Positions 1-37,325 of a stretch of 37,325 nucleotides of DNA are shown one piece after another. The notes below the pieces were generated by a model that was not told the DNA's origin, did not search any database, and was given only the letters and a program-made list of their open reading frames with translations. The stretch comes from an uncultured Lachnospiraceae bacterium (lineage in GTDB: Bacteria > Bacillota > Clostridia > Lachnospirales > Lachnospiraceae). The stretch is taken from NCBI GenBank assembly GCA_902782975.1, contig CACZPF010000185.1:1-37325 (forward strand), written 5' to 3'. Numbering within the stretch: position 1 is the stretch's first letter; every line of letters starts with the position of its first letter. The position numbers were made by a program, and so were the translations under genes.

Positions 1-245
1 ATAAACATCCAGGACAATTTTGCTGCTGAATCCATTCCGCTGTTAAACAGATAGATGACTCCGCACAGGGTAAACAATGCAATAAAAGCATTAAAAAAAG
101 TAAGCAGATTTCTCAGCCACCCATAGAAGCTGATCGTAATCAAGATCTGAGCAACCAGAAGCAGTACAATGACAAAAAACCTGCTGAAAATCAAATGAAG
201 CAGGCCTTTTTTTCTTGGCTCAGACAGTCTGAAAATCTCACTCAA
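1..245 (-). CDS. cls: Cardiolipin synthase-like protein, N-terminal part only (runs off the left edge of the window)
   Basis: Hand translation from TTG at 245, with AAAGGAAG RBS 7 nt upstream: LSEIFRLSEPRKKGLLHLIFSRFFVIVLLLVAQ...VIYLFNSGMDSAAKLSWMF. TM helices plus an 'AKLSW' segment typical of the clostridial Cls N-terminus. HKD catalytic motifs are not in the window. Confidence 0.6.
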   Translation of the reverse strand, partial: MSEIFRLSEPRKKGLLHLIFSRFFVIVLLLVAQILITISFYGWLRNLLTFFNAFIALFTLCGVIYLFNSGMDSAAKLSWMF

Positions 246-298
246 CTTTGCACTTCCTTTCCGGGAAAAACAGCAGGCGGTTCAGCGGAACGGGTAAT

Positions 299-326
299 CT
301 CCTCTGCGCTGCAAGGCGCAGAGGAG
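299..326. terminator. GC-rich hairpin downstream of 361..1449, possible terminator
   Basis: CTCCTCTGCGC-tgcaag-GCGCAGAGGAG, 11-bp perfect stem; no clear poly-U tail. Confidence 0.35.
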
Positions 327-360
327 GAATAAACACCATCCGCCGGAATTACGAATTCTC

Positions 361-1449
361 TTATTCCACCGCCGGTTCTTCTTCATCAGGAGTCATTTCG
401 GCAAGTCTGCTGTAGAAAAGGGTCTCCAGTTCGTCTGCAGTCCGGATCTCTCCTTCAAATTCGATACCGGCCAGTTCCGGATGATCCTTCATGTATCTTT
501 GCAGGTCAAAGATTTCCATTGCCTTCGCACTTTCGATGGTTTCTATACACTCATCAAGGGAAATTCCTACTTCATTGCACATCGCTTCGATCGACGGCAT
601 ATAGTTTTCTCCATCCTGTGCAAAAGCGGATGCGACGACCTGATAATTTCCGTCTCCATTGTTCTGATGTGAAAACAGGACTACATCTGCTGCCCCGGAT
701 ACGAACCAGAGCCTGTTTTCCTCATCCAGCCTATAATTATTCTGAGACATACAGGCAAGGGACCGGATGGGATCAACATCAAACTGATCCATGTAAATAT
801 TGTTATTAGATACGATCTGAACATCTGACGCATCGAACATGCCGGCATTATGGTCCAGTATGAAATCCTCTTCGGCTTTTCTGATAAGATTGTAAACTTC
901 GACTATTTCATCGATGGAACCAATATCATAATCCTGATCACCTATGATACGGCCAATGAGAGCGCCTGCATATTCCTTGATGGCATCGACATCGATCTCT
1001 CCGGCTTTATCTTTTACGGCGCCAGCCACTTTGCCCAGTACTTCCGAAATCTCACTGCCGGCTTCTCCGAGCTGTTCCCTGGCAGTTTCAAGCATTCCGC
1101 TTATTTCTGCCCCATCCGGGAGCACATCCTTTAGCGGGCCACCTTCCGAAAGCAGCCCTGCGACAAGACCGTTTAAGTCAGTACCTTCCGGAAGAACATC
1201 CTTAAGCGGACCATCCTCCGACAACAGTTCCGAGACAAGACCGTTTAAGTCGGTACCTTCCGGAAGAACATCCTTAAGCGGACCATCCTCTGAGAACAGA
1301 CCCGCGATCAGACCGGCAGAAGAATCTGTCCCTGCTGCCTCTTCGGCGGTACTCCCGGCAGGAGTTTGGGATACTTCTCCCGCATATACAGAAAACGCGG
1401 GAATTGTCATTACTATAAAACCTGTCAACAGCATTTTTCTCAATTTCAT
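361..1449 (-). CDS. Secreted acidic hypothetical protein with 24-aa internal repeats
   Basis: GGAGG RBS; Sec-type signal peptide (MKLRK, hydrophobic stretch, VYA); about 3 copies of SEDGPLKDVLPEGTDLNGLV; very D/E-rich. Confidence 0.8.
   Translation of the reverse strand: MKLRKMLLTGFIVMTIPAFSVYAGEVSQTPAGSTAEEAAGTDSSAGLIAGLFSEDGPLKDVLPEGTDLNGLVSELLSEDGPLKDVLPEGTDLNGLVAGLLSEGGPLKDVLPDGAEISGMLETAREQLGEAGSEISEVLGKVAGAVKDKAGEIDVDAIKEYAGALIGRIIGDQDYDIGSIDEIVEVYNLIRKAEEDFILDHNAGMFDASDVQIVSNNNIYMDQFDVDPIRSLACMSQNNYRLDEENRLWFVSGAADVVLFSHQNNGDGNYQVVASAFAQDGENYMPSIEAMCNEVGISLDECIETIESAKAMEIFDLQRYMKDHPELAGIEFEGEIRTADELETLFYSRLAEMTPDEEEPAVE
1100..1305. repeat. 72-bp coding tandem repeat, about 3 copies
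   Basis: acaagaccgtttaagtc-gtaccttccggaagaacatccttaagcggaccatcctc occurs at 1163 and 1235 (72 bp apart), with a more diverged partial copy to the left. Confidence 0.85.
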
Positions 1450-1525
1450 AAAAAACCTCCTTCCAAATTATATTATAGATGTAAAAATATCATATCAGAT
1501 TTCAGTATAATACACAAGTTAGATA

Positions 1526-1580
1526 AAGAAGAGACAGGGGATGGTTCTCTGTCTCCGAGAACCGTCCCCTGTCTCTTCTT
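1526..1580. repeat. REP-like 24-bp inverted repeat, possibly also acting as terminator
   Basis: AAGAAGAGACAGGGGATGGTTCTC-tgtctcc-GAGAACCGTCCCCTGTCTCTTCTT, 23/24 paired; abuts the stop codon of 1579..3051. Confidence 0.8.
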
Positions 1581-3051
1581 ATTCTATTCCTTCTATTTTC
1601 CAGATGAATCTGACTTTACCATCCATGCCGTCGGCAAGACCAGTGAAGGATCTATAGTTTTGTGCGAGTTCTGCCGTCGCCTTTAATGCATCGGAAATTC
1701 CTGTCGTATCCGGAAGAAGAGCCTTGATGACAGAGGTCTCCAGGGCAAGCTTCGATGCGCCGCTTTCCAGCTGTGATGCACCGGCTTTTATCTCTGAAGC
1801 TCCTTCATTTATCGAAGATGCACCGTCTGTATAAGCTTTCAGGCCGTCACAAAAATCCCGGCAGCCATCCAGCCGTTCCTTTGCCTCTGTAACCAGAGCT
1901 GCCTGACCGGCCGCAGCAGGATCCTCGGTTTTTCCGAGGTTTTCTATAATGGTGTCCAGTACCTCTCCATAGTTTTCGGCAGTCAGTTCTATTTCCGGAA
2001 TGCCGGCATTTACAAGCTGTTCCTGCACCTGAGCAAGTATGCCCTCAAATATCTGCCGGCTCCCGGCTATGAGGGTTTCGTTCTGTGCCGTCAGATCCGA
2101 GAGGCCCTGTGCCACTTTGGCTGTTCCGTCTTTTAAGGTACCTGCCCCGTCCTTCAGGGAAGATATCCCGTCCACGATCTGTCCGACACCGGTTTTGAGC
2201 ATGCCGAGTTTCGTGGAAATATCCTTAATCACAGATGTCAGATCTATTTCTTCACCGGAGAACAGTTCATTGGTTACGACCGTGTAAGTTGTGCCAAGAG
2301 TAAAATTTTCGGCATGGGCTTTTATTTCCACATAGTCCGGTATATCGTATTTCATCAGTCCGTTAAGGGAAGCATAGGCCTCTGTTTCCATATCCTGTGC
2401 GATTCCGGGTAAGGCAATACCCAGCGCTGCCAGATGATCTCCGTCGCTGATCAGCCGTCCGTTGGTAATCTCTATGTCGGACAGGACCTTTTCATTCAGC
2501 AGCAGAGCTGTTACTGCAGCAAAGGGGACATGGAATTCATAAGTTTTTCCTTTTATTTCCACTTCCTGCACCGCAGTATTCTGATAGTCGTAACGAATGG
2601 TCACTTCCCCTGATTTTCCCGCCATCTGTTCAGGCGTCATTTCTTCTCCGTCCAGGGTATAAGTCACCGTGACATTGACGGGCAGGTCCTGCTCTGTTGT
2701 ACCGCGGTAAAAAATATCATTCCCGCCGGCGTTCCAGACGATCTGGCCGCCGTCAGATGCGGTCCAGGTTTCGTCCCCCTTGAGGTTCTCTATTTCCTTT
2801 AAAATCGTTTCATCGGTGAGTATTTCTTCTCCCGCAGCATTCTTCAGCCAGTCACTGACCAGTACTTCCTGCCTGTCTCCGGCTGCATTTGCTATAACAA
2901 ATACGGTTTCTGCCTTTTCTGTTTTTTCTGCTTTTCCCGCCGCATAACAGGTCAGAGCCGGCTGGGTCATCATAATGGCGGCAGCCAGCATTGCGATTCC
3001 TGCATATCCGCCTTGTTTTCTTATTCTTCTGAAATCAGATCTCTTAATCAT
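1579..3051 (-). CDS. Exported YhgE/Pip-like protein with X-X-X-Leu-X-X-Gly heptad repeats (MMPL partner)
   Basis: Signal peptide; ETVFVIANAAG...VSDWLKN N-terminal segment; LKDGAGTLKDGTAKVAQG and INEGASEIKAGASQLESG heptads; C-terminal YRSFTG..DGKVRFIWKIE; directly downstream of the MMPL gene. Confidence 0.75.
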   Translation of the reverse strand: MIKRSDFRRIRKQGGYAGIAMLAAAIMMTQPALTCYAAGKAEKTEKAETVFVIANAAGDRQEVLVSDWLKNAAGEEILTDETILKEIENLKGDETWTASDGGQIVWNAGGNDIFYRGTTEQDLPVNVTVTYTLDGEEMTPEQMAGKSGEVTIRYDYQNTAVQEVEIKGKTYEFHVPFAAVTALLLNEKVLSDIEITNGRLISDGDHLAALGIALPGIAQDMETEAYASLNGLMKYDIPDYVEIKAHAENFTLGTTYTVVTNELFSGEEIDLTSVIKDISTKLGMLKTGVGQIVDGISSLKDGAGTLKDGTAKVAQGLSDLTAQNETLIAGSRQIFEGILAQVQEQLVNAGIPEIELTAENYGEVLDTIIENLGKTEDPAAAGQAALVTEAKERLDGCRDFCDGLKAYTDGASSINEGASEIKAGASQLESGASKLALETSVIKALLPDTTGISDALKATAELAQNYRSFTGLADGMDGKVRFIWKIEGIE

Positions 3052-3086
3052 GATATTGTCTCCTTTTCCCTATTTGACAAACGCAT

Positions 3087-5228
3087 TTAGCATTTTTTCA
3101 TCTTTCTGGTCGTTGCCCTGATCACCCTGTCGAAGAACATGAGGAATGGTGGAAGCAGCAGGATCACACATACCATACTGACCAGCGCTCCACGTGCCAT
3201 CAGCATGCACATCGACTTAATAATATCAATGTTCGAATAAACAGCTACGCCAAAGGTTGCGGCAAACAGTCCCATACCGCTGGTGATAATGGACGGCATA
3301 CTTGATGCGAGGGCGGTTCTTACCGCGTCTTCCTTCGACTTTCCGCTCTTCCTTTCCGTCTTATACCGCGTCGTCATAAGGATGGCATAATCCACGGTGG
3401 CGCCAAGCTGAATGGTACTGATGCAGATCGGTGCAATAAACGGAAGCGACTTGCCCATGAAATGTGCAAGGCCCAGATTGATAAAAATAGCCAGTTCGAT
3501 TACACTGATCAGAATCACCGGCAGAGACAGACTCTGTTCGACCAGCAGGATAATGATAAAGATCGCGATGATGGAAACAGCATTGACCACCTGGAAATCA
3601 TGACCTGTGGTTTCGATCATATCCTTCATGCAGGGAGCTTCACCGATCAGCAATCCCCTGGGATCGTACTTTTTAAGAACCGTGTTCAGCTCATCCACTT
3701 GTTGATTGACCTCGTCGCTGGCCACTTTATATTCGGAACTGACCATCATCAGCTCCCATTTGCCGCTTCTCAACATCTCCAGAATTTCATCTGGCAGCAT
3801 TTCCTCCGGAATTTCTGTTCCAAGCAGGGTTTCAAGACCAAGAACATATTTCACGCCGTCCACCTGATCCATCTCGGAGATCATATTCCGCCTGTCCTTC
3901 TCGGAAAGCGATGCATCTGTCAGAACCATGTGCGTAGAAGCGATATCAAAATCCTCAGCAAGTTTATTCTTGGCGGTTACGTATTCAATATAATCCGGAA
4001 GACAATCTCCCATGTCATAATAGACTTCCTGATTTGTTTTATGATATCCGTAGATACCGGGAATCAGAGCGATGATAAACAGGACGATAAACACCGGATA
4101 GATACGCATCAGTCCTGATGAGAACCTGTTCATCGAAGGAATCAGCGGTTTATGCCTTGTCTTCTGCAGCGGTTTATCCAGTACCAGGATCATGGCAGGC
4201 AGTACCGTGACACTTCCCAGTACGCCAAAGAGAACACCCTTCGCCATTACGATCCCAAGATCCCGTCCCAGGGTAAAGCTCATAAAGCAGAGAGCGATAA
4301 ATCCGGCGATTGTCGTTACAGAACTGCCGATCACCGACAGCAGTGTGTCATGGATCGCCAGAACCATGGCCTCTCCTCTCTCTTCCTTTGTAAGAGATGG
4401 TGCAGAATGCCTTTTTCCAGAACCTGTTTTCTCCTCGTACGGCACGCCTGACGCAGACAGTACACTGCTTCTGTGCTCATTGTAGCTCTGCCACAGAAAG
4501 ATCGAGTAGTCCATGGTGACAGCCAGCTGAAGCACTGCAGAAAGGGCCTTGGTAATGTAGGAAATTTCTCCCAGGAAGAAGTTGCTTCCAAGATTCAGCA
4601 GGATCATCATTCCGATCGCTGCCAGGAATACGAACGGTACCAGCCAGCTGTCCAGAAAAAGCAGCATGGCGGCCGTGGCACAGGCAACAGCCAGCGCTAC
4701 GTAGATCGGCTCCTCTTTTTCACACAGATCTTTCAGATCCGTCACCAGTGCGGAAAGGCCGGATACAAAGCACTGTTTCCCGGCGACAGCACGTATTTTT
4801 CTCACTGCGTCCATGGTTTCATCTGCTGATGTGGCACTGTCAAAAAATACTGCCATGGCCGTAGAATGATCTGTATTGAATCCTTTGTAGAGCCTGTCCG
4901 GCAGCATTTCTTTAGGAATGGAAAGATCTCCCAGTGATGAATACCAGAGAACACTGTCTACATGGGGTACTTCGCGGATCCTGTCTGTCAGAGCGGCCGT
5001 TTCTTTATCCGTCATATTTTCGACGATGATAATGGAGAAGGCACCCTTGCCGAATTCTTCCAGAAGCTCTTCCTGTCCGATGACCGTATCCATATCCTTC
5101 GGCAGATAATTCAGCATATCGTAATTGACTCTTGTATTCACCATCCCCAGAAACGCCGGGATCATCAGGAGCAGCATGATGATCAGTATAGGTATTCGCC
5201 ACTTTACAACTTTTCTCGAAAATACCAT
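3087..5228 (-). CDS. MMPL/RND-family membrane transporter
   Basis: Two-fold repeated TM architecture with LQLAVTMDYSIFL and IQLGATVDYAILM motifs, plus S..TTIAGF; AGGAGG RBS. Confidence 0.9.
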   Translation of the reverse strand: MVFSRKVVKWRIPILIIMLLLMIPAFLGMVNTRVNYDMLNYLPKDMDTVIGQEELLEEFGKGAFSIIIVENMTDKETAALTDRIREVPHVDSVLWYSSLGDLSIPKEMLPDRLYKGFNTDHSTAMAVFFDSATSADETMDAVRKIRAVAGKQCFVSGLSALVTDLKDLCEKEEPIYVALAVACATAAMLLFLDSWLVPFVFLAAIGMMILLNLGSNFFLGEISYITKALSAVLQLAVTMDYSIFLWQSYNEHRSSVLSASGVPYEEKTGSGKRHSAPSLTKEERGEAMVLAIHDTLLSVIGSSVTTIAGFIALCFMSFTLGRDLGIVMAKGVLFGVLGSVTVLPAMILVLDKPLQKTRHKPLIPSMNRFSSGLMRIYPVFIVLFIIALIPGIYGYHKTNQEVYYDMGDCLPDYIEYVTAKNKLAEDFDIASTHMVLTDASLSEKDRRNMISEMDQVDGVKYVLGLETLLGTEIPEEMLPDEILEMLRSGKWELMMVSSEYKVASDEVNQQVDELNTVLKKYDPRGLLIGEAPCMKDMIETTGHDFQVVNAVSIIAIFIIILLVEQSLSLPVILISVIELAIFINLGLAHFMGKSLPFIAPICISTIQLGATVDYAILMTTRYKTERKSGKSKEDAVRTALASSMPSIITSGMGLFAATFGVAVYSNIDIIKSMCMLMARGALVSMVCVILLLPPFLMFFDRVIRATTRKMKKC

Positions 5229-5253
5229 TTTTATATTCCTCCTACCTCTGTTG

Positions 5254-5280
5254 TTAGCACTCGTCGATAAGGAGTGTTAA
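5254..5280. promoter_or_regulatory. CIRCE element (HrcA operator)
   Basis: TTAGCACTC-gtcgataag-GAGTGTTAA, 17/18 match to TTAGCACTC-N9-GAGTGCTAA with an exact 9-nt spacer, 25 nt upstream of the MMPL ATG. Confidence 0.8.
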
Positions 5281-5313
5281 TATCTATGTGGACAATCTAC
5301 TAACTTTTCGGCC

Positions 5314-5347
5314 AAAAGAAAATGGGCAATCACCGAGTGATTGCCCA
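5314..5347 (-). terminator. Rho-independent terminator after tetR
   Basis: TGGGCAATCAC-N3-GTGATTGCCCA perfect 11-bp stem (5323-5347), followed on the minus strand by TTTTCTTTT. Confidence 0.7.
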
Positions 5348-5460
5348 AAAACTGGTCATTTTATATGATTTGCCTAAAAATCTGCTGATCCTGCAGACGA
5401 CGTAATAAAAACAGCATTGTCCTGCCGGACCTGTACCGTAAACAGAATACCTCCAGACAT

Positions 5461-5997
5461 CTACCCCTTCATCGCAAGCCGCTGGCAGATTTCGAGGAGC
5501 TGCTTTGCTTCACCGATTGCTTCCGGCGGCATTCCACGATTCATCCAGTCAATGCAGGCCCCGTACAGTTCATAGCAGATGAAGCGCAGGTTCAGATCCT
5601 TTCTGGCTTCGTCATAAGGAATTTCAGCATACGCTCTGTTGAACCAGGCCGTAACGGAATGCTCGCAGATCCGCATCAGATACTGTTCAAATACCTCCCG
5701 GTTTAAAGAATAATATATGTGGTTGATGGATCTTTTGTTCTCCACGATAAAATGAAATGCGACATCCACACATTCTCCCAGAGAAGATATATCAGGATAA
5801 GCCTCGATCAGGCTGTTGGTCTGATCCAGGACAACCTTCTCCATCAGCTGGGGAATATCGTGAAAATGATAATAGAAGGAATTTCTGTTGATGCCGCAGT
5901 CGTCCGTAATATCCTTTACGGAAATTCTCGAAAGCGGCCGTTCGGTAAGTAGCTTTAAAAAAGAAGCCTTGATGGCCTGTTCTGTCAGGTTTGACAT
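5461..5997 (-). CDS. TetR/AcrR-family transcriptional regulator
   Basis: N-terminal HTH ISVKDITDDCGINRNSFYYHF. Confidence 0.92.
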   Translation of the reverse strand: MSNLTEQAIKASFLKLLTERPLSRISVKDITDDCGINRNSFYYHFHDIPQLMEKVVLDQTNSLIEAYPDISSLGECVDVAFHFIVENKRSINHIYYSLNREVFEQYLMRICEHSVTAWFNRAYAEIPYDEARKDLNLRFICYELYGACIDWMNRGMPPEAIGEAKQLLEICQRLAMKG

Positions 5998-6019
5998 TAC
6001 ATCCTCTTTTCCCGGTCAG

Positions 6020-6052
6020 GAAGGAGACAGGGGACGGTTCTGTGTCTCCTTC
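6020..6052. repeat. Second REP-like palindrome, same family as 1526-1580
   Basis: GAAGGAGACAGGGGACGGTTCTGTGTCTCCTTC shares GAGACAGGGGACGGTTCT with the 1526-1580 element and folds into a hairpin. Confidence 0.75.
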
Positions 6053-6054
6053 TC

Positions 6055-6780
6055 TTAATCAATTCCGCGGATCTCTACCAGTTCTATTGTTTCCCGCAGG
6101 ATCTGTGCAAATTGTTCCAGCTCTTCTCTCGAATAACTGCTGAAGACGGGCAGGATCACATTGTCCGACTCCCTGTAGGCCTGCAGATAATAGGCTTTGG
6201 CTCCTTTGAGCCACCGGCCGATTTCGCGGAAGTCTTTTTCTGTGTGCAGTTCCCGTACAACAGTGGTACGAAATTCATAATCGATCAGGCCCTGCATCAA
6301 AAAGTCTGCTGTTTCAAATACCGGCTCCAGACGCTTTTTAAATATGGCTTCCGTCTGATCAGCAGGCTCCGTCCAGCCTGCAAGGCGTGGATAATTGTCC
6401 GGAGCTGCCTTGATGTCCATGGCAACTTTCTGCACCAGTCCTTCTTCTGCCAGGTGCCTTATCATGGCAGGATTCGTGCCGTTGGTATCCAGTTTGATAT
6501 CATACCCCAGATCTTTTATTTTATGTAGAAAATCCGGCAGTTCAGAATACAGTGTCGGCTCACCCCCAGTGACAGCCACTCCGTCCAGAATGCCCTGCCT
6601 TTTTTTCAGGAAGGCGAAGATCTCCTCCTGCGGGATCTCCGGTTCTTCCATCGGTGTCAGGACAAGACTTCCGTTCTGACAAAAGGGGCACCTGTAATTG
6701 CAGCCGCCAATAAAGATTGTACAGGCGACTCTTCCGGGATAATCCAGAAGCGTCATTTTATTTAATCCACAAATTCTCAT
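6055..6780 (-). CDS. nrdG: Anaerobic ribonucleotide reductase activating protein (radical SAM, NrdG2 type)
   Basis: TLLDYPG..ACTIF.GGCNYRCPFCQN (CxxxCxxC), VTGGEPTL, KLDTNG, YEFRTTVV. Confidence 0.88.
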   Translation of the reverse strand: MRICGLNKMTLLDYPGRVACTIFIGGCNYRCPFCQNGSLVLTPMEEPEIPQEEIFAFLKKRQGILDGVAVTGGEPTLYSELPDFLHKIKDLGYDIKLDTNGTNPAMIRHLAEEGLVQKVAMDIKAAPDNYPRLAGWTEPADQTEAIFKKRLEPVFETADFLMQGLIDYEFRTTVVRELHTEKDFREIGRWLKGAKAYYLQAYRESDNVILPVFSSYSREELEQFAQILRETIELVEIRGID

Positions 6781-6859
6781 ACTTGTTATACATGACCTCC
6801 CGTGACTAATGCGTATAAAAGCGATACCTCATGACTTTCCTTCGTTCCCGCCATGCTCC

Positions 6860-8230
6860 TCATTCATGCGCATTTGCCGCACCTTTAATTTTTTTGATCC
6901 ATTTCCCGCTTCTCAGCCGGAAAAGGCACCAGATGGCTTTAATGAACTGATCGATCTTCAGCATGATATAGATCCAGAATGCACTCCAATGCCAGACCAG
7001 ACCCGCCATCGCGCCAAGCGGTATGCTTACACACCAGAGAAAAAGAATGTCCGCCACCATGAGGAAGCGCGTATCCCCGCCTCCCCGCAGAACTCCTTTT
7101 GTCAGGATATTGTTCAGGGCGAGAAAGATTACCGTGATCGCCACCGCGTCCATCAGTTCGTAGGCAAGCTTCTGTGTTTCCGGCGTAATGTTATAGGCAT
7201 GAATGATCGGACCACGCAGCAGCAGAATCAGGACACATCCGGTAAGACCTACGATCAGGCCGATCGCGGCAAAGGTGATCCCCTGCTGCTGGGCTTTTTT
7301 GACGTCTCCGTTGCCGAGGGTAATGCCTGTTACCGCACAGCTCGCCTGCGAGATGCCCTGCAGTACGATGGTCGAAAGCTGCTGGGTTACCATGGTGATG
7401 GAATTGGCCGCTACAAAAGCGGATCCGATATGCCCCATGACCACAGATACCGCACTGATCCCGATTCCCAGAAGAGTGTCGCTTATCAGCACAGGAATAC
7501 TGATCCGGACATACTCTCCCGTCAGGTCTGCACATTTCATCCGAAGGTCGCGAAGGCGCATCCGGATCCTTTCTTCTTTAAAAAAGAAATATCCCATCGT
7601 CACGGTAAATTCCACAACCCGGGCAATCAGTGTTCCAAGAGCCGCTCCTCTTGCTTCCAGCCTGGGAGCTCCCAGATGACCGAAAATAAATACCCAGTTA
7701 AAAAAAATGTTAATGAAAAATGAGCAGACAGACGCCAGCAAAGGAATATTGGCTTTTCCCACACTCCTTAGCACAAGACTTGTTGTTAACGTGCTTCCAT
7801 GCAGGAAAAAACAGGGAAGCGATACAAGAAGATATCCGCTTCCTGCCAGAATGACCAGTTCCTCTGTGCTGTAAATATGCATGATCTGCCTTGCACCGAG
7901 TGCGGTGCAGACAAAAAAGAGGCTGGCGATCGAAAGTGTCAGCCGATACATGATGTTGATCGCCTTTTTCAGGCTCACCATATCTTTCATTCCCCAGAAC
8001 CGGCTGGTAAGTACGCTGGCCCCCATGCCAAGTCCCATGCAGCAGATCTGGAAAATGTTGATAAAGTTATTGGCAAGGGTAGCCCCGCTCATGGATACCT
8101 CTCCCAGCTGCCCAAGCATTATATTATCAGCCATATTCACACCAACAGTGATTAATGACTGCGCTGCAACAGGTATGGCGATCCCTGCGGTCAGCCTGTA
8201 AAACTCTTTATCTCTGACAAATATTTTCAT
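6860..8230 (-). CDS. MATE-family efflux transporter
   Basis: 456 aa, roughly 12 TM; NMADNIMLGQLG, GAALGTLIAR, LRGGGDT motifs. Confidence 0.92.
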   Translation of the reverse strand: MKIFVRDKEFYRLTAGIAIPVAAQSLITVGVNMADNIMLGQLGEVSMSGATLANNFINIFQICCMGLGMGASVLTSRFWGMKDMVSLKKAINIMYRLTLSIASLFFVCTALGARQIMHIYSTEELVILAGSGYLLVSLPCFFLHGSTLTTSLVLRSVGKANIPLLASVCSFFINIFFNWVFIFGHLGAPRLEARGAALGTLIARVVEFTVTMGYFFFKEERIRMRLRDLRMKCADLTGEYVRISIPVLISDTLLGIGISAVSVVMGHIGSAFVAANSITMVTQQLSTIVLQGISQASCAVTGITLGNGDVKKAQQQGITFAAIGLIVGLTGCVLILLLRGPIIHAYNITPETQKLAYELMDAVAITVIFLALNNILTKGVLRGGGDTRFLMVADILFLWCVSIPLGAMAGLVWHWSAFWIYIMLKIDQFIKAIWCLFRLRSGKWIKKIKGAANAHE

Positions 8231-8421
8231 AATAGGTTCCTGCTCGATATGTTTCTGCTTCGCAAAAGAGAATCATGGTGTATTACCGGTATCGCTTGAC
8301 ACCGGATCGTTTTCTTTTTTATAATACCTGTACTGCTTTTATTCCGGCTGCTGCGGAACTCCGCCTCGGATGCGTTCCGCAATTGCCTGGCTGTTTTTAT
8401 CATCTGAAGGGGGAATCCGGT

Positions 8422-8970
8422 ATGACAGATCAGGAACGTTTTATGAAAGAAGCGATCCGTCAGGCTAAAAAAGCCCTGAAACTTGCGGAGGTTCCGATCG
8501 GATGCGTGATCGTCTGTGACGGAAAGATCATCGCCCGGGGCTATAACAGAAGAAATACAGATAAGAACACACTCTCCCACGCAGAGCTCAATGCGATCCG
8601 CAAAGCCAGCCGTGTTATGGGAGACTGGCGCCTGGAAGGCTGTACCATGTATGTAACGCTGGAGCCCTGTCAGATGTGCGCCGGTGCACTGGTCCAGTCA
8701 CGGATCGACGAGGTAGTGATCGGCTGTATGAATCCCAAAGCCGGCTGTGCAGGATCTGTTCTGAATCTCCTCGATATGCCAGGTTTTAATCATCAGGTGA
8801 AGATCACCAAAGGTGTTCTTGAAGAAGAGTGCTCCTCCATGCTCTCTGCCTTTTTTAAAGAGCTGAGAGTCCGGAAAAATCTGCAGAAGAAAATATCTCC
8901 CTCTGCGGCTTCTCAGTCAGACGAGACGGCAAGCGGGGATCCTTCGGGTTCTTCAGGCACTGCATCCTGA
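8422..8970 (+). CDS. tadA: tRNA adenosine(34) deaminase
   Basis: EVPIGCVIV, HAE, TLEPCQMCAGA zinc motifs; start moved to ATG 8422 (MTDQERFMKEA) behind GAAGGGGG RBS. Confidence 0.93.
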   Translation: MTDQERFMKEAIRQAKKALKLAEVPIGCVIVCDGKIIARGYNRRNTDKNTLSHAELNAIRKASRVMGDWRLEGCTMYVTLEPCQMCAGALVQSRIDEVVIGCMNPKAGCAGSVLNLLDMPGFNHQVKITKGVLEEECSSMLSAFFKELRVRKNLQKKISPSAASQSDETASGDPSGSSGTAS

Positions 8971-9452
8971 TTGACAATTTCCCGGTGGGACTCCTCGGGG
9001 CCTTCGGTTTCGTCTTCTTGATTGACAATTTCCCGGTAGATGACTGCCTCCTCAAGGGTTGCTCTGCCCATCCGTTCCATCTTTGTAATGCCTGAAAGCA
9101 CAGGCGGATCATCCTGAGAAAATTCCTGTTTTCCGTAGATCCGGACCTCGTCCCCTTCTTCCAGTATGTCACCGGCGATCAGTTTGCCGTTCCGGTTGTA
9201 GATGCCTTCGACCGGGACATCTGCTTTAAATACCTGTTCAGTCTTCATATCTACATAAACACCTGTTTTCAGGACATCCCCCTGATATATGTAGATCGCC
9301 TCTATGGCATTTTGTTTTTCTTTTGCTTCTTCTTCTTTAACAAGAGCGGCCTGCTGTACGACTGTTCTCCAGAAAAAGGCAGTCATGACAGCCAGCACCG
9401 CCACAAGTATGACGGTTCCTGCAATAAATTTCCAGTCTCTGTTTTTTTCCAT
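8913..9452 (-). CDS. Hypothetical protein with single N-terminal membrane anchor
   Basis: AAGGGGG RBS-like sequence upstream, one TM helix, acidic tail; 3' end overlaps tadA by 58 bp. Confidence 0.7.
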   Translation of the reverse strand: MEKNRDWKFIAGTVILVAVLAVMTAFFWRTVVQQAALVKEEEAKEKQNAIEAIYIYQGDVLKTGVYVDMKTEQVFKADVPVEGIYNRNGKLIAGDILEEGDEVRIYGKQEFSQDDPPVLSGITKMERMGRATLEEAVIYREIVNQEDETEGPEESHREIVNQDAVPEEPEGSPLAVSSD

Positions 9453-9479
9453 GAAACGCTTCCCTATAATCCCCTTTTG

Positions 9480-9938
9480 CTATTCCAGTACAATTTTCTG
9501 TATGGATAATTTCCCGTCTGACACTTCCATGACTGCCATGGTTACATCTTCCCCATAACGACTGCGTCCGCAGCTTCCGGGGTTCAGCCATAGACGCCCT
9601 TCCCGCCATTCTTCCCAGTAACGGTGCGTGTGGCCGAAAATGACCACATCCGCATCTTTGTAATCCTGTGAAGAAACATTCCATATCTCATGTGTAAGTA
9701 CAAAACGTACATTCTCTATCTTAAAATGAAGTATTTTCCGAAGACCTTCTGCCCATTCATCGGTATCACAGTTTCCTCTGACCACATACAGATTTCCAAG
9801 TATTCTCATAGGATCCAGGAGGTTTTCTCTCGTAATATCTCCTGCATGAATGATATGACTGCAGCTTTTCAGCACCTGAAGTACCTCCGGACGAAGAAGG
9901 CCATGTGTATCTGAAATGATTCCGATTCTGACCGTCAT
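9480..9938 (-). CDS. YfcE/MJ0936-family metallophosphoesterase
   Basis: ISDTHG, HAGD, VRGNCD, FGHTH, LNPGS motifs; start ATG 9938 behind GGGAGG. Confidence 0.9.
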   Translation of the reverse strand: MTVRIGIISDTHGLLRPEVLQVLKSCSHIIHAGDITRENLLDPMRILGNLYVVRGNCDTDEWAEGLRKILHFKIENVRFVLTHEIWNVSSQDYKDADVVIFGHTHRYWEEWREGRLWLNPGSCGRSRYGEDVTMAVMEVSDGKLSIQKIVLE

Positions 9939-10076
9939 TGGGTCATCCTCCCCCCTGTTCACTCTTACAAGCCATCTCTATACAAGGAAAATCAAAGTAT
10001 TATTATTCTTATACGCTATCCCGCCTGACCGTTCCCAGCATATAAAACTATATTCCACACCTCTTCAATGTGATTT

Positions 10077-10131
10077 GTCTTTATGCGTTCAGTCTTTATG
10101 TGATCAGTCTTTATGTGATCAGCGTTTATGT
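10077..10131. repeat. 15-bp tandem repeat (about 3.6 copies) spanning the HD-gene stop codon
   Basis: gtctttatgcgttca / gtctttatgtgatca / gtctttatgtgatca / gcgtttatgt. Confidence 0.8.
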
Positions 10132-10973
10132 TTTTCTGCAAATTCCTTATTAAGCTGCTCTACCAGATAAGAAAACTGACTGCGTGTTTCTGCATCCTTC
10201 CAGGGAACCCGGAAAGCCATCTTGGAGAGGTAATTTTCTTCCAGGATAATGTCCCGTGTTGCCTGAAAATAAGTATCGTAATACTGGGCAATATAAGAAA
10301 CCCAATAATCCGCCGGGGTGACTCTGTCTTCCGAACGTACTGACTGCCTGTGCAGGCAATAGTCCCATACCTTTGGAGTAATGGTTGTTTTCCCAACCTC
10401 TTCTTCTGTAAGCGATAGAAGCGTATCCATAGATTCGACGATCTTTACCCGGCAGTTATCCAGCTTGTCTGCATCTCGAATCAGCTGGGCGTGAAGAAGA
10501 ATCCTTTCATCCTCAATATCCGGCAGGGCAAGACCACTGTGAAAGAGAATAGCAATACGAATGATTTCATCGTACCGGCTGGTCTCTATAAAACGACGGA
10601 TGATTCCAGTATTTCCATCATTTCGGCAATTCCCGGCATTCTCAACACTCCCGGTTCTCCCAAACAGAAGCTCTGCTCCAAAAGCAGCATGGTCCATGGT
10701 ATTAGGCCGGAAGCTGTCATAAAGCCTGATCTGTTCGAACCTCCCGATATCATGTAAAAGTGCTGTGACGCGTGCAATATCTATATCTTCCGATGAAAGG
10801 CCTGTGCGCCCGGCAATTGCCTCCGCACAGGCCACCACCCCGTAGGTGTGAATAATTTTCAGTTTTACTTTGTCATCTTCCCGGTCGAACTGATCGACAT
10901 ATTCTTCAAACGCTGCCCGGGCCTTATCAAAATCCAGTTGATTCATATATATTTTCCTATCATTGCGGTCCAT
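10119..10973 (-). CDS. HD-domain metal-dependent phosphohydrolase
   Basis: LKIIHTYGV, ALLHDIGRFEQ, DHA, IRDADKLD motifs. Confidence 0.88.
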   Translation of the reverse strand: MDRNDRKIYMNQLDFDKARAAFEEYVDQFDREDDKVKLKIIHTYGVVACAEAIAGRTGLSSEDIDIARVTALLHDIGRFEQIRLYDSFRPNTMDHAAFGAELLFGRTGSVENAGNCRNDGNTGIIRRFIETSRYDEIIRIAILFHSGLALPDIEDERILLHAQLIRDADKLDNCRVKIVESMDTLLSLTEEEVGKTTITPKVWDYCLHRQSVRSEDRVTPADYWVSYIAQYYDTYFQATRDIILEENYLSKMAFRVPWKDAETRSQFSYLVEQLNKEFAEKHKR

Positions 10974-11042
10974 GTTTTACTCCGTGATAATTTTCCTGGA
11001 GCAGTCCGCTGCAAAGCGGAGTATTTCGCATGCATAAAGGTA

Positions 11043-11125
11043 TGCATCTTCAGCTGCATCTTGAGCTGCATCTTCAGCAGTGTCCTGAACTGTGTCTTAG
11101 GTATGCATCTTCAGCTGCAGTCTTA
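11043..11125. repeat. Degenerate 12-bp tandem repeat downstream of the thrC-like stop
   Basis: tgcatcttcagc / tgcatcttgagc / tgcatcttcagc / agtgtcctgaac / ... / tgcatcttcagc. Confidence 0.7.
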
Positions 11126-12355
11126 CAGTCTGTCCATTACCTGGAGAAGCTGATTCATCTCCGGGTCGATCGCCACTGGTTCTCCCGCTGCTTTCATGGC
11201 ATTCGGCGTATCCTTCAGCCCGTTTCCTGTCACAATACTGACCACAGAAGAATTTTCGGAGATCAGACCTGTCTCCAGAGCCTTCTTGACGCCCGCCGTT
11301 CCGGTGACGCCGGCCGGCTCGCCGAAAACGCCGCAGGTTCTGCCAAGAAGCTTTGCCGCATCCAGAATCTCCTGATCGGAGACATTAACTACCACACCCT
11401 TGGATTCCCGGATAGCCCGCAGGGCTTTCTCGGCATTTCGCGGAACACCTACCGCGATGGAATCTGCCAGGGTGTTTTCTTCCATGGGCTCCCATGGCCT
11501 GTTTTGCGCGATTGCCCGGTTAAGAGGGCAGCATCCCTCTGCCTGTACGCTGATCAATCTGGGCAGGCGGTCGATCATACCGGTTTCGTAGAGATCCTTA
11601 AATCCCTTCCATACGCCGGCGATCGTGCAGCCGTCTCCCACGGAAAGTGCCACATAATCGGTCATCTTCCATCCAAGCTGCTCCGCGATCTCAAGCGCAA
11701 CTGTCTTCTTTCCTTCCATCAAAAACGGATTGATTGCCGCATTCCGGTTGTACCATCCAAATTTTTCGATGGCCTGTTCCGACAGCTTAAAGGTATCCTC
11801 ATAGGTACTCTTTACACTCACCACATGCGCGCCGAAAATCATCAGCTGCGAAACTTTTCCCCTGGGAGCCCGGGAAGGCACGAAAATATAAGTCGGGAAT
11901 CCGGCGGCTGCGGCATTTCCCGCAAGAGAGGAAGCCGCATTTCCGGTAGATGAACAGGCGATGGTTTCGGCTCCTGCTTCCTCTGCCTTGACCACTGCCA
12001 TGGCAGAAGCTCTGTCCTTCAGACTGGCCGTAGGGTTCACGCCGTCATCCTTTATATACAGCTCCCGGATGCCTAGTGTTTCGGCCAGCCGGTCCGCTTT
12101 ATAAAATGGCGACCAACCGACTCTGAGTTTCGGTCTTTCTCCTTTACTGAGAACAGGAAGATACTCCATGTAACGCCACATGGACTGCTCCTGCCGCTGT
12201 GCCATGACTTTATGATCCACTTCTTTTCTGATTTCGGCATAATCGTACTGAATATCCAGAAGTCCCCCGCAGGACGGACAGACTGTGATGGAAGGCTCTG
12301 CTTCCCACTCTTTCCCACAGACAATGCATTTTGCACCTAAAACATGTTTCATCAT
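11123..12355 (-). CDS. thrC: Threonine synthase-like PLP enzyme (fold type II) with N-terminal zinc ribbon
   Basis: CIVC...CPSC, NPTASLKDR (Schiff-base Lys), SSTGN, EGKKT, VGDG, TGNGLKD. Family is clear; true substrate is uncertain. Confidence 0.75.
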   Translation of the reverse strand: MMKHVLGAKCIVCGKEWEAEPSITVCPSCGGLLDIQYDYAEIRKEVDHKVMAQRQEQSMWRYMEYLPVLSKGERPKLRVGWSPFYKADRLAETLGIRELYIKDDGVNPTASLKDRASAMAVVKAEEAGAETIACSSTGNAASSLAGNAAAAGFPTYIFVPSRAPRGKVSQLMIFGAHVVSVKSTYEDTFKLSEQAIEKFGWYNRNAAINPFLMEGKKTVALEIAEQLGWKMTDYVALSVGDGCTIAGVWKGFKDLYETGMIDRLPRLISVQAEGCCPLNRAIAQNRPWEPMEENTLADSIAVGVPRNAEKALRAIRESKGVVVNVSDQEILDAAKLLGRTCGVFGEPAGVTGTAGVKKALETGLISENSSVVSIVTGNGLKDTPNAMKAAGEPVAIDPEMNQLLQVMDRL

Positions 12356-12377
12356 AATGCTTTTCCTCTTATGACCA

Positions 12378-12404
12378 GACAGGGGAGAATAAATCTCCCC
12401 TGTC
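12378..12404. repeat. Intergenic hairpin related to the REP-like family
   Basis: GACAGGGGAGA-ataaa-TCTCCCCTGTC, perfect 11-bp stem sharing the GACAGGGGA core. Confidence 0.55.
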
Positions 12405-12439
12405 CCATTTCTAACTGTAAAGTATTTCTGGTTCTGATC

Positions 12440-13924
12440 TTACAGCTGTTTCAGCACGCCTGCTGCCTCGTTGAATTCGCTGATCAGCTCGTCCAGTTCC
12501 TTTGCCTGTGCATGCACTGCATCCCAGGTTCCCTCGGTATCATACCAGAGGGCGTTCAGCTCTTCGGCTGTCTTTCCCTGCTGCTCGACCCAGGTATAGT
12601 ATTTAAGATTGTGGACCCTCTTTCTCTCAACATAGGTCAGTTCCAGCATACTGTCTGTCTTGAGATTCAGAATGTGCAGGTTGTGATCCAGTTCTGCTGC
12701 CTGCTCTGTATAAGGTCCGTATTCCTCGTTCAGTTCCTCGATCCGGCTTCCGTACATGACTGCGGAGTCTGTGAGGACCGTGCCGACCACGTCTTTTCCG
12801 GTAAATTCGTAATATTTTGCCATCTTGATGCAGCAGAGAAGGTTTGCAATACCGGATATACCGAGCCATGTCAGCTTCTCGATAAGTTCATCATCCAGCT
12901 TCAGGACTTCTTTCAGATACTTCTGACCTTCCGGTGTATTGAAAAGACGCAGAAGTCTCTGGGAATCTTCGTCGTCGATGGCGATGGCCATATCCGTATT
13001 CTTTACATTATGGATCCACGGAATATGCTTGTCACCGATACCTTCTATCCTGTGGCCGCCGAACCCGTTGTTCAGAATCGTGGGACACTGGAGGGCTTCG
13101 CCCACGCCAAGTTTAAGCGCGGGATACAATTCTTTCAGCCGGTCGCCGGTAGACATGGTTCCTGCAGATCCGGAAGTAAAACATGCGCCGGCAAACCTGT
13201 CCCCGGGACGACGGATCGCTTCAAAAACATCCGCCAGTGCGCTGCCTGTCACATTGTAGTGCCAGAGAGGATTGCCCATCTCTTCAAACTGGTTAAAGAT
13301 CATATAGCCCGGATCCTGCTTCAGCTCATTGGTCTTGTCAAAAATCTCCTTTACATTGGATTCACAGCCGGGTGTGGCAATGACCTCTGCCCCGATGGAA
13401 TGAAGCCAGTCAAACCGCTCTTTACTCATTTCCGCCGGAAGAATTGCTACTCCCTGCGCTCCCAGCAGGCGGGAATTAAATGCGCCGCCCCGGCAGTAAT
13501 TGCCCGTCGAAGGCCAGACTGCTTTATGTTTTTCCACATCAAACTGCCCTGTTACCAGCCTCGGAGCAAGACATCCAAAGGAAGCTCCCACTTTATGACA
13601 GCCTGTCGGGAACCATTTGCCGACCATAGCGATGATACGGCAGGGAACCCCGGTGAGTTCGGAGGGGAATTCAATATAATTAGGAACTTTCTGGAAAAGT
13701 CCGCCCATTTCCTTCGGCTCATTTTTCCAGGTGATACGGAACAGATTCAGAGGATTTACATCCCACAGGCCGACGCCTTTTAATTTTTCCTGCACTTTTT
13801 CCGGGATCGTCTCCGGATGCTGCATTTCATGAATCGTGGGAATAATTATACCATTTTCCTTTGCTTTGGCGAGATTATGTTTAAGGCCTTCTTCATTTTT
13901 CGTAAGATCGATCATTGGTTTCAT
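12440..13924 (-). CDS. PLP-dependent enzyme, fold type II (cysteine-synthase-like), substrate unknown
   Basis: FPTGCHKVGA, PSTGN, NQF, GSAGT, HRIEGIG, GISG motifs. Confidence 0.82.
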   Translation of the reverse strand: MKPMIDLTKNEEGLKHNLAKAKENGIIIPTIHEMQHPETIPEKVQEKLKGVGLWDVNPLNLFRITWKNEPKEMGGLFQKVPNYIEFPSELTGVPCRIIAMVGKWFPTGCHKVGASFGCLAPRLVTGQFDVEKHKAVWPSTGNYCRGGAFNSRLLGAQGVAILPAEMSKERFDWLHSIGAEVIATPGCESNVKEIFDKTNELKQDPGYMIFNQFEEMGNPLWHYNVTGSALADVFEAIRRPGDRFAGACFTSGSAGTMSTGDRLKELYPALKLGVGEALQCPTILNNGFGGHRIEGIGDKHIPWIHNVKNTDMAIAIDDEDSQRLLRLFNTPEGQKYLKEVLKLDDELIEKLTWLGISGIANLLCCIKMAKYYEFTGKDVVGTVLTDSAVMYGSRIEELNEEYGPYTEQAAELDHNLHILNLKTDSMLELTYVERKRVHNLKYYTWVEQQGKTAEELNALWYDTEGTWDAVHAQAKELDELISEFNEAAGVLKQL

Positions 13925-14206
13925 CTCCTCTTATTAAAAAATTTTCAGTCAGGTGCGAAACGCCCTGTGTCAGCTTAACCATTTGAAAATATGTCCGTTT
14001 TTCACTGCCATCTCAACATTCACTAAAAATTATAACTTTTGGCCTCATGAATGTCAATCAAGAGCAGGGAAGTTTGGAACTACGTTTAAAATCTGCCAAA
14101 ATGTGTACAGAAAGTTCCGCAGCTGCCTGACAGGAATATCTGGAAAACGAAGTGGAAATGTGCTATGTTAGCAATAAGTATTTAAGATTTATAAGAGGGG
14201 GACATT

Positions 14207-14854
14207 ATGACAAAAAAAGAACTGGCGCTTGAAGTCATCGAACGTTTAAAGAAGGCATATCCGGATGCGGACTGTACGTTGGATTATGATGAAGCCTGGA
14301 AGCTTCTCGTGAGTGTCCGGCTCGCTGCCCAATGTACGGATGCCCGGGTCAATGTTGTGGTACAGGATCTGTACGCCAGATATCCGGATGTCAATGCTCT
14401 TGCCGGAGCTTCTCCCGAGGAAATAGAATCTGTCGTACATCCCTGCGGGCTCGGGAAAAGCAAAGCCCGGGATATCAGCGCCTGTATGCGCATACTCAGA
14501 GATCAGTACGGCGGGAAAGTTCCGGATGATTTTGATGCCCTTCTGTCACTCCCGGGTGTCGGGCGGAAAAGTGCAAACCTGATCATGGGCGATGTATTCG
14601 GAAAACCCGCCATTGTCACAGATACGCACTGTATCCGTCTCTGCAACCGGATCGGTCTTGTCGACCATATCAAAGAACCTAAAAAGGTAGAAATGGCTCT
14701 CTGGAAGATCGTTCCTCCTGAAGAAGGAAATGCTCTCTGCCACCGTTTTGTAGAGCATGGCAGAGCTGTCTGTTCCGCCCGTACCAGACCCTGGTGCAGT
14801 ATCTGCTGCCTTGCCGATATATGTGCCAGAACAGATGTAACAGAAAGTCAATAA
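14207..14854 (+). CDS. nth: Endonuclease III
   Basis: LAAQCTDARVN, HhH LPGVGRKSAN, TDTH, C-X7-C-X2-C-X5-C Fe-S cluster motif. Confidence 0.95.
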   Translation: MTKKELALEVIERLKKAYPDADCTLDYDEAWKLLVSVRLAAQCTDARVNVVVQDLYARYPDVNALAGASPEEIESVVHPCGLGKSKARDISACMRILRDQYGGKVPDDFDALLSLPGVGRKSANLIMGDVFGKPAIVTDTHCIRLCNRIGLVDHIKEPKKVEMALWKIVPPEEGNALCHRFVEHGRAVCSARTRPWCSICCLADICARTDVTESQ

Positions 14855-14918
14855 GTTTTCGCTGGATCGCTTTTTACAAGTTGCTTTTTTCCAGCTGCTT
14901 TTATGAACGGAGGTTTTT

Positions 14919-15197
14919 ATGAAGTTTGTTTATCCTGCTGTATTTTATCAAAACAAAGATGATCAATATATCGGTTATTTTCCGGATCTTGAAGACTGCC
15001 GGGTTTCGGCCTCTTCCTTTGATGAATGTCTTGATAAGGCCAGGGAGGCGGCTGAAGACTGGATCCTGCTGGAGCTGTCCGAGGATGAACCTCTGCTGCC
15101 GCCGGTATCCGACCCCGGCGATATCACGCTTCCGTTTAACGGTGTTGTAAGAAATATTGCCGTCATTGTACGGTTCAATACAGGCTGGGATGAGTAG
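14919..15197 (+). CDS. HicB-like antitoxin-domain protein, no adjacent HicA
   Basis: YPAVF...YFPDLEDC......ECLDKAREA...LPPVSD; GGAGG RBS. Confidence 0.8.
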   Translation: MKFVYPAVFYQNKDDQYIGYFPDLEDCRVSASSFDECLDKAREAAEDWILLELSEDEPLLPPVSDPGDITLPFNGVVRNIAVIVRFNTGWDE

Positions 15198-15247
15198 GCC
15201 GCATCTGCCGCTGGCTATAGATACGGAACATCCGGTGTACGACCAAA

Positions 15248-15284
15248 TATCGGGCAGAGGAAAATCACATTCCTCTGCCCGATA
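15248..15284. terminator. Hairpin between convergent genes; probable terminator closing the 12-gene cluster
   Basis: TATCGGGCAGAGGAA-aatcaca-TTCCTCTGCCCGATA, perfect 15-bp stem 1 nt from the stop of 15286..16746. Confidence 0.75.
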
Positions 15285-15285
15285 C

Positions 15286-16746
15286 TTAATTAAACGGCAG
15301 CTCATCTTCTTCAGGGAAATCGAATTCCGGCCATTCTTCACCATTGATTCCATTCGCAAGCCAGCCTTCACCACGGGTTCCATTCCCCGGCAAGCCTTCC
15401 AGGTGGATCCTCTGGCCAGGCAATCCTCCGTGAAAGATATTCAGAAGGTTCAAATCCCCCTCCGGATCTTCTTCATAGTCCAGATGGGCTGCGGGGCAAT
15501 ATACCTCCTCCAGCCAGTTTTTTTCTTTTTCTGTAAGCCGGCGGTTGCACCGGCCATAGGCCTGCAGCAGTTCACTGCCTGAAATTTCCATAGTTATATA
15601 GGATCTGTACGGATCCTTGCGCTTTCGCCAGAAACAGATGATCGTATCGCCGGAGACTACCTCGGAAATATAACTGATCAGGCAGTTTTTCTGTTCATTT
15701 GCTTCTTTTATTATATCTTCCAATGATCGTGGAAGAATGACCAGATTTTCTGCATCCTCATAGCACACATGGTTGTTTCGCGTGTATTGCTGTCGAAGGT
15801 TGTAATTATACTTTTCTCGGTTTCCCAGAATCTGGTACAGTTCCTCCGCCTGATGGATGTGCGTAAGCATATCGTCCACAGACCAGACTGCCGCTGGAAA
15901 AACCATGGACCCGCCCAGTTCTTCCTTCAGTTTTTTTCTGAGTTTCAGATAATCCAGATATTCATAAAAGAGTTCCATTTCGTCGAACATTTCCACAAAG
16001 CGGAAGCTTTTGCTGTTCCATTCCAGCTGCTCTTCCATGCAAAACCTCAGATATTCATACCGTTTTTCTGTTAATGGCAGGTTATTCTTCAGGATATGGC
16101 TGAATCTTCTGTAGACAGCGAGGACTTCCTGCCGTTTTTCTCCGGTCAGAAGAAGATCCTTTCCCCAGGAATTGTTCAGCATCCTGAGAAGGCGGATGGG
16201 GAGTCCTCCCATAAGGCCGGTCGGAGAAGATGCGACCAGATCATATTCATCCATCTTGTGAAGTGTTTCCCCCATATAGTCGAGATTTGCCTTGTAAAGG
16301 ATCTCCATAGGACCTGATCTCCAGGTAGCAAAATACACGTGAAGCAGCAGATGTTCCGGATGATTATTGTATTCCGGCAGATGAATTTCCGGGAAACAGC
16401 TGCCGCACCGCTTTCCGGTTTCTGCAATATCTTCTGGATCTATGGTCACATCTGTTCTTTCGCAGATCGAGAGGAACAGATCTTCTGATTTTTCGTCCAG
16501 CTGTTTTCCCGGCTCCAGAATAATACGCTGTACCCAGTCATATTGTGTCAGATCCCAGAAATATAATTCAAGGATCAGATGTCCTTCCTCTTCAAAAGGC
16601 TTAATAAACAAACGGGGCTTTCCCATGTTCTGAAACCAGATGCTGCACATGGACCACAGCTCTGCCTTTGAAGGCATCCGGAAATCCTCCTGGCATACCT
16701 CCGGCGCTGAAAACATGGATCGTTCTATTTTCCTGTTGATATTCAT
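15286..16746 (-). CDS. PcfJ-like domain protein
   Basis: C-terminal ILPRSLEDIIKEANEQKNCLISY...ICFWRK..DPYRSYITMEI...QAYGRCN matches the PcfJ pattern; GGGGGAG RBS; acidic tail ending EEDELPFN. Confidence 0.72.
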   Translation of the reverse strand: MNINRKIERSMFSAPEVCQEDFRMPSKAELWSMCSIWFQNMGKPRLFIKPFEEEGHLILELYFWDLTQYDWVQRIILEPGKQLDEKSEDLFLSICERTDVTIDPEDIAETGKRCGSCFPEIHLPEYNNHPEHLLLHVYFATWRSGPMEILYKANLDYMGETLHKMDEYDLVASSPTGLMGGLPIRLLRMLNNSWGKDLLLTGEKRQEVLAVYRRFSHILKNNLPLTEKRYEYLRFCMEEQLEWNSKSFRFVEMFDEMELFYEYLDYLKLRKKLKEELGGSMVFPAAVWSVDDMLTHIHQAEELYQILGNREKYNYNLRQQYTRNNHVCYEDAENLVILPRSLEDIIKEANEQKNCLISYISEVVSGDTIICFWRKRKDPYRSYITMEISGSELLQAYGRCNRRLTEKEKNWLEEVYCPAAHLDYEEDPEGDLNLLNIFHGGLPGQRIHLEGLPGNGTRGEGWLANGINGEEWPEFDFPEEDELPFN

Positions 16747-16792
16747 AAACTCCCCCTTTCACCGCAGCAGCCTGATCATAAACATTCCCTGG

Positions 16793-18019
16793 TCACCTTT
16801 CCCGCTCCTGCTCTGGCAGATCCTTCAGATACAGAACCTTTCCCCAGGGCGGTTCCTGATCTGGCCGCCTGGTAAGGATCCACAGGACCGGTATTCCTTT
16901 TGCCTTTTCTTCCTCAGGATATGGGGCAAGACCATCGGTCATGATAATGACAGCTGCCGGTTCCCGGGCAGACTCGTTTTGCGTCCCCTCTGTTCTTCTG
17001 TGGATCTCATCAAAAACCGCATGAAAACTTGTCCCGCCCATGGCAGGCGGCTTTACTTTGGTCAGTTCGTCTATATCGCCGAATTTCTCAGGCTCTCTTA
17101 CCCATGTATCAAAGAAAAATAAAAGGCCTCTCACCTTCTCTATCTGAAGCAGAAGCGATTTAAGTTCCGTCAGTACCATCCGTACATCCTGGCTGCTCAT
17201 GGAACCTGATGTATCTACAAAGAACCACAGATCAGAGATCTCCTCCTCCGGTTCTTCGGAAATATCCGGCAGAACAAAATCCAGATAGGAATATCTCTTT
17301 GCGCCGGGAGAGAAGGTGTAGCGCCATTCCATAAACTGGTCCGTGACGAATTCCTTAAGAATTTCTCTCCAGGGAAGCCGTCCTTTATCTCCCAGTGCTT
17401 TCAGATGCCGGAAGACCCCTGAAGGGGCAGGTATGTCAGAGCATCCCTTCGCAGCCTGAAAAGTATCGTAATTCCATTGATCCTGCAGAGTGGTCCCCTC
17501 TTCTATCTCGCCCCATTGATCATGACGGTCGACCATGGAACCGGCGATTCCATTTCCGGGTTCCGGCTGCTGTTCTATCTTATCTGTCAGCATATGGTAG
17601 ATGGTTTCTGCATCATAGAGGCTTCCTTCTTTTCCGTCCGGTGCCAGATGCATGACTTCCACTTGATCCACCTCAAAAGAAGATCTGCCCATCGATTCCA
17701 GAATCAGGCTGTTTACAACCATGTCGCAGGCGATATTATATAAAAGAGGAATAAAGGTCCTGCCGCGCACACAGTGATTGAGTGAACAGTGCAGAACCTC
17801 ATGCATCAGGACGAAGATCAGTTCTTCGTCCGTAAGCCTTCCGGCGAAAGCAGGATCAAAGACGATCTGGCGCATATCGGTATATGCTGTTTCACATTCT
17901 GCCAGTCCAAAAGAGAGCCGCATCAGCAGTCTTCCGTAAAAGGGGTATTCCTGCAGGATCCTGTTGCGCGCCAGTGTAAGCCTCCCTGCCATTTTTCTCT
18001 TATCTTCCTGTGTGATCAT
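16793..18019 (-). CDS. HExxH putative metallopeptidase fused to a vWA-like domain (DUF2201 type)
   Basis: PFYG.LL, TAYTD, LMHEVLH, NIACD..VN; vWA MIDAS VDTSGSM, FFDT, GGTSF, MTDG. Start set at ATG 18019, after the AAA gene stop. Confidence 0.85.
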   Translation of the reverse strand: MITQEDKRKMAGRLTLARNRILQEYPFYGRLLMRLSFGLAECETAYTDMRQIVFDPAFAGRLTDEELIFVLMHEVLHCSLNHCVRGRTFIPLLYNIACDMVVNSLILESMGRSSFEVDQVEVMHLAPDGKEGSLYDAETIYHMLTDKIEQQPEPGNGIAGSMVDRHDQWGEIEEGTTLQDQWNYDTFQAAKGCSDIPAPSGVFRHLKALGDKGRLPWREILKEFVTDQFMEWRYTFSPGAKRYSYLDFVLPDISEEPEEEISDLWFFVDTSGSMSSQDVRMVLTELKSLLLQIEKVRGLLFFFDTWVREPEKFGDIDELTKVKPPAMGGTSFHAVFDEIHRRTEGTQNESAREPAAVIIMTDGLAPYPEEEKAKGIPVLWILTRRPDQEPPWGKVLYLKDLPEQERER

Positions 18020-18041
18020 ATTCCTGTTTCTCCGTTCATCA

Positions 18042-19304
18042 TCAGAAACCTCCCCCTGCTTTTTCAAAGGCGCGCCGGTTAAGGCGGATCCAGGTGGTAA
18101 AAGAGGCACAGCGCATCAGCGGAAGGCGGATCTCATTTTTTTCGAGCGCTTCCCTGTAAAAGCTGGAAGCAAAGTCCACCGGCAGTCTGTTGATATACCT
18201 GCAGATATTCTCCAGAACGTCGTCCAAAGACAGATCATTTTGCGCAGACACGACGTTATCCGAAATGATCTTCCCTGTTTCCTGTGCCAGGAGCCGGGCA
18301 TTTACTTTGTCCAGGTATGCAAGAATTGTCCGGATGGCGGCCCAGGCCACATCCTGCTTTTTGGGAAGAATGCGGCATCTTCCTGCCAGGATATCCGCAA
18401 GGACGGGGATATCTCCATTTGTCCTGCACCAGGCCTCAAATTCCAGCCCTTCGGGAAGGCCGATGGAAGAACAGATATTGTTGTGAAGACTGTCTGGGAA
18501 TGCGCCGCTGCCTGAATACAGAAGGTGCATATCCCTCGAAACAAATTCCCAGGTTCTGGGGGAAGGATAGGCAAGCTCTCCCTTTTTCAGATCTCTGGTA
18601 TTCCGGAGAAGTTTTTCCGGATGGTCGGCAAGATAACCTGTGACAAGGGGATGTACGCCCGTTTTTTTTGCCCATTCCTGCCACGAGACGATATCTGCCG
18701 TAATATTATAATGTTTGAATCGATTGGCAAGGGGCAGGGGCATCTCGTAAGAGACTCCCTTATCATTCAGCCGGTTTCCGGCCCCCATGATCAACAGATT
18801 AGACGGGAATGTCACGGTGCCGATGGCACGGTCGTAAACGATCTGGTAAGCCGCCGCCTGCACCTGCCGCGGAGCGGACGAAAGTTCGTCCAGAAACAGG
18901 ATGTTGATTACATCCTCACTGTCGTCGAACAGAAATTCTTCCGGGGGAAGCCATTCTGTGATATGCCTTTCCCTGTCCGGAAAGGGTACCCCCATAAAAT
19001 CGGTAAGCGCCCGCAGCATGACCCGGATGTCCCTTAGGATCACGGTTTTTCCCGTTTTCAGAGCCAGTTCCTGCCGGATCTGCTGAAGGGCGGCCGATTT
19101 TCCTACACCGGCAGGTCCCCAGAGGAACCGGGGATCCACTGTATTCATCAAAGCTCCTGTGCGGATCACGGCTTCGCAGTACTCCACGGTTTCTTTAACA
19201 AACGCCCCTACACTAACCGAAGGGATATTCAGTTCCAGAACATCGACCATTTCAGCCATAGACAGTTTTCTCCTTATCAGATTTCTCTTTTTATCAGATT
19301 TCAC
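18042..19304 (-). CDS. MoxR-type AAA+ ATPase
   Basis: Walker A WGPAGVGKS, Walker B LFLDEL, sensor AGN, Arg finger LANRF, PSPRTWE. Start uncertain (GTG 19304 or ATG 19259). Confidence 0.88.
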   Translation of the reverse strand: MKSDKKRNLIRRKLSMAEMVDVLELNIPSVSVGAFVKETVEYCEAVIRTGALMNTVDPRFLWGPAGVGKSAALQQIRQELALKTGKTVILRDIRVMLRALTDFMGVPFPDRERHITEWLPPEEFLFDDSEDVINILFLDELSSAPRQVQAAAYQIVYDRAIGTVTFPSNLLIMGAGNRLNDKGVSYEMPLPLANRFKHYNITADIVSWQEWAKKTGVHPLVTGYLADHPEKLLRNTRDLKKGELAYPSPRTWEFVSRDMHLLYSGSGAFPDSLHNNICSSIGLPEGLEFEAWCRTNGDIPVLADILAGRCRILPKKQDVAWAAIRTILAYLDKVNARLLAQETGKIISDNVVSAQNDLSLDDVLENICRYINRLPVDFASSFYREALEKNEIRLPLMRCASFTTWIRLNRRAFEKAGGGF

Positions 19305-19350
19305 TTCTTATCAGATTTCACTCTGTCAGATTTCACTTCTTACTGGTTTC
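19274..19350. repeat. 16-17-bp tandem repeat (4+ copies) at the helicase/AAA junction
   Basis: ttatcagatttctcttt / ttatcagatttcacttc / ttatcagatttcactc / tgtcagatttcacttc / ttactggtttc. Confidence 0.85.
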
Positions 19351-22300
19351 CCGTAATCTGTTCGTCCAGTGCATCCAGCTCTTTCTGCAGCTGGACGATG
19401 CGGGATTCATAGATGTTTCCTTTATCCAGTTCTTCTCTTGCCTGTTTCATCTGATCTTCCAGTACGCGGCAGGCGGTTTCTGTCTGCTCTGCTCTGGATG
19501 AGAGTCCCTCCAGCACATGGTCAAGACGCATGCAGCAGCCAAGAGGCCTGTCTGTCTTCATTCCTGCCCGGAAGGTTCCGCCCTCCGGACATCTGAGCAG
19601 AACATAAGGATGCTCTGCCTCCATGTTGTCCGGCAGTACCACGTCAAATCCCTGATACCAGTCAAAAACCTGTTCCCGCGATGTACCGGCATTCCCGGAA
19701 AGCGCCAGGAGCAGTTCTTTTCCGAAGGTCTCCCGCTCCTCCTGGGGAACGGTCTGTTTATTCTTCTGATAAAATGCGTCCGCCTTTTTCAGAACGGTCA
19801 GGAGATGCCTCTTCTTTTCCAGTTCTATCGGTGTTTCCAGCAGAAGGTTCTCGAACCGGTCCAGCTCCTTCTGTTTCTCGCGGCGGGCCATATTAGTGCG
19901 TTCCAGAAGATTGGCAGTTTCCACCCTCTTTTTGACCAGAGGATTGCCGATGGTCAGCGCTTTGATCTCGCTGTAGGTCAGGACCGTATCTGACACATCC
20001 CGTTCCTTCCGGTGGTGAATACTTAATGTCCCGTCCAGAAAGGAATCGATAAAACGCTGCTTATTCTCCAGGATCTGCCAGAGATAAGCGTCAAAGGATT
20101 TCTCCGTGCAGTAGCAGAATTCATACACACGTCTGTTCCGGTTGCCCTGGCGGAGCATCCGGCCTCTTCTCTGGCGAATGTCGGATGGCTTCCAGCATAC
20201 ATCCAGATGATGAACAGCAATGCATCTTTTCTGTACATTCACACCTGTTCCCAGCTTGCCTGTCGAGCCGAGGAGCACCCGGATCTCTCCGTCATTAAAG
20301 GCTTTAAACAGCTTGTCCCGCCGGGCTTCTGTCGCTGCTTCGTGGATATAGGCGATCTCCCTTTCCGGAATCCCGAGCCGCATCAGATGGAATTTCATCT
20401 CGTCATAGATGTTAAACGTGTCCTTGGGCGTGCCGAAATCGCAGAAGATCAGCTGGGTCGTCCCGGGATATTCCCTGTAAAGATCGTATACCTTTCCGGC
20501 ACATACCATGGGCTTACATTCCAGCGTCATGTACTGCGCCTCCGGCATCACAAGTCCCGGATGCGTGCTGCACATACGGCCTTCCATGGTCAGCTTAAGG
20601 CCATTGTCTTCCTTGCTGGAAACCTCACCCAGATGAATGGCTTCGTTCCTCCGGCGCATTTCATCAAAGAATTCTTTCTGGATCTGAAGACGTGGAACGA
20701 TCACCGACTCCCGCCTGCCAAAATCCGGAAGGTCCATGTCCTTTATATCGCCACGGCTGAACTCGCACACATTGGAGAACAGCGCCATCAGCTCCGGCAG
20801 ATTGTGAAACTGGCTGAAGCGGGTCTTAAACCGCCCGTCGATCATCATGTCCACTTCAAAATTTGTATTCTGGTCGCAGAAGGTATTGACCCATTCCGCA
20901 AAGCCGGATATCCTGAGCATTTCCATCTCCTCCGGCTGGAGGTATTTCATCATCACGTAAAGGTCCGCCAGAGAATTCGTGATAGGCGTCGCTGTCGCAA
21001 AGATCACACGGCCGCCCTTTTTCTCGATAAAATGAGCCTTTTCCATCAGTTCGTCCGATTTTTTGCTGCCCTTCCTTGCACAGCCGGAAACGCCGCCCAG
21101 ACGATAGGGCAGGGTGATGTAGCGGTAATTATGTGCCTCGTCCACCACCAGACAGTCAAATCCAAGGGATTCAAAGCAGGCTGTTTCTGTCTCTTTTAAG
21201 GTCTCCAGCAGTTTTTTATATTCTTTCTGGAGTCTTGCGAGAGCACTTTTCATCCTTCCGGCAGTCGAGGGCAGCCGGGCCGCCTTAAGTGCCGCACCGG
21301 CCTGATGGATTTCTTTCAACTTGCGGCTGAGGTAGTAATCTCTTGACATGGTCAGCATATCGAAGGTGCTGTGAGCCATAAAAACGATCCGGGTTTCGGC
21401 TTTACAGATTTTACGCAGGGTCTCCTTACGTACCGCAGGGCGGAAGGTTTCCGGTGTGACAGCCAGGACCTCTTCTTCGGGATACATCAGATGCCAGACA
21501 GATAAAGATTCCGACAGTACCTGCCCCGGGACGGTAATTAATGCCTTCTTTACCGCGCCGATCCGCAGCAGCTCATGGACGCCGGCTGTATATTCAAAGG
21601 TTTTACCTTCGCCGACATCCCCGGCCAGCAGCACATTCTGCCCGGAAGCCTTGATCCGTTCCACCGGTCCTTTCTGATGCTCCTGGAGCTTCACCTCCGG
21701 GTTCAGGTCCGGAAGATCCTGATGGGAACCGTCATATCGGCAGATCGCATAACCGTAAGTGTCACAGTATACTTCGTAAAGGCGTTCCTGGATCTTCGGA
21801 TGGGCGGCGACCCACTCGCGGAAGGCTTTGATCTGGTCTTTCTGCTTTTCACGGGCCAGGAGGGTCTCCCCCTCATTCAGGACATATACCGTCTTCGTGC
21901 CGGAGACGGCCTGGCTTTTTCCCGCTGAACTGTATTCCGGTTTGTCCACCGGATCCCGCACTTCAATTTCCGTACCGTTTATCGTATGTTCAAAGATCTT
22001 GACACCACTGATCCTTGGGGTCCCATAACGGCTGGTATTATTAAAATCATCCAGGATGAGTCCCCCTCTGATGCTGCACTTCCTGTGCAGCTGGTCAAAT
22101 TCGATCTGGGGTTCCGTCACCATGTTCAGAAGATCCCGTATGAATATTTTAAGATAATAATGCGGGATCCAGGAAGCAGCCGGCGAAAAATCGATCTCGT
22201 CCATATCCGGTCTTGCCGGCAGGAGTTCTGTCAGAAGATCGATATTCTCATGGAAACGTCCGTTTTCTCCAAAGCGCGCTTTCAGATCCGCAAGCTTTTT

Positions 22301-22606
22301 GCGGATATTTCCGCGTCCCATCTGCTGACGGGTGAGAAGGTCTCCAGTATCCGGGTCTTCCCAGTAGAGCTTTCCGCGTAATTCACGGTCCAGCTGAAGC
22401 GGTGTAAGGCCCGATGTTTCTTCCATATAGGCAAGATCCACCCTGCCCAGCTGGTTGACAGACATATAAAAAGCATCCTTGGCACTGATCTTCTTTCTCC
22501 CGGGATCTTCTGCCTGCCCCGGGGCCAGCTCTTCATCCGCAAGGCCGATGACCAGATCATCCATATCAAGCGGAATCGGTTTAAAATTCTGCAAAGCTGC
22601 GATCAT
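19340..22606 (-). CDS. SF2 (SNF2-related) helicase resembling the C-terminal half of DarB-like/ICE methylase-helicases; no methyltransferase domain
   Basis: GRVDLAYM, ASWIP, YGTPRI, motif I AGDVGEGKT, II VVDEAH, III ATATP, F.NLPEL, QLIFCD.GTP, GTGVNVQ, VI QRRGRMLRQGN; GAGGAG RBS. Confidence 0.85.
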   Translation of the reverse strand: MIAALQNFKPIPLDMDDLVIGLADEELAPGQAEDPGRKKISAKDAFYMSVNQLGRVDLAYMEETSGLTPLQLDRELRGKLYWEDPDTGDLLTRQQMGRGNIRKKLADLKARFGENGRFHENIDLLTELLPARPDMDEIDFSPAASWIPHYYLKIFIRDLLNMVTEPQIEFDQLHRKCSIRGGLILDDFNNTSRYGTPRISGVKIFEHTINGTEIEVRDPVDKPEYSSAGKSQAVSGTKTVYVLNEGETLLAREKQKDQIKAFREWVAAHPKIQERLYEVYCDTYGYAICRYDGSHQDLPDLNPEVKLQEHQKGPVERIKASGQNVLLAGDVGEGKTFEYTAGVHELLRIGAVKKALITVPGQVLSESLSVWHLMYPEEEVLAVTPETFRPAVRKETLRKICKAETRIVFMAHSTFDMLTMSRDYYLSRKLKEIHQAGAALKAARLPSTAGRMKSALARLQKEYKKLLETLKETETACFESLGFDCLVVDEAHNYRYITLPYRLGGVSGCARKGSKKSDELMEKAHFIEKKGGRVIFATATPITNSLADLYVMMKYLQPEEMEMLRISGFAEWVNTFCDQNTNFEVDMMIDGRFKTRFSQFHNLPELMALFSNVCEFSRGDIKDMDLPDFGRRESVIVPRLQIQKEFFDEMRRRNEAIHLGEVSSKEDNGLKLTMEGRMCSTHPGLVMPEAQYMTLECKPMVCAGKVYDLYREYPGTTQLIFCDFGTPKDTFNIYDEMKFHLMRLGIPEREIAYIHEAATEARRDKLFKAFNDGEIRVLLGSTGKLGTGVNVQKRCIAVHHLDVCWKPSDIRQRRGRMLRQGNRNRRVYEFCYCTEKSFDAYLWQILENKQRFIDSFLDGTLSIHHRKERDVSDTVLTYSEIKALTIGNPLVKKRVETANLLERTNMARREKQKELDRFENLLLETPIELEKKRHLLTVLKKADAFYQKNKQTVPQEERETFGKELLLALSGNAGTSREQVFDWYQGFDVVLPDNMEAEHPYVLLRCPEGGTFRAGMKTDRPLGCCMRLDHVLEGLSSRAEQTETACRVLEDQMKQAREELDKGNIYESRIVQLQKELDALDEQITGNQ

Positions 22607-22657
22607 CTATTCACTCCTCTGTTTCTTAAGAATAATCTGAGATACTTCTGCTGTTCA

Positions 22658-23053
22658 TCAGGTTTTCCCCTTCAGCTTTCCCCTGTCAAACAGGAGCGTT
22701 CCAAGCAGGACAAACAGAATGATCTCGATGCTTTCAAATACAAAGCTTAACTGGATAAATGTAAGGAAGGCATTGATTCCTGCTTCTCCGAATATGTAAT
22801 CAGATACCAGAAACCCTGCCCGGATGTTTACCGGGACCATGACGATGGAGGTCATCACGAGGATCCACAGGCCGGCTCTTTTCCGGCAGACCGGAAGCAG
22901 GCCTGCCAGCACAAAGATCATTACTACAGCCAGGATCGTCCACCAGAGAGATCCTTTGACTGCCGCCGTCAATGAGATGGAGAACGGTATTCCGATCTGC
23001 GTCCCCATGATCAGCTTCTGGTATTTCATTTTTCTTCTGTCATTTTCTGCCAT
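22658..23053 (-). CDS. Small hypothetical membrane protein, about 4 TM
   Basis: AGGAGGAGG RBS; four hydrophobic segments; co-directional within the cluster. Confidence 0.75.
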   Translation of the reverse strand: MAENDRRKMKYQKLIMGTQIGIPFSISLTAAVKGSLWWTILAVVMIFVLAGLLPVCRKRAGLWILVMTSIVMVPVNIRAGFLVSDYIFGEAGINAFLTFIQLSFVFESIEIILFVLLGTLLFDRGKLKGKT

Positions 23054-23086
23054 TTTCAGTCCTCCTCCTGTGACCGCAGGGACGCC

Positions 23087-24067
23087 TTATATTGCAAACC
23101 ATCCTAAAAGCATGGATGCCAGGAAGATCGGGTATGCAAGCTGAAAAACTGTCACAATATAACAGGCGGCAATGGCCATACGGCCTGAAATGCCCTGTTT
23201 TTTCAGCCTGTTTTTCCTGCGCCTGCTGAATACGATGCTTTTTGCCTTCTCGACAAGATCCGGGATTCCAAGCACCTGTTCCAGAATCCTGCAGCCATCC
23301 AGCCCTTCGATCAAAGAAGCATTCACTATGCCAAGGACGATATTGATGATCGCGATCATCAAACAGACAAACATATAATATGGAAATGCAACCCCCAGGA
23401 TCAGAAACAGGCCGCCCAGCAGCAGGTTCATTTCGATGCCTGCCGCATAGATCTGAGCCTTTTTAAGGGGCGAACGGATGTGTTTATCGTCGGTCAGAAC
23501 ATAGGCGCCCGGCATGACAATCTTCCACATAAAACCGAACTCGAGCACATGACCGCCATATGCGAGCGCGGCACATCCGTGCGCCAGTTCATGAAGAGGC
23601 ATGCCGATGGCCAGCGCGATCAGATATTCAAACAGCCAGAACATCTCCAGGGTCGATACATGCCAGACGGCATACCGGTGCCAGCACCAGATCCCGCCGA
23701 TGAGGACCGGCAGAAACGAGATCATCAGAATCTGGTTCAACACCGCTGCCACAGCCCTGGCTCCCTTTCTGAAACGAGGACGGACCAGCGTGACCAGAAA
23801 AGACAGGAAGCCGATCCCCATAAAACGTTCCCCATAGGTCACCATCTCATTTTCGGAAAACCAGTCCATCAGTTCCTTTGTGGTTTTTCTTCCCAGTTTC
23901 GGATAGATTTTCATGGGATCGGTTTTTCCATCCAGCCTTTTCAGAAACCTCGCAGCCTCTGCGGGAACGACCTCCTCTGTCTCCAGCACGGCATCTCTTA
24001 TGAGGACCTGCCCTTCCCCCGCAGATGTAAAGATCAGATAGTTGCTCATTACAGGGTATTTTGTCAT
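23087..24067 (-). CDS. M50 (site-2 protease)-like intramembrane zinc metalloprotease with soluble N-terminal (PqqD/RRE-like) domain
   Basis: LHELAH in a TM segment, FGF....PGAYV, AAG..MN, N......LDG; N-terminal FLKRLDGKT; start ATG 24067 behind GGAAGGTG. Confidence 0.8.
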   Translation of the reverse strand: MTKYPVMSNYLIFTSAGEGQVLIRDAVLETEEVVPAEAARFLKRLDGKTDPMKIYPKLGRKTTKELMDWFSENEMVTYGERFMGIGFLSFLVTLVRPRFRKGARAVAAVLNQILMISFLPVLIGGIWCWHRYAVWHVSTLEMFWLFEYLIALAIGMPLHELAHGCAALAYGGHVLEFGFMWKIVMPGAYVLTDDKHIRSPLKKAQIYAAGIEMNLLLGGLFLILGVAFPYYMFVCLMIAIINIVLGIVNASLIEGLDGCRILEQVLGIPDLVEKAKSIVFSRRRKNRLKKQGISGRMAIAACYIVTVFQLAYPIFLASMLLGWFAI

Positions 24068-24177
24068 ATGATCCCACCTTCCGCTAAATGTGCCCATACA
24101 AAAAACGTAGTTACTTATCAATAAAGGAAGTTTTTTTTATTATGTACAGCGACCGGCTGGCCTCCCTGTTGACGCGC

Positions 24178-25761
24178 CTACAGAACCAGGAGCAGTCCTT
24201 CGACCACATTTTTCTGGATCTCAAATTCATTTTCGTCCAGAAGCGCTTTGGTCTGCATGACTGCCGTTACCTCTGTCTGTCCGGTCAGTTCCCGCCCTCT
24301 GACCAGCAGTGTTCCGTCCTCTTCCAGGGCAAGGCTGATGGTAAGAGGACTTCCCTTGGGAAGATCTCCGCAGATCTTCAGCCTGCAGTTCCCGACCTGC
24401 ACACAATCCGCGACTTCTGCAAAAGGATCATCCAGCCGGGATTCATAAACATCGATCGCCACTTCTTTCTGATTGACGTACCGGGTATAGAAGATGTCTT
24501 CTTTTTCCGGAATGGGGAGGGTCTCGTTCCGGTACAGGATGTTGCAGACCTTGCGCTCTTCGTCCACGTAAGCCGCCACACCATAGGTCCGGCTGCTGAC
24601 ACGGATCAGCTTCCTGGTTTCTTCTTCAAAATCCCGGATAAGCTTCCGGCTGTTGTTAAGGACCAGATCCTTTGCATACATGGCGGCTCCTTTTGCCACC
24701 GCCGTATCCAGGTCTCTCGCGATCACGCGGATCCCCGGAAAGCATCCTTCGATCATCCGCATGATCTGGGGCATTCTTGTGCTCCCGCCGGCCAGGATCA
24801 CGCTGTTCAGCCCGGGTATACCTCTGGCTTTCATCGTTTCGTCGACGCGGTTGACGATGTCTCTCAGCTTCAGAAGCCATTCCAGAGTACATGCTTCAAA
24901 TTCATCTCTTGTGACAGTCACCTTTTCTCTCCCGGAAAGGGTGTTTACCGTAAACCAGGTTTCTTCTTTTTCAGAAAGCTTCTTCTTGGCTTCTTCGGCA
25001 TTTATGGCAAGCTCGCCTTCCCCTTCTTTGTCCAGGATCTTTCCGCAAAGCTTGTCTCTCTTTATGAACTCGACAAAGCTTCTGTCCCAGTCGCTTCCTC
25101 CAAGCCTGGTGTCTCCGTCGATCAGCTTTTCCTCGATGGTGTTTTCTGTCACATGGACGACCACCAGATCCGAGGTTCCGCCTCCTACATCCACGACCAG
25201 ATTGTAGCCCTGGAGAGCGTCCAGAGAATCTGCGTTGTAGACAACAGCTACCGGCTCGTCGAGGATATCCCGGACATTGTAACCGGCCATGCGTCCGGCT
25301 TCCTCGGTTGCCTTTCGCTGGTTGCTGTCGAAATAGGCAGGTACCGTGATCACCGCATCCAGGACTTCCTCTCTAAGCTCTTCCTCGGCGTCCTTTTTCA
25401 GTCTGCCAAGGACGAGAGCTGTCATCTGCTGGGGAGAATAGTCTATGTGATCGACCGTAAGGGAAACCTTCTGATGCCCGATCTCCCTTTTGTACAGCGC
25501 TTTTGTTCTGTCCGGATACAGAAGTGCCTCTCCTTTCGCAGTCCTGCCGATATCGATCTCTGCGTCCGGACGGATGCAGACCACGGAAGGGGTCGTTTCA
25601 AACCCGTCCTCGTTGCGGATACATTCTCCTCTTTTGGTAATGTTATCCGGGTAGGCGATCAGGCAGTTCGTAGTGCCTGCGTCGATCCCGACGATCCTGG
25701 GAAAAAACCTGTCGGCTCTGTTATCCGTGTAACCCTTGTTTTTCTTATTCGTACCACCCAT
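24178..25761 (-). CDS. Divergent Hsp70-family protein C (527 aa, no lid)
   Basis: VGIDAGTTN, TPSVV, VITVPAYF, DEP, DVGGGTSD, LGGSDWD, LAGGSTRMP, AVAKGAA, followed by an SBD-beta-like region. Confidence 0.92.
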   Translation of the reverse strand: MGGTNKKNKGYTDNRADRFFPRIVGIDAGTTNCLIAYPDNITKRGECIRNEDGFETTPSVVCIRPDAEIDIGRTAKGEALLYPDRTKALYKREIGHQKVSLTVDHIDYSPQQMTALVLGRLKKDAEEELREEVLDAVITVPAYFDSNQRKATEEAGRMAGYNVRDILDEPVAVVYNADSLDALQGYNLVVDVGGGTSDLVVVHVTENTIEEKLIDGDTRLGGSDWDRSFVEFIKRDKLCGKILDKEGEGELAINAEEAKKKLSEKEETWFTVNTLSGREKVTVTRDEFEACTLEWLLKLRDIVNRVDETMKARGIPGLNSVILAGGSTRMPQIMRMIEGCFPGIRVIARDLDTAVAKGAAMYAKDLVLNNSRKLIRDFEEETRKLIRVSSRTYGVAAYVDEERKVCNILYRNETLPIPEKEDIFYTRYVNQKEVAIDVYESRLDDPFAEVADCVQVGNCRLKICGDLPKGSPLTISLALEEDGTLLVRGRELTGQTEVTAVMQTKALLDENEFEIQKNVVEGLLLVL

Positions 25762-25800
25762 GTATCCGATCCTCTCTTCTCTTTATAAGCAGTCTCGTGG

Positions 25801-25833
25801 AAAATAAAAGCATACCGCTCCTACGGTATGCTT
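25801..25833 (-). terminator. Hairpin with U-tract in front of Hsp70-C (terminator, attenuator or operator)
   Basis: AAGCATACCG-N6-CGGTATGCTT (25808-25833), followed on the minus strand by TTATTTT. Confidence 0.6.
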
Positions 25834-25927
25834 CTATTGTATCAGGCTGTACTTAAATGGCAGGTCCGCATCACGGAAAACGAGATCCGATTTTGAAATG
25901 CGGTTTTTATAGATTTACAATTATATT

Positions 25928-27574
25928 TTAAAATTCGACTTCCTCATTGCCAAGCAGGGCCCTGGAGTGAAGGGTCATTTCGATCCTGGTATTTCCGGTG
26001 GGTTCGGTCCCGTAAACATAGAGGGTACCGTCCTCCTGCAGCCGGAAGGATACCTCTATGACTGCTCCTTTTGGCAGCTGCTGACTGATGGGAAGAACAC
26101 ACTCCCCGATCAGAAGGGTTTCGTCCTGCTCCAGGTAATGTTCGTCCGAAAAATTTTCATATACCCGGAGAGCCACTCTTTTCATATTGTCTTCGGAAAG
26201 GCCGAACCTGGTTCCCAGTTTTTCCGCCGGGAGCGGTTCCCCCCGGAAGATCAGGTTATAGATCTTCTGCGTGCTGCCGCCGGCATCTTCCACGGTAACA
26301 CCCAGGCCATAACTTCTGGAGCTGATGCGCTGCACCGGTCTGACGACAGAGCGCACCTTTTCGATTTCTTCGTGCTGAATGGTCTCTTTAAATTTCTGCC
26401 AGCGCTCTTCATCTTCCAGGATAATAAACGGATCCCCGGTTCCGGCTTTTCCAGCTTCTATTTCCTTCCTGGCAATTTCTGCTGCCTTCATCCTGGCGTA
26501 AGAGGCGGCCCCGCAGGCAACTGCTTCGTCCACATTTCGCCGGATGATATCCGGATCCTCAAGATCAGGCCAGATCTCCCGGATCAGTTCACGGATCTGG
26601 AGCATCCGGGTAGCACCGCCCACCAGAATGATCTTGTCGATCTTTTCGATCCCCTTTTTCTCCAGATTGTCTTTGACTCTCCGGATAACAGTCTCTGTTT
26701 TATCGCGCAGGAAGCGGGTACAGCGGTCAAATTCCTCTCTCGTGATCCGGACTTCCACCGGACCGTCCATACTGCGCACGACAAAACGGGCATTGTTTTT
26801 CTTCTCATTCGACAGGACTTTTTTGGCAAATTCCACATCCAGGCAGAGCTGCTGCTCGTCGTCCACCCGCAGGCTTCTTCCGGATAGAAAAGTCTCCCGC
26901 ACGTATTTTGTGAGCGCATCATCCCAGTCGCTGCCACCCAGTCCGATGTCCCCGTCGATCTCCAGCTCCTGGATGCAGTCCTGCGTCACTCTTGCCGCGA
27001 TCAGGTCCAGCGTGCCTCCTCCCAGATCAATGACCAGTACTACTTTGTCGGTAAGATCGGACAGGGTCGTACAGTGGACCAGGGCCGCAATGGGTTCGTC
27101 CAGGATATCTATGACATTGAGGCCGGCCAGCTTCCCTGCTTCCAGCGTCGCTTTTCTCTGAAGATCTCCAAAATAAGCAGGCACGGTGATCACAACGTTC
27201 CTGATCTTCCGGTCCAGGGCCGATTCTGCATTTTCCACCGCTCTCTCCAGCATAAAAGCCGAAAGCTCCTGTGGCGAAAAGGTCCTGTTCTCCAGGGTGA
27301 TCGCCTCGGTCGTCCTGCCCATCAGCCTCTTAAAGCGGGTCGCCGTCCTGTCCGGATGCAGGATCGCTATCTCCTTTGCCACTTTTCCCACTACATGGCT
27401 CCATCCGTCCTCATCTTCCTGGGATCTTTCGAAAAAAACCGCACTGGGCGTAAGGTTTGTCCCTTCAAAATCCGGGCAGCACGCACCATCTCTGGCCACT
27501 TCGTCGTAATAGCTTACCACTGTATTCGTCGTCCCAAGGTCGATCCCGATGACTTCACATATAAATCGTTCCAT
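25928..27574 (-). CDS. Divergent Hsp70-family protein B (548 aa, no lid)
   Basis: IGIDLGTTN, TPSAV, FKRLMG, VITVPAYF, DLGGGTLD, LGGSDWD, LVGGATRM, AVACGAA. Confidence 0.92.
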   Translation of the reverse strand: MERFICEVIGIDLGTTNTVVSYYDEVARDGACCPDFEGTNLTPSAVFFERSQEDEDGWSHVVGKVAKEIAILHPDRTATRFKRLMGRTTEAITLENRTFSPQELSAFMLERAVENAESALDRKIRNVVITVPAYFGDLQRKATLEAGKLAGLNVIDILDEPIAALVHCTTLSDLTDKVVLVIDLGGGTLDLIAARVTQDCIQELEIDGDIGLGGSDWDDALTKYVRETFLSGRSLRVDDEQQLCLDVEFAKKVLSNEKKNNARFVVRSMDGPVEVRITREEFDRCTRFLRDKTETVIRRVKDNLEKKGIEKIDKIILVGGATRMLQIRELIREIWPDLEDPDIIRRNVDEAVACGAASYARMKAAEIARKEIEAGKAGTGDPFIILEDEERWQKFKETIQHEEIEKVRSVVRPVQRISSRSYGLGVTVEDAGGSTQKIYNLIFRGEPLPAEKLGTRFGLSEDNMKRVALRVYENFSDEHYLEQDETLLIGECVLPISQQLPKGAVIEVSFRLQEDGTLYVYGTEPTGNTRIEMTLHSRALLGNEEVEF

Positions 27575-27597
27575 ACTGTCACCTGCCCTTCCCGCCT

Positions 27598-29220
27598 TTA
27601 CAGCATGACAAGCTTATCCAGCCGTCTTTTTTCCCGCTCGACAGCCTCTTCGTTTAAAAGTGCTCTGGATTCCAGCTCCACCTGGATCCGGTTTCCGCCC
27701 TTTTTCTCTTTTGCCTCCACCTGCAGGCGGCCGTCCTCCCGAATGGTAAAACGTATCAGGATGGGGGAATGCTCCGGAAGGTCCTTGTCGATCGACAGTG
27801 TGCAGGTCCCCAGCAGCCATTTTTCATCCGGATCCACATACCTTTCAAATAAGGTGGTCTCGTAAATACGGATATTGACAATCCGCTGATTGCTGTAGGC
27901 CGTGTAGAGTTCCTTCGTCACAGAGACCGGCACCCCGTCCCCTTTCAATATGAAATGATAGATTTTTTCCTCCCCGTCGTCCCCGATCAGGGCGGCCAGC
28001 CCATAGCTGCGGGAGCTGATCCGGTTCAGGACTCTCGGGGTGAACATCTTTCGCACTTCATAGAGTTTATCGGTATTTCTGCTGCCTGGCTTCTGACCAT
28101 TATATTTGATCCAGCCATAGATGGCCGCTCCGTTGGCTACGGCCCGGTCTGCGTCCCCTGATCCCATGCGGCTGTAGGGAAAGAATTCCGCCAGAAGTGT
28201 CCGGATCTGGGGCATACGCGCAGCCCCGCCGACAAGCAGAACTTCGTCCACGCTTCCGATGCCTTTTTCGTACAGATCCGTCATCAGATCTTCCAGAACA
28301 CTTTTCACCCTTTTCAGGAGATGCTGCGTTACATTTTCAAACTCCTCCCTTGTAATGTGGATCTTCTCTTCCCCGGCTTTCGTATGGACATACATGTCTG
28401 CTTCTTTTAAAGACGAGAGATTCCTTTTCAGCTGTTCCACAGAGAGCCAGAATTTCTGCCTGTCCTCCGTGTTGAATTCTTTTCCCTTCAGGTACGTATT
28501 CAGGATATGGCAGCCCAGGGCATAGTCCCAGTCGCTGCCGCCCAGATGCACATCCCCGCGGTTGGCTGCCTCGTTGATGGAATCCTCCGTTATTTCAGCT
28601 GCCATCAGATCCAGTGTTCCGCCGCCCAGGTCGAATACCAGAACGGTCTTCCCCTCCAGATTCAGCAGCCGTTCACAGTCAAACAGAGAGGCGGCCGGTT
28701 CGTCGATAATGTCAACATTCCTTTCCTCAAGGCCGGCAGCCCGCGCGGCTTCCAGCGTCGCCTTGCGGCCTGCATCGTCAAAATCCGCCGGCACTGTGAC
28801 CACGGCATGGGTGACAGGCGCGCCGAGTTCCTCCTCTGCATCCCTCAGAACACTTTTCAGCACCATGGCGGAGAGCATCTGGGGAGAATAACTGGTTCCG
28901 TAAATTTTCTTAAAGTCCCGGGTCCGGCCCATCTGCCGTTTAAACAGCATGGCTGTACGGTCCGGATAGATGTCCGCACTCTCCCTGGCCTCCTTGCCCA
29001 CCACGTAATAATATTCTGTCCCATTTTCTGATTTCTTTTCGTCAAACCGGATGACCGACGGCGTCAGGCAGCTGCCTGTGCTGTTTTCTATACAGGAAGC
29101 TCTGCCCGTGGTCTCATCATACAGGCTGATCAGCGTATTGGTCGTGCCCAGATCGATCCCGACAACGGTCACAGCGCCTTCAGCCTCCGTCCGGTAAATC
29201 GTCTTATCCTTCTTCTCCAT
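27598..29220 (-). CDS. Divergent Hsp70-family protein A (540 aa, no lid)
   Basis: VGIDLGTTN, TPSVI, FKRQMG, VVTVPADF, DLGGGTLD, LGGSDWD, LVGGAARMP, AVANGAA. Confidence 0.92.
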   Translation of the reverse strand: MEKKDKTIYRTEAEGAVTVVGIDLGTTNTLISLYDETTGRASCIENSTGSCLTPSVIRFDEKKSENGTEYYYVVGKEARESADIYPDRTAMLFKRQMGRTRDFKKIYGTSYSPQMLSAMVLKSVLRDAEEELGAPVTHAVVTVPADFDDAGRKATLEAARAAGLEERNVDIIDEPAASLFDCERLLNLEGKTVLVFDLGGGTLDLMAAEITEDSINEAANRGDVHLGGSDWDYALGCHILNTYLKGKEFNTEDRQKFWLSVEQLKRNLSSLKEADMYVHTKAGEEKIHITREEFENVTQHLLKRVKSVLEDLMTDLYEKGIGSVDEVLLVGGAARMPQIRTLLAEFFPYSRMGSGDADRAVANGAAIYGWIKYNGQKPGSRNTDKLYEVRKMFTPRVLNRISSRSYGLAALIGDDGEEKIYHFILKGDGVPVSVTKELYTAYSNQRIVNIRIYETTLFERYVDPDEKWLLGTCTLSIDKDLPEHSPILIRFTIREDGRLQVEAKEKKGGNRIQVELESRALLNEEAVEREKRRLDKLVML

Positions 29221-29749
29221 AAGGCTTCCTTTCGTAACGGCTTACCTTAACATTGATTTTTTTCAGCACTTTATCCATGTACAGGTAACCTTCTGTATAA
29301 ACCTTCCGAATCTTTTCATTTTCCTCTTCCCGGTCCGTCACCTCAGCCTCAATGACCTTATGGCGGACAGGGTCAAATGAATCTCCCGGTTGTGCCGTGA
29401 TGATCTCCACGCCGTTATCCTCCAGGAATGCTTCCATTTCCTGGAGTCGGTAGCCAAGATACTGGATGGCCAGATTTACGGAATCATCTTTTTCTTTGGC
29501 AGTGCTCAGATATTCCATATCCCGCAGCGTGTTATCCCTCATCCGGATCATGCCGTTCAGATACCGTTTTTCCGAATGTGCCTTCAGATCACGGTATTCC
29601 GTGTAGAACAGATCCTGGGTCCCCCTGTATTTCTCCAGGATCCTTCCCGTCTCGTCAGCTGTCTGCTGAATATTTTCCAGCTTATGTTCCACAGGCCGGA
29701 GGGATGCTTTTATGGTCCCTTTCTGTTTTTTAAGCATACGTTTTTTCAT
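29204..29749 (-). CDS. GrpE-like nucleotide exchange factor (divergent)
   Basis: Helical N-half, then L...GVE...GDSFDPVRH......KIRKVYTEGY....VLKKINVKV (GrpE head pattern); ATG 29749 behind AAAGGAG (alternative GTG 29767); overlaps Hsp70-A start by 17 bp. Confidence 0.82.
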   Translation of the reverse strand: MKKRMLKKQKGTIKASLRPVEHKLENIQQTADETGRILEKYRGTQDLFYTEYRDLKAHSEKRYLNGMIRMRDNTLRDMEYLSTAKEKDDSVNLAIQYLGYRLQEMEAFLEDNGVEIITAQPGDSFDPVRHKVIEAEVTDREEENEKIRKVYTEGYLYMDKVLKKINVKVSRYERKPYGEEG

Positions 29750-29763
29750 CGCTGCTGCTCCTT

Positions 29764-31821
29764 TCACATTCCCCGGCCGGATTCTGTCTGATTGTAAAGC
29801 CTGTCAAAATACTGGATCAGTTTTTCTCTTGCATACCGGGTCCGGACCAGATTCAGCCAGCCAAAGACCGGCGTATGCGCATCCTCCCGGTCATATTCCA
29901 GCCGCACGTTGTCGCCGTACCGGAGGATCCTCCCAAAGTCCGCAGGTTCATCGCTCTTGTTGATGTAGGCCCGTTTTAAATGAAGCCCGACCTCATCTCC
30001 CAGAACAAAGGCGAAATCCAGCACCGTGGAAGCCATGGGGATCTCATATGCTTTTTGTTCATTGAAAACGATCATTCTGGTAGCTCCGGATTCCAGGTTC
30101 TTTTCAAGCCATCTTGTCAGAGACCTGACAGCCTCCGGGGTTCTGAGGTATTCAAACCAGCGCACTGTCGCATGAGGAATGTCAGATGCCGGGTCATCCT
30201 TAAAATGGTCCGAAATGATCTCTACCTTGTCTCCCGGTCTCAGCCGCTGGTGGATCTGTATCCTGGAATGACTGTCATTTAAAAAGGCGTATTTTGCGCA
30301 GATCCCGATGTTTGGGTTGAGCAAAAAGGCAAAGTCCAGCACGGAAGCTCCTTCGCGGATCCGTGCCGGGGTATTATCTTTTTTATAGACGGTGATCTTC
30401 CTGCAGCCGATCTCGTCCGTATCCTGCTCCTCTGCAGGTTTCGGCTCACCCTGCAGGATCCTTCCGTGCATAAATTTCAGATGCTCTTCTTCTGACTGAA
30501 TATAGAGACGGTAGATATTATCGTACCGGTCCTTCATCTTATAAAAGACGATGCCGGTTTCGGGATCCTTTTCCAGCTTGAAAATCGTAAACCGGTAGGA
30601 AGACCGGTGAAGCCTCTCATAATACTGGAAGAACACGGTCTCCGGTTTTTCCGGACAGGTTTGTCTTGTGCTGAAATACACATCGAAAACAGGGACATTC
30701 TTTTTCGTCATAAGGCTCCGGACATCCCCGTCCACCAGTTTGTCGTTGATCTCCTTTAAGATATCGTCCGCATATCTTTCCGAAAAATCAAAACCGTAAA
30801 TATACTGGCCAAGAACTGCATCTTCTATCACCATCTGCTTTACGGTATCGATCAGGCCGCCTTTTCTTTCCAGTGTATCATGGTTTTTAAGGCGCATATC
30901 CCGGTAGCCCTCGAGGATCGCATCGTACATGGGCCGGTTTTCGATCTTAAGACAGAGGGAACCGAGGATCTGGGCCAGTCTGCAGGCACCCAGATGCTGC
31001 GCCGCAGGAATGATCACGCTGCGCGTATGCTCTGCCTTGGCCCTTTTCTGATCCTCCGGGAAGGAATCGATGGTCGTAAGATTGTGGATCCGGTCGGCGC
31101 ATTTTATAAATACGCCGTTCCGGTTATGGCCGGAAGCCAGATGGGAAAGGAACTTCTGATCCGAAAGCACATCCATGTCCCTTTTCTGGGTACCTTTGTT
31201 TTTTTCGATATAGTCATTCACTTTTGTGACGGTGTCCACCATCTCCGCCACGGCAGGACCGAATTTCTCTTCCAGTTCTTCTATGGTGACGCCGCAGTCC
31301 TCCACGACATCGTGAAGAAGCGCCGCGGCGATCACGTCGCTGTCGTGCCCTCCTTCCGCGAGGATGCGGGCAACTGCGATCGGATGCGTGATATAGAGTT
31401 CACCTGTCGATCTGCGCTGACCCCCATGCTTTGCAAAGGCAAACGCGAAAGCGCTCTCCAGCAGGCTCGTCTTTGGAGCGCCATGCTTTCTCATCTCTTC
31501 CAGGACATCGTTGAACTGCCGTTCCGCTTCGAGGCGCTCAGCCCGGGTGGGCAGGGTTTCCGGTTTTTTAGAGTCAGGCTTCGGTGGTGCAGGCGTTTCA
31601 GATGCAGATGTTTCAGGTGCAGGCGCTGCAGGCACAGGTGTTTCAGACGCAGACGTTTCAGGCACAGGCGTTTCAGGCACAGGTGTTTCAGACGCAGGTG
31701 TTTCAGGCTCCGTCCGGGGCACTGCCCCGGGCTCTGTCGGAGCCGGATCGTCAAGTATTACAAGGCCTCCGGTAATATTCATATCTTTCATCCTGTAACT
31801 TCCTCCCTTCCGGGATGTCAT
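29764..31821 (-). CDS. Atypical RelA/SpoT homologue: Pro/Glu/Thr-rich leader, HD (p)ppGpp hydrolase, degenerate synthetase, two TGS domains
   Basis: HGGQRRSTGELYITHP, AALLHDVVED, KCADRIHN; TGS1 GASVLDFAF...LRPGDKVEII; TGS2 ASTVLDFAF...LRYGDNV. Start 31821 (ATGA overlap) or 31791 (GGAGG RBS). Confidence 0.85.
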   Translation of the reverse strand: MTSRKGGSYRMKDMNITGGLVILDDPAPTEPGAVPRTEPETPASETPVPETPVPETSASETPVPAAPAPETSASETPAPPKPDSKKPETLPTRAERLEAERQFNDVLEEMRKHGAPKTSLLESAFAFAFAKHGGQRRSTGELYITHPIAVARILAEGGHDSDVIAAALLHDVVEDCGVTIEELEEKFGPAVAEMVDTVTKVNDYIEKNKGTQKRDMDVLSDQKFLSHLASGHNRNGVFIKCADRIHNLTTIDSFPEDQKRAKAEHTRSVIIPAAQHLGACRLAQILGSLCLKIENRPMYDAILEGYRDMRLKNHDTLERKGGLIDTVKQMVIEDAVLGQYIYGFDFSERYADDILKEINDKLVDGDVRSLMTKKNVPVFDVYFSTRQTCPEKPETVFFQYYERLHRSSYRFTIFKLEKDPETGIVFYKMKDRYDNIYRLYIQSEEEHLKFMHGRILQGEPKPAEEQDTDEIGCRKITVYKKDNTPARIREGASVLDFAFLLNPNIGICAKYAFLNDSHSRIQIHQRLRPGDKVEIISDHFKDDPASDIPHATVRWFEYLRTPEAVRSLTRWLEKNLESGATRMIVFNEQKAYEIPMASTVLDFAFVLGDEVGLHLKRAYINKSDEPADFGRILRYGDNVRLEYDREDAHTPVFGWLNLVRTRYAREKLIQYFDRLYNQTESGRGM
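31586..31705. repeat. 15-bp coding minisatellite, 8 copies (ETPAS/ETPVP pentapeptides)
   Basis: Units such as ggcacaggtgtttca and gacgcaggtgtttca at an exact 15-bp period. Confidence 0.9.
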
Positions 31822-32918
31822 CCCATACGAACTCTTTTAAGGTAATGATAAAAATCGTCATCATCTCTGTCGGATACAATGACCGAACGAAACAGGTTTT
31901 TTTCCACCATCGAATTGACGATCTCGTCAATATGGAGACGCAGAAGCTGTTTTTTATCTGCCTCACCGATCTCATCCCCTGTATCTTTCTGATACAGTTT
32001 AATGACCATATCAGCCACATCCTCGGTGCCTTCGTAAGTCTTAAAATTGGGATAATGCATTAAAAGGTGCATCCCGATCTCTTCACTGGCCACATTCAGG
32101 CTGGAAAGAGAGAGGGCCACATACTGTACGCAGGGTGAAGACATCCTGCCCTTGGAGACAGATACCATACTGCCAAGACCACCGATATACTGACTGGAAT
32201 TGCTCTGGGGATAATGAAAGATCATCTGAACCTTGTCCCAGGTTCCTTTGTAGCGAAGGGAAATGAAGATATTTTTTTCTGAGTTTTCCAGGTCGCCGTA
32301 GTAGATCTGGCGGCCCATGCGGGAGGTAAGATAATTCCAGGTATTGTCCTCGCCGGACTGCATCTTTACTTCTTTATAAAGAGCATCCGCCTCATCCTTT
32401 TTCATGTTGAAGATCGCGGCGCAGCGGATATGGCTGCGGTTTCTCAGGTCGGAACAACAAAGAAGAAGCCCGCTCTTCAGCGCATCCGCCGTATCCTTGT
32501 ATTCTCTGCCTTTAAAGGATGAAGTATCATAATAATAGATCTGATAAAGGCCTTTGAGGTTAAGCCTTCTCGCCTCCGGGAGGTCGTCCTGATTCTCCTT
32601 CAGGCTGCTGACAGCCATAAGATCCGTAAAAAGAAGTTCGTCGATCGTATAATCAAAAAGCTTGCTGAGTTTGTATAACAGGGGGAAAAGACTGGGATTG
32701 TTGTCGGATACTTTAAGTCTGGTCAGCATGGAAGACGCACATCCGATATATCTGGCCAGTTCGATCTGATTTATCTGAAAGGCTGTTTTGATGTATTCAA
32801 CGTTTGCGGCAAGAGTCCGGTTGATGGCCTCCTGCATCTCCATACTGGAAGCTGTCAACTTTTCGGCTCTGTTCTCTAACTCTTTGTGTATGTTACCGAT
32901 ATCTTTTTTTATCGCCAT
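31818..32918 (-). CDS. XRE/Cro-like HTH protein with a large uncharacterised C-terminal domain
   Basis: INQIELARYIGCASSMLTRL.....P....LYKLSKLFDYTIDELL is a typical XRE HTH; AAGGAGGAGG RBS; first gene of the cluster. Confidence 0.75.
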   Translation of the reverse strand: MAIKKDIGNIHKELENRAEKLTASSMEMQEAINRTLAANVEYIKTAFQINQIELARYIGCASSMLTRLKVSDNNPSLFPLLYKLSKLFDYTIDELLFTDLMAVSSLKENQDDLPEARRLNLKGLYQIYYYDTSSFKGREYKDTADALKSGLLLCCSDLRNRSHIRCAAIFNMKKDEADALYKEVKMQSGEDNTWNYLTSRMGRQIYYGDLENSEKNIFISLRYKGTWDKVQMIFHYPQSNSSQYIGGLGSMVSVSKGRMSSPCVQYVALSLSSLNVASEEIGMHLLMHYPNFKTYEGTEDVADMVIKLYQKDTGDEIGEADKKQLLRLHIDEIVNSMVEKNLFRSVIVSDRDDDDFYHYLKRVRMG

Positions 32919-32963
32919 AAAAAAGCCTCCTCCTTACATAATATCCGTTCATGTGATGATATT

Positions 32964-32992
32964 ATTATAAGGGGGAGGCCCTCATTCGTCAA
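32964..32992 (-). promoter_or_regulatory. sigmaA-type promoter of the 12-gene cluster
   Basis: TTGACG (32992-32987), 17-nt spacer, TATAAT (32969-32964); AT-rich upstream. Confidence 0.85.
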
Positions 32993-33084
32993 GGACAAGT
33001 TAAAAAATTTTTTCCAAATTAAGAAGCCGTTTCATATTTCAAATATCGAAAAATTTTTCATCAACGCATCTCAATACCATATTT

Positions 33085-35478
33085 TTATTTCAGATTTCCA
33101 AGAATCTTCTTTACAAAGCTGTTGATGTCCTCCGGCGACAATGCTTTTCTGCGGTCCAGGAAAGTAATACGGAAGGCCATATTCTTTTTGCCGATGCCGA
33201 TCCGGACGGGATCACGGTAAATATCGAAAAGTCTGACATCCGTGACTGCAGGAGAGGCGTGGCGGATCTCTTTTTCGATCTGACCGCAGGTGATCTGCTC
33301 ATCTGCCACCAGCGCGAGGTCACGGGTGACCTCCGGGAACTCCGGAAGATTTTCAAATTTGAAATCTTTTTTCACAAACTGCATTAATTTATCATAATCC
33401 AGCTCGCCCAGATAGATTTTCAGATTATCTTTGCTGTCCTTCGGAAGGTCCAGCTCAGCGGTTACATCATTGGCCAGTTTTCCGATGGTTCCGATCTTCT
33501 CTCCGTTCACCATCACATAGGCGGCGATTCCCGGATGAAGGTAAGGAACATCCTGGCATCTCTCATAATCAAAGTGAATATCCAGAGATTCGGCGATCAG
33601 TTCGGCCGTTCCTTTGAAGGTGAAGAAATCCTCTTCATTTCCAAAGGCGGCAAATCCAAGATGACGGATCTCCGTCAGGCTTTCGGTAACCGGAACCTGC
33701 TTCGGGAAATACACGTTGGCCATCTCAAAGATCCGGCCTGCCTGGGTTCCCATCTTAAGATTGTCCACCACCACATTCAGGAGGCAGGGCGCCAGCGTGG
33801 TGCGCATGATGGTCAGCTTCTCCGTGATCGGATTCTGGATCCGGGCCACGTTTCGTTCCGGCGCATCCTCTTTGATATGCAGACGGTTCAGCTCCTCATC
33901 GGAGTACATGGCAAGATTGGATACCTCGAAATATCCGTCGCCTACCATGATCTGCTTCATGCGGGCTCTTCTCTTCTGGTCCGGCTTCAGCCCGCCGCTG
34001 GTGACCATAGCACTGTCCAGGAAGGTGGGAACAAGGTTGTCATAGCCGTATTCGCGGATCACTTCTTCTGCAAGATCCGGTTCGCCGATCTCGATATCCT
34101 CGCGGTAGCGGGGAGCGGTTACCTCAAGGGTGTCTCCATCCTTTCTGACTTCAAACCCCAGACTTCCGAGGATATCCATAACCGCATCCTCCGGAACTTC
34201 AATGCCCAGGATTTTGTTGATACCGGAAAGCGTTGCTGTAAAATGCTTTCCTTCCTTGGATTCACCCGCATCACAGTCGAAGGAAGTGGATGTGATCTCG
34301 CCGCAGCCCAGTTCTTCGATCAGATGCAGGGCTCTCTTCATGCCGAGTTCTACGGTATACTCCGAAATACCTTTTTCAAAATGGCTGGAGGAATCTGTAT
34401 TCTGGCCAAGGCTTCTGGCTGTTTTACGTACGCTGTCGCGGACAAACTTCGCGGCTTCAAAAAGAAGCTGTGTGGTGCTGCCGGTGATCTCGCTGTTCAG
34501 ACCGCCCATGATGCCGGCCAGAGCCACAGGACGATTGCCGTCACAGATCACCAGGTTGTTCGGATTCAGGGTGAATTCCTTTTCATCCAGTGTCTGGATC
34601 TTTTCACCTTCAGCTGCCCGACGGACGATGATCTGCTTCTCCTGAAGTGTATCCATATCAAAGGCATGCATCGGCTGGCCGATCTCCAGCATCACGTAGT
34701 TGGTAATATCCACCACATTGCTGATGGAACGCAGGCCGCACAGAGCCAGGTGTTTCTTCATCCAGCGGGGTGATTCGCCCGGCGTGATATTGCGCACATA
34801 ATGGCCAAGATACCTCGGGCAGAGATCCGGAGCGTCCACACGGATACCGAAATCCTCCAGCTTATACCCGCTTTCTTTATAATCGGTGGCCGGCATCTTC
34901 AGCGGCTTTTTCAGAATGGCGGCCACTTCTCTTGCAATGCCGAGTACCGACTGGCAGTCCGGACGGTTGGCCGTAACAGAAATATCAAAGATATAGTCAT
35001 TGATCCCTACCACTTCTCCGATGTCCGTGCCCGGGACCGTATCCTCCGGCAGGATCAGGATGCCGTACACATCTGCGCCGGGATAGATATCGTCATTGAT
35101 CTTGAGTTCTTCACCGGAACAGAGCATACCATAGGACTCGATGCCCTGCAGGGCTTTTTTCTTAATCTTAAATCCACCGGGAAGAACAGAATTATCCAGA
35201 GCTACCGGCACATGGGCGCCCACAAAAATGTTATCCGCGCCGGTACTGATCTGGATGTCTTTTCCATATTCCCCGCAGTCCAGCTTGCAGATGGTAAGGT
35301 GGGTACCTTCCTGCTTCACAGCTTCCGTCACAATACCAACGACAACACGGTCCATCCCGTCTCTGAGGTCGATCAGTTCTTCTACTTCAAAACCACAGGA
35401 GAACAGCTTTTTTTCCAGCTCCTGGGCAGTCATGTCTATATCTACATATTCCTTTAACCAGCTGAATGGTACTTTCAT
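33085..35478 (-). CDS. pheT: Phenylalanine--tRNA ligase beta subunit; in-frame TAA at 33085-33087, natural end probably 33061
   Basis: MKVPFSWLKEYV, S.GMLCS, ANRPD..S..GIARE, SNVVDITNYVMLEIGQPMHAFD, RDLAL; follows pheS. Confidence 0.97.
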   Translation of the reverse strand: MKVPFSWLKEYVDIDMTAQELEKKLFSCGFEVEELIDLRDGMDRVVVGIVTEAVKQEGTHLTICKLDCGEYGKDIQISTGADNIFVGAHVPVALDNSVLPGGFKIKKKALQGIESYGMLCSGEELKINDDIYPGADVYGILILPEDTVPGTDIGEVVGINDYIFDISVTANRPDCQSVLGIAREVAAILKKPLKMPATDYKESGYKLEDFGIRVDAPDLCPRYLGHYVRNITPGESPRWMKKHLALCGLRSISNVVDITNYVMLEIGQPMHAFDMDTLQEKQIIVRRAAEGEKIQTLDEKEFTLNPNNLVICDGNRPVALAGIMGGLNSEITGSTTQLLFEAAKFVRDSVRKTARSLGQNTDSSSHFEKGISEYTVELGMKRALHLIEELGCGEITSTSFDCDAGESKEGKHFTATLSGINKILGIEVPEDAVMDILGSLGFEVRKDGDTLEVTAPRYREDIEIGEPDLAEEVIREYGYDNLVPTFLDSAMVTSGGLKPDQKRRARMKQIMVGDGYFEVSNLAMYSDEELNRLHIKEDAPERNVARIQNPITEKLTIMRTTLAPCLLNVVVDNLKMGTQAGRIFEMANVYFPKQVPVTESLTEIRHLGFAAFGNEEDFFTFKGTAELIAESLDIHFDYERCQDVPYLHPGIAAYVMVNGEKIGTIGKLANDVTAELDLPKDSKDNLKIYLGELDYDKLMQFVKKDFKFENLPEFPEVTRDLALVADEQITCGQIEKEIRHASPAVTDVRLFDIYRDPVRIGIGKKNMAFRITFLDRRKALSPEDINSFVKKILGNLK

Positions 35479-35495
35479 TTTGCTCTCCTCCTCTC

Positions 35496-36533
35496 TTATA
35501 ATGACTGGAACTGCTTAAGGACCCTTAAGTCATTCTTAAACAGTACACTCATGTTGTTGATTCCGTATTTCAGCATGGCGATCCGCTCGATGCCGATGCC
35601 GAAGGCGAACCCGGAATAGACAGAGGAATCGATGCCGCAGTTTTCCAGAACCTGCCTGTGCACCACGCCTCCGCCGAGGACCTCGATCCAGCCGGTATGC
35701 TTGCAGAGGCTGCATCCCTTGCCGCCGCACTCGAAGCAGGAGACATCCACCTCTACCGAAGGCTCTGTAAAGGGGAAGTAGCTGGGACGGAGTCTGGTCC
35801 GGACATTCTCGTCAAACATCTCTTTTACAAACTGATCCAGCATGCCCTGCAGGTCGCAGAGGGTGATGCCTTTATCTACGACCAGGCCCTCCATCTGGGA
35901 GAACATGGGAGAATGGGTAGCATCGGAATCCGAACGGAAAACGTTGCCGGGCACCAGTACTTTGATGGGCGGCTTTTTCATATCCATGACTCGGATCTGT
36001 CCCGGACTTGTATGGGTACGAAGAAGGATGCTTTCCATGTCAGGGGAAAGGTAGAAAGTATCCTGCATATCACGGGCAGGATGGTTCTTCTGCACATTCA
36101 GGCGGGTAAAGTTGTGGTCGTCATCCTCGGTTTCCGGTCCTTCAAATACATCAAATCCCATTCCGGCAAATACATTAACCATCTCGTTTCTCGTGATGGT
36201 AATGGGATGAAGGCCGCCCATGGGACGGATCCTGGCCGGCATCGTGATATCCACGGCTTCTGCCTGGTTTCTCTTTTCCAGTTCCAGCTCGTCCACTCTT
36301 TTTTTCATGGCCTCGTAACGTTCATTGACCATGCCCTTAAACTCGTTAAGGACCTGTCCCATGGTCTTCTTTTCTTCCTTCGGCACATCTCTCATGCCCT
36401 TCATGAGCTCCGCAATGCTGCCTGCCTTGCCGAGATGCTTCTGCCAGAAGGCGCCCAGTTCTTCCTTGCTGGTAATGGACTGCCTTTCCTGTTCGATCTG
36501 CTCCTGCAGTACTTTGATCTGATCTTTTAACAT
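35496..36533 (-). CDS. pheS: Phenylalanine--tRNA ligase alpha subunit
   Basis: HPARDMQDTFY, LRTHTSPGQ, DATHSPMF.Q.EGL, YFPFTEPS, GFAFGIGIER. Confidence 0.98.
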   Translation of the reverse strand: MLKDQIKVLQEQIEQERQSITSKEELGAFWQKHLGKAGSIAELMKGMRDVPKEEKKTMGQVLNEFKGMVNERYEAMKKRVDELELEKRNQAEAVDITMPARIRPMGGLHPITITRNEMVNVFAGMGFDVFEGPETEDDDHNFTRLNVQKNHPARDMQDTFYLSPDMESILLRTHTSPGQIRVMDMKKPPIKVLVPGNVFRSDSDATHSPMFSQMEGLVVDKGITLCDLQGMLDQFVKEMFDENVRTRLRPSYFPFTEPSVEVDVSCFECGGKGCSLCKHTGWIEVLGGGVVHRQVLENCGIDSSVYSGFAFGIGIERIAMLKYGINNMSVLFKNDLRVLKQFQSL

Positions 36534-36709
36534 GGCTGTTCCTTTCTTCCTGTTGATAATTGGTTCCCGGGGGAGGCGGAGGTCCGATACGCTTTGCAGA
36601 AGGATGACTCTCCTCTGTATTCGAATGTGGAAGCACCTTTCTTCACCATCCGCGGCGCGAGCCGCCGACTGCCTTCAAGTGCTATTTACCCTTCGACGGC
36701 TCTGCATAT

Positions 36710-36748
36710 AAACATAAAGGCTTCGTCCCTGAAAACAGGGACGAAGCC
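36710..36748 (-). terminator. T-box intrinsic terminator
   Basis: GGCTTCGTCCCTG-tttt-CAGGGACGAAGCC, perfect 13-bp stem, followed by TTTATGTTT. Confidence 0.9.
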
Positions 36749-37002
36749 ATAAACTCCGCGATACCACCCATATTCCACTGCAGAAGCCGTATTGAACGGC
36801 TGCAGTGACTCTCGATTGCCTGTAACGGGGCTGCCGTCCTGCACTACTCGAAAAGCCCGGTTCATAACCTTCAGGTATTTCTTTCCCACAGGAAGCTCCG
36901 GAGCGAAATGCATTTACAAGATCCTTCGGGAAGCCTCTCAGCCGGTGAACTTCCTCTCTGGCAGCCGGAATTCTTATACGCCGTCTCCATCAACGCTTTT
37001 GT
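36710..37002 (-). ncRNA. T-box riboswitch (Phe) leader of pheST
   Basis: Stem I with AGAGA and GGCTGAGA motifs; TTC (Phe) specifier at 36907-36905; T-box AATATGGGTGGTATCGCG around 36774-36757; terminator downstream. Confidence 0.93.
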
Positions 37003-37013
37003 CAACGAAAAGT

Positions 37014-37042
37014 ATTATAATCGTTCGCCGGGAATTCGTCAA
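37014..37042 (-). promoter_or_regulatory. sigmaA promoter of pheST
   Basis: TTGACG (37042-37037), 17-nt spacer, TATAAT (37019-37014), just upstream of the T-box leader. Confidence 0.88.
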
Positions 37043-37325
37043 CCATTAAGTTTATACTTCCAATAGCTTCACGAACTTAGTTGCCCTTGACTGGAGTGCT
37101 CAATGCTGGTAACAAATTTGGAACGGCTAAGGTCGACCGTACATTATCGCCAGCTGACCGTTGGGCATCGCACTGCCAACCGCCAGAGTATTCTAGAAAA
37201 GTGTAGGAATAAAAACCATTGTGTAAAAATCCTCTATGAATGTTTACGTGATAAATTATAAGAATCCTGCTTTTTTCTATCCATAACAATTCCGTCATCC
37301 TGATTGCACAATTCCGTCCTGAATG

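What the first reader, a model, noticed from the sequence alone, without database searches (positions are those of the whole stretch)
15248..32992. Candidate undescribed 12-gene system: HTH, alarmone hydrolase, GrpE, three Hsp70s, M50 protease, TM protein, SF2 helicase, MoxR, vWA/peptidase, PcfJ
Seen: 12 co-directional genes running from a TTGACG-17-TATAAT promoter to a perfect 15-bp hairpin, with overlaps or short gaps (HTH/RSH ATGA overlap, GrpE/Hsp70-A 17-bp overlap, most other gaps under 60 bp), placed between pheT and nth-hicB. Known: MoxR AAA+ ATPases work with vWA partners as remodelling chaperones; GrpE is the Hsp70 exchange factor; HD-domain RSH enzymes degrade (p)ppGpp-type alarmones; PcfJ and DarB-like helicases are typical of mobile elements and phages. 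Inference: two NTP-driven chaperone modules, two metallopeptidases, a nucleotide-signal enzyme and a helicase under one regulator resemble a threshold-controlled conflict (anti-phage) or specialised stress system rather than housekeeping. I know of no described system with this content.
Basis: partly seen in the sequence, partly recalled or inferred. Interest (0 to 1): 0.9.

Follow-up and report, generated by a model that had tools for sequence, protein, structure and literature searches.

The report
Alarmone-hydrolase-headed modular conflict operon
Twelve genes in a row in a cattle-gut bacterium belong to a rare, patchily spread gene family that starts with the same two genes (a DNA-binding regulator and an enzyme predicted to destroy, but not make, the stress alarm signal ppGpp), followed by swappable chaperone, protease and DNA-motor modules; it is likely an untested defence system against viruses or other invading DNA.

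Summary
The 12 minus-strand genes, the promoter and the terminal 15-bp hairpin are real. One 166-bp gap holds a second terminator-like hairpin. The exact 12-gene set was not found elsewhere, but the parts travel together.

The fixed head is an XRE-HTH/beta-barrel protein followed directly by a long RelA/SpoT homologue (23 of 23 informative loci). That enzyme keeps its hydrolase motifs, has lost its synthetase motifs and carries a duplicated TGS-helical unit. GrpE plus lid-truncated Hsp70 follow in 13 of 22 loci.

Genome G063 carries 10 of the 11 gene families, plus FtsW, a PBP and a double-GTPase; one contig join there is inferred. On a MoxR+vWA tree, all 6 head-bearing genomes fall in one 7-member clade (100/100). 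The family is rare: 5 of 400 family genomes and 5 of 135 congeners. A conserved hairpin overlaps the promoter and the ribosome-binding site in 12 of 12 close loci.

No PADLOC system matched. The closest known kinds are the predicted GTPase/Hsp70-GrpE and MoxR-vWA conflict systems (Kaur 2020), whose defining parts are missing here. Verdict: a new variant of NTPase conflict operons with an apparently undescribed alarmone-hydrolase control head. The defence role is inferred, not shown.

The parts
32964..32992 (-). sigma70-type promoter TTGACG-17-TATAAT
   Evidence: 11 of 12 matches. A -35/17/-10 layout is present in 10 of 12 close loci, an 18-bp spacer in 1, and no match to the pattern in 1.
32921..32983 (-). 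conserved inverted repeat: left arm holds the -10 box, right arm the Shine-Dalgarno; followed by a T-run and the ATG. Candidate read-through insulator or operator
   Evidence: -29.4 kcal/mol, z -5.5; present in 12 of 12 close loci, z -3.2 to -9.3; inner-arm swap test p 5e-5, and 2.5e-4 on 8 less related loci
31818..32918 (-). head regulator, 366 aa: XRE-type HTH (about 28-106), 8-stranded avidin/Cap15-like beta-barrel (115-273) and a helical tail
   Evidence: AF2 pLDDT 92; VIA-align Z 9.2 for the HTH, Z 9.1-7.4 for barrels, Cap15 7n34 Z 8.0 tied with avidins; 139 cluster representatives at E<=1e-30
29764..31821 (-). RSH*, 685 aa: disordered repeat N-terminus, HD alarmone-hydrolase domain with intact motifs, pseudo-synthetase, two TGS-helical units; no ZFD/ACT
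   Evidence: best fold match is hydrolase-only SpoT 7qpr, E 5e-21
29204..29767 (-). GrpE-like nucleotide exchange factor, 187 aa
   Evidence: PF01025 1e-15; the genome has its own grpE-dnaK on C209
27598..29220 (-). Hsp70-A, 540 aa: nucleotide-binding motifs present, altered linker, lid truncated
25928..27574 (-). Hsp70-B, 548 aa, 40% identical to A; same type as the first Hsp70 of related loci
25808..25833 (-). internal terminator-like hairpin (10-bp stem, followed by TTATTTT) in the 166-bp gap
24178..25761 (-). Hsp70-C, 527 aa; second-type paralogue (47-48% to the second Hsp70 of L014, L021 and G063)
23087..24121 (-). M50-family intramembrane metalloprotease (HELAH, 4 predicted TM)
   Evidence: homologues linked to the head in G528 (34%) and G063 (40%)
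22658..23053 (-). 131-aa protein with 3 predicted TM; follows M50 in both other loci
   Evidence: no Pfam hit; 32% in G528; start of a homologue in G063
19340..22606 (-). DarB-like SF2/SNF2 helicase without a methylase domain, 1088 aa
   Evidence: phrog_10089 2e-151; DEAH and motif VI present; Walker A read from the sequence
18042..19304 (-). MoxR-like AAA+ ATPase (GPAGVGKS, LFLDE)
   Evidence: phrog_1297 3e-67
16793..18109 (-). zincin (HEVLH) fused to vWA (DTSGS), DUF2201 type
15286..16746 (-). PcfJ-domain protein, 486 aa; accessory
   Evidence: PF14284 4e-19; a homologue lies inside one other head-bearing locus (L017); 0 of 5 genomes
15248..15284 (.). perfect 15-bp hairpin between PcfJ and the convergent hicB; likely bidirectional terminator

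Best explanation
The locus is one member of a rare family of modular operons that begin with an XRE-HTH/beta-barrel regulator and a long RelA/SpoT homologue predicted to be hydrolase-only, and it likely works as an inducible conflict (anti-phage or anti-mobile-element) system. Proposed working: the regulator would repress or gate its own promoter, with the beta-barrel binding a small ligand or RSH* (inferred). The hairpin over the promoter would block read-through from the upstream gene, by termination and by hiding the ribosome-binding site, so that only the operon's own promoter yields protein (structure shown, function inferred). RSH* would hydrolyse (p)ppGpp-type alarmones and so set a threshold or keep the cell active during the response (motifs shown, activity inferred). 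The private GrpE with lid-truncated Hsp70s and the MoxR with zincin-vWA would be ATP-driven assembly or remodelling switches. The methylase-less DarB-like motor would act on DNA, and M50 with the TM protein at the membrane (all inferred). This copy looks like a reduced, rearranged version of a larger operon that also holds transglutaminase, FtsW, PBP and double-GTPase genes.
For: Fixed head: RSH* directly follows the regulator in 23 of 23 informative loci, about 19 distinct. GrpE-Hsp70 follows in 13 of 22 informative loci (same calls). G063 holds 10 of the 11 window gene families in one orientation; its first contig join is bridged by L022 at 99%, the second, inside the helicase, is inferred. 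Helicase-MoxR-vWA lies on the head's contig in G061 and tail-to-tail with RSH* in G486 (join inside RSH* inferred). In the same 400-genome draw the MoxR subtype is in 2 of 5 head-bearing genomes against 7 of 395 others (Fisher p 0.004). On a MoxR+vWA tree all 6 head-bearing genomes sit in one clade of 7 (100/100) and the sister clade has 0 of 6; 4 of 500 label shuffles do as well. Distribution is patchy. Cargo in related loci is typical of predicted conflict systems: DO-GTPase2, vWA, PP2C and kinases, TatD, and a DUF4011 helicase matching PADLOC PDC-S37 at 3e-192 and Hhe at 5e-87. Kaur 2020 (PMC7159879, sections 27 and 29 read) predicts GTPase systems with HSP70+GrpE in firmicutes. RSH* keeps H170 in 62 of 62, D171 in 59 of 62 and D243 in 58 of 62 two-TGS homologues, while the synthetase motifs are replaced; this parallels hydrolase-only SpoT of A. 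baumannii (PMC9974481, passages).
Against: No experiment shows defence, and none of the 12 proteins matches a PADLOC model beyond generic helicase, NBD or HTH scores. No clear toxic effector is present. The helicase-MoxR-vWA triple also exists without the head, and the head exists alone in at least 5 loci (L038, L039, L041, L042, L054), so the linkage could reflect shared island residence. Of 14 other head-bearing genomes only 5 show the MoxR cassette (three of the 14 were tested with the helicase only; many are incomplete). G228 is in the linked clade but has no head (86% complete). FtsW, PBP, kinase/PP2C and M50 cargo fit an envelope-stress role equally well. The internal hairpin may split the transcript. 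GC and GC3 do not differ from pheT, and no integrase or empty-site joint was found.
Confidence: 0.45

Rival explanations
1. A specialised envelope or protein-stress system: the head senses a metabolite, RSH* damps the stringent response, and the Hsp70/GrpE, M50 and MoxR modules, with FtsW-PBP and kinases in relatives, remodel proteins at the membrane and the cell wall. No role against invaders.
For: FtsW-PBP follow the Hsp70 block in L015, L018, L019 and L022 and occur with PP2C and kinases in G061; M50 has its best NCBIfam scores to peptide-maturation proteases, far below cut-off.
Against: The DarB-like helicase, PcfJ and DUF4011 helicase point to DNA-level conflict. Rarity (about 1% of family genomes) and shuffled gene order are unlike housekeeping stress regulons.
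Confidence: 0.22
2. Domesticated cargo of a mobile element that works against host defences: HD alarmone hydrolase, DarB-like helicase, PcfJ and peptidase-vWA/MoxR are all known from phages or conjugative elements.
For: PHROG matches for the helicase, MoxR, vWA and PcfJ. Jumbo phages carry HD-alarmone phosphodiesterases and a MoxR with peptidase-fused vWA (PMC7824862, passages). A MobA/MobL relaxase lies about 10 kb downstream in G528.
Against: The regulator was found in no viral contig (0 of 223 pattern matches). The 32 viral RSH hits are generic HD domains, and the two inspected are ordinary Rel genes. No integrase, relaxase or structural phage gene lies in the window.
Confidence: 0.15
3. 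The head pair is a translation-stress buffer that travels with foreign aminoacyl-tRNA synthetase genes: it removes ppGpp raised by uncharged tRNA, and the downstream genes are unrelated passengers.
For: An aaRS gene is the direct upstream neighbour in 5 of 18 loci with context (pheT, trpS, metG twice, hisS); binomial p 5e-7 to 2e-4 under assumed base rates of 0.9-1.8%, post hoc. These aaRS look xenologous: G528's only metG is 62% identical to G065's and 52% to a congener's; the window's pheT type scored E<=1e-40 in 8 of 135 congeners. The tRNA-reading TGS histidine is kept in 30 of 31 single-TGS homologues.
Against: 13 of 18 loci have other neighbours. The histidine is lost in the window and in 42 of 62 two-TGS homologues. 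aaRS 3' ends may simply be insertion hot spots. The co-inherited cargo is not explained.
Confidence: 0.1
4. A mosaic of independent cassettes gathered at one hot spot, with no shared function.
For: Each module also occurs alone; the 12-gene set is unique among the loci seen; there is an internal terminator-like hairpin.
Against: 10 of 11 families recur together in G063 at 34-50% identity, and the MoxR+vWA tree clusters by presence of the head.
Confidence: 0.08

Closest known systems
GAP1-N2-type DO-GTPase systems, HSP70+GrpE theme (Kaur, Burroughs, Iyer, Aravind 2020, PMC7159879; computational)
   Same: Mobile firmicute neighbourhoods with private HSP70 and GrpE. Relatives of this locus carry a DO-GTPase2-like gene between two Hsp70s and an NBD-like domain fused to a transglutaminase.
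   Different: The window has no GTPase, GAP1, FNIII or DnaJ. GAP1-N2 was not detected even in the GTPase-bearing relatives. The sections read mention no RSH/HTH head, FtsW-PBP or DarB-like helicase.
MoxR-vWA ternary conflict systems (VMAP, iSTAND, FtsH, beta-propeller; PMC7159879)
   Same: MoxR AAA+ next to a vWA with MIDAS-type motifs, plus further linked genes.
   Different: The vWA is the zincin-fused DUF2201 type, and none of the four defining third components is present; the partner is a methylase-less DarB-like helicase.
MoxR + metallopeptidase-vWA pair of jumbo phages (PMC7824862; phrog_1297/1314)
   Same: Same two-protein architecture.
   Different: Chromosomal here, coupled to a helicase, with no virion genes.
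Hydrolase-only long RSH SpoT[Hs] of Moraxellaceae (PMC9974481; PDB 7qpr)
   Same: HD motifs kept, pseudo-synthetase, TGS histidine lost; best structural match.
   Different: About 22% identity; ZFD and RRM/ACT absent, TGS-helical unit duplicated; accessory second copy beside a normal Rel; always paired with a dedicated regulator.
Cap15 / avidin-like beta-barrel ligand-binding domains
   Same: 8-stranded barrel, Z 8.0 and rmsd 3.5 over 101 residues to 7n34.
   Different: Tied with avidins and designed barrels, 9% identity; fused to an XRE HTH instead of two TM helices. Ligand unknown.

Membership tests
GAP1-N2 DO-GTPase system, HSP70/GrpE theme | DO-GTPase gene | tested here: not met
   None in the window; the G063 GTPase finds no match in G000, 77% complete. 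Present weakly in relatives (PF19993, E 9e-6 and 3e-3, about at or below cut-off).
GAP1-N2 DO-GTPase system, HSP70/GrpE theme | GAP1 downstream of the GTPase | tested here: not met
   Not in the window; PF20013 over cut-off in 0 of 4 genomes. The 395-493 aa gene after the GTPase in relatives has no Pfam hit and could be a divergent GAP1.
GAP1-N2 DO-GTPase system, HSP70/GrpE theme | FNIII-repeat protein, often fused to DnaJ or TPR | tested here: not met
   No FNIII or DnaJ Pfam hit among the 12 proteins.
GAP1-N2 DO-GTPase system, HSP70/GrpE theme | HSP70 plus GrpE genes | tested here: met
   Three HSP70 and one GrpE.
MoxR-vWA ternary systems | MoxR AAA+ adjacent to vWA | tested here: met
MoxR-vWA ternary systems | VMAP, iSTAND, FtsH or beta-propeller third component | tested here: not met
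   No such Pfam or NCBIfam family among the 12 proteins.
Long RSH, hydrolase-only [Hs] | HD catalytic motifs | tested here: met
   R137, E141, H146, H170-D171, E174-D175, D243-R244, N247 present and conserved across 93 homologues.
Long RSH, hydrolase-only [Hs] | synthetase domain kept but catalytic motifs lost | tested here: met
   The GRxKH, YQSLH and EIQIR motifs of five housekeeping Rel sequences are replaced; the fold is kept.
Long RSH, hydrolase-only [Hs] | measured alarmone hydrolysis without synthesis | not testable with these tools
   needs an assay
Canonical Rel/RelA/SpoT | TGS-helical-ZFD(CC)-ACT C-terminal region | tested here: not met
   Second TGS-helical unit in place of ZFD/ACT; TIGR00691 209 bits against a cut-off of 499.
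RSH subfamilies named after 2011 | assignment by published subfamily HMMs | not testable with these tools
   The later classification is recalled, not seen; searches found no text. None of the 11 long-RSH groups in PMC3153485 (passages) is described with this architecture.
PADLOC-DB 2.0 systems | proteins scoring as system components in the required combination | tested here: not met
   8 of 12 had no hit; helicase best 64 bits, generic; two Hsp70s and the HTH under 17 bits.
Cap15-like nucleotide receptor | beta-barrel homologous to Cap15 that binds a nucleotide | tested here: inconclusive
   Z 8.0, tied with unrelated barrels; binding not testable.
Housekeeping DnaK system | full lid, hydrophobic linker, DnaJ partner | tested here: not met
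   235-244 bits against a DnaK cut-off of 648; linker region reads R[IV]SSR[ST]YG and the C-terminus is short (the canonical linker is recalled); no J-domain gene.

The most novel reading that the evidence does not exclude
The HTH-barrel/RSH* pair is a new class of alarmone-gated master switch: a stringent-factor derivative whose dead synthetase and doubled TGS serve as a sensor or scaffold, coupled to a ligand-binding repressor and insulated by a promoter-embedded terminator, which turns on interchangeable NTPase defence modules. It would link (p)ppGpp turnover directly to transcriptional control of immunity.
Probability: 0.25. Interest if true: 0.9.

Novelty: new variant of a known kind. Interest (0 to 1): 0.7.

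Why it matters
Hydrolase-only long RSH enzymes have been characterised in Moraxellaceae. An independent firmicute lineage with a duplicated TGS and a dedicated transcription factor would be a new branch of alarmone signalling, and it can be tested at once with two genes and standard ppGpp assays. The locus also joins two predicted but untested conflict themes (GTPase/Hsp70-GrpE and MoxR-vWA) behind one regulator, which gives a way to learn what induces them. The promoter-embedded hairpin is a compact, testable design for insulating a mobile operon from its landing site.

Tried and rejected
Complex prediction of regulator with RSH* gave no verdict (median 0.31, mark 0.32) and is not used as evidence. 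A search for longer, fused forms of the barrel found none among 7990 candidates, which is weak evidence. Viral contigs: regulator absent, RSH hits generic. Rfam found nothing in the window, so no T-box at gathering score. No tRNA gene in the window. The idea that the island integrated into the pheT 3' end was dropped: the homologous C-terminus continues right after an in-frame stop and no remnant lies at the far end. No joint skipping the island appeared in 4 low-depth runs laid across both ends; contigs cannot show absence. RNA-run contigs lie on RSH*, Hsp70-C and the helicase, but DNA in the library is not excluded, so expression is not shown. A class-level search gave 3 weak HTH-only hits among 399 other genomes scored, with only 5 candidates scored per genome; these were not examined. 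An order-level barrel search gave 1 of 400, a shorter homologue without RSH* beside it; it is left out of the 23-locus count because of its weak score (E 2e-10). L058 ends inside the regulator and was also left out. Consensus folding of the hairpin showed little covariation in the outer stem (2 of 13 pairs with double changes), as expected where the -10 box and ribosome site are fixed; the support comes from the inner arms. The hairpin was not evident in 8 more distant loci (by inspection only). Atlas searches named no family for the barrel or the TM protein. The pooled Fisher test used 5 of 13; the right count is 5 of 14, so only the unbiased test is quoted. The metagenome loci L017-L022 could not be extended beyond 10 kb. 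Literature searches that found no description of this head or gene set: (open-access library only). The two supplementary files held for PMC7159879 had no hit even for GrpE, so its neighbourhood tables were probably not seen and could list members of this family.
Full report
Observation. Twelve ORFs run on the minus strand from 32918 to 15286, between pheT and the convergent nth-hicB genes. The promoter at 32992-32964 is the best-scoring site of the region, the junctions are as described, and the terminal stem is a perfect 15 bp. One gap is 166 bp and holds a hairpin with a T-run on the coding strand, so the unit may be two transcripts. The genome (77% complete) has its own grpE-dnaK and a Rel, so these genes are extra copies. 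Contigs of eight public runs, mostly recorded as bovine gut, cover 16 to 30 of 30 bins of the stretches laid, so the block exists in other strains and is not an assembly artefact. The family is inferred to be Lachnospiraceae, because a same-family genome has the same match coordinates as a record with that title.

Distribution. RSH* has no full-length counterpart in 60 relatives; only housekeeping Rel and short HD hits appear. The regulator profile finds 5 of 400 family genomes, 5 of 135 congeners and, with a barrel-only profile, 1 weak hit among 400 order genomes. Protein searches give 34 close regulator homologues, 139 cluster representatives at E<=1e-30 and 197 RSH* homologues in two size classes, with one or two TGS units. 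The family is rare, patchy and, where taxa are known, mainly Bacillota.

What travels together. In 23 of 23 informative loci (about 19 distinct) RSH* directly follows the regulator. GrpE and an Hsp70 come next in 13 of 22. After that the cargo varies: transglutaminase, TM protein, FtsW, PBP and a DO-GTPase-like gene in L015, L018, L019 and L022; vWA, PP2C, kinases, a DUF4011 helicase and then helicase-MoxR-vWA-GrpE in G061; M50 and TM directly after RSH* in G528; PcfJ in L017. G063 is the fullest relative: head, GrpE, Hsp70, transglutaminase fusion, TM, FtsW, PBP, GTPase, a 399-aa protein, second Hsp70 (48% to Hsp70-C), transglutaminase, helicase, MoxR, vWA, M50 and the start of TM, which is 10 of the window's 11 families. 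The first contig join is bridged by L022; the second falls inside the helicase and is inferred. In G486 the head lies tail-to-tail with helicase-MoxR-vWA, with a join inside RSH* inferred.

The helicase-MoxR-vWA triple is a module in its own right: 7 of 9 family MoxR loci have it, and 1 of the 9 lies on a contig with the head. Earlier notes of this scan reported the same triple; they are unchecked AI notes and I rely on my own count. What this locus adds is the link. In one draw the MoxR subtype is in 2 of 5 head-bearing genomes against 7 of 395 others (p 0.004), and on a tree of 13 MoxR+vWA pairs all 6 head-bearing genomes fall in a clade of 7 with 100/100 support. The exception, G228, shows no head but is 86% complete. 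Against this, only 5 of 14 other head-bearing genomes show the cassette, and at least 5 loci have the head alone. The window is best read as a reduced and reshuffled member: the transglutaminase-to-GTPase block is lost, the first Hsp70 is duplicated (tree, A and B unresolved within the first type), and PcfJ is added.

The head proteins. RSH* keeps the HD catalytic residues; the synthetase motifs of five housekeeping Rel sequences are replaced; a second TGS-helical unit stands where ZFD and ACT would be. Its best structural match is the hydrolase-only SpoT of A. baumannii, for which PMC9974481 (passages read) reports a pseudo-synthetase and loss of the tRNA-reading TGS histidine. That histidine is lost here and in 42 of 62 two-TGS homologues but kept in 30 of 31 single-TGS ones. 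The regulator models with pLDDT 92 as an XRE HTH, an 8-stranded barrel and a helical tail. The barrel matches avidin-type and designed barrels and Cap15 about equally, so a ligand-binding role is plausible but the ligand is open. The three Hsp70s show the usual nucleotide-binding motifs, a changed linker and a short C-terminus, and no J-domain gene is present.

A conserved cis-element. In 12 of 12 close loci an inverted repeat pairs the -10 region with the ribosome-binding site and is followed by a T-run and the start codon (z -3.2 to -9.3). The segments were chosen around the feature, so the z-scores are generous. RNA starting at the operon's own promoter (start assumed 7 nt after the -10 box) lacks the left arm and folds at only -0.4 to -5.8 kcal/mol. 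The variable inner arms pair better with their own partner than with those of other loci (p 5e-5; 2.5e-4 on 8 loci after dropping 4 near relatives). The simplest reading is an insulator against read-through; an operator for the HTH is the alternative.

Mechanism. I commit, at 0.45, to an inducible conflict system: the regulator and the hairpin keep the operon quiet and context-independent, RSH* controls alarmone level, and ATP-driven Hsp70/GrpE and MoxR/vWA modules assemble or release DNA- and membrane-acting parts. Shown: gene content, motifs, folds, linkage, patchiness, hairpin. Inferred: every activity and the defence role. Rivals are an envelope or protein-stress system (0.22), counter-defence cargo of a mobile element (0.15), a translation-stress buffer tied to foreign aaRS genes (0.10; 5 of 18 loci have an aaRS directly upstream, a post hoc count) and a functionless mosaic (0.08).

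Comparison and novelty. It works like the NTPase-thresholded systems predicted in PMC7159879 (outline, passages, sections 8, 13, 27 and 29 read) but fails membership of both classes: no GTPase, GAP1 or FNIII in the window, and none of the four MoxR third components. The peptidase-vWA/MoxR pair and HD alarmone hydrolases are described in jumbo phages (PMC7824862, passages). The RSH groups in PMC3153485 (passages) include none described with this architecture; later classifications could not be seen. A 2026 preprint on ParA immunity (10.64898/2026.10.19.760177, passages) does not describe it in the passages shown. Ten searches of the open library found no account of the head or the gene set; supplementary neighbourhood tables that I could not see may list members. 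Verdict: new variant of a known kind, interest 0.7. The two-gene head, rather than the 12-gene list, is the part most worth testing.

Noticed in passing
window 33085-35478 (-): pheT has an in-frame TAA eight codons before the homologous end; four close homologues run on by eight residues. Real truncation or assembly error was not settled by the reads.
   Followed up: partly
window 33085-36533; L013 3252-4247; L015 363-2315; L052 8854-10806; L038 10577-11896: Aminoacyl-tRNA synthetase genes sit directly upstream of the head in 5 of 18 loci, and several look like foreign copies that replaced the native gene.
   Followed up: partly
L014 471-9609; L021 424-6371; L013 987-3213; L052 1509-8610: Radical-SAM clusters, some with aaRS-like proteins or a class I LysRS, lie just upstream of the head in several loci; possible biosynthetic clusters for amino-acid or nucleotide analogues.
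   Followed up: no
window 31562-31708: 15-bp tandem repeats encode a Pro/Glu/Thr-rich disordered N-terminus of RSH* that homologues lack; length varies between strains.
   Followed up: partly
L027 15233-16815; L116 7209-8276: In G061 and G228 the helicase-MoxR-vWA cassette is followed by an RpoD-like sigma factor gene, in G061 with a short GrpE-like gene between.
   Followed up: no
L124 2-1414; L022 15061-16734; L019 15174-16808: A 470-560 aa protein after the first Hsp70 joins a weak Hsp70-NBD-like part to a transglutaminase-like domain.
   Followed up: no
L114 5022-17005: In G355 an unlinked PcfJ-helicase-MoxR-vWA cassette lies between a WYL gene and GmrSD plus reverse transcriptase genes.
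   Followed up: no
window 19263-19342: Four 15-17 bp direct repeats between the helicase and MoxR genes; one extra copy in two other runs.
   Followed up: no
window 14919-15197 (+): HicB/UPF0150-like gene with no HicA partner seen, convergent on the operon's terminal hairpin.
   Followed up: no
L038 11938-12103: TwoAYGGAY RNA match next to hisS and the head in G070.
   Followed up: no

What the first reader, a model, noticed from the sequence alone, without database searches (positions are those of the whole stretch)
24178..29749. Three tandem divergent lid-less Hsp70 paralogues with a private GrpE and no J-domain protein
Seen: all three keep ATPase motifs (GID[LA]GTTN, the Lys of [FY]KR, D[LV]GGGT.D). 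All share non-canonical features: DEP in place of NEPTAA, LGGSDWD, the hydrophobic DVLLLD interdomain linker replaced by R[IV]SSR[ST]YG after a variable insertion, and termination shortly after SBD-beta (527-548 aa), so the alpha-helical lid is missing. No HPD-containing J-domain ORF and no CIRCE are found near them. Known: canonical DnaK depends on the linker, the lid and DnaJ for allostery. Inference: a subfamily that arose by local triplication and diversified, possibly acting as J-independent sensors, a hetero-oligomer or dedicated-client chaperones.
Basis: partly seen in the sequence, partly recalled or inferred. Interest (0 to 1): 0.78.

Follow-up and report, generated by a model that had tools for sequence, protein, structure and literature searches.

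The report
Paired lidless Hsp70s, swappable binding domain
Three intact, lid-less Hsp70 genes and their own GrpE-like gene sit in a gut-bacterial genomic island; they belong to a rare two-type family related to predicted bacterial 'conflict' systems, and because one type exchanges its binding domain between strains, it likely acts as a sensor of foreign proteins rather than as a folding chaperone.

Summary
Three intact Hsp70s (540, 548, 527 aa; 36-40% identical) keep every catalytic residue. They lack the lid, the VLLL linker and the DnaJ-contact residues R167/N170/T173. A GrpE-like gene is adjacent and no J-protein is nearby.

'Local triplication' is not supported: an AU test rejects H1+H2+H3 as one clade (p=0.0001). 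They are an old type-A/type-B pair plus a second A copy. The same pairing recurs in relatives, inferred from shared contig lengths.

The subfamily (60 sequences; named members are Lachnospiraceae) is sister to the lid-less Hsp70s of GAP1-N2/DO-GTPase2 conflict systems (Kaur 2020), but this locus has no GTPase, GAP1 or J-like scaffold. The genes are cargo between an HTH-barrel + hydrolase-type RelA head and a SNF2-MoxR-vWA tail. In another genome this frame carries a DO-GTPase cassette instead.

In relatives, the type-B binding domain is swapped (NBD 100%, SBD 69% identical) while type A's is not. Best reading: a J-independent, GrpE-reset sensor/relay pair in a conflict-type island. This is inferred; no function was tested. 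New variant of a known kind.

The parts
32964..32992 (-). sigma70-like promoter (11 of 12 consensus matches) upstream of the HTH gene; probable start of the operon
   Evidence: such sites overall are not above chance (23 vs 18.6 in shuffles), so the position is the argument
31818..32918 (-). XRE-type HTH + 8-stranded beta-barrel + helical tail (366 aa); conserved head gene
   Evidence: AF2 model; fold hits; 34 relatives
29764..31821 (-). RelA/SpoT homologue with HD hydrolase domain, no recognisable synthetase, two TGS domains, no ACT; Pro/Glu/Thr-rich N-terminal repeat (685 aa)
29204..29767 (-). GrpE-like protein (ATG at 29749 gives 181 aa)
   Evidence: Pfam 1e-15
27598..29220 (-). H1, lid-less Hsp70, type A (540 aa)
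25928..27574 (-). H2, lid-less Hsp70 outside type B, grouped with type A (548 aa; long pre-linker insertion, no terminal helix)
25808..25833 (-). hairpin followed by a U-rich run between H2 and H3 (terminator-like or RNA-stabilising element)
   Evidence: z -2.8; 1 of 200 shuffles as stable
24178..25761 (-). H3, lid-less Hsp70, type B (527 aa); the type whose SBD is exchanged in relatives
23087..24121 (-). M50-family intramembrane metalloprotease (HExxH; probable ATG at 24067); membership of the module not tested
22658..23053 (-). small membrane protein, no family
19340..22606 (-). SNF2/DarB-like helicase, island tail; 41% identical to its counterpart in G228
18042..19304 (-). MoxR-like AAA ATPase, island tail
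16793..18109 (-). DUF2201 metallopeptidase-vWA protein, island tail
15286..16746 (-). PcfJ-like protein, last gene of the island

Best explanation
The three genes are intact lid-less Hsp70s of two ancient types (A, A', B) that likely work, with their own GrpE-like factor and likely without an HPD J-protein, as the sensor-and-relay core of a conflict-type island: type B's exchangeable binding domain would recognise foreign or damage-linked proteins, and the conserved type A would pass the signal on. SHOWN: anatomy, intact catalytic residues, loss of J-contact residues, the A/B split, sister relation to GAP1-N2-system Hsp70s, SBD exchange in type B of relatives, and the shared island frame. INFERRED: (1) ATP binding docks NBD and SBD (the AF2 model resembles ATP-state DnaK). 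(2) Without a lid, clients bind briefly, which suits detection more than folding. (3) Client binding or a partner, not DnaJ, triggers hydrolysis, and GrpE resets the cycle. (4) The output runs through the co-transcribed alarmone hydrolase, the HTH-barrel regulator and possibly the M50 protease. Steps 3 and 4 have no direct evidence.
For: Catalytic D8, K70, E171, D194, D201 are kept in 60 of 60 subfamily members and T199 in 59. R167 is kept in 1/60, N170 in 3/60, T173 in 2/60, V218 in 2/60 and D393 in 0/60, against 69/69 each in canonical DnaKs; R167, N170, T173, V218 and linker residues 388-392 are listed as DnaJ-binding or stimulation residues in PMC4022485 (passages). The NBD tree places the subfamily as sister (FastTree 0.93) to 86 lid-less Hsp70s that include those in DO-GTPase2 and/or GAP1-N2 loci L037, L024, L121, L128 and L053. 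G228 has the same HTH-RSH head and SNF2-AAA-vWA tail (37-46% identity) around a cassette with a ZnR-DO-GTPase2-like protein (hhalign 96%), kinases, PP2C, vWA and a DUF4011 helicase-nuclease. In type-B pairs with 80-90% NBD identity the SBD averages 56%, against 84% in type A; P0175/P0549 are 100% identical in the NBD and 69% in the SBD. Genomes whose A copies are 97-100% identical carry B SBDs 68-71% identical. In 4 of 4 canonical DnaK pairs the SBD is the more conserved domain. Distribution is patchy: 0 of 135 same-genus, 0 of 400 family and 0 of 400 order genomes. Lid-less DnaK-like domains are proposed as sensors in EACC1-protease defence modules (PMC12642450, passages).
Against: The locus and genome draft show no GAP1, DO-GTPase or recognisable toxic effector (the genome is 77% complete). 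No PADLOC model fits well (best E 6e-4). The SBD-exchange signal comes mostly from one lineage (clusters P0035/P0037/P0038/P0043/P0046), the pairs are not independent, and no close orthologue of the window's own H3 was retrieved, so exchange is not shown for H3 itself. No second locus of the subfamily could be read directly, so a J-like gene in other copies is not excluded. An alarmone hydrolase would dampen rather than trigger a stress response, which fits awkwardly with classical defence. A docked AF2 conformation is not evidence of allostery.
Confidence: 0.42

Rival explanations
1. Dedicated-client chaperones or assembly factors for the island's own products (RSH, M50 protease, SNF2/MoxR/vWA machinery); the B-type SBD changes because the neighbouring cargo changes.
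For: The substrate pocket is retained (F426 or Y in 58/60, Q433 54/60, V436 52/60); private GrpE; HscA and HscC are specialised precedents (PMC13580251 section 6); a MoxR-vWA chaperone pair lies in the same island.
Against: G228 has the same HTH-RSH head and SNF2-AAA-vWA tail with no lid-less Hsp70, so those proteins do not need it; B alleles differ between genomes with nearly identical A copies.
Confidence: 0.27
2. An accessory stress module: J-independent holdases plus an alarmone hydrolase that speed recovery from gut stresses, with no role in conflict.
For: Co-transcription with an RSH whose HD motifs look intact; sigma70-like promoter and no CIRCE; strain variants are mostly synonymous.
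Against: General chaperones have a conserved SBD; the family is rare and patchy; its nearest relatives sit in predicted conflict operons.
Confidence: 0.16
3. The proteins still depend on a non-canonical (HPD-less) J-like partner, as in GAP1-N2 loci, encoded elsewhere or lost from this copy, so the trio is a partial system.
For: The sister clade also lacks R167 (3/86) and sits beside J-like scaffolds without HPD; the genome is only 77% complete.
Against: The subfamily has further changes absent from the sister clade (T173 2/60 vs 69/86; V218 2/60 vs 75/86); the window operon is continuous from HTH to PcfJ with no such gene.
Confidence: 0.12
4. Redundant or decaying duplicates with no joint function.
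For: H2 lacks the terminal helix; H3 lies behind a terminator-like hairpin.
Against: Open frames and ribosome-binding sites; H2's short end is shared with 85-90% identical orthologues; 8 of 9 listed strain variants in H2 and H3 are synonymous; A+B pairing recurs.
Confidence: 0.03

Closest known systems
HSP70+GrpE theme of GAP1-N2-type DO-GTPase conflict systems (Kaur, Burroughs, Iyer, Aravind 2020, PMC7159879; section 29 read whole, plus passages)
   Same: Sister clade in the NBD tree; same lid-less end, pre-linker insertion, S[KR]S[FY]G motif, Q442E and loss of R167; private GrpE; often two Hsp70 genes; the same island frame carries a DO-GTPase cassette in G228.
   Different: No GAP1, DO-GTPase or FNIII/J scaffold here; two full NBD+SBD types instead of Hsp70 plus Hsp70-vWA or NBD-only; linked to an HTH-barrel and a hydrolase-type RSH, which section 29 does not mention.
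E. coli HscC (with DjlB/DjlC) and HscA (with HscB)
   Same: Specialised Hsp70 paralogues with shortened lids beside a canonical DnaK (PMC13580251 section 6).
   Different: Both keep R167, N170, T173 and a hydrophobic linker, have their own J-proteins, retain 83-113 residues after the SBD, and branch outside this clade.
Canonical DnaK-DnaJ-GrpE
   Same: NBD catalytic set, P143/R151, SBDbeta fold and pocket; the model superposes on ATP-state DnaK 4B9Q (TM 0.80).
   Different: NCBIfam scores 226-244 bits against cut-offs of 648-822; no lid, linker, J-cleft or CIRCE.
Lid-less DnaK-like domains fused to EACC1-protease defence modules (PMC12642450, preprint; passages)
   Same: Lid-less Hsp70 proposed as a sensor of misfolded proteins or phage stress; a protease is adjacent here too (M50).
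   Different: Those are about 50% identical to DnaK and fused to a cysteine protease; no EACC1 or caspase was seen here; relatedness not tested.
Hsp110-Hsp70 heterodimer (PMC13580251; passages)
   Same: Precedent for two diverged Hsp70 paralogues working as a pair after loss of the linker and J-binding.
   Different: Eukaryotic, keeps an extended lid and replaces GrpE; here GrpE is retained.

Membership tests
Hsp70 superfamily | actin-like NBD with catalytic D8/K70/E171/D194/T199/D201 and a beta-sandwich SBD | tested here: met
Canonical DnaK | score above the equivalog cut-off; DVLLLD linker; alpha-helical lid | tested here: not met
Canonical DnaK | J-binding cleft R167/N170/T173 | tested here: not met
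   D/D/A, D/D/I and D/D/V in H1, H2, H3
HscA / HscC / YegD | branching with the E. coli protein; cognate J gene (HscA, HscC) or NBD-only architecture (YegD) | tested here: not met
GAP1-N2 DO-GTPase system, HSP70/GrpE theme | lid-less HSP70 of that clade plus a GrpE gene | tested here: met
   sister group rather than nested; FastTree 0.93; shared signatures
GAP1-N2 DO-GTPase system, HSP70/GrpE theme | GAP1-N2 gene in the locus | tested here: not met
   no Pfam hit in 29 window ORFs; a home-made profile found none in the draft genome but also missed a suspected divergent copy in G228
GAP1-N2 DO-GTPase system, HSP70/GrpE theme | ZnR-DO-GTPase gene in the locus | tested here: not met
GAP1-N2 DO-GTPase system, HSP70/GrpE theme | FNIII protein fused to a J-domain or TPR | tested here: not met
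Biological conflict system (general criteria in PMC7159879 section 6, passage) | patchy presence among close relatives | tested here: met
   0 of 135 same-genus genomes
Biological conflict system (general criteria) | variable cargo in a conserved frame; hypervariable recognition segment | tested here: inconclusive
   one other complete frame (G228); SBD exchange mostly in one lineage
Anti-phage defence system | protection against phage | not testable with these tools
   PADLOC gives no convincing model
Long RSH subgroups RshA-D (PMC3153485, passages) | HD plus SYNTH domains, in Actinobacteria, Bacteroidetes, Bacilli or delta-proteobacteria | tested here: not met
   no SYNTH hit or ExQIRT motif; HD-TGS-TGS in a Lachnospiraceae-type host; no tree built
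Calycin/avidin-type ligand-binding barrel (HTH protein) | 8-stranded barrel with a ligand pocket | tested here: inconclusive
   best Z 9.4 (rmsd 3.2, 108 aligned) to a designed barrel; streptavidin Z 8.0

The most novel reading that the evidence does not exclude
A new class of bacterial immune receptor built from Hsp70 itself. A conserved type-A Hsp70 pairs with a type-B Hsp70 whose peptide-binding domain is swapped between strains like a receptor allele. The pair detects invader proteins without DnaJ and signals to a dedicated alarmone hydrolase and a small-molecule-binding HTH regulator, which head a family of islands with exchangeable conflict cargo.
Probability: 0.2. Interest if true: 0.88.

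Novelty: new variant of a known kind. Interest (0 to 1): 0.62.

Why it matters
What lid-less, linker-less bacterial DnaK derivatives do is stated as an open question in a 2026 review (PMC13580251, section 6). This family offers a compact, GTPase-free test case: two types, a private GrpE, and natural alleles that share an identical ATPase domain but differ by 30% in the binding domain. Client specificity, J-independence and A/B cooperation can therefore be tested directly. If the sensor reading holds, the Hsp70 peptide pocket, normally highly conserved, has been turned into a variable receptor coupled to alarmone control.

Tried and rejected
Complex prediction of H1 (18-540) with the H3 NBD (20-396) returned 'no answer', score 0.00; it is not used either way.

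The search for related loci with the family alignment was swamped by ordinary DnaK in all three collections; those loci served as outgroups. Viral scans with P0158, the HTH alignment and a motif pattern gave no subfamily locus; plasmids gave only two ~35% hits.

No second readable locus of the subfamily was found with Hsp70 queries in 60 relatives, 400 family, 135 genus and 400 order genomes (overlapping draws; only 3 candidates scored per genome). HTH queries in two further genera (88 and 34 genomes), the genus of G228 and 251 relatives of G228 found nothing new.

RNA-library contigs at 99% identity lie on H1, H2, H3, RSH and HTH in three runs. DNA carry-over and selection of the runs by this stretch cannot be excluded, so expression is not claimed.

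The G228 1053-aa protein looks GAP1-like by eye but was not confirmed. Atlas searches gave only generic Hsp70 or unnamed clusters. No att-like repeat or integrase was found. Misbinning was considered because PheT is only 38% identical to four same-genus PheTs; it was rejected because Nth is 74-83% identical and the contig's tetranucleotide profile ranks 3rd of 84.

Literature searches found no paper on this subfamily; subscription journals and the supplement of Kaur 2020 were not seen.
Full report
OBSERVATION. The window is a whole contig (C185) of a 77%-complete draft genome. Directly downstream of pheST, a minus-strand run of genes reads HTH (366 aa), RSH (685), GrpE-like (181-187), H1 (540), H2 (548), H3 (527), M50 protease, small membrane protein, SNF2 helicase, AAA ATPase, DUF2201-vWA and PcfJ. 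The AF2 model of H1 (mean pLDDT 88) has a complete NBD and SBDbeta, a disordered insertion at 377-391 and one terminal helix. It superposes best on domain-docked, ATP-state structures (4B9Q TM 0.80; ADP-state 2KHO 0.53). The genome has a normal hrcA-grpE-dnaK operon with CIRCE on C209, a grpE-Hsp70-J-protein cluster on C226, and 5 J-domains over cut-off, so these three genes are accessory.

FAMILY. A search with H1 returned 46 close relatives, nearly all 493-558 aa, before scores fell to distant Hsp70s; a profile search added more. In an NBD tree of 231 sequences (330 columns, FastTree, rooted on YegD) 60 sequences form the subfamily (0.965). It is sister (0.93) to 86 other lid-less Hsp70s; the next group out contains Hsp70-vWA fusions. 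DnaK, HscA and HscC lie outside. Members of the sister group with readable DNA sit in operons with GrpE, a J-like/zinc-ribbon/FN3 scaffold, DO-GTPase2 and/or GAP1-N2 (L037, L024, L121, L128, L053). This is the HSP70/GrpE theme of Kaur et al. 2020 (PMC7159879, section 29 read whole). The three named members or partners of the subfamily are Lachnospiraceae: Ca. Blautia merdipullorum, Lachnoclostridium sp. An196 and, for the HTH, Ca. Mediterraneibacter excrementigallinarum (family assignment of the first and third recalled). The window's own stretch recurs at about 99% identity in scattered contigs of four animal-gut DNA runs, two of which look like one data set.

RESIDUES. The ATPase set is intact. 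DnaJ-related positions are lost: R167 1/60, N170 3/60, T173 2/60, V218 2/60, D393 0/60, against 69/69 in the canonical group (roles of the first four and of the linker from passages of PMC4022485). R167 is mostly Asp, a charge reversal that would be expected to repel the HPD aspartate (inference; the R167-HPD contact is recalled). The sister clade has also lost R167 (3/86) but keeps T173 and V218 and has HPD-less J-like neighbours. The subfamily therefore looks one step further from any J-domain. The peptide pocket is kept.

NOT A LOCAL TRIPLICATION. In IQ-TREE (27 rows chosen from the family and its sister group, LG+G4), H3 falls in a type-B clade (97/97) that excludes H1 and H2. Holding the three together costs 77 log-likelihood units, p-AU 0.000115. 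Type A is less well supported as a clade (80; unresolved).

CONTEXT IN RELATIVES (INDIRECT). Neighbourhoods of relatives could not be read, so I matched longest-contig lengths. Of 179 distinct lengths of 5 kb or more carrying a subfamily Hsp70, 20 carry more than one cluster. All 20 combine type B with type A: 17 A+B and 3 A+A+B, as in the window (types). Member lists were partial (up to 15 per cluster, 20 clusters), so the other 159 say nothing. This shows shared contigs, not adjacency.

VARIABLE BINDING DOMAIN. Among 238 distinct full-length members (165 A, 73 B), SBD identity tracks NBD identity in type A (98.8/98.3, 91.6/91.3, 85.7/83.6) but not in type B (98.0/88.2, 93.5/85.0, 83.9/55.7). 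P0175 and P0549 are identical up to the pre-linker insertion and 45-85% identical per 20-residue window across the SBD. Genome pairs with A copies 97-100% identical have B SBDs 68-71% identical. One pair with 98-99% identical A copies carries B copies only about 50% (NBD) and 43% (SBD) identical. In canonical DnaK pairs the SBD is the more conserved domain (4 of 4). Caveats: the pairs are not independent, most of the signal is one lineage, two other lineages show the same direction more weakly (92/98 vs 80/73; 78/77 vs 67/51), and the window's H3 has no close orthologue in hand.

ISLAND FRAME. The HTH gene is followed by the HD-TGS RSH in all 4 other genomes with a strong HTH hit among 300 family genomes. 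In G228 the pair (41% and 46% identical) heads a cassette of YARHG, vWA-TM, a ZnR-DO-GTPase2-like protein (hhalign 96%, E 3e-9), FtsW, PBP, two kinases, PP2C, vWA and a DUF4011 helicase-nuclease. It ends in SNF2-AAA-DUF2201 genes 37-41% identical to the window's tail, followed by a short GrpE-like gene. G228 has no lid-less Hsp70. G256 has the HTH-RSH pair on one contig and, on another, the classical GrpE / lid-less Hsp70 / J-like / DO-GTPase / GAP1 set beside a similar kinase-PP2C-vWA block. In G005, G026 and G256 the pair is not followed by such a cassette on the contigs read. So the Hsp70 trio is one cargo of a frame that elsewhere carries GTPase-type conflict genes; this rests on one other complete example.

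HEAD GENES. The RSH keeps the HD motifs in the window, G228 and G005 and shows no synthetase motif (motif roles recalled); the genome has a separate Rel. The HTH protein's middle domain is an 8-stranded barrel of uncertain family.

INTEGRITY. The frames are open and ribosome-binding sites are present. There are orthologues at 85-90% for H1 and H2 and 77-81% for GrpE. Of the 35 listed strain variants falling in these genes, H2 has 5 of 5 synonymous, H3 3 of 4 and RSH 8 of 8 (only the best-supported 40 variants per call were shown; none fell in H1). A stable hairpin separates H3 from H2, so type B may be expressed at a different level.

MECHANISM AND VERDICT. The anatomy fits an ATP-switched, GrpE-reset binder with short client dwell time and no ordinary J input. 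A swappable SBD in one partner, patchy distribution and conflict-system ancestry favour a sensor/relay role (0.42) over a dedicated-client chaperone (0.27), a stress holdase (0.16), a partial J-like-dependent system (0.12) or decay (0.03). It is not a member of the GAP1-N2 systems, because three defining genes are missing, but it probably derives from their Hsp70 arm. Earlier AI notes on other genomes reached the same closest-known system for other lid-less Hsp70 operons (seen after I had found it); no note matched this HTH-RSH arrangement. Papers seen: PMC7159879 (section 29 and passages), PMC13580251 (section 6 and passages), and passages only of PMC11019930, PMC4022485, PMC3153485 and PMC12642450. 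Supplements were not read; the source data of Kaur 2020 may list members of this subfamily.

Noticed in passing
window 33085-35478: PheT is only 38% identical to PheT of four same-genus genomes, while Nth on the same contig is 74-83% identical; it is the only pheT in the draft, so pheST may have been replaced by a foreign copy next to the island.
   Followed up: partly
window 5254-5280: One-mismatch CIRCE-like inverted repeat between the TetR gene and an MMPL transporter gene; possibly a TetR operator or HrcA control of a transporter.
   Followed up: no
window 19263-19342: Four copies of a ~17-bp unit between the SNF2 and AAA genes, with indel variants in other strains; the AAA start codon lies in this array.
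   Followed up: no
window 31562-31708: 15-bp tandem repeats encode a Pro/Glu/Thr-rich disordered N-terminus of the RSH that the four homologues lack.
   Followed up: partly
window 29764-32918; L019, L021, L022, L023: The HTH-barrel + HD/TGS hydrolase-type RSH pair is itself an apparently undescribed two-gene module; the second TGS repeat is present only in the window and G228.
   Followed up: partly
G228:C73:58000-95999 (L291, L019): A ~36-kb island with DO-GTPase2-like, vWA, FtsW, PBP, kinase/PP2C and DUF4011 helicase genes, an orphan GrpE-like gene and an RpoD-type sigma factor gene.
   Followed up: partly
L306:5925-7844: A glycosyl hydrolase family 3 fusion sits directly upstream of GrpE in the G256 GAP1/Hsp70 system.
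   Followed up: no
P0203, P0211, P0213, P0219, P0246, P0314: Tandem Hsp70-Hsp70 fusions and TIR-Hsp70 fusions occur among the lid-less relatives, in line with paired action and immune contexts.
   Followed up: partly
G000:C226:10-3862: A second accessory cluster: GrpE, 585-aa Hsp70 and a J-domain protein with a SEC-C-like tail.
   Followed up: no
L273-L275: Three large viral contigs carry full-length DnaK, two of them with an adjacent DnaJ.
   Followed up: no
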